Source of the DNA: a virus
Strand: one strand, 5' to 3'
IMG/VR virus record: IMGVR_UViG_3300033485_000003
Coordinates: 1 to 64,000 of that record
Length of the DNA: 64,000 nucleotides
In this document: positions 1-64,000 of the stretch, one piece after another
Layout of the letters: the number at the start of each line of letters is the position of its first letter
How positions within the stretch are numbered: position 1 is the first letter of the stretch
The notes under the pieces: generated by a model
What the model was told of the DNA's origin: nothing
The model's database searches: none
The model's input: the letters and a program-made list of their open reading frames with translations, nothing else
Made by a program: the position numbers and the translations under genes

Positions 1-625
1 CCTTTTCTGGTGCTACAGTGTCCGCCTTCGATGCGCGCTCGGAAAAATCTGCGCGCTTGTGCTTGCACATGATTCGATTGCCGCGGTTATCGTTGAGCTC
101 CTTCAGCGGACGGAGTACCACGCCTTCCGCCTTCTTGTCAATGCCACATCCGTTACGGATGGCTTGGCGGCTGGGTCGGTCGCGTTCGGCGTCCAAAGAC
201 TCTTGATTTGTAGAGACCTTTTCATAGGCGACGAATTCCAGTCCCATCGCCAATGCCAGTCGCTCCGCTACGGGCACATCGCACCACTTGTCGCCAATGC
301 GGACGTCGAACACGACGAACTTCGGTGTTACGCCGTAAGTCTCGGACATGCGCTGCATCTTGCCGCCGTATGCTTCTCCGTAAAGCGTGATGTCTGTGCA
401 GCCGCGCTCTCGGAACAACCCCAGGAGCTTGGCTTCGTCGAAAATCTTCAGAAAGGTCTCGCGCTTCTCCCCGCCCGAGAAGAAAATGAGATTTTCTGGT
501 TCTGTTGGTGTGTTTCTATATCCTACATGTGCGGAAGTTCCATGCACTTTCTCGAGCGCGTAGCACTCGCGGAACATTTGGATTGTATTGTCTTTGTACA
601 AATTTGAAATATGCATGTACCCCAT
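1..625 (-). CDS. RNA ligase, Rnl2-like nucleotidyltransferase (3' end runs off the window)
   Basis: Hand-translated and absent from the ORF track. MGYMHISNLYK... with motifs I EKVHGT, III YGEAYG, IIIa FVVFDV, IV EGVVLRP and V KHK. AGGAG SD at 633-637. Confidence 0.85.
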   Translation of the reverse strand, partial: MGYMHISNLYKDNTIQMFRECYALEKVHGTSAHVGYRNTPTEPENLIFFSGGEKRETFLKIFDEAKLLGLFRERGCTDITLYGEAYGGKMQRMSETYGVTPKFVVFDVRIGDKWCDVPVAERLALAMGLEFVAYEKVSTNQESLDAERDRPSRQAIRNGCGIDKKAEGVVLRPLKELNDNRGNRIMCKHKRADFSERASKADTVAPEK

Positions 626-639
626 GTGATTACTCCTTC

Positions 640-1017
640 TTACATCTGAGTGGATTTCAGAAATTCTTCCAGAGCCATACCACCATATTGGCCGGCCGTC
701 AACCACAATTTCACCATAGATGGCGTGCGGGGGTTATCTTCGACTCCACGTCGGACATCATACGTCTTGTCTTGTGCCAATTCCATCAGCGTCTCGACTG
801 GGGTATTGTCGTTCGTGGCCACGCCCCACCGCACTCGCAATGCTGGATCCTTCGACAATCTCACCAACACATGTACCGGTGTAGAGAGATTGCCGGCGAC
901 CTCCCATCGGACGCCTTCATCTTCGTCGTACGACAATTCTTCCAACAGTTCCGGCGCCGTGTGGGGATCTCTAGCCAGAGCAAATTTAACGTATATGTCG
1001 TAGGTTATTTTAGCCAC
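640..1017 (-). CDS. LRV/HEAT-like helical repeat protein with shared C-terminal tag
   Basis: ~24-aa repeats (NxxTPxxxLxxLxxDxxxxVRxxVA). Ends KLWLTAGQYGGMALEEFL. GTG at 1017 preferred over the track start at 1038. Confidence 0.75.
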   Translation of the reverse strand: MAKITYDIYVKFALARDPHTAPELLEELSYDEDEGVRWEVAGNLSTPVHVLVRLSKDPALRVRWGVATNDNTPVETLMELAQDKTYDVRRGVEDNPRTPSMVKLWLTAGQYGGMALEEFLKSTQM

Positions 1018-1297
1018 GGTCGCCGCCCAAGGTCGCATTCAAAAAGTCGGCTAGCGGCATGTTGTATCCATCTGATCGCGCCCACACTCGAGCCATTTGA
1101 GTAATCTCCGGCTCCCGAAAAGGGCCCGACACTGAAGGGGTGGCTCGATAGACAGATGGCGGGTCTCCTTCAAGGTCGCCCCACTCCATCATATAGACGA
1201 CGCCGTTGTACTCGAAGCCGGAGTCGTCCAACGCCCAAATTGCGACCCTCGGCGGCAAATCGGCTTTTCTGAATCTGAGGTTTTTGTCAATCACCAC
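1010..1297 (-). CDS. Hypothetical protein with shared C-terminal tag
   Basis: 95-aa ORF directly after a sigma70-type promoter. Ends RVWARSDGYNMPLADFL. Confidence 0.7.
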   Translation of the reverse strand: MVIDKNLRFRKADLPPRVAIWALDDSGFEYNGVVYMMEWGDLEGDPPSVYRATPSVSGPFREPEITQMARVWARSDGYNMPLADFLNATLGGDRG

Positions 1298-1300
1298 CTC

Positions 1301-1329
1301 AATATACCACGGCGCGACACACTTGCCAA
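1301..1329 (-). promoter_or_regulatory. Sigma70-type early promoter
   Basis: TTGGCA-N17-TATATT with extended TGG, divergent from the late module. Confidence 0.7.
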
Positions 1330-1342
1330 CGTCTCATGCTAC

Positions 1343-1354
1343 AATCTTAACCAT
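1343..1354 (+). promoter_or_regulatory. Putative late promoter AATCTT-N5-T abutting ATG
   Basis: caatcttaaccat|ATG. Same motif and spacing at 2127, 7779, 15295, 19370 and 22132. Confidence 0.7.
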
Positions 1355-2119
1355 ATGACACCTAAAATCGGTTCCGCCGCCACCAAACTCATCAACACCG
1401 CCGTCGCCCAACTTTTCGCCCGTATCCGCGCGCAAGTGCTTGGACGCAAGCGGCCAGACAAAGACATTGCTTTCCGATACAACCCCGACTGGACACTGAC
1501 AGGAATTTTCGACGCCGCAGCACGTTCAGAAGGCGCCAAGCCAGATCAAACCACGCTCCGAGGGCTGTTGGACGTGGCCGAGTCGTACCTGGACGCCGCC
1601 GAAGCGCGTACCAAGGCCCACATTGGACAAACGATTCAAAGCTTCTTGCAGGACGCGGCCACCAAACACATCGAAACCAATTTGGTGACGGTGCTGGAGG
1701 GGCGTCTGGCGACCGTCTTTGGAGATGTCACCCGCGACGTGCGCCGCATCGTCGAGACCGAGAGTTCCATCGTCCGGAACATGTCCATCATGGATGGTAT
1801 TATCAAGGGTAACGCCTTGGCTGGCGTGGAAGACCCTACGATTTGTTTTATTTCCGTCAATGACATGCACAGGTGCGACGAATGCCGGAATCTCCACACC
1901 CTGACGGATGGTATCACGCCCAGACTGTGGAGGTTGTCTCAGATTGAAACCGGTTACCACAAAAAAGGTAGTCAGTTTCCTTCGATGTCTGGTCTGCACC
2001 CACATTGTAGGTGTCAACCTACCACCATTATGCCGGGATACGGATTTGACACCAACGGCCGAGTGGAGTATAAACATCCCGGTTTCGATGCGTATCTAGA
2101 TCAACGCCGCAACGTCTGA
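1355..2119 (+). CDS. Head morphogenesis protein (Mu gpF / SPP1 gp7-like)
   Basis: RRIVETE, D.HRCDEC and terminal HPHCRC motif typical of the family. Confidence 0.75.
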   Translation: MTPKIGSAATKLINTAVAQLFARIRAQVLGRKRPDKDIAFRYNPDWTLTGIFDAAARSEGAKPDQTTLRGLLDVAESYLDAAEARTKAHIGQTIQSFLQDAATKHIETNLVTVLEGRLATVFGDVTRDVRRIVETESSIVRNMSIMDGIIKGNALAGVEDPTICFISVNDMHRCDECRNLHTLTDGITPRLWRLSQIETGYHKKGSQFPSMSGLHPHCRCQPTTIMPGYGFDTNGRVEYKHPGFDAYLDQRRNV

Positions 2120-2126
2120 CGAGGTC

Positions 2127-2138
2127 AATCTTCTCACT
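2127..2138 (+). promoter_or_regulatory. Putative late promoter AATCTT-N5-T
   Basis: caatcttctcact|ATG. Confidence 0.7.
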
Positions 2139-5100
2139 ATGGCCACCCCAACGCCCCGCAGTTACTCTCAAGCCTTGTCGGATCTTCTCGGAACCTTTTT
2201 GGCGGAGAAGAATCTCCCGACATTGCAAGTCGGCAATCCCCTTTTGTCGATTTTTGAGGCTGCGGCCCGGAGCGACGTACGTTCCAGTCAAGACATCTTC
2301 AACGCCCTGTCGAGCATTGACCTGGACCGCGCCACGGGGCAAACGCTCGACCTCATCGGACTTAGCGAAGACCTCCCTCGCTTCGAATTATTCCCCTCCA
2401 GCGGGGTTATTACGGTCGGCGACAGTTCGTTTGTCAAGACATCCACAAAGATCTTCCCCGGACTCCCGCCCCCTATCGTCGGAGCCAATCAACTCTTCGT
2501 TTCCGACGCCACTGGATTCGGTGCGAGCGGGAGCTTGTATATCGGCCGCGGTACCACCAACGCTGAAGGTCCACTGACGTTTATCGGAGTGGTGGCCGGA
2601 GCTGGATTTTGGACCATCACGCTTGCGCCGGGACACGAAACCACCAGATATCACAACCTCAACGAATCCGTGACCCTAGCCTGCGGTGGCGACCGCGCCA
2701 TTCCGGCTGGGACCGTGGTGCAAACGACTCAAGGTACGATGTCTAGCGCGGTGCAGTTCAAGACCAACTACGCCGCCACCCTGCCAGACGGAGAAACATC
2801 CGTCAGCGGCATTGGCGTCATCGCTTCTACATACGGCACCGTAGGAAACGTCATCGTCGGAGCTGTCAACTCCTTTCTTAGCGCGCCATTCGTTGGGGCT
2901 ACCGTTACCAATCCGTCGCCATTCTCCAATGGTGTTGATGTCGAGCGAGACGACCCATACCGTGAGCGCATTCGTGCTGCGCGTAAGTCGAAGCGTCTGG
3001 GTACCGATCTGGCTCTCAAGACGTTTTTGACTGGGATCGTTTCTCCGGACGAGAACAAGAGGGCGTCGTCGGTTTCGGTTGTGCGTCGTGCAGGATCGCC
3101 CACGACCGTGTATGTCGACGATGGCACCGGCTACGAAGAGACCTCGTCCGGCGTAGCGATCGAGAGTCTTACCGATGAGGCGGTCGGCGGAGAGAAGTAC
3201 TTTCAGCTCGTCCAGAAGCCCGTCGCCAAGGCGACGGCGCAAGCCCTGTCTTACGCTCCATACGACGTGTCTGGAGCGCCTATTCTGGCGGTCGAAGTCG
3301 GCGGGGTGCTTTCCCAGCACTCCTTCAGCGACTCTGAATTTCGCGCGGCCGCTTCGGCTTCAGCGTACGAAGTGGTGGCCTCCATTAATGGAAACTCCAG
3401 TTTGACATTTGGTGCTAGAACCACCGACGGCGGCAGCCGGGTGGCGTTGTTCGCCAAATCCGACACCAACGAAGATGTCGCCGTGGTTGTTCCTGCGGCC
3501 GGGACGGATGCGAATGTTGTATTGGGGTTTGCATCTGGCCGCAATGACACCGTTAGGCTGTACTTGAACGATCGACCACTATCTAAGGATGGTGCCGTAG
3601 CGGAGTTGCGCTCCAACCCGTCGGGATTGTGGTCGCCGATGACGTCTCCGGTGACATTTGCCATCCAGGTAGACAGTATCGACGTTCCTACTTCTCCGGC
3701 CAACACGTATTCCATCACCGACCAAGACTTTGTCAATGCAGCTACTGGATATCAGACTGTCGCCGCCACCAACTCTTTGGCGTCGTGGGCTGCAGTGTTG
3801 AATTACCGCATCCCCGGTATCACCGCCCGTGTGGACGGCGGAGTGATTGTATTGTCTAGCAACAAGGGTGGAACTGCACAATCCAAGTTGGTTATTGAAG
3901 GATGCGGACTCACTACGGCCGGCATGTTTGCTACTGGAACCGCCACGGGTGCCGATTTCGATTATTTGCTTGACCGCAGCCTGGGGCAATTAAGCCTGGT
4001 CGACTCCAAAGTGTTGTCGGCAGGCGACCAGTTGACTGTCGGTAGCGCCACCACGCGAGCGTTCTTGGAGAGCCAATCGGTCACCGACGTGACTTTTGCG
4101 GCAACAACGACAACCGTGGCCGGAGAGACCGGCGCAGAGTTCTGGTTCGTTGTTGACGGCCAGCCGACTGCGATTCCCACCGGCGTCGCCACCGGAGTTC
4201 AAATCACCGTAGTCGCAGTCATGCCAACCACTAACGTGCAATTGGTGGCGTATACATCTGCTTCTGCCATCTTCAGTAATGTGCTCGAAGGTGATTGGTT
4301 GATTGCGACCGACTCCTCCTTTTCGGCAGCCAACCGTGGGGCTTGGCGGGTTGTATCTGCGTCTCCCACGACAGTGATGGTGGAGCGGGCGTTGTCTTGG
4401 GCGGACGGACAAACCCCATTTTTGGCTAGTGGTGGTCTGTATTTTGTACGGACACCGGCGCAACTTCAGCGTGTGTGGATCGAGGATGGCACCCACTACA
4501 CGGCGAGTGTATTGGCTGACTTGCTGAGCGCCTCCCTCGATGGAGCATCGGCGAGCACATACCGTACTACACGAATTCGAGTCAGCACCAACTCGTACGG
4601 TATTGGGGATATCGCTTTGGTGGCCGCCAACAGTGAAGCAGCCAAGCTCGGATTCCCCGTCGCAACAGAGACCAATCGTGACACACATTTGGCTAGTATC
4701 GTAGCCGGCCATGACGAAACCGGCACTCCGAATTTCGGGTCTGAAGTGGTGGCTTCTACGACCGGGCCGACTTCTGCAACGCTGCCTTCTATTGGCCAGC
4801 AGTCTACCGGGCGCGTGGCGGTGGTTTCTAGAGCGGAGCCGGATGCGTACACCCACCGAATCGGACATAAGGGGTTTTACACCCCGGTCACTGAAGTGTC
4901 TGGCGCTACCATTACGACCCGCACCGGCCCAACCGAGTGGATGCTTGGCGACAGGCTGTACGCGGCTTCTCCGTACGCACTAACCGGAGATGACACCTTA
5001 GGCGTGGTCGTTGACGGAGATGAGACCTCTGGACGTTACATTTGCCAGATGTACCGTCGCGTAGCCCCCGGCAGCGCTTTTTACGGCACCACAAACGATC

Positions 5101-7763
5101 TCAAGGACAGAGAAAACGGCAACGCCAGCCTGGCTCAAGTATTCGGCACCACGATGCAGTGGAACGACTGGATGGTTGTCATGGCGGCGAGGGCCAAGTC
5201 GCACGGAACGCCAGACAACAACAAAACAATGTTGTGGCGTTATCGCCGTCTCGGTGCCGATGGGAACACCGCGAGAATTCAGTACATATATCCCGCGGAG
5301 CCAAATGCGACGGCGGTGTCTTTTACCGACGCTACGACCGACGCCTATACCGACGTTACTGTCGCTCTACCTTCTGGGGCGGCGCGCACTGGAATCGCCG
5401 TCACCAATGCGACCAAACTGGGCGTCACGTCCGTACTTTACGGCTCCGGACTGTACACGTACACATACGTCTTCAATTTGCCCATCGCTTCCGCCGCTCG
5501 TGTAACCGATATAACGACATTGCAGCTGACGCTTCCGCCCGGAGTTGTGGATCACGGCTTGGTGGCCGGCAACCGGATTTACGTGGCCTGCAACGGAGCT
5601 GGCGGAGCCGCCGGGTTCAGTTCTGGAGTGTACACTATCGCCAGCACGCCGACCGCGACGAGCCTGACGTATTCGGAAGCGGGCACCGATACCACCGGTA
5701 TCAATATCGGTACGACCAGCTGCGATAACGCCGAGGCTCGACTGGGGGCTTCTACTGTCGTCGTAGGCGATGTTGTTTCAGTCGGCACTAACGCCTCCCT
5801 CCTGACCGACTTCAAACGTCCGGTGAAGGTCTTGTCTGTGGCTGACGGGTACTTTACTACACACGTGCCGACTCCGTCTACGGCCGTCTTCGGTGTGTTG
5901 AGCTGGGGTGCAATCAATTCCACCGCCAATATCTCGGCGTTCCCATTGTCTGGTAACGGCATCGTAGCCATCGCGGCCGCCATTAACGCCCAAGCTTCAA
6001 GCGCCGTCAGCGCGGTGGCGGTAGGCGATGGAGCTGCGGTTAATGGAACAATCGACTACGCCACCTACGAACTCTCCCCAAACGGACTCGACGGTACGAA
6101 CCCTTGGTATTATTTGTCGGATGGGGTGAATTACATCAGAAGTCACACGACACCGGGAAGCCCTAGCGTGGACTTCAACTTCACCTTCAAGAATTCAATC
6201 AACACCACCCTCGCCACCAACAGCGACTGGGCCAATGAAGATGTACGACTTGTACCACAATTAGCCACACATGTAGTAGACTATCTCAATACGTCCGCCC
6301 CGGGCGCCCTGTTTGCCAGCGCGACGATTGAGATCAGTGGGAAGCGTCCACAAATCACAACCAAGTCGCCCGGCTCTATCGGAAGTGTACAGTGTCAGGG
6401 TGGGTCCGCCAACGCCCTTGTCGCCGCCGTCAAAGGGGCAGCGGCTCAGGTAGCGACAAACTACTCGGCCGTGACAATCGCCACCAGCGACGCTATCGGA
6501 CTGAGCACCGGACATTGGGTGAAAGCGCAGAATCAAACCACCACTTCGAAGGTGCGCGTGACAAGCGCTACGGCTCTGACGTCCATCTCTCCGACTGGCG
6601 ACGTGGTGTGGAGCGGCACTAGGGCGTGGCAGGCGGCTAATACAGCACAAGCAATCATTCCTGGGGAAACCTGGCAATTTGAGCGCCAAGGCGACTTCAT
6701 CGCGGTCAGCAGTGCGGTTTCGAGTAGTTTGCTGACTGGAGTCAAAGAGGGAGATTGGGTCCACATTTCATCAGAAGTCTCAAATCCAACACATATCAAC
6801 CCAGCCAGCTTCGTGTCGGCCGCGAACCAAGGTTTATTTCGAGTCGTGCGTATTGACTCTACACTGAAGACTTTTTGGGTGGAAAACATCAACGCCTTGG
6901 AAGAAATTCAGGTAGCCGACATCGCGTTTTTGACGTACGACTCAATTGTACCAGGCGATCAGCTGGTTATCGGGTATCAGGGGTGGGGTACAGCCAACCT
7001 CGGAACCTGGACGGTGGAGTCCATCGACCTATCGACATACAACTCGACCTACACGAACAATACGTACAAGTTTAAGTTGTCGGTCGCAGACAAGGCGCCA
7101 ACGGCGGCCGGTCCAGTGGCGGCACTAGGAGTAAGCAATGCGGCTCTAGTGCGTGTGATTGAAGGGTCTGCCAGTCACCTCTTCAAGCGTGTATACGCCA
7201 TCGCCACGAATTCGACCGATCCGACGTTGTCGACTGTCAAATTCAATACATGGGATGGTTCCGACAAACTTGGAGAGTCTACTCTAACTACACTCGTTTC
7301 TTTGGATAAGCTCGCCTTTCCCGGAGCTACAGCTGTAGGCGCAGATGGCTACCGATACAATACGGGCCTTGTCGGGGAAGCAGCCAAGAAAGCCTTCGGT
7401 GTGGATTCCGATCCGACGACTTACCCGGGGATCGCATCCGCTGGAAAGAACATCAACTTCAGCGGCCCGGTAGTCCGGCGTGTGACGGTTAGTCTGGCTA
7501 TTCGAATGAGAAGTGGGGTTTCCGCTAACGTCAAATCCCGCATTCAATCTGCAGTTGCCGCCAAGATCAACTCGACACCAATCGGCCAATCAATCGCCAT
7601 TTCAGATATCGTTGCCTCGGCACAGTCCGTCAATGGGGTTGTGTCCGTTGTGGTGCTCAGCCCCACATATTCCGCCGGCCAAGATATGATCTCAGTACAG
7701 CCGATGGAAAAGCCGATGGTGCTGAGCATCGATCAAGACGTCAGCGTCTCGTTCGTGGGATAG
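2139..7763 (+). CDS. Giant baseplate J-like wedge protein (1874 aa)
   Basis: N-terminal ATGQTLD, IPAGTVV, G..GNV and GVDVERDDPYRERI; C-terminal IGQSIAISDIV...VNGV. Both are typical of baseplate J, with ~1400 aa of beta-rich insertion between. Confidence 0.8.
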   Translation: MATPTPRSYSQALSDLLGTFLAEKNLPTLQVGNPLLSIFEAAARSDVRSSQDIFNALSSIDLDRATGQTLDLIGLSEDLPRFELFPSSGVITVGDSSFVKTSTKIFPGLPPPIVGANQLFVSDATGFGASGSLYIGRGTTNAEGPLTFIGVVAGAGFWTITLAPGHETTRYHNLNESVTLACGGDRAIPAGTVVQTTQGTMSSAVQFKTNYAATLPDGETSVSGIGVIASTYGTVGNVIVGAVNSFLSAPFVGATVTNPSPFSNGVDVERDDPYRERIRAARKSKRLGTDLALKTFLTGIVSPDENKRASSVSVVRRAGSPTTVYVDDGTGYEETSSGVAIESLTDEAVGGEKYFQLVQKPVAKATAQALSYAPYDVSGAPILAVEVGGVLSQHSFSDSEFRAAASASAYEVVASINGNSSLTFGARTTDGGSRVALFAKSDTNEDVAVVVPAAGTDANVVLGFASGRNDTVRLYLNDRPLSKDGAVAELRSNPSGLWSPMTSPVTFAIQVDSIDVPTSPANTYSITDQDFVNAATGYQTVAATNSLASWAAVLNYRIPGITARVDGGVIVLSSNKGGTAQSKLVIEGCGLTTAGMFATGTATGADFDYLLDRSLGQLSLVDSKVLSAGDQLTVGSATTRAFLESQSVTDVTFAATTTTVAGETGAEFWFVVDGQPTAIPTGVATGVQITVVAVMPTTNVQLVAYTSASAIFSNVLEGDWLIATDSSFSAANRGAWRVVSASPTTVMVERALSWADGQTPFLASGGLYFVRTPAQLQRVWIEDGTHYTASVLADLLSASLDGASASTYRTTRIRVSTNSYGIGDIALVAANSEAAKLGFPVATETNRDTHLASIVAGHDETGTPNFGSEVVASTTGPTSATLPSIGQQSTGRVAVVSRAEPDAYTHRIGHKGFYTPVTEVSGATITTRTGPTEWMLGDRLYAASPYALTGDDTLGVVVDGDETSGRYICQMYRRVAPGSAFYGTTNDLKDRENGNASLAQVFGTTMQWNDWMVVMAARAKSHGTPDNNKTMLWRYRRLGADGNTARIQYIYPAEPNATAVSFTDATTDAYTDVTVALPSGAARTGIAVTNATKLGVTSVLYGSGLYTYTYVFNLPIASAARVTDITTLQLTLPPGVVDHGLVAGNRIYVACNGAGGAAGFSSGVYTIASTPTATSLTYSEAGTDTTGINIGTTSCDNAEARLGASTVVVGDVVSVGTNASLLTDFKRPVKVLSVADGYFTTHVPTPSTAVFGVLSWGAINSTANISAFPLSGNGIVAIAAAINAQASSAVSAVAVGDGAAVNGTIDYATYELSPNGLDGTNPWYYLSDGVNYIRSHTTPGSPSVDFNFTFKNSINTTLATNSDWANEDVRLVPQLATHVVDYLNTSAPGALFASATIEISGKRPQITTKSPGSIGSVQCQGGSANALVAAVKGAAAQVATNYSAVTIATSDAIGLSTGHWVKAQNQTTTSKVRVTSATALTSISPTGDVVWSGTRAWQAANTAQAIIPGETWQFERQGDFIAVSSAVSSSLLTGVKEGDWVHISSEVSNPTHINPASFVSAANQGLFRVVRIDSTLKTFWVENINALEEIQVADIAFLTYDSIVPGDQLVIGYQGWGTANLGTWTVESIDLSTYNSTYTNNTYKFKLSVADKAPTAAGPVAALGVSNAALVRVIEGSASHLFKRVYAIATNSTDPTLSTVKFNTWDGSDKLGESTLTTLVSLDKLAFPGATAVGADGYRYNTGLVGEAAKKAFGVDSDPTTYPGIASAGKNINFSGPVVRRVTVSLAIRMRSGVSANVKSRIQSAVAAKINSTPIGQSIAISDIVASAQSVNGVVSVVVLSPTYSAGQDMISVQPMEKPMVLSIDQDVSVSFVG

Positions 7764-7778
7764 CCAGTCGGGTAGCCC

Positions 7779-7790
7779 AATCTTTGGGGT
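7779..7790 (+). promoter_or_regulatory. Putative late promoter AATCTT-N5-T
   Basis: caatctttggggt|ATG, identical to the copy at 15295. Confidence 0.7.
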
Positions 7791-8273
7791 ATGCCAGTAG
7801 TCTTCCCGCAACCACTACCGCCGCTGCCAGACGCGACTCTTACGAGTCGCGGCGCAGTCAACAACGCCGCGCCACCACAAATCGCGCTGTCTAATCTGTC
7901 TCCGGCCGGAGCCGCCGTCAACGACTCCGTGGTTTGGAGTGGGACCGCGTGGGTGCCGCAAGCAGCTTCAGCTCTGGCTGCGGACAACAAAAATATGGTC
8001 GCTAGACTGACCACAGGGGATGGCCAGCTGGCATGCAATCTCCCGGTGGCCGCCGCAACCGTTCCGGGTTGGGTGGTAGTGGCGGTCAACGGCGTTACAG
8101 TCGAGGTCGGGGACGGCGTAAAGACGCTTGAGTGCTACTTCAGCAAGGATGGCGGCACGACGGCGACCACATACGGTGCACTAACTTCTGCAGACTATCT
8201 GTATTGGAACGGGTCTATCGCAGGATACCAGTTAGATACTACTGATACTATTGATTTTACTTATTTAGGATAA
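7791..8273 (+). CDS. Virion structural protein (fibre-associated)
   Basis: Late-module position. Its C-terminal domain is paralogous to the C-terminus of the next ORF. Confidence 0.6.
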   Translation: MPVVFPQPLPPLPDATLTSRGAVNNAAPPQIALSNLSPAGAAVNDSVVWSGTAWVPQAASALAADNKNMVARLTTGDGQLACNLPVAAATVPGWVVVAVNGVTVEVGDGVKTLECYFSKDGGTTATTYGALTSADYLYWNGSIAGYQLDTTDTIDFTYLG

Positions 8274-8277
8274 CACT

Positions 8278-9462
8278 ATGCCTAAAGTCGCTGGAAAGCA
8301 AGTCAAAAACAACAGCATCACTTCGACGCAAGTGAACGGTTCTATCGCCGTTACTGGTAGTACCAACACGTTTGGTGCGTCGCAGAATATGGGTGGATTC
8401 AACATCACCAACCTTCCATCTGTTCCAGGATCGGGAGACTCGGCCGCCTGCAAAACTTATGTCGATACGACCGTAGCAGCGGTAGCCCAGGGGTTAGATC
8501 CGAAAGCCTCGGTACGCGCAGCCACCGCCACTAGCCTTCCACCTTACGTCCGTACCGGGAATACTATCAATGGCACAGCCGTTCCACTAGGTGTGGTCGA
8601 CGACGTCACATTAGTCGCTGGAGTTGATCGAGTTTTGGTCCAGCACGGGGCGAGCGGGGCCGACAACGGCATTTACGACGTCGTACAGGTTACGTCTCCA
8701 TATATTTTGACACGTTCGCCAGACGCCGACACTTCAGCTAAAGTCACTAACGGCATGTGGTGTTTTGCTACGGCTGGCACAGCCAACGGACTGAAGGGTT
8801 GGGTGTTGGTTACACAAGATCCAATCGTACTCAATACAACAGAATTAACTTTTAGTCAGTCCTCGCAATCCCCGCCGATCGCCTACGGAAATGTCACTGC
8901 CATTTCTGTCGGCGGCAACAACGTCAACGGCGTGGCCGATTCAGCCTCTCATTCCGACCATGTACACGGCTTAGCAGCTGCAGTTCCGGGGGCTGTAGCT
9001 GTGGCAGATGTCGTTGGTGAGGGTACAGCCAACTCTGTAGCTCGCTCAGATCACCGACATAGTGTAGCTCGAGGAACTCCAGTCAATGTAGGTACGGCCA
9101 ATGCAGCTGGTACTGGAGTTGACTTCGCGGCGGGCAACCACGTCCACGCTTCCCCTAAATTGAACGTTGGCAATAAAAATATGGCCTGCATTGTCACCAC
9201 CAACAATGGCGACAAGGCCACCAACACTACAATCGCCACAGCCAACGCCCTCGGAGCCAACATAGCTATCACACTCAATGGTTTGGATTTGTACGTCACA
9301 GAAACCAACTCCGGGGAATGCTATATCGGACAAGGAGACACTTCGACGGCCAGAGCTTTTTCGGCGGTTGTGCCCGGAGATACTGTTCGCTGGAACCAAA
9401 GTGTAGCCGGCTTCAATCTTGAAACTACGGACGTACTCAATGTCCACTACCTCAGCTTCTAA
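8278..9462 (+). CDS. Tail fibre-like structural protein
   Basis: AACKTYVD...QGLDPKASVRAAT, DRVLV..NGIY and repeated SDHVH/SDHRH/GNHVH motifs. Confidence 0.65.
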   Translation: MPKVAGKQVKNNSITSTQVNGSIAVTGSTNTFGASQNMGGFNITNLPSVPGSGDSAACKTYVDTTVAAVAQGLDPKASVRAATATSLPPYVRTGNTINGTAVPLGVVDDVTLVAGVDRVLVQHGASGADNGIYDVVQVTSPYILTRSPDADTSAKVTNGMWCFATAGTANGLKGWVLVTQDPIVLNTTELTFSQSSQSPPIAYGNVTAISVGGNNVNGVADSASHSDHVHGLAAAVPGAVAVADVVGEGTANSVARSDHRHSVARGTPVNVGTANAAGTGVDFAAGNHVHASPKLNVGNKNMACIVTTNNGDKATNTTIATANALGANIAITLNGLDLYVTETNSGECYIGQGDTSTARAFSAVVPGDTVRWNQSVAGFNLETTDVLNVHYLSF

Positions 9463-9470
9463 AGGGCGAC

Positions 9471-10025
9471 ATGCCGAAGCTACCTCTTAAACAACTAGCT
9501 CAAGGTGGGGCGGCTACCGGAAATCCGGTCACGTGGAACGGCACTAAATACGCCCCAGGTACATCCGTTGCTGCCGCCGATATACACAATACAAATGGAT
9601 CTGGTGGCTCCGATATTTGCGTCAAAGCTGGCACTTCTGTAGCCGACGCATCCGTTAGTGCGACAGCAAAAATATTCAGTGCTAGAACAGCCATAGGAGG
9701 GACAGAGGTAGAATATTTTGGCGTCACTAAAGCCGGCATTACGTGTGGAGTTATTAACCAGCAAGGCACCGACTCATCGGCCACCCCAGGGAATGCTACC
9801 ATCAACAAAACATGCGGGATTTCTGCCATTTTGGCCAACAACTCGTACGTCACCATTACAAACTCTCTAGCGGCAACAGCAAGTCGCATCCTTGTGACTT
9901 GGTATGGGGACCACGGGGCGGCGCGCTGGTGGGTGGTTCGCGCGGCCGGGTCTTTTACTGTCGTACTATCCTCTACGGCGTCGGCCAATACACCTTTTGG
10001 TTGGGAAGTTAGCTCCCTTTCTTAG
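9471..10025 (+). CDS. Fibre-associated structural protein
   Basis: Carries the PGNAT..GISAI..W.GD.GA.R.W..R..GSFTV module also found in the next two ORFs. Confidence 0.6.
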   Translation: MPKLPLKQLAQGGAATGNPVTWNGTKYAPGTSVAAADIHNTNGSGGSDICVKAGTSVADASVSATAKIFSARTAIGGTEVEYFGVTKAGITCGVINQQGTDSSATPGNATINKTCGISAILANNSYVTITNSLAATASRILVTWYGDHGAARWWVVRAAGSFTVVLSSTASANTPFGWEVSSLS

Positions 10026-10027
10026 CC

Positions 10028-10981
10028 ATGAGCATCGGCAATAAAGAAGTCGTAAACGGATTAGATGTAGACGGCCAGAACGTCGCCTCTCTAGGTAAGC
10101 TATGTCAGATAGGGGCAGATACGTCCTTTGTTCCCGGCAACGCCACATCTAATACGCCGGCCGGTATTTCCGCGATCGCCTCTGGCGCAACGACATGCAC
10201 GATTACAAACTCTCTGTCCACCACCTCCAGTCTTGTGAATATCAATTGGCTTGGCGACACAGGAGCTACCCGTTTTTGGGTGACGCGAGCTTTAGGCTCT
10301 TTCACCGTCAATCTGTCGAGCGCTGCCGTAGATAGTGTCGGTTTTATATGGAGTGTGTCGGAGTTGGACAAAACACTCCTTCCAGGACTACGACGTTACT
10401 GGCCACTGAACGGGAATTCATCCGATATCTTTGGGGTAGGCAATGGCATTGATGTCGATGTGTCATATATGGCCGGAAAGATCGGCCAATGTGCATCATT
10501 TAACGGTACGACCTCCAAGATCACTACGCCGGCATCAAATGTGCCATTATGGGCCCTACCCAGAAGTATGTCGCTTTGGCTATATAAGAATAGCGCGTCC
10601 AACAAAATCGCTCTCGGGTACGGTACCGCTGGAAGTACTACCAGTTTAGATATCCTATACTTCAACAATGCCATCTGCATTTACACCTACGACGCCTTCG
10701 GTGGCGCAATACCGATGTCTACTGGAGGGTGGCATCATTTTGTATACACATACAATGGCACTACCTTCAATACATACCTAGATGGAGTCGCTGGAACCCC
10801 CTGGGTCAAGGCAATCAATACGGGGAGTTCGACTCCAATCACAATAGGCTCTGGGGTACATCCGTCCTTCTCTTATTGGGACGGACGTATCGATGAGGTG
10901 GGGTTGTGGGATCGATGTATCACTTTAACTGAGATTGCAGATCTATACAACTCCGGCTCCGGCCGGGCGCACCCGTTTTAA
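10028..10981 (+). CDS. LamG/concanavalin A-like putative receptor-binding protein
   Basis: YWPLNG, FNGTTS, SLWLY, WHHFVYTYNG..YLDG and GRIDEVGLWDR. Confidence 0.75.
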   Translation: MSIGNKEVVNGLDVDGQNVASLGKLCQIGADTSFVPGNATSNTPAGISAIASGATTCTITNSLSTTSSLVNINWLGDTGATRFWVTRALGSFTVNLSSAAVDSVGFIWSVSELDKTLLPGLRRYWPLNGNSSDIFGVGNGIDVDVSYMAGKIGQCASFNGTTSKITTPASNVPLWALPRSMSLWLYKNSASNKIALGYGTAGSTTSLDILYFNNAICIYTYDAFGGAIPMSTGGWHHFVYTYNGTTFNTYLDGVAGTPWVKAINTGSSTPITIGSGVHPSFSYWDGRIDEVGLWDRCITLTEIADLYNSGSGRAHPF

Positions 10982-11163
10982 GGAGCTGTCATGGGAATCG
11001 GCAATAAAGAGGTGGTCGGAGGTCTTGACTGCAACAACTCAGACATCACTTCCTGTGGGAAAATTACACATGTCGGGGTGGACACATCATCTACCCCAGG
11101 CAACGCCACATCTAATTATGCATCTGGTATTTCCGCGATCGCCTCTGGCGCAACGACATGCAC
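10163..11163 (+). repeat. 38-bp identical direct repeat (10163-10200 and 11126-11163)
   Basis: ggtatttccgcgatcgcctctggcgcaacgacatgcac occurs in both LamG genes. Confidence 0.9.
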
Positions 11164-12538
11164 CATTACCAGCTCACATGTCACCCCACTAAGTCGCGTG
11201 TCGGTAACGTGGCTTGGGGACACCGGAGCTACGCGATTTTGGATAACTCGCGTATCGGGATCATTTACGGTGACATTGTCTAGTGCCGCGGCCGCTAATG
11301 TCAGTTTTTGTTGGACTATATCTGAAATCGCCACCACGTCACTTCTCAATGGACTTATCCATTGTTGGCCTCTAGACGGTAGTTCGAGCGACGTTCTTGT
11401 AACCGGCAATGGCAGCGACACATCTATGGGCTATGTAGCTCGTAAGTTGGGGGGCGGGTGCGCTGTGTTCGACGCTGCATCTAAGATAGATACCGCACTG
11501 ACCGGACCATCTGGTGCCGCCGCGAGGAGCGTCAGTCTTTGGTTTTACGTGGCAAGACAGATATCTTGCACCCTGGTCGCATGGGGATCCACCAACGGCT
11601 CTATTTGCAGTCTGGTATACGACAGTACCGGTGGGGTATGGTGGTATGACGGGACGTCTAGTAAGTGCGTAGGAGCTGTAGCGAGTTTTGGCGTATGGCA
11701 CCATTTAGTATTCACTTATGACGGCTCGGAAGGTAAAGTTTACCTCAATGGCGGAGCTCCGAGCGCTCAGACATGGGCGATGAACACTGCCAACGACCTA
11801 AATATCATATTTGGAGTCGCCCCCGACGGCACCCGCCACCTCATCGGAAATATAGACGATACATGTATGTGGAATCGCGCACTAACGGCCGGCGAGGTGG
11901 CCGACCTCTACAGCTCCGGGGCTGGGATTGAAACTATGACCGGCTCGCTGCTCTCCGGATTAACTAGACAGTGGCACTTTAATGGCAGTAGTCTGGAGTC
12001 TGTGGGCGGGACAACGGGAACCGACACATACGTTATTTATGAACCATCCAAAATAATCGGGTCTGGAGTCTTTAACGGCACTACCGGAAAGATCGCCACC
12101 AGCCTATTTGGACCGCTAGGGAACTCCCCTAGGTCGCTGAGTTTGTGGATCTATAGAACCTCATCTAGCCAAAACAGCATATTGGGATATGGTGAGTCGG
12201 GATTGACCGCCTTCCATCTAATCTCTTTTTCTGGTGGGATTTACCCTGGTTGGGGTGGGACTATAGCATGCCCACTATATCAGTGGCATCATTTTGTGTG
12301 TACTTACGACGGAACAGACGTCCACTACTATCTAGATAACGTCCACACCTCGGCGACATACGCGCTCAATACTAAGCCGGTGTATCCCATTAATATAGGG
12401 TATTTTGGAGGAAGCGGCTACGCCACTTTCTCTGGACGTCTTGATGAAATAGCAATGTGGGATCGATGTATCACCGCCGGAGAAGTCTCAATCCTTTACA
12501 ATAGCGGCAGCGGCAGAACGTACCCATATTACTCTTAA
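10991..12538 (+). CDS. Double LamG-domain putative receptor-binding protein
   Basis: Two LamG motif sets (WHHLVFTYDG, WHHFVCTYDG). N-terminal module is paralogous to 10028. Confidence 0.75.
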   Translation: MGIGNKEVVGGLDCNNSDITSCGKITHVGVDTSSTPGNATSNYASGISAIASGATTCTITSSHVTPLSRVSVTWLGDTGATRFWITRVSGSFTVTLSSAAAANVSFCWTISEIATTSLLNGLIHCWPLDGSSSDVLVTGNGSDTSMGYVARKLGGGCAVFDAASKIDTALTGPSGAAARSVSLWFYVARQISCTLVAWGSTNGSICSLVYDSTGGVWWYDGTSSKCVGAVASFGVWHHLVFTYDGSEGKVYLNGGAPSAQTWAMNTANDLNIIFGVAPDGTRHLIGNIDDTCMWNRALTAGEVADLYSSGAGIETMTGSLLSGLTRQWHFNGSSLESVGGTTGTDTYVIYEPSKIIGSGVFNGTTGKIATSLFGPLGNSPRSLSLWIYRTSSSQNSILGYGESGLTAFHLISFSGGIYPGWGGTIACPLYQWHHFVCTYDGTDVHYYLDNVHTSATYALNTKPVYPINIGYFGGSGYATFSGRLDEIAMWDRCITAGEVSILYNSGSGRTYPYYS

Positions 12539-12547
12539 GGGCCAATT

Positions 12548-14209
12548 ATGGCAAACAGAAATATTGAGCCTGTAGTCGGAGAGATCTTCGTCCCCGGACC
12601 CGAGCCGAGCGCTCCCCTTGAAGGTCAGACCTATTACGACTCGACGGCGCACTCCCTACGAGTTCGCGGAGTGTCTACTTGGAGTTCTGTATCTGGAAAT
12701 TCATCGGGCACCAACACCGGAGACCAAACCGCAGCCACAGTCCCTAACACCCCCGCGGGTGGAATCTCGGCCGTGACTGTACAGGCTGCCATCAACGAGC
12801 TCGACACCGAAAAAATCGCAGCCAATACAGCCATTGTGGCTGGAACCAACACCAAGATCTCCTACGATGCTAAAGGGCTGGTTACGGCTGGGGTAGCGGC
12901 TACCACAGTTGATATCGCCGACTCGACCGATAGACGGTACTGTACCGATGCGCAAAAAGTCGTCATTGGCAACACCTCCGGCACCAACACCGGAGATATG
13001 TCGATTGGGACGTTCGGTTCTACCCCAAACCCCTACGGTGGTACAATCACGACCGGAGTTCTCACCTTCCAGCCAGCCAACGGGACCAATCCTGGCGGGG
13101 TGTCGATAGCCGCACAAAGCTTCGCCGGATACAAGACTTTTGTCGATGGGGCCGAAGCGACCGCAAAATACGGCACAGCCTACATGGGTGGCGCTTCGAT
13201 GAGTTATAGTTTGTGGGGCGTCGCCAATTCGAGTTACGCTTCTGTGTTGGGGCTCAACTACGGGACTGGTGACGGCATCAAAGGGGAATCGACTGGAGGG
13301 AAGGGTGGGAATTTTATCGGGGTGACCGGTGTATATGGCTCCGGTTCATCTCGCGGAGTAGAGGGTGGCGGCGCAGGGATGGCTCTGTATGGGGCTGGCG
13401 GGACGCACGGATGTTATGCAAGCGGCTCTCAGTACGGTGTCCAGGCATCCAGCGACCAGTATGGCGGAAGCTTCACCACCAACAGTATTAGTAATCACCC
13501 GGCGGTTAAAGGAGAATCCACTGGCGTCTCGGGCAGCAACTACGGCGGACTGTTCACATGCGTCAGCGGCATTGGATGTGCCGGCCAGGGTTCTACGTAC
13601 GGCGGGTATTTTTCTGCATCCGCCGGTGTCGGCATGTATGGAGCGTCGACGGGTGGGACAGGATACGGCGTTCAAGGTGTCGGTACGGTTGCTGGTATGA
13701 AGGGTGAGTGCTCGGCGGGGGATTATGGCGGGCATTTTTCCAATACAAACACAGGAACTGGAACTCATTACGGCATCTATGCTTCGTGTGACTCGACCGG
13801 CTCCGGGGATCGCGTAGGAGTGTTGGGCGGCGGCTTAACATATGGCGTCTATGGAACGTCCACAACCGGCACCGGCATCTATGGAACCTCTGGCGGTAGT
13901 TACGGGATCTATGGAGACAACACCCACGTCGGTGCTGAGAGCGCCTACGGCGTTTACGGCCACTGCACCTCAACCGGAGGTGGGGTTAAATGTGGTGTAG
14001 TCGGGTTTGGCCGCTCGCATGGCGTTATGGGCTCTTCAATCGCTGGATATGGACTCTTTGGAGAAGGAAATTCGGTCGGAGCTCCACTCATGTTGGCCGG
14101 TTTAGCTGCCGCCCCGTCGAGTACGGAGGCCGGTCAAATTTACTTCAATTCAGCGGACAGTCATTTTTATGGCTACAACGGCACTACCTGGAAACAGCTC
14201 GACAACTAG
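12548..14209 (+). CDS. Gly-rich tail fibre protein
   Basis: TKISYDAKGLVTAG fibre motif, many GVYG-type repeats, and terminal P...G..Y...W modules. Confidence 0.65.
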   Translation: MANRNIEPVVGEIFVPGPEPSAPLEGQTYYDSTAHSLRVRGVSTWSSVSGNSSGTNTGDQTAATVPNTPAGGISAVTVQAAINELDTEKIAANTAIVAGTNTKISYDAKGLVTAGVAATTVDIADSTDRRYCTDAQKVVIGNTSGTNTGDMSIGTFGSTPNPYGGTITTGVLTFQPANGTNPGGVSIAAQSFAGYKTFVDGAEATAKYGTAYMGGASMSYSLWGVANSSYASVLGLNYGTGDGIKGESTGGKGGNFIGVTGVYGSGSSRGVEGGGAGMALYGAGGTHGCYASGSQYGVQASSDQYGGSFTTNSISNHPAVKGESTGVSGSNYGGLFTCVSGIGCAGQGSTYGGYFSASAGVGMYGASTGGTGYGVQGVGTVAGMKGECSAGDYGGHFSNTNTGTGTHYGIYASCDSTGSGDRVGVLGGGLTYGVYGTSTTGTGIYGTSGGSYGIYGDNTHVGAESAYGVYGHCTSTGGGVKCGVVGFGRSHGVMGSSIAGYGLFGEGNSVGAPLMLAGLAAAPSSTEAGQIYFNSADSHFYGYNGTTWKQLDN

Positions 14210-14224
14210 CCTAAGGGTCCGACA

Positions 14225-15280
14225 ATGTACTCAATATACCTATTTGACAGCGCAAACAATCCGATTGTAGGGGCGACTCCCGTATTTACGGCCTACCGAT
14301 CGCTCGGGGGTGTCGAAATTACACCTAGACCGACTATTGCAAATCTGACATCCAACATCTACACCTTTACCCCGTCCACCTCCGACGAGGCGACTGGCGT
14401 AGCCTTTATGATTTACGCTCCGACGGCGGCCCCGCAGTATTACGCCGGTGCGGTCGGCAATCTGGCCGCTTTCGGGGTTTGGGATGACGTCACCCTGGCC
14501 CCCAAAACAACCGCCAGTCCTGTAATCGACGTATATGTCGGTGCAGATGCCACCCCGTACCCACCCCCGACGATCACCAACATCGGACTCGGGCTGTATG
14601 GCTGGCTCCCCACCAACCCCGACCGTGTCAACGACGTACAATTTCGTGGTCGAACTGTAACATCTGGATGTATCCCAATCAACTTCGAGGGGTTTGTTGC
14701 GGCCGCCGCTTCTGGGGGTACTGGTGTCGGCCCCACGATTCTATCTGTCACGCCATTCGGAGATCGACTAGAGCTCCTATTTGATTCCAATATAGCATTA
14801 AGCGGCCCCGCGCTATTGAACGCCCAATGGGTTATCACCTCGCCCCCAGGGGTCGTCGCTCCGACGGCTACATCCGTGTCGGTTGCCGGATCCACCGTGA
14901 CGCTGTATATCACGGAATGTACCAGTGGAACGTCATACTATTTACACATACCTACAACTGGGATAACAGACACCACCATGACCCCGTTCGGAGGTCCATG
15001 GCTGCACACCTTTGTCGGTGTCGGCGTCGCTCCATTTGTGGCGCTGGCGTCCGCCAGCGACGCCTTGCACGCCAAAGTGATTTTCTCCGAAGCGGTACTC
15101 GAGGCGGAGGCGCTAATATCCGCTAATTACCTCATCACTGGCGGTGCCGGTCTGACTGTATATGGCGTCGTCAAAGAAACCGACCAAGTATATGTGTTGA
15201 CGACGTCGCTTCAAGTCTCTGGGCAATCGTACACTGTGACGGTGTCCAATATCCACGATCTATACGGCAACCTGATTTAA
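14225..15280 (+). CDS. Structural protein with Ig-like domains
   Basis: Two N-terminal repeats plus two Ig-like domains (VIFSEAV..ANY..YTVTVSNIHDLYGN). Confidence 0.6.
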   Translation: MYSIYLFDSANNPIVGATPVFTAYRSLGGVEITPRPTIANLTSNIYTFTPSTSDEATGVAFMIYAPTAAPQYYAGAVGNLAAFGVWDDVTLAPKTTASPVIDVYVGADATPYPPPTITNIGLGLYGWLPTNPDRVNDVQFRGRTVTSGCIPINFEGFVAAAASGGTGVGPTILSVTPFGDRLELLFDSNIALSGPALLNAQWVITSPPGVVAPTATSVSVAGSTVTLYITECTSGTSYYLHIPTTGITDTTMTPFGGPWLHTFVGVGVAPFVALASASDALHAKVIFSEAVLEAEALISANYLITGGAGLTVYGVVKETDQVYVLTTSLQVSGQSYTVTVSNIHDLYGNLI

Positions 15281-15294
15281 CCTCAGACCCGCTC

Positions 15295-15306
15295 AATCTT
15301 TGGGGT
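15295..15306 (+). promoter_or_regulatory. Putative late promoter AATCTT-N5-T
   Basis: caatctttggggt|GTG. Confidence 0.7.
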
Positions 15307-16434
15307 GTGAGTTCATCCGCCGTTTTCATCGGAACCGGGTTTTACGTCACGGGCGCCCAGGTCCGCCCCGGCAACGTCATCCGTATTTCCTTTAGCTCTG
15401 CCCCGAAGGTTATAGACCCTACAGCACTCAACGACGCACTAAATCCGCTAAATTATACCCTGTCGGGCCCAGGTCCGGGATCGTTCGCTGCTGCTCGTGT
15501 AGTGGCGGGAGATATACTCAGTGTAGATTTAGAGCTACAGGCTTCGTTGGTGGCTGGAGCTTGGTCGGTCAATACCATCGGCGTGGTCTCGTCTGCCGGA
15601 GACCCTCTTACCGCGCCGACCGCCGCTAATTTTACCGTCTTGACTGTCGGTACTCGCACCTCGCTGTCCGGCGGGGCGCAGAACGACACCGCCGAGCAGA
15701 TTATTCGAAAGCACCTGAGTCCAGCTCTCAGGGGGCCGAATTGGGACTTGGTGATAAGGGCCCTAGCCACTGGCGACGACGCAAATTGGAACAATGCACA
15801 GCTAGCCATCAAACAGATGTTTCTGGCGTCGGCCAGCGGCCAGTATCTCGTCAAGAGGGCCTCTGACCAGGGCGTCGCCCCGCCACACGACGTAGGTATG
15901 GCCGACGACGTGTTCCGTCGGCTCGCCGTCAAAACCGCCAACGGAGCATTGCTTCATACAGCCATCAAAGACATCCTCGAGGTGTACTACGGAGCCGACA
16001 GCTCCCGGGCGTTCGCCGAATGCACACACGATGAACTGTACGACCTCAACTCTACAATGGAGTTGCGGTGGACTTTAGACGGTAAGCAATCGTTCTCTTA
16101 CGGCTTCCCATCAACCGATTTTGGCTCGCCTGTTGCAGCTCAGGCGTGCGAGGTCGCGTTCGCTCTTACGCAACATATGCGTCGTCTCCGCTCGAACGGA
16201 TTTGCCGTCCCATATCGCTCGCCAAATACCGGATTAAATCGTGTTCGCATTTATAGTGGCTCTTTGGGGGTTGGGTCGAGCGTGCAAATCACAGGCGGTC
16301 TTGCTCAAAATACATTCCAATTCCCGACACTGCTGCCAACGTACATAGCCAGCGCGGCAGGCTATAGCTGGGTATACTCTGTGTCGACTCCAGGCGCCAC
16401 TCGGGTTTCTCTAACCATCGACACGTCAATTTAA
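15307..16434 (+). CDS. Baseplate wedge-like protein, N-terminal part
   Basis: MFLASASGQYL..G.ADDVFRRL resembles gpI/gp7-type wedge proteins. Same frame as 16459, separated by one TAA. Confidence 0.6.
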   Translation: MSSSAVFIGTGFYVTGAQVRPGNVIRISFSSAPKVIDPTALNDALNPLNYTLSGPGPGSFAAARVVAGDILSVDLELQASLVAGAWSVNTIGVVSSAGDPLTAPTAANFTVLTVGTRTSLSGGAQNDTAEQIIRKHLSPALRGPNWDLVIRALATGDDANWNNAQLAIKQMFLASASGQYLVKRASDQGVAPPHDVGMADDVFRRLAVKTANGALLHTAIKDILEVYYGADSSRAFAECTHDELYDLNSTMELRWTLDGKQSFSYGFPSTDFGSPVAAQACEVAFALTQHMRRLRSNGFAVPYRSPNTGLNRVRIYSGSLGVGSSVQITGGLAQNTFQFPTLLPTYIASAAGYSWVYSVSTPGATRVSLTIDTSI

Positions 16435-16458
16435 TGCCAACATCGAACTGGAATCACG

Positions 16459-18918
16459 ATGCCCACTTTATGTCCATTAGCATGGGTCTTTGGACCCACC
16501 CCGTCGCCAACGCCGTCGGTCAACATGCCGGCTATTGACATATCGGAAGTGCGCGATGGCGACTACGTAGCCATAGCTCCATCTGCCGGATCTGGCTTGT
16601 CCGACACGTATGTAGTTCGCAACGTGCGGACTAGCTGGAGTGGGACCCTCTTCACTCAAAGTTTCGACATTGACCGAGTCGGCTTCTCCGGCACAGCCGT
16701 TCAGCTAGACAATGCCGCATACACCTTCTACCGTGCCGAGACCCGACGACTCAACGGGCCGCGTTGCGTTTCTGTCACGCAAACCAATCCGAATCAACTT
16801 GACGTGGTTTTGCCGGCCACAGCTCAGGTGGTAGGGCGTGGACCAAAAACCGCGGCATATCCCCACTCCGCGACGCCCATTAGAGTCGCCTCTATCAAAC
16901 GCCTATCGAGTGGGAGTACAGTCGTAACCACCACACAAACCCATGGGCTGGGCTCTGGAGACATCGGCCGGCACATTCTATTGGATTCCATCCAAGCTTC
17001 AAATGCACTACCATATACCTCGCCCGGGAATAGCGCCGTCGCTCCAGCAACTTGGACGTACGCTGCGAACCATCTCGGCTTTGTAGCCGCAGCCCAAACT
17101 CCAACGTCTCTGGCGACACAGTTTGGAACTGCGACGGCCGTTGGAGATAGCATCGTTTTTGCTGGAGGTTATGACGGCGCCACCATCACGGGAAGCACCA
17201 ATCACTACACCGCTGCAGCGCCGAGCGTGGTGGCCGAAGGGTCCGAAGCGGATGGCAGCCTCCGACATGCCCATACGTGGACCACCGCCGCCAGCATGAC
17301 GACCGCACGCTACTCTCATGCCGCCAGCGAATACTCTGGCGATGTCTTGGTAACGGGCGGACTGAACGCCATCGGCACGCCCATGCAACTAGCAGAACTC
17401 TACGATACCGCCGCGCACACTTGGACGGCAGTGTCTTCCATGGCCTCTGGACGTACAGATCACCAACAAGTACTCCTAGACGACGGCCGAGTATTGGTGA
17501 TGGGCGGCTACACGGCGATTGACACCCCCACCAATACGACAGAGTTATACAACGGAACGTGGACTACTGGACCTACCATGGTGCACCAACGAGCGGGCTT
17601 CCAGGCAGTCAAACTGAGCGATGGTAGGGTGCTGGCTATTGGTGGGGCTAATGGAACTTATCGTTTGGGTAGTTGGACGTCGTGGAATTGGTCAGACCAT
17701 ACGTGCGAAATTTTTGATGGTGTGAGCTGGAGAGCTACCGGATCGATGGCGATGGCTCGAGGGTGGAGCTGCGCTGTCGTTTTGCCCGGAGACTATGTAT
17801 TGGTTGTAGGTGGCGTTGGGCACCCACAATCGCAGCCGAGTAATCCCACTAAGGTTAGTCTGGCGTCCGCAGAGATGTGGAGTCCCGTCACGGAGCGCTG
17901 GAGTCGAGTGGCGCCGCCCTCGCTTCGTCGCCACTTCCCTCTCGCCCGTTTAGTCGGCAGTAGGGTCATCGTGCTTGGAGGGGCGTCTTTTGTCGGAGAC
18001 GATACGACCGTCGTCGAATGTTTCGATGTCGCAACAAGAACCTGGAGCCGCTTGCCGTACCGAATCGCGAGCGCAGGCCTCCCCAGCTTTGGCGCCGTCA
18101 CGACTTATGAAGAGTTGGTGTTTTCCGGCGGCAGCACTCCCGCCTTCGAGACTTTCTTGGGGGGACAAGACCGCTTAGGTGGAACCGGACTGATCGGACA
18201 ACACGTAATATCGGCAGTCCCGTCTACTACCTCCTTCGAGGTGCAAACCGACACCACTTCAGGCGAGATGCAGTACGCCACATCGTACGGGCTAACTAGC
18301 CAAACCGGCACGGCCACCGCTATAGCTGCACAGGACGGCTCCATCAACGCTCCGGGTCCATACATCATCGACCCGACCGAAGGCGCTGCGGTTACCGCCG
18401 TCGAGGCACTGACGCTTTCAGCCGTGTCAGCCGGACAGCAATACAAAGAGCTTACACTGGATGCAGCTGGGGAACATTTCCCGTCTTCCGGCTACATCGT
18501 ACTCGGATTCGGCACGTCACAACAGACCTCGCCGATTCATTTCTCTGACCGCTACCAAAGTGGTCCGACCGAATACAAGCTCGTGCTGGATTACGCATAC
18601 CACTTCGAGTTCGATTTCTCAGTCGGTGCACAGGTTATTCTGCTCAACCAGAAAGCTCCGTTCGACCCAGAGCGCGGAGAGGGTATCGGTTTGTTTTACG
18701 CAACGTCGTCCGCGGCTGGACGTGTGGCCGCGCAACAAGCCGTACTCGATGCGATAGCCTCTGGTGTTGACGCCAACATCCAAATCGTATACCCAGGAGA
18801 CACCGGCTTGGGTGGAGGTGGACTGCCCACGCACGGCACCCAAAAACTGTCCGATATCGCGGCAGTATTCGGCGGCGATGAGCTGGACTCGGAAATTCAG
18901 ACAAGGCGGGATAGCTAA
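16459..18918 (+). CDS. Kelch-repeat baseplate-associated protein (probable C-terminal part of the preceding gene)
   Basis: About six Kelch repeats (M..AR..H....GRVLV.GG....E.YD...W). No SD or late promoter before its ATG. Confidence 0.65.
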   Translation: MPTLCPLAWVFGPTPSPTPSVNMPAIDISEVRDGDYVAIAPSAGSGLSDTYVVRNVRTSWSGTLFTQSFDIDRVGFSGTAVQLDNAAYTFYRAETRRLNGPRCVSVTQTNPNQLDVVLPATAQVVGRGPKTAAYPHSATPIRVASIKRLSSGSTVVTTTQTHGLGSGDIGRHILLDSIQASNALPYTSPGNSAVAPATWTYAANHLGFVAAAQTPTSLATQFGTATAVGDSIVFAGGYDGATITGSTNHYTAAAPSVVAEGSEADGSLRHAHTWTTAASMTTARYSHAASEYSGDVLVTGGLNAIGTPMQLAELYDTAAHTWTAVSSMASGRTDHQQVLLDDGRVLVMGGYTAIDTPTNTTELYNGTWTTGPTMVHQRAGFQAVKLSDGRVLAIGGANGTYRLGSWTSWNWSDHTCEIFDGVSWRATGSMAMARGWSCAVVLPGDYVLVVGGVGHPQSQPSNPTKVSLASAEMWSPVTERWSRVAPPSLRRHFPLARLVGSRVIVLGGASFVGDDTTVVECFDVATRTWSRLPYRIASAGLPSFGAVTTYEELVFSGGSTPAFETFLGGQDRLGGTGLIGQHVISAVPSTTSFEVQTDTTSGEMQYATSYGLTSQTGTATAIAAQDGSINAPGPYIIDPTEGAAVTAVEALTLSAVSAGQQYKELTLDAAGEHFPSSGYIVLGFGTSQQTSPIHFSDRYQSGPTEYKLVLDYAYHFEFDFSVGAQVILLNQKAPFDPERGEGIGLFYATSSAAGRVAAQQAVLDAIASGVDANIQIVYPGDTGLGGGGLPTHGTQKLSDIAAVFGGDELDSEIQTRRDS

Positions 18919-19353
18919 ATGTCTCAAATGACTCTCGCTGGAGCTCGCGTGGTTTGCAAGATCAACTCGGTGTTGTATGCCAGAGTCACTGGCTTTGCTT
19001 GGCACGCCCTAACGCCCAGTCACGAAATATACGGCATCGACTCGGAAGAGGCGTACGAACTGGCCCCGACCACCTCGAAAATCGTAGCGACAATGAAGAT
19101 GTTGCGCACATCTGCGGATGGCGGAGCTGAAGGGGCCGGAATGGCGGTCGGAATAGGAGAGTTGTCCAGGGAGCGATACTTCAACGTACAGCTCATCGAC
19201 TTGGCAACAGCGGCTATGTTGTTTCAGGCTGACCGCTGTAGGGCTACTGAACAGTCGTGGGACGTCCCCTCACGCGGCAAAGTCACCGGCACCCTACAGT
19301 TCACAGCCCTTCGATGGAGTAACGAGGTCCGGTCTCTAGGCACACCCTCGTAG
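18919..19353 (+). CDS. Tail tube-like / tube initiator protein
   Basis: 144 aa, GARV..KIN...EIYGID...ELAP pattern typical of tube-fold proteins. Confidence 0.5.
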   Translation: MSQMTLAGARVVCKINSVLYARVTGFAWHALTPSHEIYGIDSEEAYELAPTTSKIVATMKMLRTSADGGAEGAGMAVGIGELSRERYFNVQLIDLATAAMLFQADRCRATEQSWDVPSRGKVTGTLQFTALRWSNEVRSLGTPS

Positions 19354-19369
19354 CCGCGCTCGACAGCCC

Positions 19370-19381
19370 AATCTTGTTGGT
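19370..19381 (+). promoter_or_regulatory. Putative late promoter AATCTT-N5-T (leadered transcript)
   Basis: caatcttgttggt|G followed by a leader with an AAGGAG SD before ATG 19405. Confidence 0.6.
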
Positions 19382-19404
19382 GAATACCTCTTAAGGAGCC
19401 AACA

Positions 19405-21783
19405 ATGGCCGTCTTGCGCCAAGCAAACCTACTGGGAAGTCAACGAGTCGACGTCCCCCACCTACGCGCACTCGAGTCCGCAACAGCGGCAGACTTCGAT
19501 GTTGTCGCAGGACGCGTGCAGGCTGGCGGTAAGGCGCTTGTTATTCGCGGCTTCGAACTCGGCAACTTCAGCGCTGGTACGGCCACGTCGAATGTCCAAC
19601 TCAATACTGCCGATGGTGTGTTGTACAATCAAAATGCGACCGAATCCGGCACGTTTTTGTGGGTACCGCTCGACCGTCCGGTAGAAGTCCTTGACTCGGC
19701 CCTCAACCCTCGGGTCGATGGGTCTTTTGTCGCGAGCGCCGTCAATTACATCGGTATCGACTTGACGCGTCAAACTGACGTTACCACGACAGACCACGTC
19801 AAGTTTTTGGACGCCAACACCCTACTCGAACAGGGATATGAAGTCCCACTGGCACGCACGCTGGATTATCGCATCGTCATTACATCGACGCCATTCAGTG
19901 CCCTCCCGCACCTCACGCCAATCGCCAAAGTCACATCCAACGCGAACAACCAGGTTGTAAGTGTCGAAGACGCCCGCAACATCATGTGGCGCCTGGGAAG
20001 CGGCGGAGATTTCCCGCAAACATCAAACAGCTTCGCTTGGCCGCAAGACCGAGTTGAGACAGCTGGCGCGTTCTCGGGTGGCGACAAGGGCATTCTTTCA
20101 CAGAAGGATTGGCAAGACGCCGTCATGTCTCGCGTATGGGAAATCGGCGGCGGCGAAAATTGGTACTCCCCCACAGCCGACCGCAACGTCAAGTTGGCCG
20201 GCAACCCGTCAAGCTTGTTCACTTCCACCGCAGATAACTTCGAGTGGTTGGCTGGCCTATACACCGTTAACCACCTGCATTGGAAGGGGCTGAAGTTCCT
20301 CTTCGACAATGCCAACACGGCCGGCGTATACTACAACACAATCACAGATCAACTAGTGGACGACCCCGCAGGTTCAGCTGCGACATCCAAGACGTCGTTG
20401 GCGGTAGGGGATTGTTTGTATGTCGACCTAGACCGCAGCTCCAACGCCACGTTGGTAGCCCAAAAAGCGGCAATGCAAACCCTAGGCGAGCCGGTCAATC
20501 CGGGTTCGCGCGTGATTATCGCCTGGCGCAATGCCGACGGTGTGTTCCGCCGTGACGGCACATTCGCGGTGAACACCTCGTTTGCTCCAGCCACCACCGT
20601 AGCCATTGGCGCTGTGCGGCTCGCTTACGCAGCCGGAACACCCGGAACCCCTACAGTTCTGCCGTTGGATGCCAACAACACCCTCCGCATCGGAGAGGGC
20701 TCGTATCTCGTATCTGGAGCAAATCCCGCTACATATAGCTTTTCGGCTAGCGGCTACGGCGTCCACGGTCAGTCAACAACTAGCTCTGGAGTTTACGGCT
20801 CCGGATCCACCATCGGCGTTGAAGGCGAGTCGACCGTTTCGGGCGCTGGTATTTACGGACACTCTGCCGCCACCAATAGCACTGGCGTTATGGGTTGCGG
20901 AATAGCCCGAGGTCTCTACGGTGGCCCCGGAACTACCGGAAACACGCCTGTCACCGGGGCGTACTGCGAAGGCTCAACGGCTGGGGTAGAGGGCTTCTCT
21001 ACTGCGACCGGGGTTTGGGGACATGGCGGGACAATCGGGTGTTACGGTAGCGGGTCGACTCATGGGGTACAGGGCTTCTGCACTGGGACTTCAGGCGATC
21101 GCTTTGGTGTCCGCGGAGAAGCTGGCGGAACGGGTGCTGGTGATATAATCGGAGTCTATGGCACGGGCCCTACGTACGGGGTGCAAGGGAATAGCTCTGG
21201 CACTGCGCTATACGGCTCAGGCGGCGACATCGGCTGTTACGGATCTGGAAACTCTTATGGGGTGCAAGGAAATAGCTCGGGCACTGCGCTATATGGTTCT
21301 GGAGGGACGATCGGTGTCTATGGCAATGGAAGTGCGTTTGGCGTCCAAGGCGTCAGTGCTGCAACCGCGCTATACGGCTCAGGCGGGGTCGTCGGCGTTG
21401 ATGGAACAGGTTCGAACAAAGGTCTTGCTGGACTGGCGACAGGGACGGGCGGAGATCGGTATGGCGTGTATGGAGTTGCAAGCGGCACTGGGGGCGGTAG
21501 CCTAATTGGTGTTTATGGCGAAGGCGCCACGGCAGGCGTTCACGGGGTGGGTGCATTTGCAGCTGCTGGCGTTTGGGGGAGCAGCACCGATGGAGTCGGA
21601 GGGGTTTTTGAGGGTAACGCCACGAGAGCTCCCATTAACCTTGGATGGCGCACTGCCGCACCTACAAGTGGGGTGGCTGGAGATATGTATTTAGACTCTA
21701 GCGACGGGCCTGGCTCGGTTGTCATGCATGTATGCGTGACATCCGGAACTCCAGGAACATGGAAGCAGATCATATTTCCATAA
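19405..21783 (+). CDS. Tail fibre / baseplate protein with Gly-rich repeat C-terminus
   Basis: 792 aa, ATTVAIGAVRL fibre motif and 9-aa GVYG periodicity. C-terminus is paralogous to 12548. Confidence 0.65.
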   Translation: MAVLRQANLLGSQRVDVPHLRALESATAADFDVVAGRVQAGGKALVIRGFELGNFSAGTATSNVQLNTADGVLYNQNATESGTFLWVPLDRPVEVLDSALNPRVDGSFVASAVNYIGIDLTRQTDVTTTDHVKFLDANTLLEQGYEVPLARTLDYRIVITSTPFSALPHLTPIAKVTSNANNQVVSVEDARNIMWRLGSGGDFPQTSNSFAWPQDRVETAGAFSGGDKGILSQKDWQDAVMSRVWEIGGGENWYSPTADRNVKLAGNPSSLFTSTADNFEWLAGLYTVNHLHWKGLKFLFDNANTAGVYYNTITDQLVDDPAGSAATSKTSLAVGDCLYVDLDRSSNATLVAQKAAMQTLGEPVNPGSRVIIAWRNADGVFRRDGTFAVNTSFAPATTVAIGAVRLAYAAGTPGTPTVLPLDANNTLRIGEGSYLVSGANPATYSFSASGYGVHGQSTTSSGVYGSGSTIGVEGESTVSGAGIYGHSAATNSTGVMGCGIARGLYGGPGTTGNTPVTGAYCEGSTAGVEGFSTATGVWGHGGTIGCYGSGSTHGVQGFCTGTSGDRFGVRGEAGGTGAGDIIGVYGTGPTYGVQGNSSGTALYGSGGDIGCYGSGNSYGVQGNSSGTALYGSGGTIGVYGNGSAFGVQGVSAATALYGSGGVVGVDGTGSNKGLAGLATGTGGDRYGVYGVASGTGGGSLIGVYGEGATAGVHGVGAFAAAGVWGSSTDGVGGVFEGNATRAPINLGWRTAAPTSGVAGDMYLDSSDGPGSVVMHVCVTSGTPGTWKQIIFP
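21175..21417 (+). repeat. Three degenerate tandem 81-bp (27-aa) repeats
   Basis: Units start at 21175, 21256 and 21337 (YGVQGNSSGTALYGSGG...). Confidence 0.85.
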
Positions 21784-21830
21784 TTGAACACAACCCTTAG
21801 AATACACGAAGAATCCAGTAGGAGTATAAG

Positions 21831-22097
21831 GTGGAAATCATAGCCCCCATCGCCGGTGCGCTTGCACAAGGATCGGTCGGTGTAGCCGCCCTGGCTATTG
21901 CTGGGATGGTGTGGCTATTCGTCACCAACCAACGCCTGATCGCCGCACAAAAGCTGGAGGTCGCTGCACTTAACGAAAAAGTGGCGACAATCCTAGAAAA
22001 AATCATCCCGCTCACTACGCTGGTTCCACCGGCTATCGAAAAAGTGCGCGACACAGCCGAACGGCTGGAGCGGGTCATCATCGAAGTGAGAAAGTAG
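21831..22097 (+). CDS. Putative holin
   Basis: 88 aa, one TM segment plus coiled coil, AGGAG SD, upstream of the endolysin. Confidence 0.5.
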   Translation: MEIIAPIAGALAQGSVGVAALAIAGMVWLFVTNQRLIAAQKLEVAALNEKVATILEKIIPLTTLVPPAIEKVRDTAERLERVIIEVRK

Positions 22098-22131
22098 GGT
22101 GGGATATGTTAATCCCCTACGACCGCGCCAT

Positions 22132-22143
22132 AATCTTGACGGT
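22132..22143 (+). promoter_or_regulatory. Putative late promoter AATCTT-N5-T
   Basis: taatcttgacggt|ATG, which re-assigns the start of the 22099 ORF to 22144. Confidence 0.6.
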
Positions 22144-22392
22144 ATGGCCATCACGGCGATTAGAGCATCGAGACGCACTCCGACTCAGTCGGAGACAACT
22201 CTGGCTCTACCCCCATCGGAGCTAGACATCATGGTGACACGATTCATTCAGTCATTACAGCCAGGTAAACGGGAAGTAGAAGAGTTGTATCAACGCTTTT
22301 TGCACGCGGCCCAAGAGGCTGCGAGTCAAATTCAGCGCAATGAAGAGCGTCGGCGCTCTACGTGTCGGGAGGAGTCAAATGTCAACGTTTGA
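22144..22392 (+). CDS. Hypothetical protein in lysis cassette
   Basis: In-frame ATG right after the late motif; overlaps the endolysin start. Confidence 0.5.
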   Translation: MAITAIRASRRTPTQSETTLALPPSELDIMVTRFIQSLQPGKREVEELYQRFLHAAQEAASQIQRNEERRRSTCREESNVNV

Positions 22393-22942
22393 AAATGCTA
22401 TTCCGGTGATTCTAGCCCATGAAGGAACAGAGACTAACCACTGGGTGTGCGATGTTGACGACCTTGGTGGGGAGACCCAGTGGGGTATCTCGATGATGTT
22501 CATCAAAGCCGAGAAGTTGACCCCGCAAGATCTCGGACTCGACGCACTCACGTTTTATCCAGGGAGCCTCAAGTTGGTGACGAAGGCGGCGTGCATTGAA
22601 ATCTACCGCCGATGCTGGTGGGATCGTTACGGGTTCGGCGCCATCCTCGACCAAACTGCGGCGACAAAATGTATGGATATGGCGGTCAATGCCGGTCCGG
22701 GTCGATCTGCTAAGATCGCCCAAGGCGCTGTCAACACCCTCACGCCAGGAAAGCTTGTCGTTGACGGAGCGTTCGGCCCAATGACCTACGGAGCTATCAA
22801 CGCCCTCGACGGCAAGAAATTCGTAAAAGCATTCAGCGTTTGCCAGGCTCAGTATTACACCGATATTGCGGAAGCCAGGCCTGCCAACAAGAAATTCTTG
22901 AAGACCTGGCTACGTAGAGCGAATTGGGGTGTCACACCGTAG
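22379..22942 (+). CDS. Endolysin, glycoside hydrolase family 108 with PG-binding domain
   Basis: ILAHEG...D.GGETQWGI, IYRR.WW, DMAVNAG, VDG.FGP.T and FLKTWLRR. GGAGGAG SD before ATG 22379. Confidence 0.85.
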   Translation: MSTFENAIPVILAHEGTETNHWVCDVDDLGGETQWGISMMFIKAEKLTPQDLGLDALTFYPGSLKLVTKAACIEIYRRCWWDRYGFGAILDQTAATKCMDMAVNAGPGRSAKIAQGAVNTLTPGKLVVDGAFGPMTYGAINALDGKKFVKAFSVCQAQYYTDIAEARPANKKFLKTWLRRANWGVTP

Positions 22943-23378
22943 CGCGCATCTCCGGACCATTAGGTGCGAGCGACCCCGGTGGCCACTGGTAAAATCCCCC
23001 ATAGGTCTCGGTCCAGCGCTTTTCCGTCCGCCCAGACGTTCTGGTCGCCTTGAGTGCAGGCATCCATTGGAATTTGAACACGGCCCCGGAAATCTGGTAG
23101 CGCATGTCCGCCACCCAATCCCGTGCGGCCTCATTGGCTCGTTCGAAGCTGGCGTCCGGCGTAGAATACACCGAATAAACCGCCAATGACTTCTTGTCGC
23201 CCTTGCCGGTCAACACCCCCAAGACCTTCTTACCACTGGCCGACAAGAACGCGCACTGGTGCAAGATGTGCTTCCACTTAGCGTCGATGTCAAATGATGC
23301 GGTAAATGTTCCACCGGAAAAATCAATCCACTCCAGAGGTCCTTCGACGTACGGGGCGATACTATACGAATCACACAT
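22932..23378 (-). CDS. Hypothetical protein
   Basis: 148-aa ORF, last gene of the - strand run, convergent with the endolysin. Confidence 0.6.
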   Translation of the reverse strand: MCDSYSIAPYVEGPLEWIDFSGGTFTASFDIDAKWKHILHQCAFLSASGKKVLGVLTGKGDKKSLAVYSVYSTPDASFERANEAARDWVADMRYQISGAVFKFQWMPALKATRTSGRTEKRWTETYGGFYQWPPGSLAPNGPEMRATV

Positions 23379-23661
23379 TTGGGAGCTCCACTGCAGCTTT
23401 GGTTGTTTCCGTCTCGACTACATTTTCTACGACATCTGTCAAGAAAATCTGTCGACATTCTTCTGAGCAAATAGGAGTGCACGGACACTCATCGACGACC
23501 GCGCGCCACCCCGTCCTTTGGCCGCACACCAAACATGGATACTTCCTACCTGTTTGTTGCATTTGCCCTTCCTCGACATCCACTACGACCGAGGCCGCCG
23601 GAGTAAAAAACTGCGGCCTGAACGCCAGCATGACTTCCGGAAAGCGTTCGTCAAAGCGCAT
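23371..23661 (-). CDS. Small Zn-binding hypothetical protein
   Basis: CLVC...CSEEC; overlaps its neighbours. Confidence 0.6.
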   Translation of the reverse strand: MRFDERFPEVMLAFRPQFFTPAASVVVDVEEGQMQQTGRKYPCLVCGQRTGWRAVVDECPCTPICSEECRQIFLTDVVENVVETETTKAAVELPNV

Positions 23662-24145
23662 CGAGATGACTCAGGATTTGCTCTAGGAGCTGTGGGCGGT
23701 ATTCTTCCATCTCTTCGTTCAGTGGGTCAATGAAGTCGCGCTTCTCTCGGTCGAGACGTACGCGGCCGCACTCATCCCCCGGGCTCGGGAGCGCCGTCAC
23801 AGGGGTGTCGTTCGACGACCAAGTGAACACAATCGTCGTGGGCTCCCCATCAAAACAGTAAGGCGTGGCGTACAGCGTTCCGTACTCCTGTTCAAACCCG
23901 ATGGACGGCTTGCGGCCCTTCGCCCAGGTCTCTTGAATCTTGACCGACTCCGACTTCATGGCATCGAAGAAGCGCGCGACTTCGTCTACCGTAGGTTGGC
24001 TGGCGGCCGCCTCTTGCGTCATATTGTCAGTGCACTTCGGACAGTAATCTCCGCCATAATCGTCGCTGGACCACCCAAGCGTGTCCGCCACTTCGACTCG
24101 ACATCCGTCGCACTGGGTCTTGTCATTCTCGCAGTTAAGGCTCAT
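23651..24145 (-). CDS. Hypothetical protein with N-terminal Zn finger
   Basis: CDGC...CPKC; AGGAG SD. Confidence 0.65.
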   Translation of the reverse strand: MSLNCENDKTQCDGCRVEVADTLGWSSDDYGGDYCPKCTDNMTQEAAASQPTVDEVARFFDAMKSESVKIQETWAKGRKPSIGFEQEYGTLYATPYCFDGEPTTIVFTWSSNDTPVTALPSPGDECGRVRLDREKRDFIDPLNEEMEEYRPQLLEQILSHLDAL

Positions 24146-24154
24146 TACATTCTC

Positions 24155-24415
24155 CTAAAATTCAGACGTCATCATTTTGCGCTGCTTGGCTTCCAACACC
24201 AAGACCCAACAGTCGCCGTCGTGTCTCATATCCAACGTCGCGAATGGACTACCACCGCAATTGTGCAACATCGGTGTATTGGCGATCTGCTGCAACAGCT
24301 CGATTTGCTCCCTACGGGATTCTGGCGAGCCATGGGCGCACGGCTCAGAGCGATACTCCAGTGACACTTGCTCTAAGCCGCCGCCCAAGTCCGACCGATG
24401 AACGGTCTTCTTCAC
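24155..24415 (-). CDS. Hypothetical protein
   Basis: 86 aa, GTGA overlap with the upstream gene. Confidence 0.55.
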   Translation of the reverse strand: MKKTVHRSDLGGGLEQVSLEYRSEPCAHGSPESRREQIELLQQIANTPMLHNCGGSPFATLDMRHDGDCWVLVLEAKQRKMMTSEF

Positions 24416-24600
24416 TCGAACTCCTCTTCGTCGTCATCGTCACGGACGTCATTCTCGTCGCCATCCTCGAGTTCGAAGCCGCTGGACGCCAGCTCCTCGT
24501 TGAGGGTGGACAAAAATTCATTCATGACGCCCTTCTTGACTGTAGGTAGGATCGCAACTGCAACATCACGGACAATAGAATCAAACTCTGCACGGGTCAT
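24412..24600 (-). CDS. Small protein with acidic tail
   Basis: 62 aa, AAGGAG SD, ends EDGDENDVRDDDDEEEFE. Confidence 0.7.
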   Translation of the reverse strand: MTRAEFDSIVRDVAVAILPTVKKGVMNEFLSTLNEELASSGFELEDGDENDVRDDDDEEEFE

Positions 24601-24645
24601 TTTACAACTCCTTGGTTTTACTGCGTGTTATGCTACTCAAATCTG

Positions 24646-24969
24646 TTAAAGGTCGGCCCAATCAGAATACCTAAGCTGAGCATTCTTCAGGGTCACGCCG
24701 CCAGGTGGCACGGCAGTCGGAAGAGGTCTCGGCTGCTCGTAGTTGCTCGCGGTCGCGGGTGTGGCATTGGTAGCGCCACCGAGCGGCACGACCAACAAAA
24801 TCAGATCTCGCAGCTCTCCTAGCTCATGCTCGTCCATAGGAACGCTCACGCTTTGAAATACGCACGCCGCAGTTGGGTCAGTATTCGGGATGTCGAACGA
24901 CAAAGTGTATTGCTCTTGCGCCTGCCCAGAACTCCCCACTTCAGACACTACAGTCTTAAACAATTTCAT
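24646..24969 (-). CDS. Hypothetical protein
   Basis: 107 aa, AGGAG SD. Confidence 0.65.
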   Translation of the reverse strand: MKLFKTVVSEVGSSGQAQEQYTLSFDIPNTDPTAACVFQSVSVPMDEHELGELRDLILLVVPLGGATNATPATASNYEQPRPLPTAVPPGGVTLKNAQLRYSDWADL

Positions 24970-25264
24970 AGCTACTCCTACAGTAATTCGGGAAAACGAA
25001 CAACGGCTGAAAGCTGTATTCGATCCTCTTGGCGTCCGACAAGGTCCACTTGACGTCCCACGGACACGAAAGAAGAGGGGGATTCCACAAGGTAGCTGTG
25101 CGATTTTTGTTGCGCTTCAGCTGGTCTTCCGACCACTTATTCAACATATTCACGTTTTGGTGAGCTTCTGTAACTGTATCTACCACACCCACCATCCACC
25201 GTTGAGTCTCTTTGCCCCAAAACGACTTCTTCTTTCCAATTACAACCCAAGCCTTGAGTTCCAT
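24956..25264 (-). CDS. Hypothetical protein
   Basis: Start re-assigned to MELKAW (TAATG overlap with the upstream stop). Confidence 0.55.
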   Translation of the reverse strand: MELKAWVVIGKKKSFWGKETQRWMVGVVDTVTEAHQNVNMLNKWSEDQLKRNKNRTATLWNPPLLSCPWDVKWTLSDAKRIEYSFQPLFVFPNYCRSSYEIV

Positions 25265-26043
25265 TATCTTCTCCAGGGATGCCATATGACGCCAGCTCCG
25301 TATGAGATACCAAAACTGTTTCCCGCCGTCAACCACACTTTAGGCCCTAGTTCGAATTTCCCGAAGTCGTAAGACACACCCACGGCCCCCAAAAACCCTG
25401 TCCCACCAACACCCAAATCTAGCGTTCCGCCGACCTTTTCGTACCACTTCGCCTGCAACATACGAGGATTCACTCCTGCGAGACGGATGTCGATACCGAC
25501 ATTCTCCTCTGACGATGCCACGTGAGATTCCCACGCCCCGTCGTCCTTCTGGCCCACCACCAGTGTAACTCGCAGCGGCCGCTTCTGCTGCACCTTCACG
25601 TAAGCCTCCGCTGGGCTTGTCTTGGTCCAGCCATCCACTCCGATGTACCCGAAGTCCTTCGAGAAGTCAACTTGAATACGTCCAGGGGATTCATCGTGTT
25701 GTGTGGCGTTCGCCAGCCCCTCGTAGGCCTTTTTCCATTGTAACACAAGGGTGTTGGCTGTCAGAAGTGTTTCTCCGCTCTTCTTGATCTCGTCGGTCAA
25801 GAGTTTGACTTGGACATCTTTGGAGTCCAACAAAGACTGCAACTGCTCATGCTCGACAGCCAGTTTTCGATACACACCCGCCTGGACTTCGACGGTGCGA
25901 TCCTTGTCGGACACGGCGTTGCGAAGGGACGTCAGCTCGTTTTCGTACGAGCAGCCCTTGATGCCGCCGAAAACGAGTAGCAATACGATGGCAGCAAAGA
26001 GTCCTGCCGCCAGATACTTCGCCACCGCGTCAGGAACCGTCAT
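25264..26043 (-). CDS. Envelope-spanning protein candidate (N-terminal TM, coiled coil, C-terminal beta-strand anchor)
   Basis: YLAAGLFAAIVLLLVFGG TM segment, heptad region, and Gly/aromatic amphipathic strands ending GVIWHPWRR. Confidence 0.55.
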   Translation of the reverse strand: MTVPDAVAKYLAAGLFAAIVLLLVFGGIKGCSYENELTSLRNAVSDKDRTVEVQAGVYRKLAVEHEQLQSLLDSKDVQVKLLTDEIKKSGETLLTANTLVLQWKKAYEGLANATQHDESPGRIQVDFSKDFGYIGVDGWTKTSPAEAYVKVQQKRPLRVTLVVGQKDDGAWESHVASSEENVGIDIRLAGVNPRMLQAKWYEKVGGTLDLGVGGTGFLGAVGVSYDFGKFELGPKVWLTAGNSFGISYGAGVIWHPWRR

Positions 26044-26381
26044 AGTGCCCTCCAGGCTACCACGCGTACCGCGTCATTATGGATGTCGTGATCTTGATGG
26101 TCGAAGACATTGCCGCACGAGTCAACCCAGCCGTAAAGTGTCCCGTACTCTGGGTCGCGATAAAGATACGGCTTGAGTGTCCGAATTGTGATAATGGATA
26201 CATTTGGAGCCTTCGTGTCCACTAGACAGCATAAATAATACCCGTCGGCCTCCAAGACGTCTTCTATTCCAGGGACCTCAACAAAACACCTATTGACGGG
26301 AAATTGCTTCATACCCCAATACGGGTCTCTGTCGAACCCCAACTCATAAAACATTTCAGTCAGAGTCATTTTCTTCAGCAT
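26040..26381 (-). CDS. Hypothetical protein
   Basis: 113 aa, GGAGG SD, ATGA overlap. Confidence 0.6.
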   Translation of the reverse strand: MLKKMTLTEMFYELGFDRDPYWGMKQFPVNRCFVEVPGIEDVLEADGYYLCCLVDTKAPNVSIITIRTLKPYLYRDPEYGTLYGWVDSCGNVFDHQDHDIHNDAVRVVAWRAL

Positions 26382-26382
26382 A

Positions 26383-26949
26383 TCAGCCTCCTAAAATCGC
26401 GTCGATAAAGCCAGCCTTCAAGGCCTCTGGCGCGGTAAAATACGTCTCTTTTGCACACCATCTAGACACTTGCTTCGGCGTAGCTCCGCTTCGGCGTGCA
26501 AGAACCCCTTGAATTCGCCGATTACTCAACTTACACTCTTCGTTCATCCGGTGCATAGCGGTGGTGTCAAGCTCTTCGTCCCCCATCTTAAAGCTGGCGT
26601 TGTGCACCATCAGCAACGAATTCTCCGTCATGATACGCTTTTGACCAGCCTGCAACAACACTGCGCCAATCGAATAAACTCCACCACGACCGAAAGTGGT
26701 GGTAGGGTTCTTGCAGTTCCGGATCACATCATACAAAGCCAGACCGGCGTCAATATCACCGCCCGGCGTAGAAAGATGGAAGCCAATCGGACCTGGAGTT
26801 TCATCCAACATAAAAATGCCTGGAGTTAGGTCTTGTGCCGATTTATCCGAGATGGTACCGAAGATGTAGACGCGACGGACCTCGAAATCAATGCCGGAAG
26901 CTTTGGCTGTATCGAGGCGCTGCATCCGGTTCGTCAGTTTGGTGGTCAT
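26383..26949 (-). CDS. clpP: ClpP-family protease
   Basis: RRVYIFG, STPGGD, YSIG (Ser nucleophile), MVHNA (His) and ETYFTAPEALKAGFID. Confidence 0.85.
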   Translation of the reverse strand: MTTKLTNRMQRLDTAKASGIDFEVRRVYIFGTISDKSAQDLTPGIFMLDETPGPIGFHLSTPGGDIDAGLALYDVIRNCKNPTTTFGRGGVYSIGAVLLQAGQKRIMTENSLLMVHNASFKMGDEELDTTAMHRMNEECKLSNRRIQGVLARRSGATPKQVSRWCAKETYFTAPEALKAGFIDAILGG

Positions 26950-26981
26950 GACCTATCCATATCTCGAGAAGACCTTCAATG

Positions 26982-29558
26982 TCAAGACGCCAACTTCTCG
27001 AAGAATCGAATTTTTTCTGGCGGCACGATCCCACCCTTAAAGTCGCGGAACGCTTCCACGGCCTTATGGCTGATGGACGTCGAACCTCGGTAACTGAAGG
27101 ACCCCAACGTATTCGAGTGTGTAGTGCATCGATCGTAGTCCGTCTTGCAAGTCACAGCCCACCCCGTGGCCGACGAGCGACTCTTGCACATCAAAAACGT
27201 CAAAAAGTTGTTGGCTGCATCTTCATCCGTGCGGTTGAGGGTGATCACTATTGCCGCTGGGTGCATAACACCGAAGGCTTCCGAGACGTCTTCCATCACG
27301 AGCAATCGGGTCTCATTCTTCTGGTTTCCATGGCGCCGGTTGATTTTAGAGCCTTCTCGGTTTGTTTGCACCGCAACCAACACAGCCATCTTGTGTTGAA
27401 TTCCCAGTTGAAGGAATTGATTGTACACGATCGCCTGAATGTGCCGAAGTTCCATATGTCCCTTGGAACCCGACTGCGTCTGCAGGTTAGCTGGGTAGTC
27501 GTCGATCAGCAGGTCGTAGCCGCGTCCAGTGGCTAGCCGTCTGTTATCTTGAAACTTATTGATTACTGAAATCACCTCTTCTGACGTCAACCCCGGACGG
27601 TTCATAGGAACGAATGTCAAGTGCTTGCCAAGCATATCTTGGTATGCAGCCATAATAGACATCTTTTCGGGATCTTTGTAGGCTCTAAGGATCTCTGGCG
27701 TAGTCATGTTGGTGAGACACCGCATGATTTTGTCTTGGAGTTCGTCTTCGGTGCCTTCGTGGGTGATGAACAGGACGCTCTTGCCTTGTGCGATATTGGC
27801 TACAGCTGTAGTTACCAGGCAGGATGTATTGTGAGTAACGGTAAAATCGCCCAACAAATAAAGGTGATCTCCATCCAACGTGAATCCGTAATAATCCCCC
27901 TCCCCTAACGAGTCCACCATAAAGCCTGTAGTAGAGGCGTTCTTCTTGCCGTCGGCTTGTGCTTGTTTTCGAGCCAATCTGACCGGAATCGTGGTGAGTG
28001 GACCTAAAATCATCTGTCGGACATAAACCCCGGACGTTCCGTTTTGATCCGACTTGTTGCAATCTGTAGTGGTCACCTTAAAACCCAGCGACCCCGCTAG
28101 GTACGCTATATCGCGAGCTAACCTGCGATTCTTTTGGGTAATTTCGAATGTGTTTCCATGACTCAAAAACCCATCCGTATCCAGAATCCCGGCCAACAAC
28201 TCTAACCGTTGGCATCGCGACGCAGTGAGATAGACGTGGGGGATGTGTTTATTTTTCAATACGCCTAATTCACGCAACTGGAGGTTGCTTTGAATACCAC
28301 GGAAGGCTCCGGACACCGCACTGCAGGCGGCGTAGATTCTAGATCTATTCTCCTTTTGATGGTACACATGAACTACGTCGCCGTTTCCCTCAGCCCATGC
28401 GGTCCAGGCATCGGATATCTCAGTGTCCATTGACGTTAAAGAGGCGGTGTGGCTGTGTCCGTCTCCCAACCAAAGACCAAGAATATAAGGTGGAATAGGC
28501 AGTGGCTTCTCTGAAAAGTCCAATGACGCCCTCCACAACCTCATACGATCCTTAAAGCTTTCAGACCTCTGTAGATACTCATTGAGCGGGATATTGACGA
28601 CATCCCCACTCCACAATCGCGGCTGTCCATTCGACAGCGGTTTAGGAGATCTTTTTCGAACTCGCACCTCAGGTTCATAATCATACCCACGCTTGAGGCT
28701 TAGAACGTGCACATCGTTACACACCCACGGACTACCGCCAGTCTTGGGCGTAATGCGGTATAAGGGGCCTCGCCCTTGGGTCGTCGAAAGAACCGTCCTG
28801 GGTTTTCCATCCGGACCCATCAACAAATCGCCGACATTGATATCTTCCACCTTAACGAGCGTACCGTCAGCCCTGATAATTTCCGTTCCAATCCCGTGAC
28901 ATTTTCCAGCGTTCACTGAAGACATAAGTACAGTCATTTCGCCTGGAAGCAAACACCCGCCGGTAGGTTGCTTCGACAACAGGCGGTCAATCATCTCTAT
29001 TCCGAAGGTCAATCCACGTCCGACCTCTTGTTCCTGACGGAGGACCTTTTCGCGATAGTTCGCGAACGAGCTCTCGCCCGTCCCCATGAACTGGACGTCA
29101 TTGTAGTCGGCAATGAGCTTGTTCAAAGCCCCCGCAGATTCGTCGAACTTTTGTAGATTGAATTGGTTGATAGCCTTAGGGAGGCCGATTTGCAATAGAC
29201 GGGCCTTAATCCAGACTTCCATCTCGGACAACAGCGGCTCTGTGGCGTAGTTGACTCGGGACTGCTTCGCCATCGCAGTCAGAGCTCGGGCTTGGACTGC
29301 GGTATGGGGGTCGAGCCGCCCAATACTTTCGCTATCCAACAGCTCCGGCATGGTGGGCATGCGCCCCCACCGCTTCCACCACGACTTCGATGCGTCAAAG
29401 ACCTTGGCTGCGACCGGGTCTGAGAACCAAGAAGCTTCAAGTCGGCTGATGACGGTAGAGTAGAACTTCTCGTCGCAAACCACGTAGCCAAGTACGGCCC
29501 GCTGCTTGTCTGCACTAAATGGCAACGACTGCGTATCTACAGTTCCGGGATCTGACAT
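26982..29558 (-). CDS. DnaB/gp41-like replicative helicase containing an intein
   Basis: Walker A SSVNAGK|T split by an intein; FITHE, LLIDDY, VQTNREG and CKSR. Confidence 0.85.
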   Translation of the reverse strand: MSDPGTVDTQSLPFSADKQRAVLGYVVCDEKFYSTVISRLEASWFSDPVAAKVFDASKSWWKRWGRMPTMPELLDSESIGRLDPHTAVQARALTAMAKQSRVNYATEPLLSEMEVWIKARLLQIGLPKAINQFNLQKFDESAGALNKLIADYNDVQFMGTGESSFANYREKVLRQEQEVGRGLTFGIEMIDRLLSKQPTGGCLLPGEMTVLMSSVNAGKCHGIGTEIIRADGTLVKVEDINVGDLLMGPDGKPRTVLSTTQGRGPLYRITPKTGGSPWVCNDVHVLSLKRGYDYEPEVRVRKRSPKPLSNGQPRLWSGDVVNIPLNEYLQRSESFKDRMRLWRASLDFSEKPLPIPPYILGLWLGDGHSHTASLTSMDTEISDAWTAWAEGNGDVVHVYHQKENRSRIYAACSAVSGAFRGIQSNLQLRELGVLKNKHIPHVYLTASRCQRLELLAGILDTDGFLSHGNTFEITQKNRRLARDIAYLAGSLGFKVTTTDCNKSDQNGTSGVYVRQMILGPLTTIPVRLARKQAQADGKKNASTTGFMVDSLGEGDYYGFTLDGDHLYLLGDFTVTHNTSCLVTTAVANIAQGKSVLFITHEGTEDELQDKIMRCLTNMTTPEILRAYKDPEKMSIMAAYQDMLGKHLTFVPMNRPGLTSEEVISVINKFQDNRRLATGRGYDLLIDDYPANLQTQSGSKGHMELRHIQAIVYNQFLQLGIQHKMAVLVAVQTNREGSKINRRHGNQKNETRLLVMEDVSEAFGVMHPAAIVITLNRTDEDAANNFLTFLMCKSRSSATGWAVTCKTDYDRCTTHSNTLGSFSYRGSTSISHKAVEAFRDFKGGIVPPEKIRFFEKLAS
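27828..28901 (-). mobile_element. Intein with LAGLIDADG endonuclease (358 aa) in the helicase P-loop
   Basis: Begins CHGIGTEIIRADG and ends DFTVTHN|T; LGLWLGDG and LLAGILDTDG motifs. Confidence 0.92.
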
Positions 29559-30569
29559 TTAGCGGGCTCCAAAGTGGTTCTTCATATAGAATACAATCTG
29601 TGCTGGATTAATGACCGGCGCTCGGTCGACCAACCCCTTGACCTCCAGAATCGGCATATCTCCGAGGTCCTTGTAGGGGGCGGGTGGACGGAGATCATAC
29701 AGCGTGATGTCGGCCAGGGCCCTTCTGAGGCGGTCTAGCTCCAAGTAAGCGTCTGGGTCCAAGGCGAGATACAGCTTTGTGATCCCGCTATTACGCAAAA
29801 GTTGGAGCTGGCTATTTGCCACAGCCTTGCCCATTGCAGCGACGTTTCCAGATCCACAGTGCGCTTTTAGGGCGTCCAGCGGCCCTTCACACAAAATTGC
29901 ATGGTCGCCGGTGATTCTGTCGGAGAACATCAAGGTTTGGTCGCGCTTGAGCTCCGAGTTGGTAAGGATTTTCTGCGGCGACACCACTTTACGTAGGCGT
30001 TCGTTCCAATACGGCTTGTCTTTCTCAATCAGACGCGACTGATAGCCAAGCAATTTCCCGCGCGAGATGACTGGAAACATCACCCGTCGCTCCGACGGCC
30101 AGTACCTAATAGAGTATTCCATCGCCAACCCCATCGGGACTCCACGAGACTCCAAATACCGCACTCCGGGTGCGGCATCTGGGCGGTCCAAAATCAAGGA
30201 GTCGGAAGGCCACTCGACCGATTTGAGGGTCGGGGCGAGATCCATGTAGTCGTCGTCATCTTCGTCGGTGAATTCTTGCATGCCGACGCCCAGAATAAGG
30301 CCGGAGCCCTGCGGCTCGTCGTTGTACAACGCCTTACGGACTTCACTCAGCCGGAGTCCGCACAGATCGACCAGCGCAAACTCCGGCTTGCCTTGATACC
30401 CCTCAATCTCTCTGCAGTAAAAGCATACAAATCGCCCAGACTGCCGCATCATATACAACTTGCCCGATTTATTGCACCTCGGGCAATCCATAATGAATGA
30501 CTTTGAGTTGGATTTGAAGTCGACACCGCTTGTCTGCAGTAGCTCTCGAATTTTAGGTTCAAGTGTCAC
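29559..30569 (-). CDS. DNA primase (Zn finger + TOPRIM)
   Basis: CPRC..CFYC, YLESRG, CEGPLD, LDPD and KDLGD; adjacent to the helicase. Confidence 0.85.
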   Translation of the reverse strand: MTLEPKIRELLQTSGVDFKSNSKSFIMDCPRCNKSGKLYMMRQSGRFVCFYCREIEGYQGKPEFALVDLCGLRLSEVRKALYNDEPQGSGLILGVGMQEFTDEDDDDYMDLAPTLKSVEWPSDSLILDRPDAAPGVRYLESRGVPMGLAMEYSIRYWPSERRVMFPVISRGKLLGYQSRLIEKDKPYWNERLRKVVSPQKILTNSELKRDQTLMFSDRITGDHAILCEGPLDALKAHCGSGNVAAMGKAVANSQLQLLRNSGITKLYLALDPDAYLELDRLRRALADITLYDLRPPAPYKDLGDMPILEVKGLVDRAPVINPAQIVFYMKNHFGAR

Positions 30570-30603
30570 AGTGTCGACTCCCTTAAGTTACGACTACTCG
30601 AAA

Positions 30604-30816
30604 TTAAAAAGCAAACGTAGGTGAGCCAGGCTTCGCCTTCCACGACAAGTGGATCCACTTGGGTGGTATGTAATGCGACACGCCCCTCTCATCTAAGATG
30701 CGATGACCTCCAGACGCCGACACATTAAGTTCGATGGGTTTGTTGATAGTGACAGTCGACTTGTCTGGAAACTCGTACGAACGGTAGAGTTCACTGCTAA
30801 TATCTTTAAATTCCAT
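30604..30816 (-). CDS. Hypothetical protein
   Basis: 70 aa, AAGGA SD. Confidence 0.65.
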   Translation of the reverse strand: MEFKDISSELYRSYEFPDKSTVTINKPIELNVSASGGHRILDERGVSHYIPPKWIHLSWKAKPGSPTFAF

Positions 30817-30830
30817 GATGTTGTCCTTTC

Positions 30831-32018
30831 TTACAGAACTACAGGGATTTTGGAAGGCTTGAGTATGCTCGATGCTTCCTCAGATGTGCCGAAATCCTCC
30901 GGTGCGACCACTTCATGGGCGTAATGCCCCGCCATGTCCCGCTTCTTGAGCTCTGCTGCAATCCGAGCGCAAAGCTGGGGGTCCGACTTGAGGGCGGTAA
31001 GGCACATTTCCTTGCCGCGCCACTCCTGGTTCTCGAAGTTGTACATCACGTTGTTCGGCTTCGTGATGATACCACGAGCGACACCAAGAAGGAAGACCTC
31101 TTCGTGTGTGTTGATGATACCCTTAGCATAATCCAAGGTGAACTCACCAACGCGCCCCTTGGGTCCGATGGATGAATCCATCATCTTGCAGCGCACCTTA
31201 TGCCCTGTCTTCTCTGCGTTGCCCTGCAAGTCCTCCAGGTTAGTGTCCTTGAACTCATTGCCCAACAGGTCCTTCTTGGCGTCAGCGCCACCAGCCGGCG
31301 ATACATACATGTAGTACTCGCAGTGGTGTTGTGTAGCGAACGAAACACCAGGTCGAACTGCAGTGGTCTGCGACGTATGAACAACTGACGATCCGCCAGC
31401 CCGAGCGTCCATTTGGGATCGAATGTGTGTCGTTAGGATCACCCCGAACCGACACGCGTGTTGGGTTTCCATCACACGCTTGAGACCACACCCAAGAGTT
31501 TGTGCGTCGTCTCCGATTTGTTGTGTCAGGATAGTCGTGGCATTGCCGGCCCGGCGCCCCTGAATACCGTTGACTGAGTCGATAATAACCAAGCCGAGGT
31601 CCATCCCATCCTGAACCATAGCGGCGAGTTCGGTCTCGATGCGATCGAAAATCAGTTCAGGTCGATTGACTTCGTAGCACAGGTAGCGCTCGGGGTCAAT
31701 TCCCCAGATCGCCTGTCTGGCCGCTCCACCCTGAGCGGATTCGCGGAACTCTGTGTTGAACTTGATAGCCCAGGCGTTCGGGTTTGCACGGTGGAGCTGT
31801 CCGACCATGGCGTCGCAAATAATCGACTTGCCGCCACGAGGAGGACCGTACAGCAGCATCGAATATCCGCGTGGAAGTCCGTGTCCGTTACCGAAACAGA
31901 AATTCAGTGACGGACTGGGGGTTTGGAGCGCGTCTGCGTGAATATCTCGAGTCGACGTAACCGCGCCAGGAAGCTTGAGTAGTTTTTCCATGAACCGACG
32001 ATTGTCTTTTGAAGCCAT
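30831..32018 (-). CDS. RecA/UvsX-like recombinase
   Basis: TPSPSLN..G.GLPRG, Walker A GPPRGGKS, Walker B VIIDSV. Confidence 0.85.
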   Translation of the reverse strand: MASKDNRRFMEKLLKLPGAVTSTRDIHADALQTPSPSLNFCFGNGHGLPRGYSMLLYGPPRGGKSIICDAMVGQLHRANPNAWAIKFNTEFRESAQGGAARQAIWGIDPERYLCYEVNRPELIFDRIETELAAMVQDGMDLGLVIIDSVNGIQGRRAGNATTILTQQIGDDAQTLGCGLKRVMETQHACRFGVILTTHIRSQMDARAGGSSVVHTSQTTAVRPGVSFATQHHCEYYMYVSPAGGADAKKDLLGNEFKDTNLEDLQGNAEKTGHKVRCKMMDSSIGPKGRVGEFTLDYAKGIINTHEEVFLLGVARGIITKPNNVMYNFENQEWRGKEMCLTALKSDPQLCARIAAELKKRDMAGHYAHEVVAPEDFGTSEEASSILKPSKIPVVL

Positions 32019-32021
32019 TTA

Positions 32022-32585
32022 TTACCTCTGAGTGCCCCAATAGGATTCATTCGGGCTGATAGTTGGAGATGGATTGTAGGTGGTGACTAGGTTCGGATTT
32101 TGACGCTGTGCCGATGTGTCTTGGCCGAGCATCTTCTTGACTGCGTTGTATGCGTTCTCGAATGCCCGCTTCTGCCCTTCAAGCGCCGCGATGTAGCACT
32201 GGGTTTGATTCACGAGCTCAAGTGCTTGTAGGTACTCCGGGTCGGAGTCCAGGAACGCTTGACGAATGTCCTCGGAGCCGAGGGGAGAGCGGGTAGTGGC
32301 TAGCCCCTTCGCTTGAAGCATCGCCGGCAATCTGTCGAGCAACAAAATGGCTCGTACGCTGTTGGCCTTAGTCTTGGTTTGAATTAGCTCGTACTCCAGC
32401 TTCGCCAGGCATCGAGTGGTATCGAGGTACGCCATATTAAACAGCGCCATGAGCTCTGGAGCTCGAGCCTGATTGCTATATGCGACCTCCGGGAGACGTT
32501 GTTGGGCGTATACGATTGTTGTTGTATCGAGAATCAACGGATTCGCGGGGTCCGTCCGTGGCACGCTGATGATTTGAGTTTCCAT
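32022..32585 (-). CDS. Helical protein, possible UvsY-like recombination mediator
   Basis: Coiled coil with LDSDPEY, between SSB and RecA. Assignment is mostly contextual. Confidence 0.4.
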   Translation of the reverse strand: METQIISVPRTDPANPLILDTTTIVYAQQRLPEVAYSNQARAPELMALFNMAYLDTTRCLAKLEYELIQTKTKANSVRAILLLDRLPAMLQAKGLATTRSPLGSEDIRQAFLDSDPEYLQALELVNQTQCYIAALEGQKRAFENAYNAVKKMLGQDTSAQRQNPNLVTTYNPSPTISPNESYWGTQR

Positions 32586-32595
32586 GGATCCTTTA

Positions 32596-32622
32596 AGGCG
32601 GGGGTGGGTAACACCCCCGCCT
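32596..32622 (-). terminator. GC-rich hairpin after the SSB gene
   Basis: 11-bp perfect stem aggcgggggtg/cacccccgcct; weak U tail. Confidence 0.5.
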
Positions 32623-32634
32623 ATCGGTGTTGGA

Positions 32635-33876
32635 TTACTTCTTGTTGGCGTCGGGGAACATATCCAAGAACGCCTGGGGGTTGAGCCCCATCATCTCGGT
32701 AAAGCTCTTGCCGCCGACGGCAGGGGCTGCAGTTGCGGGGGCGGCGGCCACAACCGGCTGGGTCGCCGGCTGAGGTGCTGCGGTGGCAACCTTGTTGCGA
32801 GCCTCCATCTCTGCGATTTGACGGCGCAGACGGGTGAGCTCGTCCTCTTGAACTGGAGGAAGGACTGGGACTTGGACTGCCGCGGGTGGCGGCAGCGGGG
32901 CCGGAGCGACAACCGGAGTTGCTACAGGAGGAGGGAGCGGCAGCGGAGCAGGGGCGGTAACCATCGCCGGCATCGCAGGAGGCGGAGTGCGACGGCCGCC
33001 CTGATTGAATACCGCAGCGACAACAGCCGCGTTACCGGTATTGCGAGCCAACTGAAGAATCTGATCGTACGTCAGAGCCTTGTCGTCGTTGTATGTCCCG
33101 AGGTCCGGGCACTTCTCGAGACCTGCGATGTCGAGGCCGTTTAGAGGACCTGCCTTATATCGGAACGCCCCGCCGCCCACGTTTTCAGTCTCGACTTCAA
33201 CCGAGTACGTGGTCGACCACTTCTGCCCGGTACGCTTGAATCGGAACCAAACGCCAACGTTCGGGTCCAGTGCGCTTACTCCGTTGTTGTCTGCACTGAA
33301 CTTGTCCATAAGCACCGTCAGTGCGCCCTTCTGCCCCTTACCCCAAATGAGACTGGGAGGGAGCTTCAGGATTCCCCACTCGCCGGCAATGTTCTTCGCG
33401 AGCACGTAGTACTTCCGGTCGAGATAGAACTTGTCGACCAGTGTCGCTTGTGCAGACGTCTTGCAAGCGACAGCCGCCTGAGTCATGGCCGCCTCTTCGG
33501 TCAATCCAGGTGTCGCCGCCATCAACTGTGCGGCCATACCCTTAACCATGTCTTCCAGCTTCTTCTTCTCCAGATCGATCCGGGTGCACTCGGGACAATC
33601 CTGAGTCACCATCTTGTTGCGGTCGCGCTTGAAGATACATCGGAACGGCTTCCACTTCGGCTTGGAGGGGTCTTGCTCGTTCGGGATGGTATAGCCCTGA
33701 TGGAGCGAGTCGTACGTGTACCACTTACCACTCGAACGGAGGCTCTTGATAGGAGGAGCAATACGGAAGACGCTCGGCTCCTTGTCGGAAATCGTGTGGA
33801 ACTTGAAGCCAAATGCTCCTGGAGTGCTGGGGGTGCCGAAAAAGTCGTTGTTGGTCGGAAGTGTTTCGTCGGTCAT
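32635..33876 (-). CDS. gp32-like single-stranded DNA-binding protein
   Basis: FRIAPP, H..C...CPEC Zn site, LDPNVG..F.FKRTG...TTYSV and a Pro/Ala-rich tail. Confidence 0.7.
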   Translation of the reverse strand: MTDETLPTNNDFFGTPSTPGAFGFKFHTISDKEPSVFRIAPPIKSLRSSGKWYTYDSLHQGYTIPNEQDPSKPKWKPFRCIFKRDRNKMVTQDCPECTRIDLEKKKLEDMVKGMAAQLMAATPGLTEEAAMTQAAVACKTSAQATLVDKFYLDRKYYVLAKNIAGEWGILKLPPSLIWGKGQKGALTVLMDKFSADNNGVSALDPNVGVWFRFKRTGQKWSTTYSVEVETENVGGGAFRYKAGPLNGLDIAGLEKCPDLGTYNDDKALTYDQILQLARNTGNAAVVAAVFNQGGRRTPPPAMPAMVTAPAPLPLPPPVATPVVAPAPLPPPAAVQVPVLPPVQEDELTRLRRQIAEMEARNKVATAAPQPATQPVVAAAPATAAPAVGGKSFTEMMGLNPQAFLDMFPDANKK

Positions 33877-33905
33877 TGATTTTGTCTCTTTGTCTTTGTT
33901 TTGTT

Positions 33906-34625
33906 TTACTTCTCTTCTGCTACTGCACGCTTGATCTCGTCCTTGGTGGCTCCAAGAGCCTCAAGCACGAACTCTAGGCCGATTCTACCATTCGTGGCCA
34001 CGATCTTTGACGAAGCTCCGACCAGTCGAGCCACCTCTGGCGCCGGACTCTTCACTACCACTGGACGCAAGCTGAGATCGTATCCAAGCTCAAGGGCCAG
34101 ACGGACGACTTCGTGGGAGATGTACTGGGCCACGAACTGCACTCCTGGCGCGTTGTTGACGATGCTCGTGACGTACTTCAGGAGCTCGTCGTAATCGGAG
34201 ATGTTGGCCGCGGTATTCCAGTGGGGAGGGCTCGCTCGAAACACCCCCATCTCGGACATCATGCCGCCGACCTCGTCTAGCATCATCGAATACTGACTGA
34301 TACCGAACTGTCCGCCCTTGTGCGCCATCCCCTGCCATACGTAGTCTGCGATACGGCGGTACACAACATCGCCATTCACGACCAAAAAGCCCTTCTTGCT
34401 CGCGATTGCGCAGAACTTGTCCGTTCCAGCGCCCTCAGGAATGACGACGGAAATATTCCGGCCGGCCAACGCGACCACCTTGGCTCGCAGGTCCGGAAGC
34501 TCATCGCGAGTCCGCGACTGCAGCGCTAGACGTCCAGCCATCGATCGCCAGTCACCTTCCACCGGCGTGTCTGCAATCTTCTTGGCATCGTGGTACGACT
34601 TCAGTGCGTCTTGAAATTCACTCAT
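33906..34625 (-). CDS. Hypothetical protein, possible degenerate P-loop kinase fold
   Basis: 239 aa, ATGA-coupled to dnaE. Confidence 0.55.
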   Translation of the reverse strand: MSEFQDALKSYHDAKKIADTPVEGDWRSMAGRLALQSRTRDELPDLRAKVVALAGRNISVVIPEGAGTDKFCAIASKKGFLVVNGDVVYRRIADYVWQGMAHKGGQFGISQYSMMLDEVGGMMSEMGVFRASPPHWNTAANISDYDELLKYVTSIVNNAPGVQFVAQYISHEVVRLALELGYDLSLRPVVVKSPAPEVARLVGASSKIVATNGRIGLEFVLEALGATKDEIKRAVAEEK

Positions 34626-37600
34626 TTTTCATCCTCTTTGGTTGTTTCAGGTGATGCTTTGCGTTGGATCAGCACGACATCGTCGATTGTAACACCCTTG
34701 CCCGGCCTTCTTCGACAACAGCAAGCGGCGATACAGCCGGACAGGTCTTCGTTGAACGGAGGAGAGGGCGTGCCGGTTTTGCCCGGCCACTTGACGGCCT
34801 TCACGATCGTTCCTTCAACATCAAAAGTCAGTTCTACGGCAGACTTCCTTTTGGGTTCGCCCTCTTTGGCTTTCTTATCTTCCCAAGACCATCTCCGCTC
34901 GGCGGTCAAGAATCCGATGCAACTGAACACCACTTCTTCGCCCAGGTCGGCTTGGATCATTTCCTCGACCAAGTCGCCGTGCAACAGCGGGTACTCCGTC
35001 AGCCCCTCGCGCATATTGAATGGGGTGTGAACGATGAGAGTGTCTTTGCCTCGGACTACCAGCTTTCCATCTTGCTTAAGCTGATTTTCGACCAATGGAA
35101 TCAAATCCTCGGACAGCGCTGGCAAAACCACCTTCTTGAATTGGTACTGCTCGAGTTGGGACAGCGACCTTACCGCGGCGTTCTTCTTTTTCGTCGGCTT
35201 CTTTCCGGTCACAACCAAGCACGCGGCCGCATCTGCTTGCTCCCACGCCGCTAGTTTTTGCTCGAGGGTCAACGAGAACTTTTCTCCATTGATTTCCACC
35301 GGAGCAAACAGGGGGTCCAGTGCGCCAGTGACAATCAAGGCGGTCATGGATTGGCTATTCAAAGCGCTTGTCGCCAGACGTCTAGACAGCACCTCTTTGG
35401 TTTCACCCGTCTTCTTGTCGGTCTTCATCCTCGTGACATTGGTGCCATTGTCGACGCGCCATTGATGGCGGCGAGTGGCGAGTTCTTCCAGGGTCTTGGC
35501 TGAAGCGAGAGCCATGAGTTGCTCTTGAGCCTTGTCTGCTACACCACGCAGGAGGTTGAATGGGGCGCGGATTTTGTCACCTTCGATGACGAACCCGTCT
35601 CTGGACGCACCAAACTGCGGGAGCGCCACCATCTTGCTGCAGTGGATCCACAACTTTTCGTTGATTTCGTTACGGTCTGCGTTGGTGAGAATGGCCGCCC
35701 ACCACTCAAGTGGGTAGTGGTGCTTCAACCACGCACAAGCGTATCCGATGACGGAGTAACAGTACGCATGACTTTTGTTAAAGCCATATCGACTCCATGC
35801 ATCAAGATTGTCCCACAATTTCTCACTTACACTTACACCTAGTCGCTCCACCGCCCCACGCATGAAAACTTCCTTGTCTTTTGCCACCTTAGCCATTTGC
35901 TTTTTCGAGATGTGGACGCGGAATTCATCAGCTTCCGCGCCAGTGGTGCCACCCAACATCTGGAAGACCTTAGAAACCCCTTCTTGAAAACATAGGATCC
36001 CCATGGTTTCCGGAACCAACTCGAGCAAAGCCGCATTAAGTTCGGGATCTCCGTTTGGCTTGCCACCGCGCAATCGGTGGGCATACTCCACCATCATATT
36101 GTGGCGTCCGCCGGAAGTGTCTTCCACATACGAGTCGAGCCCACCCGGGCGGTCCAAAGCGGTGAAAGTAGCCAGATCTAGGATAGAGGCCAGTCCCTTC
36201 CGGCCATTGCCGCGTTCAAAATCGAAGTACTTCAGCCAGCGTCTAGCAGAAGGCGGGTGGAACTGGAAGACGGTTTCGGTCTTGCCCTCGGAGATTTCCC
36301 TCAAAACACCCTGATCTTCGGGAAGGTCCCAAATGTCGTGAAGTTGTCCATTTAGCGGCACGCAGCGGAGGTGTGGTACGAAAATTCCACCGAGTTTAAC
36401 TCCAGGGACGGACTCGTGCGGCTCCAATCGCCTCCTAGACGAAGACCAGTCGATGTGCGAGGCGTGTCGATCTTGCACTAGGTGGATGGCATGGGAGATG
36501 TCGTTGAGGATCTTGATGTTGAGGAAGTCGATCTTAAGCAACCCCATCGCTTCGACCGCATCCTTGGTGAACTGGGTGCACCTCACGCCTCCTATAGTGA
36601 CGAGTGGGATGATGTCGGAGATTGGGGCGTTGTTCACGACAAAAGCACACGCGTGACGGCCGCGTGATCGGGTTAGCCCCAAAGCCTTTTGGATGATATC
36701 CCATTCGGCCGGGTAAGTCTTCACGAAAGAAATCAGTGCCGGGTCGGTCTCGATCTGTCCTTGAGTCCAACTCCCGTCAGAGTTCTTGTATCCGAAAACA
36801 AAGTCATGATCTTCAACCCCTTGTGGGGCTTCTGGGAATTGCGATGTGATTTTATTGATTTCGGACGACACGTACCCGTACTTAACACGGAAGACGTCCT
36901 TTGTGGCCGAGCGCAGTTTAAGTTTGTTGTCGGTACTGATTTGCGCTACGCAGTCGCCGAATCGCTCCTTAAGCCAGCCCTTATTCTGGTCGTTCGGGTC
37001 CACCAACAGGTCTCGATCACCTAAGTCTTGATCTATGTCGGGTAGTTTCCCTGACTCAATGCGTACTGGAGTCATAAAACGGTCCAGACTCAAGTCCGCT
37101 TTAATCGGATCGACGTGCGTGACGCCGAATAGATAGGTCAAATACACCCCAGCGGCGCTCCCGCGGCCTGGGCCGGTTATTTTGCCGTTGCGTGTGTGCC
37201 AGTCAACCGCCTCTTCCAACATTTGGAAGTACGTAAATAGATCGATCTTGCCATTCCTGTGAAGTAGTTCAATTTCTTGCTGCAGCCGCGCAAGGTGGGC
37301 GGCATCATGAACCATGCGCCCGTGCTTCATAATGAGCTGGCCGGTGTACTTCAAGGTATCTTCCGGGTAAAATTTGGTAGGCAACGCCTTCTGCGTAGTG
37401 AACTTGAAGTCGTGGAACCTAGAGGCCCACTCGTGATTGTTTTGCACCCATCCTTCGAATTCGGACGGATTAACCCCCATTCGATCTCGGAACCACGCCC
37501 CAGCGGCGGCATTGTCGAGCCGGTGGTATGAATTCGCCATCTTCCAGCCACCGGACTGTGCCAAGCGCATGTCTTGTACGATTTTCTCGTCAGGTGACGT

Positions 37601-39784
37601 AAAGTGGCAGTTGTGAACTGCGACGTATGGGGTTGAAAAGCTCTCATCTTCAGATACTTGAAGATCGTATACGGGTACTAGGGCTGTTGAGCTCTCTATA
37701 CTTGAGACTCGAGTCCAATACCCATCCTCTGTATATCGGGTTTGTGGTTTCTTACTGGCGACGCCAGTCTTCCATATTTTAACGTGCTCGAACAAGTTGT
37801 GATCGAAATCGATACAATATAACGGCATTGTTGCGCCAGTCGTCATTCTAGACGCGAACGAAGTCCAGACTCCTTCAGCCAGACAGTGCTCTCTCACCCA
37901 AGAAATTACTGGCAATGACGTCATAGACAAGTTGACCTTGCCGTCGCCATCAGTGCCGTTTCTGTTGGTTCCGTCCGACCACAGAAGACCTTCCACCACT
38001 CTCCACCTTTGGTGGACTGGGAGTTTGGCAATTTCACCTGGAGTTTTTACTTTGTGTGCGTAAAACGTCTTCCTTAGCCACTGAGTAAACGACCCGCAAA
38101 TAATTCGAAAAACAGTGTGGCCGCTATGGCGCGTTTCGTCGAACGAGAAATTGTAGCGATTGGTAAAATCTCGAACCATCTGGCCTACAGCATCCCATGT
38201 TGTATGATCTAAAGCAAAACTCGTCAGATTGTTATGGGCATTGCCATCTCCCAGAAATAGCCCGACAATGAAGGCAAGCTGGTCGTCCCGCTCAATGAAA
38301 CGAGCGTAGATCTTCTCTTCTTTAGAGATTCTGGATCGACTCGATATGGTTTTATCCCCTATTGTGACGTATTTGTTGTTATTGTGAGTAAAATAGTCGC
38401 CCAAATCAACTGGAGGTAGAGCCTCTCCTGGCCGCGATTGGGGTTTGGGGGTACAGATCCAACTGCCAACGGAGACGCTCCCCGCCGCCACCCATTCTGG
38501 GGGATTGAAGTCTTGGACGTAAGAGCCACTCGGGTGTCGCTGAGAGGGGCGCACCCAAATGCGATGATCTTCAGTAACAGTCAAGATGAAACCACGACCA
38601 GCCAGTGTCACCATCTGCTTGTCAGAAAACAACCCACGTACAGCTTCAACTCTCTGAAGCTTCCCCGTGTGAGACACCACCCTTGTGCCAGGAATGACAG
38701 TCTCGATCGTACGGTATCCGTCTTCCGTCCTAATCAGTGTTCCAGCCGCTACGCAGTCGTCCGACACAAGAACCTTGTCGCCCATTTTCTGGGCGATTTG
38801 GTAGATGAATCGATTGACCCCGAGTTGAACGTCCCCGTCAGGGCTCCAGTCGGAGCAACTATTCTTAACGAAACCTTCCTTCAGCTCCGCCGACACCATC
38901 GTTTTAGGCTGTTCCACGTCGACGAATTTGCGGTTTTGCATGACCGCCAAAATCCGCTTGTGCTTGCTCAAATCCGCCTGAGCCAGACTTTCCGCCTTGA
39001 GTTCTCCTGCGTCGGTCTTGAGTTTCTTCCACACTGGAAGTTTCTCTTCCGTGCCATCTTCATACTTCACCCACACGCCAGAATCCCAATTTTGGTCACA
39101 AGTGTGGGGGAACATCTCCACCATGAAATTGCCCGGCTTAACCAGACTGCGAACGCGCTGGTAATATTTGATGGCGGATTGCCAGTCGTTGTGGGCCAGC
39201 AGATGCCGACCGACCACGCCAATCAAGCAGCTCGACGTCATCGTGACGTTCTTTGAGCCAAGCTCCTCCAGGTCCGCCCACGTAAACAGAGGCTTGCGTT
39301 CAGATCCGTGCTGCTCAGCCCTGAGGTCCGCCTTTGACAGCAATTTTACGGCTGTGAAAAAGGCTTCTTGGTCGAGGAAGTGGGCAGTGCAATGAAGGTA
39401 CTTGAGATGCTCCCAATAGCCGTATTCTGGCACGCAAAGCTGTTGGTCTGCCTTGGGGAGTTTATCGTAAGCTTTTTGAGTTACACGCTGATTCGTGAGT
39501 TCATTGCGGTAGCGTAGGCTCTTCTGTACGCCCGCCTTCTCCAGAATATCACAATTATCGTCACGGACGTAAAGCTCGATTCCGAGAATGGGGTTGAGTT
39601 TTCCAGAAAACCGTTTGTCTGACCGACATAGGTCGTAAGCACTCCGACACCCCTCAAGCGTCCCGTGGTCGGTGACCGTCAGATGGCCACTCCCAAGTTC
39701 TAGCTCCTTCTTGGCAAAGGCTTCCGGAGTGGAGGCCGAGTCGAAACTATTTGGATGGCTATGTGGCGTTGGGAAGTTGTTCAT
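34622..39784 (-). CDS. dnaE: DNA polymerase III alpha subunit containing an intein
   Basis: PHP motifs HSH and TDHG, GPGRGSAAG, catalytic PDIDQD, GRHACA, KIDFL and YGFNKSHA. Confidence 0.93.
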   Translation of the reverse strand: MNNFPTPHSHPNSFDSASTPEAFAKKELELGSGHLTVTDHGTLEGCRSAYDLCRSDKRFSGKLNPILGIELYVRDDNCDILEKAGVQKSLRYRNELTNQRVTQKAYDKLPKADQQLCVPEYGYWEHLKYLHCTAHFLDQEAFFTAVKLLSKADLRAEQHGSERKPLFTWADLEELGSKNVTMTSSCLIGVVGRHLLAHNDWQSAIKYYQRVRSLVKPGNFMVEMFPHTCDQNWDSGVWVKYEDGTEEKLPVWKKLKTDAGELKAESLAQADLSKHKRILAVMQNRKFVDVEQPKTMVSAELKEGFVKNSCSDWSPDGDVQLGVNRFIYQIAQKMGDKVLVSDDCVAAGTLIRTEDGYRTIETVIPGTRVVSHTGKLQRVEAVRGLFSDKQMVTLAGRGFILTVTEDHRIWVRPSQRHPSGSYVQDFNPPEWVAAGSVSVGSWICTPKPQSRPGEALPPVDLGDYFTHNNNKYVTIGDKTISSRSRISKEEKIYARFIERDDQLAFIVGLFLGDGNAHNNLTSFALDHTTWDAVGQMVRDFTNRYNFSFDETRHSGHTVFRIICGSFTQWLRKTFYAHKVKTPGEIAKLPVHQRWRVVEGLLWSDGTNRNGTDGDGKVNLSMTSLPVISWVREHCLAEGVWTSFASRMTTGATMPLYCIDFDHNLFEHVKIWKTGVASKKPQTRYTEDGYWTRVSSIESSTALVPVYDLQVSEDESFSTPYVAVHNCHFTSPDEKIVQDMRLAQSGGWKMANSYHRLDNAAAGAWFRDRMGVNPSEFEGWVQNNHEWASRFHDFKFTTQKALPTKFYPEDTLKYTGQLIMKHGRMVHDAAHLARLQQEIELLHRNGKIDLFTYFQMLEEAVDWHTRNGKITGPGRGSAAGVYLTYLFGVTHVDPIKADLSLDRFMTPVRIESGKLPDIDQDLGDRDLLVDPNDQNKGWLKERFGDCVAQISTDNKLKLRSATKDVFRVKYGYVSSEINKITSQFPEAPQGVEDHDFVFGYKNSDGSWTQGQIETDPALISFVKTYPAEWDIIQKALGLTRSRGRHACAFVVNNAPISDIIPLVTIGGVRCTQFTKDAVEAMGLLKIDFLNIKILNDISHAIHLVQDRHASHIDWSSSRRRLEPHESVPGVKLGGIFVPHLRCVPLNGQLHDIWDLPEDQGVLREISEGKTETVFQFHPPSARRWLKYFDFERGNGRKGLASILDLATFTALDRPGGLDSYVEDTSGGRHNMMVEYAHRLRGGKPNGDPELNAALLELVPETMGILCFQEGVSKVFQMLGGTTGAEADEFRVHISKKQMAKVAKDKEVFMRGAVERLGVSVSEKLWDNLDAWSRYGFNKSHAYCYSVIGYACAWLKHHYPLEWWAAILTNADRNEINEKLWIHCSKMVALPQFGASRDGFVIEGDKIRAPFNLLRGVADKAQEQLMALASAKTLEELATRRHQWRVDNGTNVTRMKTDKKTGETKEVLSRRLATSALNSQSMTALIVTGALDPLFAPVEINGEKFSLTLEQKLAAWEQADAAACLVVTGKKPTKKKNAAVRSLSQLEQYQFKKVVLPALSEDLIPLVENQLKQDGKLVVRGKDTLIVHTPFNMREGLTEYPLLHGDLVEEMIQADLGEEVVFSCIGFLTAERRWSWEDKKAKEGEPKRKSAVELTFDVEGTIVKAVKWPGKTGTPSPPFNEDLSGCIAACCCRRRPGKGVTIDDVVLIQRKASPETTKEDEK
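37610..38755 (-). mobile_element. Intein with LAGLIDADG endonuclease (382 aa) in the DnaE PHP domain
   Basis: VSDD|CVAAGTLIRT...YVAVHN|CHF; VGLFLGDG and EGLLWSDG motifs. Confidence 0.92.
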
Positions 39785-39792
39785 TGCCTACC

Positions 39793-39960
39793 TTACCGAT
39801 CTGTGAAGTGCACCCACGCGATAAAACCACACGCAATCGCCGCCAATACGACCATGAACAGCCCTATCTGATTCCGCGCTGCGGCCTCGGCAACGGCATC
39901 CGCCGGAACGTCAGCTTGCGACGACTGCGACACAATCCAAAGGTACAGAAACTTGTCCAT
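39793..39960 (-). CDS. Small membrane protein (55 aa, not in the ORF track)
   Basis: MDKFLYLWIV...IGLFMVVLAAIACGFIAWVHFTDR; GGAGG SD; fills the gap before dnaE. Confidence 0.65.
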   Translation of the reverse strand: MDKFLYLWIVSQSSQADVPADAVAEAAARNQIGLFMVVLAAIACGFIAWVHFTDR

Positions 39961-39971
39961 GTGTTACCTCC

Positions 39972-40009
39972 AAAAAGAAGACGCCCCGACCATACAGTAT
40001 CGGGGCGCC
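39972..40009 (-). terminator. Intrinsic terminator
   Basis: GGCGCCCCGA-loop-TCGGGGCGTC followed by TTCTTTTT. Confidence 0.75.
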
Positions 40010-40031
40010 ACCTGCAAGAGCTTTTAGGGGC

Positions 40032-40292
40032 TTACTTCACTTTGAGTTGGCGTCGCAACTTACCAATGATTCGATCTTCCAGCTTCAGAAGTTCCTCTTC
40101 CGACATCATTAGCGCCCTAGCGGCGACCTTCGACGGAACCCCCTGAGGGAAACGAGCGAGAAGCTTATCGAGCGAGTATCCATAGCGGCGATTGCAGATA
40201 AAATCTCGCTCGGTTTGCAGTTTGGTTTGCAGTTCTGTATCTTCAGGATCTATCATAGTGGCTTCTCGGATTCTTTCTGTCTGTGCTATCAT
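40032..40292 (-). CDS. Stand-alone sigma70 region 4.2-like HTH protein
   Basis: GVPSKVAARALMMSEEELLKLEDRIIGKLRRQL aligns by eye to RpoD [28 protein letters not shown]. Confidence 0.55.
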   Translation of the reverse strand: MIAQTERIREATMIDPEDTELQTKLQTERDFICNRRYGYSLDKLLARFPQGVPSKVAARALMMSEEELLKLEDRIIGKLRRQLKVK

Positions 40293-41662
40293 AAGCGCCA
40301 GCGACCATCAGCCATCATCAAGATCGCACGTTTGCCGGTGGCGTAGATGGCAACATGCGCCTGATACCAACTCGAAGGACCGCGATTGTAATCGAGCAGC
40401 AAATAGGTTGATGTACCGGCCTGGTAGTTACCTTCTTCGATGCCAGGAGTGTGAGTATGTCCGGTGACCACCTTGGTTCCGATGCGCGCTAAATTACGCA
40501 AGGTACCTCTAGAGCCGTTAGGACCCTCATTCCCGTGCATGCCGCACTCTATCCCAGCTATCATCAACGACTCTCTGGGCTCTAGGCAGTGCACTTTTGG
40601 AGCTAAACGGCGAACCCAATAAGAAAATGGATCGGGATACTCCACCCCACCAAGGACTGTACGTGCCCCAGCCACCATATGAGCCGCCGTATCAAGGAAA
40701 AACGGAGCATTAAGCGGATCGTCTCGCCAATCTGCGGTCGCCAGCCAGCGCCGCAAAAAGTCGTTGTGGTTGCTCGGTACTACGTGCACCTTCGCTCCAC
40801 ACTCCGCTGCTCGAGATAGGTACGCACACGCGCTCTCTACTTCGGAACGTACACATCCAGAAGCTCCATGGACCTTCGCGATGCGAATGTAAGGATCTCC
40901 TTTGTGATGAGGGTTGAGAGATCTACCATCAAACACATCGTGGGCTACAATATGTTTGGGGCGCAAAACCTCTACCATCCCACCTTCGCCGTAGGTCATG
41001 CGGACTACGTCAGGGTCGGTTACGGCGTCGTGCACGTCTCCTAGTCCAAGTCCAGCGGCTCGTGGAGCCGGACTGAGTCCTTTAGGAGTGTAGACGGTGT
41101 CTAAATCCGTGAACTCCCCCGTACCCCGATCGCAATTAAGTTGCCGAATGGTGTGCCACTTCCCTTCTGTCTCTACGACGATAGCGCCAAGAAAATGGTG
41201 AAAATCTCCCAGTTTTCCGGCTTTTGTCTTGGTTGAATTACGACGAGTCACCGACCCCGTTGTGGACAGGATTTTGGGGTATTTCCCGGCGGGGGAGGCG
41301 ATGCATTTGAGCTGCATTTTGGAGTGCCCTATGATGCAGCCGTCAGTACCGGTCAGAGCTTCGAACCCAGTCAAAGGAGAACAGGCAGTCGGCTGCACCT
41401 TGACGTCAGCCGCCAGCACGAGCCCTTTAGACAGACGAGTACGACGAGTCGTCAAATATGGCCTGATCGACTCGTCCCACCAATCGTCTTTTCGATCTCT
41501 CTCAGCCCACACGGAGGTGGGGTTCTTGTAGCGTATCGGCACCACCAACAATTCGGCCTTTTTGTCGGCGCAATACGCGAGCAGAGATTTTAGCGCTTCT
41601 GTATGTACTGGTGTTGCATTCTGCGCGCTGGTAACGACGTAGCGTTTACCGGAGGTACTCAT
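40289..41662 (-). CDS. Metallophosphoesterase-fold protein, recalled as T5 A1-like
   Basis: LGDVH, HDVFD, SNHND, MHG and GHTH metal motifs. N-terminal VTSAQNATPVH...PTA.SPL.G..TTGSVT is recalled as A1-family. Confidence 0.6.
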   Translation of the reverse strand: MSTSGKRYVVTSAQNATPVHTEALKSLLAYCADKKAELLVVPIRYKNPTSVWAERDRKDDWWDESIRPYLTTRRTRLSKGLVLAADVKVQPTACSPLTGFEALTGTDGCIIGHSKMQLKCIASPAGKYPKILSTTGSVTRRNSTKTKAGKLGDFHHFLGAIVVETEGKWHTIRQLNCDRGTGEFTDLDTVYTPKGLSPAPRAAGLGLGDVHDAVTDPDVVRMTYGEGGMVEVLRPKHIVAHDVFDGRSLNPHHKGDPYIRIAKVHGASGCVRSEVESACAYLSRAAECGAKVHVVPSNHNDFLRRWLATADWRDDPLNAPFFLDTAAHMVAGARTVLGGVEYPDPFSYWVRRLAPKVHCLEPRESLMIAGIECGMHGNEGPNGSRGTLRNLARIGTKVVTGHTHTPGIEEGNYQAGTSTYLLLDYNRGPSSWYQAHVAIYATGKRAILMMADGRWRL

Positions 41663-41693
41663 GAAACCTCCTTTTGCCTCGCAGATGACGCCA

Positions 41694-42212
41694 TTAGCTC
41701 TTCACCGCTGCAGGAGCGTTGCAGTAAATCGCCTCGACGCGAAGCTTGTCCTTGTTCTGGAGCTCCATCTCAAAGCCGGCCGACTGTCCGAGCAGCTGTG
41801 CGAGCAGGCTCGGCTCCATCTGCTTGGCCGGCAACGTCACAGGCTGCGGCGTCTTGAGTTGGCCGTCAGCGCCGAACTGGTTAACAATCAAAAGGCTCTC
41901 GACGGTAACCGCGGGGTCGACCACCAGTGAGCCCTCTGCCAGAGCAGCCTCAATGGCCGCCTTCTGGGCTTGTGCGCGCTCCTCTTGCTGACGAGCCTGC
42001 TGGGCACCGATGGCCTGCTGGATGGCTTCCATGCCGACTGTCTCGACGATGGCGGCGAGAAGTTGGTCCATTTGGTCGATACGTTGATTAAGACCCTGCT
42101 CCTTCTGGGTGCCGAATAGAACCGACTCGATACGACTCAGACGGGTCATTGCATCTGCTGCGCGCTTCGCATTTACTCGATTGTCGTTGCTGGGAATTGC
42201 CATTTTGTTCAT
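41694..42212 (-). CDS. GreA/Rnk-like protein candidate
   Basis: N-terminal coiled coil; C-terminal LLGQSAG.E.E...LRVEAIY resembles the Gre C-terminal domain. Confidence 0.4.
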   Translation of the reverse strand: MNKMAIPSNDNRVNAKRAADAMTRLSRIESVLFGTQKEQGLNQRIDQMDQLLAAIVETVGMEAIQQAIGAQQARQQEERAQAQKAAIEAALAEGSLVVDPAVTVESLLIVNQFGADGQLKTPQPVTLPAKQMEPSLLAQLLGQSAGFEMELQNKDKLRVEAIYCNAPAAVKS

Positions 42213-42229
42213 CTCCTTAGGGTTACTTC

Positions 42230-43078
42230 TTACCGCGCTGCTGCATCTACTCGACCGTCATGAGCCCGCACGTTTGCGTCGGCCAATGCGGAAGCCTTCA
42301 TCTGTGACATCGCCTCAATCTGACGAATCGACGTCGGAAATGGAATGGGCTGAATCGAACCAGTCGGCCGAGCTTGTTGGGTTAGGTCCATCACGACTTC
42401 TCTTTCGACCGTCTTGCCCGTGGCTTGGTCCACCATAGGTGTCATTACAGTCTTAGTAACGCGCTTGATGCCGCCCACGGACTCTACGGCCGGCGCGGTT
42501 GCGGCGGCTGGGGTCGGTGCTGGTGGCTGTGGCGCCTGGACAGACGGCACCACGGACTTGGCCGACACCTTACGTAGGGATGGCTTGGCCGGCACATTCG
42601 CCTTCTTGAGTGTCGGAGCGACGGGCTCAGGTGTAGGTTCGGCCAGCGACGGCTTCTTGGTGACCTTAGCTGCAATCGCCTTCAGGGCTGCGAACACAGT
42701 CGGCGCTGCCAATGCCTTGAGGGCCGTGACTTCGGCCGGCGTAAACATTCCGTCTGTATCGGAACTTTCGACCCCTACAAGCTTAGACATGCGGGTTCGC
42801 ACGAAATCTCGGATCTCCTTGTCAACTACAGCAGCCGCAGGGCCGGTCGAGTCGCTGAAGAAGGAGTCCATCGACAGCACCAGCCGGTAATACTGGGCTA
42901 GCTCGAGGCGGAATTCAACCTCAGCCATCGCTTGTTCGTCGGCGGTTTCCGAAGTCTCTGGTGCGGCTTGTCCGCTGGATGAAACAACGCGAACATTTGG
43001 GCGCGAACAAGCAGGTGTAGGTTCAGCTACATCTGAAGTCGCGTCGTCGAGGGCATCTACATCGAAATCGATTGGCAA
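42230..43078 (-). CDS. Hypothetical Pro/Ala-rich protein
   Basis: 282 aa, TTG start with AGGAG SD, directly after a strong promoter. Confidence 0.7.
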   Translation of the reverse strand: MPIDFDVDALDDATSDVAEPTPACSRPNVRVVSSSGQAAPETSETADEQAMAEVEFRLELAQYYRLVLSMDSFFSDSTGPAAAVVDKEIRDFVRTRMSKLVGVESSDTDGMFTPAEVTALKALAAPTVFAALKAIAAKVTKKPSLAEPTPEPVAPTLKKANVPAKPSLRKVSAKSVVPSVQAPQPPAPTPAAATAPAVESVGGIKRVTKTVMTPMVDQATGKTVEREVVMDLTQQARPTGSIQPIPFPTSIRQIEAMSQMKASALADANVRAHDGRVDAAAR

Positions 43079-43104
43079 GTTAATTCTCCTAGATTTGAAA
43101 GTAC

Positions 43105-43132
43105 AGTATACACGCAGCCGCTAGGATGTCAA
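43105..43132 (-). promoter_or_regulatory. Sigma70-type promoter
   Basis: TTGACA-N16-TATACT. Confidence 0.75.
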
Positions 43133-43208
43133 GCGGCTTTTTACAAAAACGCCCCGAATTGTCTGGTTCGTGGCAACACCGTGCTGCGCTCGCTAGAGCG
43201 GACAAAAG

Positions 43209-43304
43209 ACACCACATCGCGGCCGGCGGTAGGTCCGGGCCTCGTATCCCAGTATAGGTGCACGCCAAACAACAGTACACTCTAATCCTGCTGCGATGTG
43301 GTGT
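43209..43304. ncRNA. Candidate structured RNA (long closing stem with two internal hairpins)
   Basis: Intergenic 12-bp perfect inverted repeat acaccacatcgc/gcgatgtggtgt enclosing GUGUAC/GUGCAC and CUGGG/CCCGG stems (read on the - strand). Confidence 0.5.
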
Positions 43305-43313
43305 GAAATTTAA

Positions 43314-43502
43314 TTAATCGCCCCTCGAGGTAATCGTCCAGGTCGTGGAATCGCCGAATACTTCGGTTACACTTTGTGCTTCTAGCCGAGCAACCAGTAC
43401 CTTGAGTCTGTCCAAATACGACGTCGGAGTACATGACTCGGTAAATCGAGCTATATCCCGCAACGACTTGGCTACATCTTCTCGCGTCAAGAATTTGTCC
43501 AT
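43314..43502 (-). CDS. Small hypothetical protein, paralogue of 45003-45176
   Basis: MDKFLTREDVA...YLDRLKVLVARLE; the A of its ATG is the last base of the IS right end. Confidence 0.65.
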   Translation of the reverse strand: MDKFLTREDVAKSLRDIARFTESCTPTSYLDRLKVLVARLEAQSVTEVFGDSTTWTITSRGD

Positions 43503-43700
43503 TGATGCTCCCGGGGCGTCGCCCCTGGATTCCAGTTGTAGTTAAACGATGCATTGTGTAACTCCTTTACTGGTTTGCGGATCGTCAATAAGCCGCGCCG
43601 ACAACTCTCTTTCGTTATCGGTTTGCCCTCGTAACGCGATGTTAAATGCAGCATTTGCGTCACGATGATCAATGTGTCCACATTGTTTACACTTGAACTT
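43482..43700 (-). ncRNA. Predicted TnpB omega/reRNA (scaffold to 43502, guide TGGACAAATTCTTGACGCGA)
   Basis: Inferred from known IS605 biology: the scaffold overlaps the tnpB 3' end and right end, and the guide is the flank. The 5' boundary is approximate. Confidence 0.55.
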
Positions 43701-44609
43701 CTTCCCCGAGACAGTGTTGACGTGACCGCACCGTGAGCAACCCTTGGAAGTATTCCTGGGGTCGATGTAGATGACAGTAATGCCGCGCAAGGAAGCCTTG
43801 TACTTGACGTATTGTTCAAGTTGGAAGTACGACCAATTCGACTTCTGGACGTATTTTCCGCATTTCTTGGAGTCTCGAATCTTTCCGAGGTCTTCCAAAA
43901 CAATGGACTTACAATGGGTTGCGGCATAATCAACGACTTGCTTGGACACCTTGTGATTGATGTCTCGAGTTCGATTCGACTGCTTGCGCTTGAGCTTCTT
44001 GCATGCCCCAAACGCTTTCTTTGATTGCAACTTCGCCTTTCTGTTTCGGAGGTTGTCCTTCCACTGCTTGATGTCTGGACCTAGACGTTCGACGTGCCCA
44101 TTCTCTGGGTCCGCTAGGGTTGCTACGTTGCCAACGGCGTTGCGGTCTACACCGATGAACCCGTGACACTCGACGGTGTTTACTGGAGTGTTGTAGGTGT
44201 AACTCAGAAACCACCTACCGTCACGCTTGAAGAACTCAACCGAGCGAACGTGCCCGATAATCGGCTTGAGCGGGTGGATTTGAATCGATTGCTTCTTGGT
44301 GATCGCAGGAATTCGGAGTTGGTTATTCGACTCCAACTTGACCTGAGTCCCTTTGTCGCCGCATATCGGAATGACCGGGTTCCGCACCTTCTTGCACTTC
44401 CGGTTCTTCTGATACTTCGTAATCAGGCTCTTGGCGACAACGCACGGAACATCATGGTAGAACTTGGAGGAAGTCTGCGTACGGTTCGCCAACATGCGCT
44501 TGACAACGATTCTACTCTTGACTAGTAACACATCTAACGAGGAGTCGAACTCATGCCCGACAAGCGCTTTATTGGTCACAACCACTGTGTCTATAGTCTG
44601 ACGTTCCAT
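43542..44609 (-). CDS. tnpB: TnpB RNA-guided endonuclease (~355 aa)
   Basis: RuvC triad intact (IGVD, VLEDL, RDANAA); Zn finger CSRC/CKQC. Start uncertain (44609 preferred over 44747). Confidence 0.9.
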   Translation of the reverse strand: MERQTIDTVVVTNKALVGHEFDSSLDVLLVKSRIVVKRMLANRTQTSSKFYHDVPCVVAKSLITKYQKNRKCKKVRNPVIPICGDKGTQVKLESNNQLRIPAITKKQSIQIHPLKPIIGHVRSVEFFKRDGRWFLSYTYNTPVNTVECHGFIGVDRNAVGNVATLADPENGHVERLGPDIKQWKDNLRNRKAKLQSKKAFGACKKLKRKQSNRTRDINHKVSKQVVDYAATHCKSIVLEDLGKIRDSKKCGKYVQKSNWSYFQLEQYVKYKASLRGITVIYIDPRNTSKGCSRCGHVNTVSGKKFKCKQCGHIDHRDANAAFNIALRGQTDNERELSARLIDDPQTSKGVTQCIV

Positions 44610-44962
44610 GTGATTTTCGTGACCAAGTTCCGAAGAAAGTGTTTGAACCAAACCGCCCTGAACCATCTCTACACCAGTATACCATGGATTGCAAGCGGCT
44701 TGGGGGTGTCGGTCGGAGAAATCAAAGGCGAAGCCGACCACATCCACTTTATTTTAGAGACCTCGCCCACCGACACCCTGGCGTCTTTGATTGGTGCCAT
44801 CAAGTGCAAGTCCACGTCGAACTTGTTGGCTTCTGGGTGTAAGCCGCCTTTCTGGGGACAGCATTCTCGCACATTGTGGTCAAGTAGTTACTTTGTATGT
44901 TCTACGGTGGCGTGAGTATCGACAAACTCGAGTAATACATCAAGAATCAGGGTGCGGTCTAA
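44553..44962 (+). pseudogene. tnpA: Y1 HUH transposase TnpA, disrupted
   Basis: HVIFVTKFRR, DHIH and LWSSSYF present. A frameshift near 44905 and TAA at 44933 cut off GGVSIDKLE*YIKNQ, which holds the catalytic Tyr. Confidence 0.85.
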
Positions 44963-45002
44963 CCCACCCCATCGGGGTGGGATTGCGACCGAAGCCATTC
45001 AG

Positions 45003-45176
45003 TTACCACTTTCCTTCCCAAGCCCCTGGAAAATACCCAGCCGCCTTTTGCTCCTCGAGCTTCGCAACCAACTTTTTCATCCAATCCAAACAATAGATGG
45101 GGTTGGTGGCTTTGGTGGAATCAGACATATTCTTGAGTTGAGCGGCCACCAGCTCTCGTGTCAAAATCTTGTCCAT
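45003..45176 (-). CDS. Small hypothetical protein (57 aa, not in the ORF track)
   Basis: MDKILTRELVAAQLKNMSDSTKATNPIYCLDWMKKLVAKLEEQ...; abuts the dut stop; paralogue of 43314. Confidence 0.7.
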   Translation of the reverse strand: MDKILTRELVAAQLKNMSDSTKATNPIYCLDWMKKLVAKLEEQKAAGYFPGAWEGKW

Positions 45177-45830
45177 TTAGACTCCAGTTGAGCCGAAGCC
45201 GTTTGCGCCGCGGTCCGTTTCTGACACTTCGGTAACTTCTACGCACTCCATCAGCGACACGGGTGCAACCACGAGCTGAGCAATCCGGTCGCCAGCCTTG
45301 ATGTCCACTGTCCCGGGACCGTGATTGATGAGAATCACCTTGACGTTGCCTGTGTAGGCGGTGTCGATGGTGCCCGGAGCATTTAACACTGTCACGCCCT
45401 TCTTGGCTGCCAGGCCGCTACGGGGGCGAACTTGCCCTTCGTATCCAGTCGGAAGTTCCAGTTGGATGCCCGTATCGTACGCGTGAAACGCGCCGGGTGC
45501 AAGCGACAAAGTCTCGACCGAGACCAGGTCGAGACCGGAATCGGTGGTGTGTGCCCGGGTGGGTTGCACGGCGGCCGGGTGAACCTTCTTGAACTTCAAG
45601 ACGGGGAAGTACGGGTTCGGAAGCGAAGAATCCACGCCGATGCCCCATACGCCAGTCGTGCGCGGGATTTCGCCGCCGCACGGCGGTGTGATAAAAGGTA
45701 CAACAAGTGAATTCACGGTAGTCGCTACCTGCTCCTGCGTACATCCGCAGGCGGTGTTCTCTGAACTCATGCCAGTGTGGTCGGTGAGCATGCCGCAATC
45801 ACAATTCTCGGTATTGGTGGAATCAGACAT
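45177..45830 (-). CDS. dut: dUTPase (trimeric type) with N-terminal extension
   Basis: SGLDL, RPRSG, GTIDTAYTG, RIAQL and RGANGFGSTG. AAGGAG SD before ATG 45830. Confidence 0.93.
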   Translation of the reverse strand: MSDSTNTENCDCGMLTDHTGMSSENTACGCTQEQVATTVNSLVVPFITPPCGGEIPRTTGVWGIGVDSSLPNPYFPVLKFKKVHPAAVQPTRAHTTDSGLDLVSVETLSLAPGAFHAYDTGIQLELPTGYEGQVRPRSGLAAKKGVTVLNAPGTIDTAYTGNVKVILINHGPGTVDIKAGDRIAQLVVAPVSLMECVEVTEVSETDRGANGFGSTGV

Positions 45831-45857
45831 TCGGATATCTCCTTGTTTGGTTCCACC

Positions 45858-45886
45858 ATTGTACCACGGATTACTTGATGGGGCAA
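45858..45886 (-). promoter_or_regulatory. Sigma70-type promoter
   Basis: TTGCCC-N17-TACAAT with extended TGG. Confidence 0.6.
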
Positions 45887-48690
45887 GCTCCACCAGCGCA
45901 CTCGCTGTCGCCTAGTTCTTCTCCGGCTCCAACTCCGTCGACTTTAATAGGCTTCACCTTCGGCGCCAGTTTCTCGAACACCTCTTTGGTGATCGCCTCT
46001 TTGGGCGCCTGTTTAAACCCGTGATCGGAGTGACAAAGGAAGCTGATAGTCTTGATGTACTTCAGATTTTCTCCCAACCAAACCTTGAGTTGGTCGAGTT
46101 CTTCCTTCTTATAGTACACAGTAACCGAAATGCTTTGGTCAGACCAATGCTTTTGAGCCATCTTGAGCACATCCAGTTGCTTCCAGGTGTCCCAGCCTTC
46201 ATCTGCCACCGGGGCGCCATCCGGCGCTTGCTCGTAAAAATCGACCACGACGGTGTTGTGATCGAAGGTCCCGTCAAAGCGTACGACAGGCTCGATGTGA
46301 TGGCCGGCAGCCGCTAGAAGCGGGATCATCGGGTCGGTCGCTGAAAAACGGATGCGCTGAATGTAATACCGGCTCCAAGCGGCGTGAATCCCTTCGTAGC
46401 CCTTCATGTCGTACATCTTGGACACTGTGCCGCTCGGCTTGATGGTGGTTGTCCGGATGCTTTTAGGAATACCGAGTTCTTTGCTGTATGAGATGTTCTC
46501 GTCTTGAATCGCACTATAGGCGACATCGAGGATCTCTGGGGTAAACAGAGGGCTTTGGAGGCACCCGGTGATTCCAGTTCCAACCCGTCGGTTCCTCTTG
46601 ACGACTTCATCACTCTTTTCGAGATGGTACGGAGCCATCGTGACGCGCTTACCCCATCGGTGCATCAACCTCGACGCCTCAATGAATTCGTCGACTCCTG
46701 TGAGTCGAGGTAGGGCGATGTCAGAAAGATTGCACGGTTCTCCGTCTTCTAGACAGGCTTCCGCGCACTGTCCGGTAACAATACCATCAAAACACCCCAA
46801 GTGTCTCTTGGGCTCGTTAAAACAGTATACGACATCAGCCCTAGGCATCGGCGTGACCGAAACGACTTTGACGAACTGCGACGCATCTCGCTGTGGTGTT
46901 TTATCAAATGTCAGTCGACTTCCGTGGTATCCGATCCGCTTCATGTCTTGCATTTGAACTGCACCAATCAGTAGGCGCCAGCAGTCTTGGCAGTCGAATA
47001 GTTTTGAGCCCCTCTTGCCGTCTGGCAGCGTTCTGGTTCCTGCTGCGTGCATAAGGACGACCTTGCTGGGCACACCACACGTAGTCAACATCCGCTGAAC
47101 GTCCAGTAGGAAAGTGCGGTCGATAGAGCCGATCTGTGCTCCCCCCTCCTTAAGTTCGCTCCCGTCCGAGTCCATGAGCCCGGCCAACCAATCAAGTCTC
47201 CCTTGAAGGTTCCATCCAGCAGGCACAAATGTCTTGGACAGTACATCCTCTGCGCCGAAGTGGGTTCGGTCTTGATCTTCCGAATAGCTCCCAAGTTTTC
47301 CAACCATCCTACTGGAGCAGGCCAATTTAGATGAACCGTACAGGTTAATAGTTTTTGACCCGTCGCTTCCATCTCCCGAATAAAACCCTTGGGTGTAAGC
47401 ATCTACCTCGGGAATAACGCCCTCAAAGAGAACTGGATATGTTGCCTTCGCCAGTTTATCTCCACCAACCAGGTCCTTCGCCTGAACCGACTTCGTAACT
47501 CCGTTATATCCGACTGCCAGTACAAATCGGTGGGCCTCCGTGCAAGTTAGAGACTGCCCAGATGACAATTCCACTCTGACCATAGGTTGGTCTCGACCTG
47601 TGATTTTTGGAGACACAGTCGACCATTCAAATCCGTTCCACACGTCGACCGGACCAGAAGTTAAGGAGTCGATTCTCTGGTAGCCAGAACGAGTCAAGAT
47701 AGGTGTGTTGCCGAGTACGCAGGGGTTGGTTCCGACCGCAGTGTCAGGTTGCAAATCACCCATGCGTGCGAACTTTTGGATGTTGGCTCGATTGACAATT
47801 CCGAAGGGCTCCCCGTTTTCATACGTCTTCCAAAAGAGCGGGTGCACATCCTCAATGTCGTCCACGACGACCGACAAATTCGCCATAGCGCGTTGAGTCG
47901 GGATGGGGCCTAGATCCCATCGCTTGGACTTGAGATACTCCTTATCCCAACAATCCCCAAGAACCAAGATGGCGCTGCGTCGAACGTTGCCGGCGACAAC
48001 CATCTCACCGATACAACAGATGATGTCCATGGCGTCTACCGGACGTACAGTTTTACCTTCGCGTCGGCCTAACAAAGCGCACAACTTCTCGACCAAGGCG
48101 ATCAGAGGTAGTGGGCCACTCGCCGTACCACCAAATCCGTTGATCTTTTCCCCGTACCCACGGATACATACCGTACTGTAATCGAAACTGCGCCCTGTAA
48201 CGAAGAAGGACTCGAGTACGCGGCGCGTAAGTTCGCACCACCCCTCTCGACTATCCGGTACAATAAACGAGGCGTCCTTGGTCGCCTTGTGACGGATTAC
48301 CACGCCCTTCTTGACGCGCGGTAGTTTGGACACGTATTTGTGCTCGACCGACAGCCCGACACCGCCACCAAGCATTAAGAGATCTTGGGCGTCTACAAAG
48401 TTCATCCAATTGTCGGCGCACTGAAACCAACAATTTGTCAAGGCGGCTCCACCGACCACATCTTGCGCCTTGGCCCCGCTGAACCACCATCCACGGCCGG
48501 CTGGGCCAGCCTTTCGCTCGCTCAAGAAATAACGCAAACGCTGAATCTCTTGGTCGGATACATTAAGTCCTCGGACGTTCCCGGAGATAACCCGCTCTAC
48601 CGTTTGCGACCAATTCTCCACCATCCCGTTGTCGCTACGAGCGTATGTACGCTTGTAGACTACACTAGCTAGGTTGCTCATCGAGTTCAT
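45871..48690 (-). CDS. nrdJ: Class II (B12-dependent) ribonucleotide reductase containing an intein
   Basis: YKRTYAR, PAGR, TNC, GNVRRSA, NP|CAE..CNL, TTIKPSGT and C-terminal CAGGACPIK. No beta-subunit gene nearby. Confidence 0.88.
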   Translation of the reverse strand: MNSMSNLASVVYKRTYARSDNGMVENWSQTVERVISGNVRGLNVSDQEIQRLRYFLSERKAGPAGRGWWFSGAKAQDVVGGAALTNCWFQCADNWMNFVDAQDLLMLGGGVGLSVEHKYVSKLPRVKKGVVIRHKATKDASFIVPDSREGWCELTRRVLESFFVTGRSFDYSTVCIRGYGEKINGFGGTASGPLPLIALVEKLCALLGRREGKTVRPVDAMDIICCIGEMVVAGNVRRSAILVLGDCWDKEYLKSKRWDLGPIPTQRAMANLSVVVDDIEDVHPLFWKTYENGEPFGIVNRANIQKFARMGDLQPDTAVGTNPCVLGNTPILTRSGYQRIDSLTSGPVDVWNGFEWSTVSPKITGRDQPMVRVELSSGQSLTCTEAHRFVLAVGYNGVTKSVQAKDLVGGDKLAKATYPVLFEGVIPEVDAYTQGFYSGDGSDGSKTINLYGSSKLACSSRMVGKLGSYSEDQDRTHFGAEDVLSKTFVPAGWNLQGRLDWLAGLMDSDGSELKEGGAQIGSIDRTFLLDVQRMLTTCGVPSKVVLMHAAGTRTLPDGKRGSKLFDCQDCWRLLIGAVQMQDMKRIGYHGSRLTFDKTPQRDASQFVKVVSVTPMPRADVVYCFNEPKRHLGCFDGIVTGQCAEACLEDGEPCNLSDIALPRLTGVDEFIEASRLMHRWGKRVTMAPYHLEKSDEVVKRNRRVGTGITGCLQSPLFTPEILDVAYSAIQDENISYSKELGIPKSIRTTTIKPSGTVSKMYDMKGYEGIHAAWSRYYIQRIRFSATDPMIPLLAAAGHHIEPVVRFDGTFDHNTVVVDFYEQAPDGAPVADEGWDTWKQLDVLKMAQKHWSDQSISVTVYYKKEELDQLKVWLGENLKYIKTISFLCHSDHGFKQAPKEAITKEVFEKLAPKVKPIKVDGVGAGEELGDSECAGGACPIK
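46768..47721 (-). mobile_element. Gln-terminal intein with LAGLIDADG endonuclease (318 aa) at the RNR active site
   Basis: GTNP|CVLGNTPILT...DGIVTGQ|CAE; QGFYSGDG and WLAGLMDSDG motifs. Confidence 0.9.
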
Positions 48691-48715
48691 GTTTTCTCCG
48701 TGCGAATGATTACCG

Positions 48716-48724
48716 ATTATACCA
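48716..48724 (-). promoter_or_regulatory. Extended -10 promoter
   Basis: TGGTATAAT upstream of nrdJ. Confidence 0.6.
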
Positions 48725-48735
48725 TCAGCCGGGTG

Positions 48736-49431
48736 TTAGTTTTTGGTCTTTTTGGGCTTGTCGAACACATCTTTGTTCGTCAAAACATGACAGCCCTTCA
48801 AATATGCCTGCACTTGGCAATGTGCATCCGCGATGTCGTCATCACCCTTCTTGAAATCGGCGTCCCAAGTGAGGTTGCAATACGCTACGGCGATGGATTT
48901 TTTGTCGATTTTGCCGTGGATGCATTTTTTGCGGAGCACGACCATATGGGCGTCTAGGCGGGCTTTGGCTTCTTTTTTGGAAGCGGCATCTCGCGCGGAC
49001 TTCAGTTCAGCCTTGAGGCGTTTTTGCTCCAAAAGCAATAATTTTGATTGCTTCCTGGTCGTAGCCACTGACAGGTCCAAGGTCTTTCGCCAATCCGACG
49101 TGTTAATGTAGTGGATTTTGACGGGGAACTCCGAGAGATTCTTGACGACGGTATAGTGAATCATGTCGAGAATCTTCTGTGAGTGCCGGGAACCAAACCT
49201 ACTAGAGGTCTTGTTGATTTCTTCGATCACCACGTCGGTTACATCGGGGTTCTTCGATAGCAGCTCAGCTACTTGCTCGCCCATGTCGTCGGCCACCATG
49301 ATGAAGTTTTGAGGATATTCCGCAACATCCCACCCAATTCGCTTTGTAATGAGACCCGAAGATGTCGGTTTTCCATCGGTGAAGATGGCCCATCCAGTCG
49401 AGGTGCTGAGGTCGAGTCCGAGTATCGCCAT
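48736..49431 (-). CDS. RuvC-like Holliday junction resolvase
   Basis: ILGLDLSTSTGW, VVIEE, SDWRK and DDIADA. Confidence 0.8.
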   Translation of the reverse strand: MAILGLDLSTSTGWAIFTDGKPTSSGLITKRIGWDVAEYPQNFIMVADDMGEQVAELLSKNPDVTDVVIEEINKTSSRFGSRHSQKILDMIHYTVVKNLSEFPVKIHYINTSDWRKTLDLSVATTRKQSKLLLLEQKRLKAELKSARDAASKKEAKARLDAHMVVLRKKCIHGKIDKKSIAVAYCNLTWDADFKKGDDDIADAHCQVQAYLKGCHVLTNKDVFDKPKKTKN

Positions 49432-49436
49432 GAACT

Positions 49437-50015
49437 TTAGATTCCGGTGGACAGACCGCTCAAGACCTCACGAAGATGAGTAAGGAAGACCTGGTTGAGA
49501 TCTTTGATGACGAGTTCCGAAGTGGAGTATTGTTCGAAAAACATGTTGAATATCTGGATGTTATGAACCGCCGCAATACGCAGAGCCTGTCCGGTGCCAC
49601 CTGTAGGGCGGCCGCCAGCAGTCCAACACACTACAACCTGAACTGGAGATTTGAGGTCGATACCGAGAACCTGTGCGCTATTGCGCGCCATAAGTTTCCT
49701 GGCGCCATCGCCTAGACGATCCCATGCTGGATGGAACTCCCTAGCGTGCAACATCAGTTCCGTCCAGTTGTTGGGAGCGATAAACCCAGCTCCAGTTTTT
49801 GGAATGTGTTCTTCAAAGGAGGGCCAAGGGAGGTACGCCGTACAAAATTGCGCAGCACCGAGCTCAAAAGCCTGGTCGGCCCCTGGCGCATGTCCAGAGC
49901 GGACTTGTATTTTGTTAACCGCGCACCACTGGCCGATTTTTACCATCTCGGCCAAGATAGAGCCGGGTGTTTCTCTACTGCCGATGCCGGCGATTGCGAG
50001 TTGAGAGTCAAGCAT
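49437..50015 (-). CDS. DprA/Smf-like SLOG-fold protein
   Basis: AGIGSRETP, RSGHAPGADQAFE, MARN and GGTGQALRIA. Confidence 0.75.
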   Translation of the reverse strand: MLDSQLAIAGIGSRETPGSILAEMVKIGQWCAVNKIQVRSGHAPGADQAFELGAAQFCTAYLPWPSFEEHIPKTGAGFIAPNNWTELMLHAREFHPAWDRLGDGARKLMARNSAQVLGIDLKSPVQVVVCWTAGGRPTGGTGQALRIAAVHNIQIFNMFFEQYSTSELVIKDLNQVFLTHLREVLSGLSTGI

Positions 50016-50024
50016 GGTGACGCC

Positions 50025-50034
50025 ATTATACCAC
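50025..50034 (-). promoter_or_regulatory. Extended -10 promoter
   Basis: GTGGTATAAT 9 nt before ATG 50015. Confidence 0.6.
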
Positions 50035-50071
50035 GCCCGACTCCCCTCCGAGATTATTTCTCGGAGATATT

Positions 50072-50338
50072 TTAAGCCTTGCCGCGAGACTCGAGCACCG
50101 AGTACGCGTAACTAATGCGCAATCGGTTACTCTTCGTCGCCTCGGCGTATTGTTCCCCCGCCTGCTTGGCGATTTCCTTCTTCTCTGCGAGATCCATGTC
50201 GGCCTTCATGGCGGCGCGGTTCTCGTGCTCATTGATGGCGACCTCGGAGATCTTCTTCTTTACGTCCTCATTGCTCATGTTCTCGACGAGTTCCTTGAAC
50301 TCAGGGTCCAAATCTTCAAACGGGTTTTTCTTGCTCAT
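50072..50338 (-). CDS. Small coiled-coil protein
   Basis: Start re-assigned to MSKKNPF (AAGGAG upstream). Confidence 0.65.
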   Translation of the reverse strand: MSKKNPFEDLDPEFKELVENMSNEDVKKKISEVAINEHENRAAMKADMDLAEKKEIAKQAGEQYAEATKSNRLRISYAYSVLESRGKA

Positions 50339-50516
50339 CCTTGTTCTCCTTGGTGGTTTCTGCACTTACATACAACTTCACGATTTTTGCGTGTACCTCT
50401 TCTATCGTATCTGCAGTCAACGTCAGCGTCAGCTCTTTCGTCGGAGGTGTAACACCTTTACGAACGAGGCTGTACGTCTGAATAGTGACAGAGACTTTCT
50501 TAGAGTTCTCGGACAT
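50316..50516 (-). CDS. Hypothetical protein
   Basis: MSENSKK start; overlaps both neighbours. Confidence 0.5.
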   Translation of the reverse strand: MSENSKKVSVTIQTYSLVRKGVTPPTKELTLTLTADTIEEVHAKIVKLYVSAETTKENKDEQEKPV

Positions 50517-50715
50517 GAACCTTGACGGCATCTGGGAAACGATGATACGCGAACTTCCGCGCGTCGGCAATCGACGGAGTCGACAGTGTCAAGTAAACGA
50601 GTTTGGGGGATTTGTCATCTCCATGACAAGTCACGCTCGTCATGAGCATCTCTGCATTACAGTCACAAACATCCGGCAAGTACACCTGCACCTCAAAACG
50701 CTTCTTATCAGTCAT
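50500..50715 (-). CDS. Hypothetical protein
   Basis: 71 aa, ATGA-coupled to sbcC. Confidence 0.55.
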   Translation of the reverse strand: MTDKKRFEVQVYLPDVCDCNAEMLMTSVTCHGDDKSPKLVYLTLSTPSIADARKFAYHRFPDAVKVHVREL

Positions 50716-52634
50716 TTGATCCTCGATTTTCCATCTACGTATTCGACTTCGATGATTTGGTTAAACGCCTCTACGACTTCTGAGGTGTGGTCTACCACAA
50801 GTACTAGGCGATTGCAAGCGTATTCCTTCAGAACATCCAGCGCGGCCTCTTTCGTAGCTACACCTTGTCCATTCCAACACTCGTCCAAGCACAACCATCC
50901 TGGCACAACCCCACTCCTCCGTTGGATTACAGCACCGACCGCCAAGTCTACCACACCATCCAGCGAAGTGAATTGTCCGCCCGACAGCGTCTTGAGTTTG
51001 GCTTCTTTGCCGTCAACAAAGACTGTGGTCAGAATAGCCTTGTTGATTACGCCTTTTTGAGTTACAGTCTCAGTAGAAAAATGCACTGTTAGGTGCGACA
51101 CATTCGCTAGCCGCCCAAGCCGCTCGTTTGCTTCGGCCTCGATCTCGGCGAGAACCTCTTCGAAAATAGCCCCCAGAAACCCCCGCGGCCCCATGGCTGC
51201 AACGAAGTCGAGCTCGGCGGCCATCGCCACCCGGATGCGATTAAGTTCCGTCTGGCGGGCTTGTAGACGATTCTGTGTTTGAGTTAAGGTGTCCACGAAT
51301 TGCTTGCGCGACACTTCAATTCGGGCGTTGGATTGCAGAATGGATTTGATTTGGAATTCGACGGTATTGATTTGCGACAATACCTCGGCCTTTTGCTGCT
51401 TCAGTGCCAAGACCTTCTCTTGTGCTTCAGTAACAGCCCCAGCGGCGGATTCCAAAGCCTTTTCGTGAATGCGCCGATCCATTATCGAGATGTTGTCGGA
51501 GAACTGGCGGATGAGTGGGTTTTCCGCAAAAACTTTGCGCAGTTCCTCTTCGAGCGCTCTCTTCGATTTGCAAGTTTCTTCCGCGGCCGTAACACGCTTC
51601 TCGAGATCCACAATCGCTTGTTCGAGTTGAGCCGCGTACGCCTGCGATTGATCCCACGGACGCTGGCAGGTAACACACGCGCCACTTCGAGCCTTCTCCA
51701 GTTGCGCACGATTCTGGGCGATTTGAGAGAGGTCGTGGTTCTTCTGGGCTTCGGCGCGGACCACCACTTGTAGTTCTTGACGGAGTTTCTCCTGCCTCTT
51801 CGAAAAATCGCGCCGAAGTTGAGTGTCCTCTTGGCTCAGGCGCTCGCGATGGGACTGGGCGGCGCGCAGCAGATCGCGCATTTGGACGAGCTCGGGGTTC
51901 TGTCCGGCCAACTCCTTGAGCCGCTCTGCTGCAGCCCAAGCCTCTTGGACCTTCGAATCTAAGTCGTCTACTACCAGTCGAAGGGCCTCTGGCGATGCTG
52001 GAATTTCTTGAGGTTGTGGGAGGTTTTTGAGTTGCTCCATCAACATCGCCACGGAGTTGGATGCTTCCTTACACGCGGCCTCCTCGGAAGCCACGGTCTG
52101 CGCCATCTGCTTGGCGGTAGTTTCTGAGGAGTCTACGGCACGCTCGATGTCCGTCAGTCCGAGGATACTCGATAAGAATTCCTTCTTGCCGGCGTCCGCG
52201 AGAGATAGGAACACGCCGCGAGAGTCTTGCGGGCGGTATGTCAGAGTCCTCAGCGTGTCGACATCCAGCCCGACGATGCGACGGAGATTCTCCGAGATGA
52301 CTTTGGCTCCGGTGTAGTTTTTGCCGGCGATGACGATGGCGTTCTTCTTGCCTCGGTGAATAACGACTTCGCCTTCGTCTGTGTCTAGGGCTAGTGTAAC
52401 CTGAAGTGGGTCTTCCGTATTCCACGACTGCAAATCCGTGGCCGACAGCGGGCACATATCTAGCGCGTAGCTGATGGCCAACAGCAAGGTGGACTTGCCA
52501 GCGCCACTGGAATCATGGGTAACCGGATTAACTCCGCGGAGCAGGACGAGTCCGTACTCAGGAAAATCCACCCGCGTCTCGTCAACGAACGAACGGAAGC
52601 TTTTGAGTTGGAGCCACTTCAGTTTGAGGGTCAT
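50712..52634 (-). CDS. SbcC/Rad50/gp46-like ATPase
   Basis: SGAGKS Walker A, coiled coils, CVTC hook, LSGGQ signature, LDE Walker B and H-loop. Confidence 0.9.
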   Translation of the reverse strand: MTLKLKWLQLKSFRSFVDETRVDFPEYGLVLLRGVNPVTHDSSGAGKSTLLLAISYALDMCPLSATDLQSWNTEDPLQVTLALDTDEGEVVIHRGKKNAIVIAGKNYTGAKVISENLRRIVGLDVDTLRTLTYRPQDSRGVFLSLADAGKKEFLSSILGLTDIERAVDSSETTAKQMAQTVASEEAACKEASNSVAMLMEQLKNLPQPQEIPASPEALRLVVDDLDSKVQEAWAAAERLKELAGQNPELVQMRDLLRAAQSHRERLSQEDTQLRRDFSKRQEKLRQELQVVVRAEAQKNHDLSQIAQNRAQLEKARSGACVTCQRPWDQSQAYAAQLEQAIVDLEKRVTAAEETCKSKRALEEELRKVFAENPLIRQFSDNISIMDRRIHEKALESAAGAVTEAQEKVLALKQQKAEVLSQINTVEFQIKSILQSNARIEVSRKQFVDTLTQTQNRLQARQTELNRIRVAMAAELDFVAAMGPRGFLGAIFEEVLAEIEAEANERLGRLANVSHLTVHFSTETVTQKGVINKAILTTVFVDGKEAKLKTLSGGQFTSLDGVVDLAVGAVIQRRSGVVPGWLCLDECWNGQGVATKEAALDVLKEYACNRLVLVVDHTSEVVEAFNQIIEVEYVDGKSRIK

Positions 52635-52828
52635 GACTCGTCTGGCCCCACAACCCTATAGCCGTAGTCGTAATCGGTCGCCGAAATGTTCTTCCAATGG
52701 CGGCTCTTCACCTTCGCTTGTGCCCGAGCGAATACTAGAGCCTGTCCTTCATTATCGGCGGCGATCTCCTGATTCAACACCTGAGAGATAGTCCTAGTCG
52801 TGATTACAGTGTACTTCGTCTTCTTCAT
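52631..52828 (-). CDS. Hypothetical protein
   Basis: MKKTKYTV start with AGGAG SD. Confidence 0.6.
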   Translation of the reverse strand: MKKTKYTVITTRTISQVLNQEIAADNEGQALVFARAQAKVKSRHWKNISATDYDYGYRVVGPDES

Positions 52829-52844
52829 TTGCATTCTCCTCTGC

Positions 52845-53051
52845 TTAGATCTTTCCGGCGTAGTGAGCAAAAGCACATCGGCGAACCCACCACTTGTCCC
52901 ACGAAATCAAACCTTCTACCACTTTGAAGGGGTTGTCAAGTTCCCATAGATAGTGGCCGGAGTCAAGCTGAATCACCCGATACCCATCGGGTAGCGGCTT
53001 ACACCGAGCTGGAAATTCGACGATCGGATTGCCGTGTAGATTTGTGGCCAT
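52845..53051 (-). CDS. Hypothetical protein
   Basis: 68-aa ORF in the operon run. Confidence 0.55.
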   Translation of the reverse strand: MATNLHGNPIVEFPARCKPLPDGYRVIQLDSGHYLWELDNPFKVVEGLISWDKWWVRRCAFAHYAGKI

Positions 53052-53060
53052 TTTGTCTAC

Positions 53061-53291
53061 CTATTCGTCGCGAGCCGCTTTACGTTCCGCCAGCATTTCT
53101 TGAATACCGCTGAGTTGTTCCACCTTCCGGATCAACAGTCCGTTGTCCTGGACTTCTATCACACGTGCGGTCGTTTGGGTAGTGAATTTTTGACTTCCAC
53201 CACACTCGCACTTCGGAAGCTTCGGGCGTTGTGAGAATAGGGCGCGTTGAATTTTGTGACACTTCTTACATTTCCAGTTATAGACCGGCAT
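53061..53291 (-). CDS. FmdB-like zinc ribbon protein
   Basis: MPVYNWKCKKC...KCECGG; GGAG SD. Confidence 0.7.
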   Translation of the reverse strand: MPVYNWKCKKCHKIQRALFSQRPKLPKCECGGSQKFTTQTTARVIEVQDNGLLIRKVEQLSGIQEMLAERKAARDE

Positions 53292-53310
53292 AGTTAGCTC
53301 CACAAGCGTT

Positions 53311-53414
53311 AAGCTGGAGGCGGTGACAGGAGAAACGCCGCCTCCAGCTTCGTTCTATCACAAAAGAAAAAGTTGGAGGTGGACTACCGAGAACCACCCC
53401 CAACTTTCGTTCTA
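53311..53414 (-). terminator. Two related tandem hairpins after groEL; the groEL-proximal one is an intrinsic terminator
   Basis: Stems 53369-53407 (followed by TTCTTTT on -) and 53311-53350; each is preceded on - by TAGAACG. Confidence 0.75.
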
Positions 53415-53415
53415 C

Positions 53416-55161
53416 TTAAGCTCGATCGTTTGCTGGGTTGTCGTCGACGGTGCGCATGTAATTCGCGCTGTCGCGAGCTTCAGCGTGATCTACTTCAGCG
53501 TCACGGACGAAGGCACAAACACCGCCGCAAGTTCCAAGGAGCGAGGCGATGGAAATGGAGTTGCGAACGGCCTCTAATACTGCAGGAACCGAGTCCAAAA
53601 GCCCCTCCTTAAAAGCGTCTACTAGTTTACCTTCGAGAATGTCGTAAACGATCGACCCAGAATTCTTCATCACCGAAGTAGGCTCTACAATCTCGTCGAC
53701 GTGGTAGCCGGCATTGATGTAGAGGCGGTCAATCGGCTCTTGCAGTGCCGGCACCAGAACCTCGCGCAACATCTCGTCGTGGGTCAAAAGTGACTGCAAC
53801 CGCAGCAACATCCATCCTCCGGCCGGCAGTGCGCCGTGCTCGATAGCCCCGCGAACTGCGCAAACGGCGTCGTCGACTCGGTCTCGCTTCTCTCGGAGTT
53901 CGCCACCACTCGCTCCAACCACTGTAAGGCGAGCAACACCGCCGCTCACTTTCCCCAGGCGCTCAGCGACGATGTGCTGGTCCAACTTGCTCAAACCGCC
54001 GATTTCAAGCTGCTTCGAGAGCTGATCGACGCGCTCAAGGACCAAGAGTTCGTCGGCAAAACCGATGACGGTGGTGCGGAACCGACCAGCTTCAAACGAC
54101 GGGGTGTGTCCGAGGTCCTCTACTCGGGCGTTCGCCAATGGCTGATTGATTGGGTCAAAAATGACACCACCAGTCATAGCCGCAAGGTCGGCCAAGAAAT
54201 CGTACTGGCCGGACTGCATTTGGTTGAGTGGAGCAACAAGCGGGTAGATGTTGAGGGAGCCAGCTTCACGGAAATTGAGGGCGAAGTTGCTGAGGGTGCT
54301 CTCCGAAAACCCACAGGCGACGAAGACCACGTTCTGAGAAATTTTCCCAGCTTGCGCGGCGGAGATGATCTCATCAAACAACTTGAGCGCGTCGTAGATG
54401 TCGTTGAGCTTGCCATGGTACAGCACGTACGAAGGCTTATCGAACGCGCACAGCTGACGAGGAACGTCGTTGATGAACTGCTGATAGAACTTCCCGCACG
54501 AATCCTCATAGCCGGTGGAAATCTGGTACCCGTCGATCTTGTCGACTTTGTAGCCGGCTGGACCGGACTCCTCGACAACCGTGATGTTACCTTTGTCGCC
54601 AGTGAGCTCGAAGCACTGAATCACCGCATCAGCCAGGGCCTTATCTCCATTGGCGGAAACCTTAGCGACAGCGTGGAGGAGTTTGCGTCCTTGCTTTGTG
54701 GCCAGCGACACCTTCCTTGCAAACTTTCGAATGGCCGGCTCGATGATGTTTTTGAACGCCGCCTCAAGCGCTCGAACGATGCGCTGTGGAGACACCTTAG
54801 GGTTACGCTCACAGTATTCCTGAGTGTATCGGACAATCGCTTCTGCCAGCACAATCGAGGTGGTAGTACCGTCTCCGGCAGACGCCGCGGTTCGAACGCT
54901 GCAATCTCGAGCCGATTCCATGATAACTTGCTTGATGGAATCCTGGAACCCCATATTGTTAAAAACGGTCACGCCGTCCTTGGTCAAAAACGGCGGCAAC
55001 AACTCTTCTTGCCGCTCAATCACAACACTAAGTCCACCTGGACCGAGAGTGCTACCAACGAGATCAGAGCACGTCTTCATTGTCTCGCGGAGAACGCGCT
55101 GGAGTTCAGGGCCGCGGGTCAACATCTTCTTGGGGGCGCTCTTGGCTTTTTGGTGTTGCAT
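53416..55161 (-). CDS. groEL: Phage chaperonin GroEL/Cpn60
   Basis: STLGPGG, TKDGVTV, AGDGTTT, SANGD, ERLGKVSGGVA and EKRDRVDDA. Confidence 0.93.
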   Translation of the reverse strand: MQHQKAKSAPKKMLTRGPELQRVLRETMKTCSDLVGSTLGPGGLSVVIERQEELLPPFLTKDGVTVFNNMGFQDSIKQVIMESARDCSVRTAASAGDGTTTSIVLAEAIVRYTQEYCERNPKVSPQRIVRALEAAFKNIIEPAIRKFARKVSLATKQGRKLLHAVAKVSANGDKALADAVIQCFELTGDKGNITVVEESGPAGYKVDKIDGYQISTGYEDSCGKFYQQFINDVPRQLCAFDKPSYVLYHGKLNDIYDALKLFDEIISAAQAGKISQNVVFVACGFSESTLSNFALNFREAGSLNIYPLVAPLNQMQSGQYDFLADLAAMTGGVIFDPINQPLANARVEDLGHTPSFEAGRFRTTVIGFADELLVLERVDQLSKQLEIGGLSKLDQHIVAERLGKVSGGVARLTVVGASGGELREKRDRVDDAVCAVRGAIEHGALPAGGWMLLRLQSLLTHDEMLREVLVPALQEPIDRLYINAGYHVDEIVEPTSVMKNSGSIVYDILEGKLVDAFKEGLLDSVPAVLEAVRNSISIASLLGTCGGVCAFVRDAEVDHAEARDSANYMRTVDDNPANDRA

Positions 55162-55186
55162 TAGGACTCCTGCGAAGGTTTCCTCC

Positions 55187-55196
55187 AGTATACCAC
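55187..55196 (-). promoter_or_regulatory. Extended -10 promoter
   Basis: GTGGTATACT upstream of groEL. Confidence 0.6.
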
Positions 55197-55271
55197 AACG
55201 CCACTACAATAACTCCAACGCCTCGAAAGTCACCCACATCGGGGTGGACTTGCGGCGCCCTTATGGCGAGG

Positions 55272-55949
55272 TCATTTCTTACCAGCCGTGGTTTTCTCGA
55301 GGATTTTAAGTAATGCCGCATCGACATCGTCCGGTGACATCGACTTGATTTCCTTGGATTGCCCATCAACCACCTCGCCTTTGTCTTCTGTACGATGCGT
55401 ATGGAGAATCTCACCCGATACGTTCTTGTCTTTATCCTGTCCCGTGAGACGAAGCAATAGCTCAAGGGTCTGCTGGTACGCCTTCAAGGTCATTTGTCCC
55501 TTCAAGTCGCCCAAGTCCTCTTCCTTGCCGGTCTGCAAAAACCGACGCAACTTATCGCCATTCAGCTTGTTGAACGCGGCAGCCCACAGACTCACGAACT
55601 GAACCGACTCGAGCTGGCTAGCCTGCACGGTCTCGTGGATCCGCTCCACCAAGCCTTCGGTGTAGTCCTTGCGCTTGAGGTCCCAATCGCCATCCATCTT
55701 AGCTCGAACAATCTCCCCCAACTTAAAGGAGGAGTTCATAGCCTGAATATCCTTGGCGCTACATCCACGCAAGTACAAGTTGTAGAATTGCTGAGATGTC
55801 GCAGGGGAGATAGGCGGCTTGCCGGATGACATGTAGTCGAGGTAGGCCTCCTTCTCTTCAGGCTCCAAAGCCTCGAAGCGCCCTTCTGCGGTGTCGAGGT
55901 TGGCCATCTGCTTACGGGCTCTACGCTCCAAACGAGATTCACGCGCCAT
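55272..55949 (-). CDS. HTH + coiled-coil protein, possible terminase small subunit
   Basis: Start MARESRL with GGAGG SD; LYLRG.S.KDI HTH, W...R and C-terminal MSPDDVDAAL pattern. Confidence 0.4.
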   Translation of the reverse strand: MARESRLERRARKQMANLDTAEGRFEALEPEEKEAYLDYMSSGKPPISPATSQQFYNLYLRGCSAKDIQAMNSSFKLGEIVRAKMDGDWDLKRKDYTEGLVERIHETVQASQLESVQFVSLWAAAFNKLNGDKLRRFLQTGKEEDLGDLKGQMTLKAYQQTLELLLRLTGQDKDKNVSGEILHTHRTEDKGEVVDGQSKEIKSMSPDDVDAALLKILEKTTAGKK

Positions 55950-56166
55950 TTTTGGCCTCCTGTACTTCGACGTCGTTGTATGGGGCATGACAACAATTGC
56001 CTTCTGCGATGCACTCAAGAGCTTCCCACTCACAAAGCTCGGCGCCATACTCTCCAGAATCATCGTGTTTAGCCCACGCCGCCGCCCTGGCGGCGACCTT
56101 ATCATCGGCCTCGACCTTAAAAATCAAGCGACCTGCGATGGGGATGGTTACGTAGTAAGTTTTCAT
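55939..56166 (-). CDS. Small hypothetical protein (tandem paralogue)
   Basis: MKTYYVTIPIAGRLIFKVEADD. Confidence 0.7.
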   Translation of the reverse strand: MKTYYVTIPIAGRLIFKVEADDKVAARAAAWAKHDDSGEYGAELCEWEALECIAEGNCCHAPYNDVEVQEAKNGA

Positions 56167-56387
56167 AAGGTCCTCTTGATTGTAGCCTCTACGCCCTTGT
56201 ACTTAAGACGCGACACGGTGATCTCATTGAGTGTTTCGTACGCATCCCACTCCACATCAACAGCGTCCAAACTTGCGGATGCCGCATATGTCGCCGCCGC
56301 CACACGCTTGGCACCACTCTCGCTAGACGATTTCACCTCAAAGAGAATCCTGCCTGCAATTGGAATCGATACATAGTAGGTCTTCAT
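56163..56387 (-). CDS. Small hypothetical protein (tandem paralogue)
   Basis: MKTYYVSIPIAGRILFEVKSSS; ATGA overlaps. Confidence 0.7.
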   Translation of the reverse strand: MKTYYVSIPIAGRILFEVKSSSESGAKRVAAATYAASASLDAVDVEWDAYETLNEITVSRLKYKGVEATIKRTL

Positions 56388-56770
56388 GGCATCCTTTTGA
56401 CGGTTACTTTCGTGTTCGGGTTGTATCCGCACAATGGGTCGATATCATCTTTTGGGAGCTCTTGCAAGCGTGTCCCACGATAGATCACCGTACGTGCTCG
56501 CTTAACCACCACCAACCACGACCCGCCAAACAGACTCTGTACCGCCTGGTCCAACTTGAATAGGAGTTGGGGTTTTTCGATATTCTTCTTGGGGGGCAAG
56601 GTCAAGACGAAAGTGACGGTGAATTCGTCTTGGTCGATCACCACTTTATGTTTGAGTGACTCTGGGAAAAATAGCTTAGGCCATACATTGACAGTCTTGA
56701 GCTGCCAGTCTGCGATGTGTAAGCCGGTGTTGGATAGCAGCCGCTGATGTGACACAAGTTCGTCACTCAT
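56384..56770 (-). CDS. Hypothetical protein
   Basis: 128 aa, ATGA-coupled to sbcD. Confidence 0.6.
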   Translation of the reverse strand: MSDELVSHQRLLSNTGLHIADWQLKTVNVWPKLFFPESLKHKVVIDQDEFTVTFVLTLPPKKNIEKPQLLFKLDQAVQSLFGGSWLVVVKRARTVIYRGTRLQELPKDDIDPLCGYNPNTKVTVKRMP

Positions 56771-57762
56771 AGCAACCCCGGAAGTCTCTCTTGTACCATT
56801 TTCCCCAAAACCTCATTCGATGTCCCGTACTTGGTTTGGTAACCGCCGACGAACATTTTGATAGCCGCACCGATCCCCATGGACTCTCGCACCGCCGACT
56901 TCGCCGCATTTACCGGAAAAGTCCTAACGCGACACCCGCTCCACCTCGCCCGGCGCTCTTGAATGAACTTCGCATCGCCATGGATGTCGATGATGTAACG
57001 CCAATTCGGATTGATGTCAAGTTGCAACGGACTCTCAATTCGGTCTTCGAATCGGAGGATCTTGTGGCAAAACTGTTCGGTTTTTACGGATTTGATTACT
57101 TTGGCGCCCTTAACTCCGAATTCAATTACATTTACCGACCGGTCGATGTTGGCATCTGAGGCCGTGCGCCACCTAGGGGCTCCTGGGTAAAATACGTCAC
57201 AGCCGAATACGGCCAAGCCCTCAGAAACCCGGTCGAATCGGTATGGAGTGTGCATGTGGCCGATGACGAAGCTTTTGTCTTGCACGTCTTCTAGGGATGC
57301 CGCATCGGGAGCGTAAAACCCGTTGTCGTATTTTGAGCCCTGCACTGCTTGGTGGGCTACAACGCACTTCGCATCGGACTCACGTACGGAGCGCAAGAAA
57401 TCTTCGTTGCTGTGAGTGTATGGCATAAACAAAACACCGTCCATCTCCGTCGGCTTATCTACCACAGTAATGGCGTCAACGTGAGCCAACATAGAGTGGT
57501 TGGGGCTTGAACCGGCTGCCGCAAGGTCGTGGTTTCCCACCAAGGCGATTACCGGTGTTGTACAAAGTGCAGCAAACGCCTGACGCCACCACGCCATCAC
57601 TTCACAATTCACGAGCTTGTGGTTGTGGTACTGATCGCCCATAAAGATGACGTTGTCGACCTCTTCGTCGACGACGATCGGCAAAATGCCGTCGATGAGG
57701 GCTTGGCAGTCATCAAGCTCGCCTTCAACGGCGTGGACGTCACCTACAACTAGAGATCGCAC
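56767..57762 (-). CDS. SbcD/Mre11/gp47-like nuclease
   Basis: GDVH, GD, GNHD, AHQ and GHMH phosphoesterase motifs. Confidence 0.85.
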   Translation of the reverse strand: MRSLVVGDVHAVEGELDDCQALIDGILPIVVDEEVDNVIFMGDQYHNHKLVNCEVMAWWRQAFAALCTTPVIALVGNHDLAAAGSSPNHSMLAHVDAITVVDKPTEMDGVLFMPYTHSNEDFLRSVRESDAKCVVAHQAVQGSKYDNGFYAPDAASLEDVQDKSFVIGHMHTPYRFDRVSEGLAVFGCDVFYPGAPRWRTASDANIDRSVNVIEFGVKGAKVIKSVKTEQFCHKILRFEDRIESPLQLDINPNWRYIIDIHGDAKFIQERRARWSGCRVRTFPVNAAKSAVRESMGIGAAIKMFVGGYQTKYGTSNEVLGKMVQERLPGLL

Positions 57763-57959
57763 GGTTCCCCCTTATATAAAGACATTTCAGCGTAACGGAT
57801 CTTCAACATACCGAGAGCTACAAGAGCCTGCTCTTCATCGTGTTCAGCCTTTAACGCCCGGAACACCCAACCCTCCATGGCCGTTGTGATTTTTTGCTTG
57901 AACTCGTCAAAGCGCTTTTTCTCCGCGAGAAGAGCTTCCAAGTAATTGATTTCGCTCAT
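57750..57959 (-). CDS. Hypothetical protein
   Basis: 69 aa, coupled ORF. Confidence 0.55.
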   Translation of the reverse strand: MSEINYLEALLAEKKRFDEFKQKITTAMEGWVFRALKAEHDEEQALVALGMLKIRYAEMSLYKGEPCDL

Positions 57960-58216
57960 CGCGCCTGCCCAAAGTAATTGGACACCACCTGAGTCGTGAC
58001 TTTGTCCACCTCCACAACACTCGACTTAATCAAAGCGAGTAATTCCGTGGCCTTCCGACACCAATCAGCTGGACTAGGAACGGCCGGCAAGGCCGACTGG
58101 ACCAAACTATCGAACTTTTGGGCGGAGATATCACGGCGCAACGCGACGGCTTGACGGCGTGTCGCGCAATACAACTGCCGGGCGTAAGAGAGGGAGTCGT
58201 AGTTGGAGGCGTTCAT
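57956..58216 (-). CDS. Hypothetical protein
   Basis: 86 aa, coupled ORF. Confidence 0.55.
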   Translation of the reverse strand: MNASNYDSLSYARQLYCATRRQAVALRRDISAQKFDSLVQSALPAVPSPADWCRKATELLALIKSSVVEVDKVTTQVVSNYFGQAR

Positions 58217-58422
58217 CGCTTCACCTTCAAGTCGATGTCGTCGGCAAACATAGCATTACTGATAGCCTTGAGCCGCTTCTCGGATGACTCTTTAAAATGC
58301 GCTTGCTCCAACCACTTAAGGCGCTCAATCAACTGTGCGGAGTGGGCCTTAACTTCCGTAAGCTCCTGTTCGAGGTAGTCTACCCTGTCTTCAAGGTGGT
58401 TGATTCTCGCGGTTCCCATCAC
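58213..58422 (-). CDS. Small coiled-coil protein
   Basis: 69 aa, heptad pattern. Confidence 0.55.
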   Translation of the reverse strand: MMGTARINHLEDRVDYLEQELTEVKAHSAQLIERLKWLEQAHFKESSEKRLKAISNAMFADDIDLKVKR

Positions 58423-58883
58423 TTCATCTCCGCCGTTGTCGTGTAACTCCCCGATACGCTGGTAATACCGTCACTATCGACAAGAATCGCGGTGGGAATC
58501 AAAGTCATGCCGCTCCCGGACGTTCGGAGGACCTGATGGGTGCTGCCAGGCGTGCACGTCACATACGGCTCCTCCACGAGCTGGATCATCGTCTTTGGCA
58601 CCAAAATAAAAGTCTTGTCGCCAACCGTGAAGACGTCCTTAGCCCATTGCTGGGTATACAAATCCCCACGCACCCACACCTTAACCCCTGGAATGAATTG
58701 CTTACAGCCATCTCCGGATGCTAGGAAAACCACCTCGAGCTGCTGTAGTTCAAGGGTGTTGGAAATCAGCACCATGCCGCCGACGCGCTTCTTCTCGACG
58801 TGTCGAGTTGGGAACGGCGTGCAAGCCACAAGGCCATTGACGGTGGAAACCGATGACGTTTCATTGGTAGAGCTGGTGGTCAT
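58419..58883 (-). CDS. Divergent GroES/Cpn10-like co-chaperonin
   Basis: EKKRVGGMVL mobile loop, EVVFLASG, PGVKVWV and VGDKTFILVPKTMIQLVE follow the GroES pattern. Confidence 0.65.
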   Translation of the reverse strand: MTTSSTNETSSVSTVNGLVACTPFPTRHVEKKRVGGMVLISNTLELQQLEVVFLASGDGCKQFIPGVKVWVRGDLYTQQWAKDVFTVGDKTFILVPKTMIQLVEEPYVTCTPGSTHQVLRTSGSGMTLIPTAILVDSDGITSVSGSYTTTAEMK

Positions 58884-58899
58884 TTTATCTCCTTCGAAT

Positions 58900-59253
58900 T
58901 TACATCAAGTTTTTATCGACTTTGGACAGAGCGTCTTTGGCATCGTCCAAGGCGTACTCAAGTCGCGCTAGATAGCACTCACATCCAGCCGACATCCCTG
59001 CTAGTTCACTTGCAACATCCTCGGACGGCTCGATCATCCCGTCGAGCGCCTTCGCCAATTCGACGACGAGAGCGAGTGCGGAGTCCCGCTCTTGAATTGT
59101 TTTGCGCATCGAGTTCCACAGCGTGTGACTGCGGATCTCGTCCGGCACCATCACATCTTCCCCCGCAGCAAAATCGACGTACCGAAGTCCCTCTGTCGCT
59201 CCGACCACATCCGCTAGCTGCTTGAGAGCCTGCTCGGTTTTACAGTTGTTCAC
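58900..59253 (-). CDS. Hypothetical protein
   Basis: 117 aa, coupled to the sigma gene. Confidence 0.55.
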   Translation of the reverse strand: MNNCKTEQALKQLADVVGATEGLRYVDFAAGEDVMVPDEIRSHTLWNSMRKTIQERDSALALVVELAKALDGMIEPSEDVASELAGMSAGCECYLARLEYALDDAKDALSKVDKNLM

Positions 59254-60311
59254 AATGAGATCCCTTTCAGACGAAGTAGCTTCTGCTCTACCACGGAAAG
59301 ATCCTTAAGTCCAGCTTGGAGACTTACTAGAGCTTGAGTCCTCTCGACGATGACGTCCGGCCGATGTTCTTCATCATCCTCATAGCACTCGAGAGTGGTA
59401 TCTCCGGTCTCTTGGTCGACAGCACAGTCTCCGGAAACATGGCTGGCTGCCGCAAGAAGACCTTGGATTTCCGGGACTGTTACATGGTTCTTTTCGGGGA
59501 TGTTTTCGTTGACCGCGGCGACGATCAAGTCCATGTCGGTGTTCTTGTCGAGGAACCGGGAGGCTTTGTGAGCGCGATACACACGTCGTGCGTCAACAGG
59601 CCAGAGATGCAACAGTGTGGAATTGTAGGCCTCTATCCTATCTCCACACATACGCCCGAGGATTACATCTCGGAATACCTTGAAGGTTTTAAGTTCTTCC
59701 TCGTCCGTCATGTTTTCTGTGAGGAGCGGGTCAAATTTGTCGATCCCCTCCTGCAATCCGATAGCGTGCGTCTGAATCAAATCCAAAAACGACATGTGGG
59801 AGCGTGGAGTTTGGTTCCAGAACGTCCGGCAATAACTGATGGCTAACGGCAGGTTCATTTCCATGATTTCCGTGCGAATTCGCTCGATTTCACGGATCGA
59901 CGCACGGATCTCTGGGTTCAAAGTGTCGCCAGCGGTATCTTTGCACCATCTAAAGTAGCGGTAATTGAACTTGAACTTGTGCAGCGCTGCACCATCGCGC
60001 GCCTTGAGTGCCGGTGAGATCTCGGCAGTGAACTTCGTTTGACGTTCACGGAAATACGGCCTGCTCGAAAGGAGGTTCCGCTTGGTATCGCAAATGTACT
60101 GGATGAACGAGACGTACACCGACGCCCCATACACCTCAAACAGTTGGCCTTGCGCTTTACGCTCAGCCGCGATAAGAGCCTTGAGCTGTCGACGTTGAGT
60201 GTGCAACCGATCAACGTCAGTCATTTTGCCGTATCGACCGATAGCGGCTGTAAGGGATTTTGCGAAGTTCTTAAAGAAGACATCGCTGTTGTCATATCCG
60301 CCGATACTCAT
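59250..60311 (-). CDS. Sigma70-family factor lacking the region 4.2 HTH (putative late sigma)
   Basis: EIMEMNLPLAIS, FLDLIQ..IGL..IDKFD, a region 3 and acidic 3.2 finger; ends LSVVEQKLLRLKGISL, equivalent to RpoD LTAREAKVLRMRFGI. Confidence 0.8.
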   Translation of the reverse strand: MSIGGYDNSDVFFKNFAKSLTAAIGRYGKMTDVDRLHTQRRQLKALIAAERKAQGQLFEVYGASVYVSFIQYICDTKRNLLSSRPYFRERQTKFTAEISPALKARDGAALHKFKFNYRYFRWCKDTAGDTLNPEIRASIREIERIRTEIMEMNLPLAISYCRTFWNQTPRSHMSFLDLIQTHAIGLQEGIDKFDPLLTENMTDEEELKTFKVFRDVILGRMCGDRIEAYNSTLLHLWPVDARRVYRAHKASRFLDKNTDMDLIVAAVNENIPEKNHVTVPEIQGLLAAASHVSGDCAVDQETGDTTLECYEDDEEHRPDVIVERTQALVSLQAGLKDLSVVEQKLLRLKGISL

Positions 60312-60348
60312 GGGGTTCTCGATTCTCTGTTTGCTACGTTATATCCCC

Positions 60349-60358
60349 ATTATACACC
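60349..60358 (-). promoter_or_regulatory. -10 element upstream of the sigma gene, flanked by inverted repeats
   Basis: GGTGTATAAT; gattctc (60321) and gagaatc (60363) inverted repeat. Confidence 0.5.
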
Positions 60359-60423
60359 AGTCGAGAATCTTCTTGACGGTACCTCTCTTTGTTGGCTTCG
60401 TCAAGTCCAAAATACCTTCACTT

Positions 60424-60849
60424 CTACATCCTTGAAGGCGTTTTGTCCATTACCGCCTTGAATTCCTGCAAAGTCATACCTTGATACTCGCCAACGAGAA
60501 GGTACAGTCTTGTAGCCGGCGAGGTGTTTGGATTTGACCGAACGTAATCTCTGACCTTCTTCACTTTGTCTACAGCCAATACATCTAGTATGAATTCTGG
60601 TGCGTGAATGTTGACCGCCACGGAAGCACGAACATGGAAGTTTTTGCAGGAAGCTAACGTCGTCATAACCCAGATGTCGGTTGTCATCTCTCCTTGTACA
60701 ACCTTATCTAAATAGTCTTTAGCTATAGCAACCTCGATGCTATTCGGTGGAGTGTTAGGACGACCGAACATCACATCGTCACGAAGCACCTTCGGTAATT
60801 CATCTGCGGTTACATCGACAGCTAGGGGATTGTCCGGACATTCTCTCAT
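60424..60849 (-). CDS. LRV/HEAT-like repeat protein with shared C-terminal tag
   Basis: VRASVAVNIHAPEFILDVLAVD..VR..V.SNPNT; ends RLYLLVGEYQGMTLQEF. Confidence 0.7.
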   Translation of the reverse strand: MRECPDNPLAVDVTADELPKVLRDDVMFGRPNTPPNSIEVAIAKDYLDKVVQGEMTTDIWVMTTLASCKNFHVRASVAVNIHAPEFILDVLAVDKVKKVRDYVRSNPNTSPATRLYLLVGEYQGMTLQEFKAVMDKTPSRM

Positions 60850-61223
60850 TTGAGAGTCTCCTTGAACTCATTCAACGTCATGTTTTGGTACCCACCCATA
60901 CGCATATACAACCTGGTACCCAACGCTGTGTTGGGGTTGCTCAACACGAGCTCTCGGATGTACTTGAGTGGGTCGGCGGACAGAATATCCAAGGCTTCTT
61001 CAGGCGCGTATACGTTCGCCGCTACGGCTTCACGGATGTAGAAGTAAGGGTGTTGGGCCCATCGCACCAACTTTTTCGGATCGGTGGATTTTTCCACAGC
61101 TTCAATGGCGGAGATTTGGTCTTCTTCAAAATCCATTACCAGTGTGACTGGCACTAGCTGGTGACGGTGGAAGTAGTCGTCTCGAACAGTTTTAGGTAAA
61201 TCGTCGAATATGTAGGATCTCAT
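60846..61223 (-). CDS. LRV/HEAT-like repeat protein with shared C-terminal tag
   Basis: IREAVAANVYAPEEALDILSAD..IR..V.SNPNT; ends RLYMRMGGYQNMTLNEF. Confidence 0.7.
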   Translation of the reverse strand: MRSYIFDDLPKTVRDDYFHRHQLVPVTLVMDFEEDQISAIEAVEKSTDPKKLVRWAQHPYFYIREAVAANVYAPEEALDILSADPLKYIRELVLSNPNTALGTRLYMRMGGYQNMTLNEFKETLK

Positions 61224-61227
61224 AGTT

Positions 61228-62712
61228 TCACATCCTCACCATTTTCACCGGCCCGTAAATGTCCTCAAAAATCCTCTTGCGAGCCAATGCGTGTGCGTGT
61301 ACCGTGCGGATGTTTGTGACGTCAAAATCGATGATGTTGCACGACGTCTTGTTGAGGGGCTTGAAGGGGCGTGTACAACGACCTACACCTTGACGAACCT
61401 CCACTTCGGATTTACCCCCTCTGAGATAAATCATCGTTTTTACACTTTTGAAGTCAGTGCCCACACTGACGCACGATGTAGCTACGAGTATAGGGAACTC
61501 CGACGCATTGAATTGTTTAACGAGCGAGTCGTTGTCGCACTCGTGGTATTTTTCCGGGACTTTCGACTTGTTATCGGCCAACGGCCCGTGGGCGAAGCGA
61601 ACTTCATGTTGGAAGTGCGGTAGAAGTTCGGAAAACTGAGAGACCTCGTCAACCAGTATAAGTACCTGGTGTTTCGACACCGCCACACTCTGGTTAGCGA
61701 TAGCCGCCGCCCTCTTAAAAACTTCTGGATTGTAAAAGAAGTGCTTGCGGGTCATCTCATTCGGATCTGAACTTTCGAACTCGACGTGAGACTGCACAGG
61801 AACCATGAAGAACACCGGCTTGGCGAGGTAACCGCCATCAACGCCTTGACGTACGGTCAGTTCGAGCACGGTATGCCCCGTCAATGAGTCCAAAAGTTTG
61901 CCAGATCCGTCCCCACGAATTTGGGTGGCCGAAAAGCTGAATCTATACGGGGCGTTTGCGACTACACCTAGTGCAACTTTCTCAAAAGTGGTCGCCGCGA
62001 TTGTGTGCGACTCGTCTGTAATAAAAACCTCACACTTGGAAAGATCTTCCCATTCTTTCGTACCGACCTCAACCCGAGTCAAGGATTGCCCAGTGCCGAT
62101 GACGAACAACTTGCCGGCTTCCTTCTTGCCTCCGTAGAACTTGCCAACGTACTTTTTCCCGAAATGCTTGACGAAGTCTTCATAGAGTTGCCCCGAAATG
62201 CTAGCAGAAGGCGCCATAATGACTGTCTTAAGTCCGAGTGCTTTAACCAAAAGCAATGCGCAAAAACTTTTCCCGGTGCCGGTCGCAAGCTCCACTCGCG
62301 CATGCTTTGCTTCCAACAACCTATCTCGCGCTTCAGTTTGGTATGGGTAGGGCGTGCGGTCCGGAACGACCGCCCACGGGATTGTTTTAGGTTCTGGGTA
62401 AACCACCTTGTTAGTTACCGTGCAGCCGTATTTCGATTTTAAGGCCTCTAGCAGCCCGCTGTTGACGTAATGACGTCCGGACCCATCTCGGCTTAGGAGG
62501 CACACCTTCTGACTCGCCTGAAGCTCAGCCAGGCGGGCTGCGTAGGCTTCCGCACCAAACTTGTGGGCGAACCAGGTCGCGTGCTGTAACTTCTTGAGTT
62601 CGAAAGCCACCGAAGTGTCGGTGTAGGTAAGTTCTTCTTGAAGTGACTTCAGCTCAGACGGCGTCGCGTCGTCGACGTACAGCTTCGTAGGGGTCTCGAG
62701 AGTGAGTTTCAT
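61228..62712 (-). CDS. SF2 (UvsW-like) DNA helicase
   Basis: PYPYQ, ATGTGKS, DESH, SAT and QGVGRCTR. Start re-assigned to MKLTLETP (ATGA overlap). Confidence 0.88.
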   Translation of the reverse strand: MKLTLETPTKLYVDDATPSELKSLQEELTYTDTSVAFELKKLQHATWFAHKFGAEAYAARLAELQASQKVCLLSRDGSGRHYVNSGLLEALKSKYGCTVTNKVVYPEPKTIPWAVVPDRTPYPYQTEARDRLLEAKHARVELATGTGKSFCALLLVKALGLKTVIMAPSASISGQLYEDFVKHFGKKYVGKFYGGKKEAGKLFVIGTGQSLTRVEVGTKEWEDLSKCEVFITDESHTIAATTFEKVALGVVANAPYRFSFSATQIRGDGSGKLLDSLTGHTVLELTVRQGVDGGYLAKPVFFMVPVQSHVEFESSDPNEMTRKHFFYNPEVFKRAAAIANQSVAVSKHQVLILVDEVSQFSELLPHFQHEVRFAHGPLADNKSKVPEKYHECDNDSLVKQFNASEFPILVATSCVSVGTDFKSVKTMIYLRGGKSEVEVRQGVGRCTRPFKPLNKTSCNIIDFDVTNIRTVHAHALARKRIFEDIYGPVKMVRM

Positions 62713-63002
62713 TGCACAACCCCCACGAAATCTCCAAAAGACATACCACTGTGCTCTGAATAGGTAGCGAGCCATAGCTTGAGAGCGCTCTTGACGTCAA
62801 AACCTTGCCAATCGGGCGAGTTAAGAAGTTCGACAAACCGTCGCTCATTTTCAAATTCAAGAGACTCAACTCTGTTCAACGGCGCTTCGAACAACTCCAT
62901 AAAACAGTTCCCATCACAGCACTTCGGAATGCTCTCGGCGTAAGCCGCCAGCAAATTCGCCATGTCAACAAATGTTTTGGGAGTCTCGAGAGTGATCTTC
63001 AT
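62709..63002 (-). CDS. Hypothetical protein with shared C-terminal tag
   Basis: Starts MKITLETP; ends KLWLATYSEHSGMSFGDF. Confidence 0.65.
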   Translation of the reverse strand: MKITLETPKTFVDMANLLAAYAESIPKCCDGNCFMELFEAPLNRVESLEFENERRFVELLNSPDWQGFDVKSALKLWLATYSEHSGMSFGDFVGVVQ

Positions 63003-63145
63003 GACTTTTTCTCCGCGCAATACCAAAAGTTGGCCCACCAATTCGATGTTGGTTTAATCCCGTAGCACTGGTTCGTCAAGTCAACCCCTCGAACAAACCA
63101 AGGTTGGTGGCGGGTGGTCCACAGGTATTTTGCCAGTGCAATCAT
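62999..63145 (-). CDS. Small Trp-rich ORF (48 aa)
   Basis: MIALAKYLWT...; ATGA overlaps on both sides. Confidence 0.45.
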   Translation of the reverse strand: MIALAKYLWTTRHQPWFVRGVDLTNQCYGIKPTSNWWANFWYCAEKKS

Positions 63146-63711
63146 AGCAATCCAAACACGAAGTTCTGAACCGCCAGGAGGCGATCCGTGGGGGTACCGC
63201 AAACGTCGATGACCTTGAAGGACGGCAAACTCGCGATAAGCTCTGGAATCTGCCGCTGGACGGCCTGGGATTGTTCCTGCGAGTGCACTCGGTTCGGGTC
63301 CACAGACCAAACGCGAGAGATAGGCGCAGCGAGGAAGGTCGCCGAGGTGATGCTCAGCGAACGCGCCACGTACTCTTGGACTTCAGCCGCCGTACGACGA
63401 GCAGAGCTCATGTACAAGAGCGAATTGATTGGACTTGAGTCCGAGATGACCAACACCTTTGGGCCACAACTCGTCACGAAAGTTTCATCCACCTCGAGCT
63501 GCTGACGCATGATGGCGAACTGGTCGCTATCGTCGAGGGGTGGGAATTGCTCTGGCGTTAGCGCCAGTTGAAGCTTCTTACGGGCAATATACAACCGCGC
63601 CTGCTCCCCAGAGAGCTCGCACAGGACGCCAGCCTCCTTCAGGGAAGCAAACAACATCGCGGCGGTGGTGGTCTTACCCGAGGACGGAGAACCGATGAAG
63701 TTAATTAACAT
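63142..63711 (-). CDS. P-loop nucleotide kinase (NadR/AAA_28-like)
   Basis: INFIGSPSSGKTT, E.AR, ISDS and D.NR lid. Confidence 0.7.
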   Translation of the reverse strand: MLINFIGSPSSGKTTTAAMLFASLKEAGVLCELSGEQARLYIARKKLQLALTPEQFPPLDDSDQFAIMRQQLEVDETFVTSCGPKVLVISDSSPINSLLYMSSARRTAAEVQEYVARSLSITSATFLAAPISRVWSVDPNRVHSQEQSQAVQRQIPELIASLPSFKVIDVCGTPTDRLLAVQNFVFGLL

Positions 63712-63717
63712 TCCACA

Positions 63718-63727
63718 AGTATACCAC
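63718..63727 (-). promoter_or_regulatory. Extended -10 promoter, probably leaderless
   Basis: GTGGTATACT-N6-ATG. Confidence 0.6.
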
Positions 63728-63931
63728 GTTTGGAAGCGGAATCCACCTGTCCGTTCGGAGGAACTTCTTTCTTGCTTTGAGGCTCTGAATGATGTATTGG
63801 ATTTCTCGTGAATTCTTATTGTATTTGAGGCTCGTCTCGTTTGCTTTAAGGACCATTCAATGTCTTACATCATCTTACAGTACGTCGGTCGGACGTCGTC
63901 GGCTTTTCTGCGACGACGAAGTCGGCTCCGC

Positions 63932-63974
63932 TGAACCTTAAGGATGATCCTTAAGTGATCCTTAAATGATCCTT
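63932..63974. repeat. Four tandem TGA(T/A)CCTT(AA) repeats, iteron-like
   Basis: tgaaccttaagga tgatccttaag tgatccttaaa tgatcctt in a largely non-coding region. Confidence 0.75.
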
Positions 63975-64000
63975 CGCTCCAATTTTCGAGCCTCTACGCC

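What the first reader, a model, noticed from the sequence alone, without database searches (positions are those of the whole stretch)
640..63002. Five small early proteins with different bodies share one C-terminal tag
Seen: 640 KLWLTAGQYGGMALEEFL; 1010 RVWARSDGY-NMPLADFL; 60424 RLYLLVGEYQGMTLQEFK; 60846 RLYMRMGGYQNMTLNEFK; 62709 KLWLATYSEHSGMSFGDFV. Consensus is (R/K)h(W/Y)h-x3-5-(Y/H)-x0-1-(G/N)M-x-h-x-(E/D)F, always within about 12 residues of the C-terminus. Three carry LRV/HEAT-like repeats, two have unrelated non-repeat bodies, and the loci lie 60 kb apart. Inference: a portable docking or sorting signal. It could define a family of substrate adaptors feeding one partner (for example the phage ClpP or a host unfoldase, by analogy to poxvirus ankyrin/F-box proteins), or be a virion-packaging or localisation tag. 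I do not recognise it as a named domain.
Basis: partly seen in the sequence, partly recalled or inferred. Interest (0 to 1): 0.82.

Follow-up and report, generated by a model that had tools for sequence, protein, structure and literature searches.

The report
Portable C-terminal helix-loop-helix module on phage proteins
A clade of large uncultured phages attaches one conserved ~30-residue two-helix ending, derived from the last unit of a helical repeat fold, to dozens of otherwise different small proteins; the shared ending is real and movable, but its reader or purpose is still unknown.

Summary
All five minus-strand ORFs exist and end in the described tail: 5 regex matches in the genome against 0 in 300 shuffles. 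The 103-kb record carries at least 11 such proteins. An exhaustive profile search found 71 further protein clusters, all metagenomic, and related contigs hold 69 more ORFs, up to eight per 20 kb. The tail is always C-terminal.

In about three quarters of carriers the body is LRV repeats. A confident AlphaFold model of the 640 protein shows the tail as the modified last repeat that closes the solenoid. About a quarter of carriers lack LRV repeats and fall into roughly 21 body clusters, including the 1010 and 62709 types.

A profile built only from foreign LRV-type tails still finds the 1010 tail (E=7e-6). It finds the 62709 tail marginally (E=0.02), and orthologues back that one up.

So the tail is a lineage-specific, portable helix-loop-helix module. 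No Pfam, PHROG or PDB entry covers it.

The docking or sorting function is untested, and the tail is not more conserved than the bodies between orthologues.

The scan has also recorded analogous, non-homologous shared tags in other phages.

The parts
640..1038 (-). 132-aa protein: three LRV repeats plus the C-terminal tail (tail coded by 643-738)
   Evidence: Pfam LRV 56.4 bits against a cut-off of 21.6, three stretches. AlphaFold2 pLDDT 93.6: a helical solenoid whose last unit is the tail, with helices 107-114, 117-120 and 123-130. A 72%-identical orthologue lies in L031.
1010..1297 (-). 95-aa protein with a non-LRV, partly beta body plus the tail (tail coded by 1013-1117)
   Evidence: No Pfam or PHROG family. 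Orthologues P0002 and P0003 (66% and 63% identity) keep the tail. The foreign-tail HMM gives E=7e-6. dN/dS is 0.10. The AlphaFold2 model is poor (pLDDT 59) but places two helices over the tail.
60424..60849 (-). 141-aa protein with degenerate LRV repeats plus the tail, Tyr in place of Trp (tail coded by 60427-60537)
   Evidence: Pfam LRV 17.4 bits, below the cut-off. Tail HMM E=1e-7. Its start overlaps the stop of the upstream gene.
60846..61223 (-). 125-aa LRV protein plus the tail (tail coded by 60849-60941)
   Evidence: Pfam LRV 27.0 bits, above the cut-off. Orthologues in L020 and L034 (65-67% identity), dN/dS 0.09.
62709..63002 (-). 97-aa protein with a Cys-rich helical non-LRV body (CCxGxCF motif) plus a divergent tail (tail coded by 62712-62810); an alternative TTG start lies at 63041
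   Evidence: No Pfam family. Orthologues in L020, L034 and L039, and a paralogue type in L026 whose tail is near consensus. Foreign-tail HMM E=0.021. dN/dS 0.16-0.20.
61228..62712 (-). Context: DEAD/ResIII helicase lying between tail-bearing genes in one minus-strand block
   Evidence: Pfam ResIII, DEAD and Helicase_C. Its first 13 codons resemble those of the 62709 gene.
59250..60311 (-). Context: sigma-70-like gene directly downstream of the 60424 gene
   Evidence: Weak Sigma70_r2 match, below the cut-off.
2..706 (-). Context: RNA ligase gene downstream of the 640 gene, running off the record
   Evidence: Pfam RNA_ligase 37.8 bits.

Best explanation
The shared ending is a lineage-specific C-terminal helix-loop-helix module of about 30 residues. 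Its pattern is (T)PP, then helix A (h-V-K/R-h-W/Y-L), then a 4-7-residue loop usually holding Tyr and Gly, then helix B starting M-(S/T)-L-x-E-F-L. It is a modified LRV repeat. In most carriers it is the terminal repeat that closes a short LRV solenoid. Recombination within these phage genomes has also placed it on many unrelated small bodies: beta-rich, Cys-rich, HTH-like and zinc-ribbon-like. The carriers form variable arrays of small accessory genes in non-structural regions. I infer, without having shown it, that the module gives many different small binder or effector bodies one common interaction surface for a shared phage or host partner, or for each other. Shown: the module exists, is strictly C-terminal, is LRV-like in structure, is portable, and is under purifying selection. 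Inferred: that it acts as a docking handle. The confidence given is for the whole statement including the inferred handle role; the shown structural and evolutionary part alone I would put at about 0.9.
For: There are 11 members in this record, 71 database clusters with the tail 3-16 residues from the end in 70 of 71, and 69 unique ORFs in related contigs, all C-terminal. The p640 model has pLDDT 93.6 and the tail continues the helix pattern of the repeats. Pfam LRV_2 aligns weakly through the tail as if it were one more repeat. Of 150 bodies, 110 have an LRV unit and 40 do not, the latter falling into about 21 BLAST clusters; ten of those tested show no LRV in Pfam. The leave-out profile recovers the 1010 and 62709 tails, and their orthologues keep the tail. 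Tail-coding DNA is at most 69% identical between paralogues, and dN/dS is 0.09-0.20, so conservation acts on the protein. Next to the conserved baseplate/254-aa genes (79-86% identical), the relative L031 has eight tail genes where this phage has two, which marks a variable accessory locus. Among 1.8 billion representative proteins only these small metagenomic proteins carry the tail, so it is not a general LRV cap. From textbook knowledge, M-(S/T)-x-x-E-F is a helix N-capping box with a hydrophobic staple, which explains several of the invariant positions.
Against: No partner is identified and no complex was predicted. Between orthologues the tail is no better conserved than the body. Among paralogues it is about as conserved as the preceding LRV repeat, 0.32 against 0.30 and 0.40 against 0.33, which is what a purely structural element would show. 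The conserved positions are mostly hydrophobic and could all be core-facing. The model of the non-LRV p1010 is too poor (pLDDT 59) to show whether the tail is free or packed. The 62709 tail is only marginal by profile (E=0.021).
Confidence: 0.45

Rival explanations
1. The tail is a purely structural cap or stabiliser. It is a specialised terminal repeat that shields the hydrophobic core of short LRV arrays, and on other small bodies a generic two-helix stabiliser with no common partner.
For: In the confident p640 model the tail is the last solenoid unit. LRV_2 aligns through it. Conserved residues are mainly hydrophobic or helix-capping. There is no extra conservation relative to body or neighbouring repeat. 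About 73% of carriers are LRV proteins.
Against: Roughly a quarter of carriers have no LRV array to cap. Ordinary LRV proteins elsewhere lack this ending. The module is never internal or N-terminal in about 150 proteins.
Confidence: 0.3
2. The tail is a self-association module. It pairs with another tail in a four-helix bundle, making homo- or heterodimers among family members.
For: It is a lone amphipathic helix-loop-helix rich in W, L, M and F, present on more than 10 co-encoded proteins. False-positive hits show that helix B resembles the exit helix of EF-hands, motifs that work in pairs.
Against: In the p640 model the tail packs on its own solenoid. No multimer prediction could be run. There are no calcium-ligand residues and no EF-hand Pfam hit.
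Confidence: 0.12
3. The tail is a virion-packaging address, functionally like the T4 capsid-targeting sequence, so that a variable set of small proteins is loaded into the head and injected.
For: T-even internal proteins are a diverse set sharing only a conserved targeting sequence (PMC3012670). Here the bodies are diverse and gene content varies between close relatives. One array abuts the structural operon.
Against: The T4 tag is N-terminal, about 10 residues long and cleaved. This one is C-terminal, folded and about 30 residues long. Most carriers lie in blocks with replication and transcription genes on the strand opposite the structural genes. There are no proteomic data.
Confidence: 0.1
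4. The shared tail is a chance resemblance or an artefact of ORF calling.
For: The first leave-out HMM, built from only eight paralogues, gave weak scores for the 1010 and 62709 tails, E=0.81 and 0.11.
Against: There are 0 matches in 300 shuffles against 5 observed. The larger foreign profile gives E=7e-6 and 0.021. Orthologues are conserved with low dN/dS, and there are hundreds of independent occurrences.
Confidence: 0.01

Closest known systems
LRV repeat proteins (Pfam PF01816 LRV, PF25591 LRV_2; structure 1LRV)
   Same: Most carriers have bona fide LRV repeats. The tail has the length and helix-turn-helix layout of one repeat and follows the usual NPxTP turn. Fold searches return 1LRV, HEAT-like alphaRep proteins and phage 'LRV' proteins.
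   Different: The W/Y, Y-G, M-(S/T)-L-x-E-F signature and the longer loop are not in the LRV models. The PDB profile match to 1LRV stops before the tail. The tail also occurs without any LRV array.
Terminal caps of repeat proteins treated as separate modules (LRRCT/LRRNT of LRR proteins, ankyrin C-cap, TPR solvating helix); from own knowledge
   Same: It is a specialised last unit with its own consensus that closes a solenoid.
   Different: Such caps are not normally found on unrelated non-repeat bodies. This one is.
Poxvirus ankyrin-repeat/PRANC (F-box-like) proteins; from own knowledge
   Different: No F-box or PRANC match was found in Pfam scans. The host is bacterial, no SCF-type partner is known, and the function is untested.
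T4 capsid-targeting sequence on T-even internal proteins (PMC3012670)
   Same: Diverse small proteins share only a short conserved terminal element, at loci that vary between related phages.
   Different: The T4 element is N-terminal, about 10 residues long and removed by the prohead protease. This one is a folded C-terminal element of about 30 residues, and packaging is not shown.

Membership tests
LRV repeat family (PF01816) | Whole-protein score above the Pfam gathering cut-off (21.6 bits) from tandem ~24-residue repeats | tested here: met
   Met for the 640 protein (56.4 bits, 3 repeats) and the 60846 protein (27.0 bits). The 60424 protein is below the cut-off (17.4 bits). The 1010 and 62709 proteins have no match.
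LRV repeat family (PF01816) | Right-handed solenoid of alternating short helices | tested here: met
   The p640 AlphaFold2 model has pLDDT 93.6 with alternating 7- and 9-residue helices. Foldseek returns 1LRV, alphaRep and HEAT proteins with TM about 0.55, but no PDB row reaches E<=0.001 (best 9.5e-3); BFVD phage LRV proteins match down to 1e-6. This was tested only for p640.
LRV repeat family, applied to the 1010 and 62709 proteins | Any detectable LRV unit in the body | tested here: not met
   Pfam finds none. A local LRV-unit HMM gives no hit for p1010 and E=14 for p62709.
Tail as a terminal LRV-type repeat | The tail occupies the structural position of one repeat and follows the NPxTP turn | tested here: met
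   Helices 107-114 and 123-130 continue the pattern. LRV_2 aligns through the tail at 13-20 bits. Atlas features of the tail point to LRV clusters, but scores below 0.8 make this a lead only.
Poxvirus-type ANK/PRANC or F-box adaptors | C-terminal F-box/PRANC domain detectable by profile | tested here: not met
   No such Pfam family appears among the five proteins or the 23 relatives at E<=0.1-1.
T4-type capsid-targeting sequence | N-terminal ~10-residue leader removed by the prohead protease; protein found in the virion | tested here: not met
   The module is C-terminal and about 30 residues long in every case. Cleavage and virion content cannot be tested with these tools.
EF-hand | 12-residue loop with Asp/Asn/Glu calcium ligands; Pfam EF-hand match | tested here: not met
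   There is no EF-hand Pfam hit. The loop varies in length and lacks acidic ligands. Only helix B resembles the exit helix, which is the source of false positives such as P0076.
Common-partner docking tag (functional class) | Demonstrated binding of the tail to one shared partner | not testable with these tools
   No multimer prediction or experiment was available.

The most novel reading that the evidence does not exclude
The module is an address label read by a dedicated, still unidentified phage or host receptor. Candidates are a packaging or scaffold component that loads the proteins into the head for co-injection, or a host hub protein. The 11 or more tail-bearing proteins per genome, and the arrays that differ between close relatives, would then be an exchangeable effector repertoire delivered or recruited through a single handle.
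Probability: 0.3. Interest if true: 0.8.

Novelty: new variant of a known kind. Interest (0 to 1): 0.55.

Why it matters
The tail defines an undescribed family of more than 150 proteins with no name, Pfam, PHROG or PDB counterpart for the tail. It shows a repeat-protein cap becoming a free-standing, shuffled module. If the module is a docking handle, it marks a set of small, fast-turning-over phage accessory proteins, possibly host-takeover or counter-defence factors, that act through one partner. It would also provide a simple bait for finding that partner. The scan has recorded analogous, non-homologous shared terminal modules in several other large uncultured phages, which suggests a general design principle worth testing.

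Tried and rejected
- **Public genome searches.** Megablast and tblastn against GenBank phages gave no match. A scan of 185,579 prokaryote genomes for the TPPLV[KR][LIV][WY]L pattern found no relative, but that pattern is narrow. A scan of IMG/VR with the p1010 alignment found nothing.
- **Family libraries.** PHROGs gave nothing for the five proteins or for ten non-LRV carriers.
- **ESM Atlas.** The tail gave only weak LRV-like leads, and p1010 gave nothing.
- **First leave-out HMM.** The version built from eight paralogues was underpowered. It was replaced by a 55-sequence foreign profile.
- **Extra constraint on the tail.** I expected the tail to be more conserved than the bodies. It is not, so that argument for function was dropped.
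- **Recent gene conversion between tails.** Rejected, because DNA identity is at most 69%.
- **Sigma-70 promoter scan to test 'early'.** The counts were not above the shuffles.
- **EF-hand and clamp-binding or PIP-box resemblances of helix B.** Considered and not pursued, because the key residues are absent and there is no test.
- **AlphaFold model of p1010.** Too poor to use for surface analysis. Model coordinates are not exposed, so burial of tail residues in p640 could not be measured.
Full report
**What is there**

The window is the first 64 kb of a 102,957-bp IMG/VR virus record that CheckV rates 64% complete. The same proteins also lie on a 164-kb contig. Pfam confirms LRV repeats in the 640, 60424 (sub-threshold) and 60846 proteins. 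It finds nothing in the 1010 and 62709 proteins.

**The family is larger than reported**

- An HMM of the five tails finds five more C-terminal copies outside the window: 66366-66776+, 66748-67494+, 67433-67864+, 84163-84507- and 89406-89780+.
- A 505-residue open frame (485-aa protein, P0066) at 64663-66177+ ends in a variant closest to the 62709 tail, with pairwise E=5e-4. That makes 11 members in an incomplete genome.
- An exhaustive HMMER search of 1.84 billion representative proteins with the 11-tail profile returned 76 hits at E<=1e-3.
  - Five are false positives that match only the 'MTLEEFL'-like half, for example an EF-hand protein.
  - The other 71 are proteins of 47-235 aa, plus one of 485 aa. 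The conserved Phe lies 3-16 residues from the C-terminus in 70 of them.
- The ten hits looked up are all singleton metagenomic sequences, and none carries a functional name (one is labelled only 'hypothetical protein').
- Scans of IMG/VR and JGI metagenome contigs gave 26 loci from a handful of related samples. They hold 69 unique tail-bearing ORFs, with up to eight per 20 kb and often in tandem. Every full-length tail match is C-terminal.
- Nothing was found in GenBank phages or, for one narrow pattern, in 185,579 prokaryote genomes.

**What the tail is**

In the LRV members the tail directly follows the NPxTP turn that ends every LRV repeat. The AlphaFold2 model of the 640 protein uses a 40-sequence alignment and reaches pLDDT 93.6 and pTM 0.85. 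It is a solenoid of alternating 7- and 9-residue helices.

In that model the tail supplies the last unit. Helix 107-114 carries the V-K-L-W-L segment. A short turn helix at 117-120 carries Y-G-G. Helix 123-130 starts at L-E-E-F-L. Pfam LRV_2 aligns weakly (13-20 bits) straight through the tail, as if it were one more repeat.

Fold searches return 1LRV, HEAT-like alphaRep proteins and phage proteins annotated as LRV. A profile search of PDB sequences matches 1LRV over the repeats only and stops before the tail. No Pfam or PHROG model is specific for the tail.

From general structural knowledge, M-(S/T)-x-x-E-F is a helix N-capping box (S/T..E) with a hydrophobic staple (M..F). That accounts for several of the near-invariant positions. 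The tail is therefore a modified, lineage-specific terminal LRV repeat, a helix-loop-helix of about 30 residues. It is not a general LRV cap, because the exhaustive search found it only in this group of small metagenomic proteins.

**Is it portable?**

- A first profile built from only eight paralogues gave weak scores, E=0.81 and 0.11.
- A better-powered and fairer profile used 55 database tails from LRV-positive proteins of other genomes. It scores the 1010 tail at E=7.2e-6 and the 62709 tail at E=0.021 among 2,034 six-frame ORFs. The best noise is 0.096.
- Orthologues settle the point.
  - P0002 and P0003 (66% and 63% identical to the 1010 protein) keep the tail, and P0003 is closer to the consensus.
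  - The 62709 type recurs in L020, L034 and L039. A paralogous type in L026 shares the CCxGxCF body motif and has a near-consensus tail.

Across 150 tail-bearing bodies, 110 contain an LRV unit and 40 do not. The 40 fall into about 21 BLAST clusters. A few of those clusters are probably degenerate LRVs. At least ten are clearly different:

- the 1010 type;
- the 62709 type;
- two or three beta-rich 'WW' types that form tandem arrays (L031 10513-11441, L042 1782-3693);
- an HTH-like type (P0050);
- a zinc-ribbon-like pair (L018 13263-14118);
- P0042, P0057, P0065, P0078 and P0079.

Ten of these were scanned in Pfam, and none shows LRV. None has a PHROG family. Portability is therefore supported.

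**Evolutionary behaviour**

Tail-coding DNA is at most 69% identical between paralogues, so the sharing is not recent gene conversion. The 1010, 62709 and 60846 genes have dN/dS of 0.09-0.20 against orthologues, so they are real genes under purifying selection.

The tail is not more conserved than the rest. Between orthologues, tail and body identities are similar. Among paralogues, the tail is about as conserved as the preceding LRV repeat, 0.32 against 0.30 and 0.40 against 0.33 in ungapped windows. This weakens any argument for function based on exceptional conservation.

Gene content at these loci turns over quickly. In L031 the baseplate-J-like giant protein and the 254-aa neighbour are 79-86% identical to this phage's. 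Even so, eight tail genes sit where this phage has two. In L042 a different set of about six tail genes follows a fragment that is 98.6% identical to the RNA ligase ORF.

**Context**

- The 1010 and 640 genes overlap by 29 nt. They lie upstream of an RNA ligase and are divergent from the structural operon that starts at 1355.
- The 62709, 60846 and 60424 genes sit in one minus-strand block with an AAA_28 protein, a DEAD/ResIII helicase and a sigma-70-like gene, and their stops and starts overlap.
- This fits a non-structural, early or middle class, but timing is not shown. Sigma-70-like promoter counts are at the shuffle level.

**How it probably works**

Shown: a strictly C-terminal, LRV-derived helix-loop-helix module that caps LRV solenoids in most carriers and has been moved onto many unrelated small bodies.

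Inferred:
- About 0.45 for the docking or handle role. Bodies with no solenoid to cap still keep the module, and the module is never internal, so it most likely provides a common interaction surface that links diverse small binder or effector bodies to one partner.
- About 0.3 that it is only a structural cap or stabiliser.
- About 0.12 for a dimerisation module.
- About 0.1 for a packaging address like the T4 capsid-targeting sequence. A review describes that sequence as the only conserved element of an otherwise diverse set of internal defence-countering proteins (PMC3012670).

No F-box or PRANC-like domain is present.

**Limits**

- The p1010 model is poor (pLDDT 59).
- The host is unknown.

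**Earlier notes of this scan**

I confirmed those members independently. Follow-ups on other genomes describe analogous but non-homologous shared terminal modules in large uncultured phages. I did not test those.

Noticed in passing
window 62650-63080 (-): The first 13 codons of the 62709 gene (start 63002) and of the adjacent helicase (start about 62712) are near-identical. BLASTP gives 11 of 17 residues (E=0.005), and the DNA shares ATGAA..TCACTCTCGAGAC. Orthologues of the 62709 protein in L020 and L034 have a different N-terminus. This suggests a local duplication of the helicase 5' end onto the small gene.
   Followed up: partly
window 1301-1329 (-): A sigma-70-like promoter (TTGGCA-17-TATATT, extended -10 TG, 10 of 12 matches) ends only 3 nt before the GTG start of the 1010 gene. 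That would imply a leaderless or near-leaderless mRNA. However, the number of such sites in the region is at chance level.
   Followed up: no
L031:7938-11441 and L042:350-3693 (related contigs): These are variable arrays of six to eight tail-bearing genes, including tandem beta-rich 'WW' types absent from this phage. L031's array sits next to core genes that are 79-86% identical to this phage's; L042's follows a 73-aa fragment 98.6% identical to the RNA ligase ORF.
   Followed up: partly
window 1355-2119 (+) and 2139-7763 (+): A 254-aa protein with no Pfam family (an HPHCRC motif near its end) precedes an 1874-aa protein whose only match is Baseplate_J. Both are well conserved in L031 (86% and 79%).
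   Followed up: no
record 92551-95652 (outside the window; L008, L012): An open frame of about 1,111 residues contains internal LRV/LRV_2-like repeats but no terminal tail. It could be an uncapped LRV array.
   Followed up: no
window 59250-60311 (-): The sigma-like protein matches only Sigma70_r2, weakly (17.5 bits, below the cut-off). It lies immediately downstream of two tail-bearing genes.
   Followed up: no

Follow-up and report, generated by a model that had tools for sequence, protein, structure and literature searches.

The late transcription system of bacteriophage T4 combines gp55, a minimal region-2 sigma factor that lacks a −35 reader, with gp33 and the gp45 sliding clamp, and each of its late promoters has just one short box, similar to a −10 element. 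T4 gp33 binds the β-flap, takes the usual place of sigma region 4 and has no known likeness to sigma4. T4 also encodes AsiA, a small helical protein of about 90 aa with an HTH-like motif, which binds the region 4 helices of sigma70 and not DNA. In the laboratory, E. coli sigma70 that has been cut before region 4.2 still forms a holoenzyme and initiates transcription without −35 contact at extended −10 promoters. Finally, in two-subunit sigma factors (B. subtilis SigO–RsoA, Tn916 Sig7–Sig8 and SPO1 gp34–gp33), the functions of one sigma are split over two polypeptides that join RNAP (bioRxiv 10.64898/2026.10.01.756105). These pairs are encoded by adjacent genes, as are the known two-subunit sigmas of cells and ICEs in general, and their region-4 subunit reads the −35 element.

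Here we describe a sigma factor of 353 aa and an 86-aa mini-protein of Mx1-like phages, encoded in one window, the whole stretch of 64,000 nt that was analysed (Table 1). The locus resembles the T4 late system in that the phage sigma lacks a −35 reader, a single short −10-like box is the putative late promoter, the proposed occupant of the sigma4 site is a small, acidic, helical co-factor, and a link to replication is possible, the mini-protein gene being fixed here to a polymerase gene. It differs from T4 in that the sigma is long and group-1/2-like, with regions 1.2, 3, 3.2 and 4.1, the mini-protein has an HTH of the sigma4/LuxR class, and the late mRNAs would be leaderless; PHROGs and Pfam link neither protein to gp55 or gp33. 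A division of sigma functions between two polypeptides, as we propose, would be shared with the two-subunit sigmas, but the genes here are separated by 4–19 kb, a −35 box is lacking and the protein that resembles region 4 is acidic. Whereas the truncated E. coli sigma70 proteins were made in the laboratory and depend on a TGn element, the phage sigma belongs to a natural, conserved family and its candidate promoters lack TGn. The mini-protein shares with AsiA its approximate size, an all-helical, HTH-like make-up and, as proposed, action on sigma region 4; however, AsiA remodels the host sigma70, while the proposed target here is the phage's own sigma. We know of no earlier description of a group-1-like sigma split after region 4.1.

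Table 1. Positions of the genes and candidate promoters in the window
Feature	Position	Strand	Remarks
Sigma70-family factor, 353 aa	59250..60311	−	HMM, profile and fold matches
Mini-protein, 86 aa	40032..40292	−	Sigma4/LuxR-class C-terminal HTH, acidic recognition helix, conserved KLR
DnaE-type DNA polymerase III alpha, 1720 aa, intein-containing	34622..39784	−	Downstream neighbour of mini-protein gene
DNA helicase	61228..62775	−	Conserved upstream neighbour of sigma gene, 19/21 genomes
154-aa protein, possibly Cpn10/GroES-like (lead only)	58419..58883	−	Conserved downstream neighbour of sigma
AATCTT-N5-T directly before ATG, 254-aa ORF	1343..1354	+	−10-only late promoter candidate, would yield leaderless mRNA
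AATCTT-N5-T before ATG of 1874-aa ORF	2127..2138	+	
AATCTT-N5-T before ATG of 160-aa ORF	7779..7790	+	
AATCTT-N5-T before GTG of 375-aa ORF	15295..15306	+	
AATCTT-N5-T, then short leader with AAGGAG before ORF at 19405	19370..19381	+	
AATCTT-N5-T before ATG of 82-aa frame	22132..22143	+	
AATCTA variant 6 nt before ATG of 231-aa ORF 48736-49431(−)	49432..49443	−	

The phage sigma factor ends after region 4.1

The sigma gene encodes an N-terminus like region 1.2 and the non-conserved region (NCR), regions 2.1–2.4, region 3, the 3.2 linker and region 4.1, with a 12-aa insert between regions 2.2 and 2.3. Its sigma70 identity, put forward in the preliminary description, is borne out by NCBIfam RpoD/RpoS models, which match regions 1.2–2.2 (residues 127–196, E 1e-11 to 1e-8), by the sigma family profile, which matches RpoD chains in the PDB (E 5e-12), and by Foldseek, where the best matches are sigmaA/sigma70. 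The Pfam Sigma70_r2 match is sub-threshold (17.5 bits), and the sole match in PHROGs is phrog_351, a generic sigma factor family. The protein aligns to E. coli RpoD residues 370–567. The core-binding helices of regions 2.1–2.2 are present ('NLPLAIS...FLDLIQ...GL..GIDKF', compared to 'NLRLVIS...FLDLIQ...GL..AVDKF' in RpoD), as are region 3 and the 3.2 linker, where the profile alignment is unbroken across RpoD 455–540 and the fold aligns over residues 1–353. Region 2.3 does lack the WW dyad, as had been noted: W433/W434 of E. coli are replaced by V/I according to hmmalign or by G/R according to the profile alignment, and the aromatic melting residues Y430, W433 and W434 are unmatched, with only the invariant F213–R214 pair retained. 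The N-terminal domain had been called novel, but it superposes on region 1.2 and the NCR (model residues 1–353 against E. coli sigma70 84–566, Z ~10); model residues 33–223 superpose on domain 2 of C. crescentus sigma70 (Z 11.2, rmsd 3.3 Å, 171 residues aligned).

The protein stops where the −35-binding HTH would begin. Its final residues, 'LRLK-GISL', fall on E. coli RpoD 559–567 ('LRMRFGIDM') in the hmmalign alignment, in which RpoD 568–613, including the HTH, has no counterpart, and the VIA-align superposition extends no further than E. coli residue 566, T. thermophilus residue 376 and M. tuberculosis residue 482. The region 4.2 HTH is likewise missing from all 23 aligned homologues, which stop a few residues (at most ~12) past a conserved 'LLRLKGvxL'; K344 and G350 do not vary. 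The same endpoint is shared by all 82 homologues found, that of Myxococcus phage Mx1 included; they are 334–369 aa long, except for one 616-aa copy with an intein. Because all of them stop at the same place, the truncation is native and family-wide, and the full-length homologues that would have marked it as an artefact were not found. An artefact could also have arisen by frameshift or sequencing error, or region 4.2 could be supplied by read-through into a downstream 117-aa ORF, which overlaps the sigma stop codon (GTGA) and contains an HTH-looking stretch. However, this ORF has no homologue in 90 related loci, 79%-identical relatives included, and no Pfam or PHROG match; together with the endpoint shared by the 23 homologues and Mx1, this leaves the artefact reading practically no chance, and we reject it.

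The 353-aa protein is thus very probably a native initiation factor of the sigma70 family: it has regions 1.2, 2, 3, 3.2 and 4.1 but, like every known relative, no −35-reading HTH. Binding to the RNAP core and promoter specificity are its predicted functions. Since the end is conserved, with two invariant residues, its terminal helices are under selection although their usual partner in cis is missing, and the hydrophobic, strongly conserved orphan 4.1 helices suggest a partner. Such a partner is not logically required, because sigma70 without region 4.2 can act alone at some (extended −10) promoters.

Candidate late promoters without a −35 element

The 103-kb genome contains 56 AATCT[TA] hexamers, of which 11 are spaced exactly 6 nt from a downstream start codon that opens an ORF of at least 82 aa, 10 of these on the strand of the virion genes. 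No conserved −35 or TGn element is found upstream of these start-codon sites, in keeping with the preliminary description, which proposed a late sigma that reads AATCTT-N5-T. The motif recurs in four relatives and in Mx1, where AATCTT-N6-ATG is enriched and strand-biased (37 sites, compared to 4 for the reversed control). Because the copy upstream of the ORF at 19405 is followed by a short leader that carries a Shine-Dalgarno sequence, AATCTT is better read as a promoter than as a translation signal, and we infer promoter activity for these sites from their sequence. A Gre-like factor, which had been cited as supporting context, is not backed by Pfam, PHROGs or the PDB.

A mini-protein with an acidic recognition helix

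Database gene calls for the mini-protein begin at M13 (position 40256); with M1 as the start, the ATG would share bases with the stop codon of the upstream gene (ATGA). Its viral family comprises ~123 representative clusters, and its AF2 model consists of four helices (pLDDT 86). Residues 45–85 align with sigma70 ~560–604 as originally drawn, with SEEEL in place of TRERI and KLR retained. The sigma4 likeness itself is weak. Using hhalign, the family matched five E. coli sigma4 sequences over 41 columns (the same sigma70 segment) with P 1.6e-4 and a probability of 51%, and matched NarL, of the LuxR type, with P 1.3e-4, on par with FliA; in a sequence search of the PDB, the NarL HTH came first (E 0.01). 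The HTH superposes on sigma4 of SigL, FliA, SigW and RpoE with Z 2.4–2.9 and rmsd 0.7–3.0 Å over 35–40 residues. No Foldseek match has E <= 0.001, and no VIA-align Z exceeds 3.8. Pfam and PHROGs have no match for the window's copy, and PF04545 scans of its genome and five relatives did not pick up the mini-protein; 4 of 64 family members match PF04545 below threshold (best E 1.3e-4). The sub-threshold Pfam and NCBIfam matches of family members are mostly to sigma models, which outnumber NarL, and among the 30 nearest ESM-Atlas clusters, 20 have PF04545 in 63–83% of their members.

The HTH therefore has a weak likeness to sigma4.2, equal to its likeness to LuxR/NarL. Of the two genuine sigma70 pieces claimed in the preliminary description, the truncated sigma is real, but the label does not fit the mini-protein, because NarL matches it as well as FliA. 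Nor is it a clean complement of the missing segment, since it overlaps the end of region 4.1 and carries ~40 extra N-terminal residues; with a four-helix domain of its own, it probably spans more than region 4.2.

The acidity first noticed in one copy is a property of the family. Among 64 members, columns 65–67 and 69 at the helix start are D/E in 64–77% and basic in at most 11%, and the median pI is 5.2. The basic DNA-contact residues of E. coli (R584, R586 and R588) are unmatched, the aligned positions being E/D in 64–77% of the members. Because the recognition helix is acidic family-wide, the mini-protein probably does not bind DNA. An ordinary DNA-binding regulator of the LuxR/GerE type, perhaps one that autoregulates the dnaE operon, would agree with the NarL matches and with the gene's position upstream of dnaE, but the acidic helix start and low pI are unfavourable for DNA contact and the sub-threshold matches are richer in sigma models than in NarL; we consider such a regulator very unlikely. 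With its acidic helix, this conserved HTH of the sigma4/LuxR class fits a gp33-like role, and not that of a −35 reader.

The charge reversal at DNA-contact positions of a sigma4-class HTH, together with a phage sigma that has no region 4.2, could also indicate a decoy of sigma region 4 that occupies the β-flap tip of the host RNAP, or a binder of a host sigma4-docking factor. The −35-dependent transcription of host and early genes would then be shut off, and the −35-independent phage sigma would go on. Phages do target the sigma4/β-flap interface, as T4 AsiA, T4 gp33 and ORF67 of phage G1 (4g8x) illustrate. However, the weak predicted contact of the mini-protein is with the phage sigma and not RNAP, and the decoy overlaps with a two-part sigma, as a gp33-like occupation of the flap would serve both jobs. 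As a separate explanation, the decoy is distinctly improbable.

Gene neighbourhoods and the predicted complex

In 21/21 related genomes, the mini-protein gene immediately precedes dnaE in the same orientation, with gaps of 20–813 nt, while its other neighbour and its placement relative to sigma both vary. Downstream of sigma, the gene for the 154-aa protein is found in 53 related loci; in the window's phage, an ORFan lies between. The two genes of interest are 19 kb apart in the window, as first described, and 3.7–17 kb apart in the complete relatives that list both positions; they are on opposite strands in some relatives, and in none of 80 loci is the mini-protein gene within 3 kb of sigma. 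All 15 searched related records with the sigma also have the mini-protein gene (11 are rated 100% complete), and of the 5 records to which the mini-protein gene led, 4 have the sigma, the exception being a 31%-complete fragment. The expected co-occurrence thus holds in every complete relative tested, although the genes are never adjacent; because these relatives form a single phage lineage, it may mean no more than that both are core genes.

The predicted complex of sigma and mini-protein scored 0.57 (best control 0.00). By the calibration of the method, most passes in this score range are false, except where the pairing was already likely on other grounds. Of 80 solved complexes, 58 reach the pass mark, as do 2 of 110 mismatched pairs, and the passes at or below 0.60 include only 7 of the 80 solved complexes plus both mismatches. 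The runs share at least 58% of their contacts, with a partner pLDDT of at least 68. We take the predicted complex as weakly supporting a pairing. The distance matrix of the mini-protein follows that of sigma better than those of the helicase or dnaE, without significance (partial r 0.21, 35/500 permutations).

These observations bear on a reading in which the sigma alone is a −10-only factor and the mini-protein is unrelated to it, serving as an accessory of the replisome or of dnaE expression, such as an adaptor for the DnaE polymerase. The invariable position before dnaE, the variable and never close placement relative to sigma, and promoters without any upstream element that requires a second reader all favour it. 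However, the divergence of the mini-protein does not track that of dnaE once shared history is controlled (partial r 0.004), we know of no replisome role for a sigma4/LuxR-class HTH, the complex with sigma scores above all controls, albeit weakly, and the conserved orphan 4.1 helices hint at a partner. On balance, we regard this reading as rather unlikely.

A model for late transcription

The evidence for a phage sigma that does not read a −35 box is good. We think it reasonably probable that the phage sigma steers the host RNAP core to −10-only (c)AATCTT-N5-T promoters, with the start at the A of the virion-gene ATG. AATCTT retains the A at −11 and the T at −7, the two positions of TATAAT where base flipping by sigma region 2 takes place, and starting at the A of the ATG would produce leaderless late mRNAs. 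That the truncated sigma and the mini-protein together form a two-part late sigma is plausible, though we hold it only tentatively. In such a two-part sigma, the mini-protein would be a free-standing sigma4/LuxR-class HTH that acts via protein contacts instead of reading DNA. It would dock on the sigma's orphan 4.1 helices, the β-flap tip or both, and fill the usual site of sigma region 4, as gp33 does for T4 gp55. Because its gene is fixed to dnaE, and because a 6-bp promoter holds too little information alone, the mini-protein may also couple the phage's late transcription to its replication.

The sigma factor natively ends before region 4.2

The evidence well supports a sigma factor, distributed across a large phage family, that natively lacks its −35 reader. 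NCBIfam RpoD/RpoS models match residues 127–196 of the 353-aa protein (E 1e-11 to 1e-8), and whole-length NCBIfam models (SigB, ECF and FliA) extend to residue 348–349, leaving their final 38–50 positions unmatched. Against the PDB, the family profile identifies RpoD chains (E 5e-12) over a span corresponding to Escherichia coli sigma70 370–567. By profile alignment, the C-terminus falls on the 'LRMRFGIDM' segment of E. coli RpoD (559–567), and RpoD 568–613, including the whole 4.2 helix-turn-helix (HTH), has no counterpart.

Among 5.8 billion proteins searched, 82 homologues measure 334–369 aa, and one more, of 616 aa, carries an intein (P0036; PF14890). In 23 aligned homologues with 29–79% identity, the last residue never lies more than a few positions from a conserved 'KLLRLKG(V/I)xL' motif near the C-terminus, in which K344 and G350 are invariant. 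The homologue in Myxococcus phage Mx1 (WNM70309.1), annotated as a 'putative RNA polymerase sigma factor' and not discussed in the Mx1 literature searched, has the same C-terminal end. This common end point, together with the alignment's end at RpoD 567, indicates that the truncation is native and family-wide; none of the homologous sigmas is full length, and the truncation before the −35-binding HTH claimed in the preliminary description is no artefact.

The predicted structure agrees with this assignment. The AF2 model (pLDDT 80) has a Foldseek match to sigmaA/sigma70 (E 2e-5), and VIA-align superposes its residues 1–353 on E. coli sigma70 84–566 and residues 33–223 on Caulobacter crescentus sigma70 domain 2 (Z 11.2, rmsd 3.3 Å, 171 residues). 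Region 2.3 is without W433/W434, as first described, and in this phage a 12-aa insert follows region 2.2. The N-terminal 130 residues, initially taken for a novel domain, correspond instead to region 1.2 and the non-conserved region.

The family that shares this factor is large and widespread. The window covers 64 kb from the start of a 103-kb viral record with 64% completeness (CheckV), and its DNA is matched elsewhere in wetland metagenomes only. Mx1 (169.6 kb) is its sole relative among GenBank phages; the metagenomic relatives have genomes of 144–182 kb, several with terminal repeats. Virion genes occupy the + strand at about 1.3–23 kb, and replication and regulatory genes the − strand from 23 kb onward.

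Features discussed in the text (window coordinates unless another record is named)
Feature	Position	Strand	Remarks
DnaE-type DNA polymerase III alpha (dnaE)	34622–39784	−	1720 aa
Small protein	40032–40292	−	86 aa
Metallophosphatase, T5 A1-like 'DNA transfer protein'	40289–41662	−	457 aa; phrog_1745, E 3e-139; upstream of the small gene
'Gre-like' ORF	41694–42212	−	172 aa
154-aa protein	58419–58883	−	kept downstream of sigma in 53 loci
117-aa ORFan	58900–59253	−	separates sigma from the 154-aa gene; its GTG shares bases with the sigma stop (GTGA)
Sigma factor	59250–60311	−	353 aa
Perfect TATAAT	60354–60349	−	37 nt upstream of the sigma ATG; no good −35 box
Two LRV-repeat paralogues	60424–61223	−	141 and 125 aa; between helicase and sigma
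Small-protein homologue of Mx1	L002 (Mx1 locus) 3977–4219 = OR576727.2 157455–157697	−	80 aa; unannotated in the GenBank record

The sigma neighbourhood and the search for a separate region 4.2

We excluded the 117-aa ORF that follows sigma as a donor of region 4.2: about 90 related loci contain no homologue of it, neither Pfam nor PHROGs gave a match, and relatives with 79% identity do without it, their 154-aa gene lying directly after sigma. Scanning the window's genome and five relatives with PF04545 revealed no conserved sigma4 candidate, the sub-threshold matches all being in homing-endonuclease-like or excisionase-like ORFs. Atlas neighbours of the 154-aa protein carry Cpn10 in 14–43% of their members (lead score 0.88), and as a lead only, the protein may be a Cpn10-like, phage GroES-like co-chaperonin.

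On the other side of sigma, a helicase is the upstream neighbour in 19 of 21 genomes. The two small paralogues with leucine-rich-repeat-variant (LRV) repeats are found in the closest relatives only. A consensus scan called no full sigma-70-type promoter upstream of the sigma gene; the TATAAT found there would suit early or middle transcription by the host holoenzyme.

An acidic, free-standing HTH protein

The small protein, whose start in database gene calls is M13, belongs to a family of 123 representative clusters (64–218 aa; exhaustive HMMER search), the longer members having low-complexity or coiled-coil N-termini. Its consensus reads DPDF(I/V)..KR(F/Y).YSL.KL.ERYP.G.PD.VIA.AL..(T/S)E.EVE..Y..IV.KLR, and no form fused to sigma occurs among 1.84 billion representatives. 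The AF2 model is confident, with four helices (pLDDT 86).

Several comparisons are weakly consistent with a sigma4-class HTH. NCBIfam matches among the members are mostly to sigma models (sigma70-ECF 7/64, NarL 5/64), Pfam matches are to Sigma70_r4 (4/64), GerE (3/64) and HTH_69 (10/64), and 20 of the 30 nearest Atlas clusters have PF04545 in 63–83% of their members. VIA-align places residues 45/52–86 on sigma4 of SigL, FliA, SigW and RpoE (Z 2.4–2.9), and Foldseek with the model returned nothing at E ≤ 0.001. With hhalign, the family aligns to five E. coli sigma4 sequences with a probability of 51% (P 1.6e-4), at about sigma70 560–604; against single sequences, NarL (P 1.3e-4) does about as well as FliA (P 3.9e-4), and the family profile ranks PDB entries in the order NarL (E 0.01), WhiG (0.32) and FliA (0.9). 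The claim of a 4.2-like HTH with an acidic recognition helix therefore divides: its likeness to 4.2 is weak, with NarL an equal match, and its acidity holds throughout the family. Positions aligned to sigma70 R584, R586 and R588, which contact DNA, carry E or D in 64–77% of members and a basic residue in no more than 11%, and the median pI is 5.2. We consider the protein best described as a free-standing HTH of the sigma4/LuxR class that is unlikely to read DNA.

The small protein is not the exact missing piece of sigma: it also covers the end of region 4.1 and extends about 40 residues further at its N-terminus. Duplication of sigma's own C-terminus was rejected as its origin, hhalign between the two families giving a probability of 2%. 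We also considered an analogue of T5 A2, since the upstream neighbour is T5 A1-like, and ruled it out: hhalign against a T5-like A2 gives a probability of 0.7%, just 5 or so of 21 relatives have the A1-like neighbour, and the family is absent from the vicinity of the A1-like genes in a T5-like, a Flavobacterium and a Stenotrophomonas phage. The A1-like group itself, phrog_1745, spans 1131 phage records, including T5-like, Vibrio, Flavobacterium and Caulobacter phages.

Partner of sigma or companion of dnaE

One copy of the small gene was found in each of the 15 sigma-bearing relatives searched (132–182 kb records, 11 rated 100% complete). Conversely, a search with a sub-alignment of the small family reached five new contigs, four of which carry sigma; the fifth is a 31%-complete fragment. 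Both genes are thus present together as the co-occurrence check anticipated, but all genomes tested are of one phage lineage, and their shared presence shows core-gene status, not interaction. The main rival reading ties the role of the small protein to dnaE. None of 80 loci has the small gene within 3 kb of sigma. In 21 of 21 genomes the small gene's immediate downstream neighbour, encoded on the same strand, is dnaE; the neighbour on the other side varies. The same order is seen in Mx1, where the small gene overlaps the 3′ end of a 142-aa CDS (WNM70294.1) in another frame and is followed closely by the gene for DNA polymerase III alpha. Mirror-tree partial correlations of the small protein are 0.21 with sigma (35/500 permutations), 0.12 with helicase and 0.004 with dnaE, and are not significant.

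Complex prediction gives sigma and the small protein weak support (score 0.57, best control 0.00; no interface reported); its runs share at least 58% of contacts, and partner pLDDT is at least 68. Of 80 solved complexes, 58 reach the mark, and so do 2 of 110 mismatched pairs; scores at or below 0.60 include only 7 of those 80 and both mismatches. On balance, we judge a two-part sigma possible, at somewhat less than even chances.

Two further observations concern this locus. DnaE is 1289 aa in Mx1, and the extra segment in the window's protein resembles an intein that carries a homing-endonuclease-type insert. Sequence searches of Pfam, PHROGs and the PDB gave no match for the 'Gre-like' ORF, described earlier as Gre/Rnk-like.

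Candidate leaderless late promoters

In the 103-kb genome, 11 of 56 AATCT[TA] hexamers, or about one fifth of the copies of this 6-bp box, precede the start codon of an ORF of at least 82 aa at a distance of exactly 6 nt, and 10 of these 11 share the strand of the virion genes. Alignment of the 55 nt upstream shows no −35 or TGn element, just a weak C at −13 and a T at −1. Four complete relatives and Mx1 also show enrichment and strand bias of AATCTT-N6-ATG (37 sites versus 4 for the reversed control). The strongest bias among the relatives is in a 182-kb genome (G007), with 13 of 13 sites on one strand and 1 reversed-control site, which would make it a good genome for defining the late regulon.

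Downstream of the AATCTT copy at 19370 comes a leader with AAGGAG, an arrangement that favours a promoter over a ribosome signal; the terL gene of Mx1 uses a Shine-Dalgarno sequence instead. On established sigma70 promoter geometry, AATCTT would retain A(−11) and T(−7) of TATAAT, and its spacing would set +1 on the A of the ATG. A sigma without a −35 reader would pair coherently with such putative leaderless late promoters. The box is too frequent to provide specificity alone, so an extra input at late promoters is likely. In T4 late transcription, the extra input is the sliding clamp.

Discussion

To our knowledge, −35-free promoter recognition and the timing of phage late genes are understood in depth for T4 only. 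The system proposed here would work most like T4 gp55/gp33/gp45; we detect no homology to the T4 proteins, and the sigma architecture is much fuller. In the split sigmas SigO–RsoA, Tn916 Sig7–Sig8 and SPO1 gp34/gp33 (bioRxiv 10.64898/2026.10.01.756105), the genes are adjacent, in contrast to the distant small gene here, and in those of cells and ICEs one subunit reads the −35 element.

In the proposed design, a long sigma70-like factor would have lost its −35 reader, and a separate, charge-reversed sigma4-like mini-protein would bind the beta-flap as well as the 4.1 helices left orphaned in the sigma. From late promoters of just about 6 bp, transcription would begin at the A of the start codon. 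The mini-protein, its gene being locked to dnaE, would couple late transcription to replication. We regard this three-way design, with its replication coupling, as rather unlikely in its entirety; if true, it would be an independently evolved counterpart of T4 gp55/gp33/gp45 made from recognisable sigma-class parts.

The system raises the questions of what occupies the beta-flap site when sigma has no 4.2, where the specificity of a 6-bp box comes from, and why late mRNAs that appear leaderless would be used in a host that normally uses Shine-Dalgarno sequences. The culturable pair of Mx1 and Myxococcus xanthus makes it experimentally tractable. The family would offer a second, independent solution to −35-free late promoters, one whose parts still align to sigma70, so that structure–function rules are transferable.
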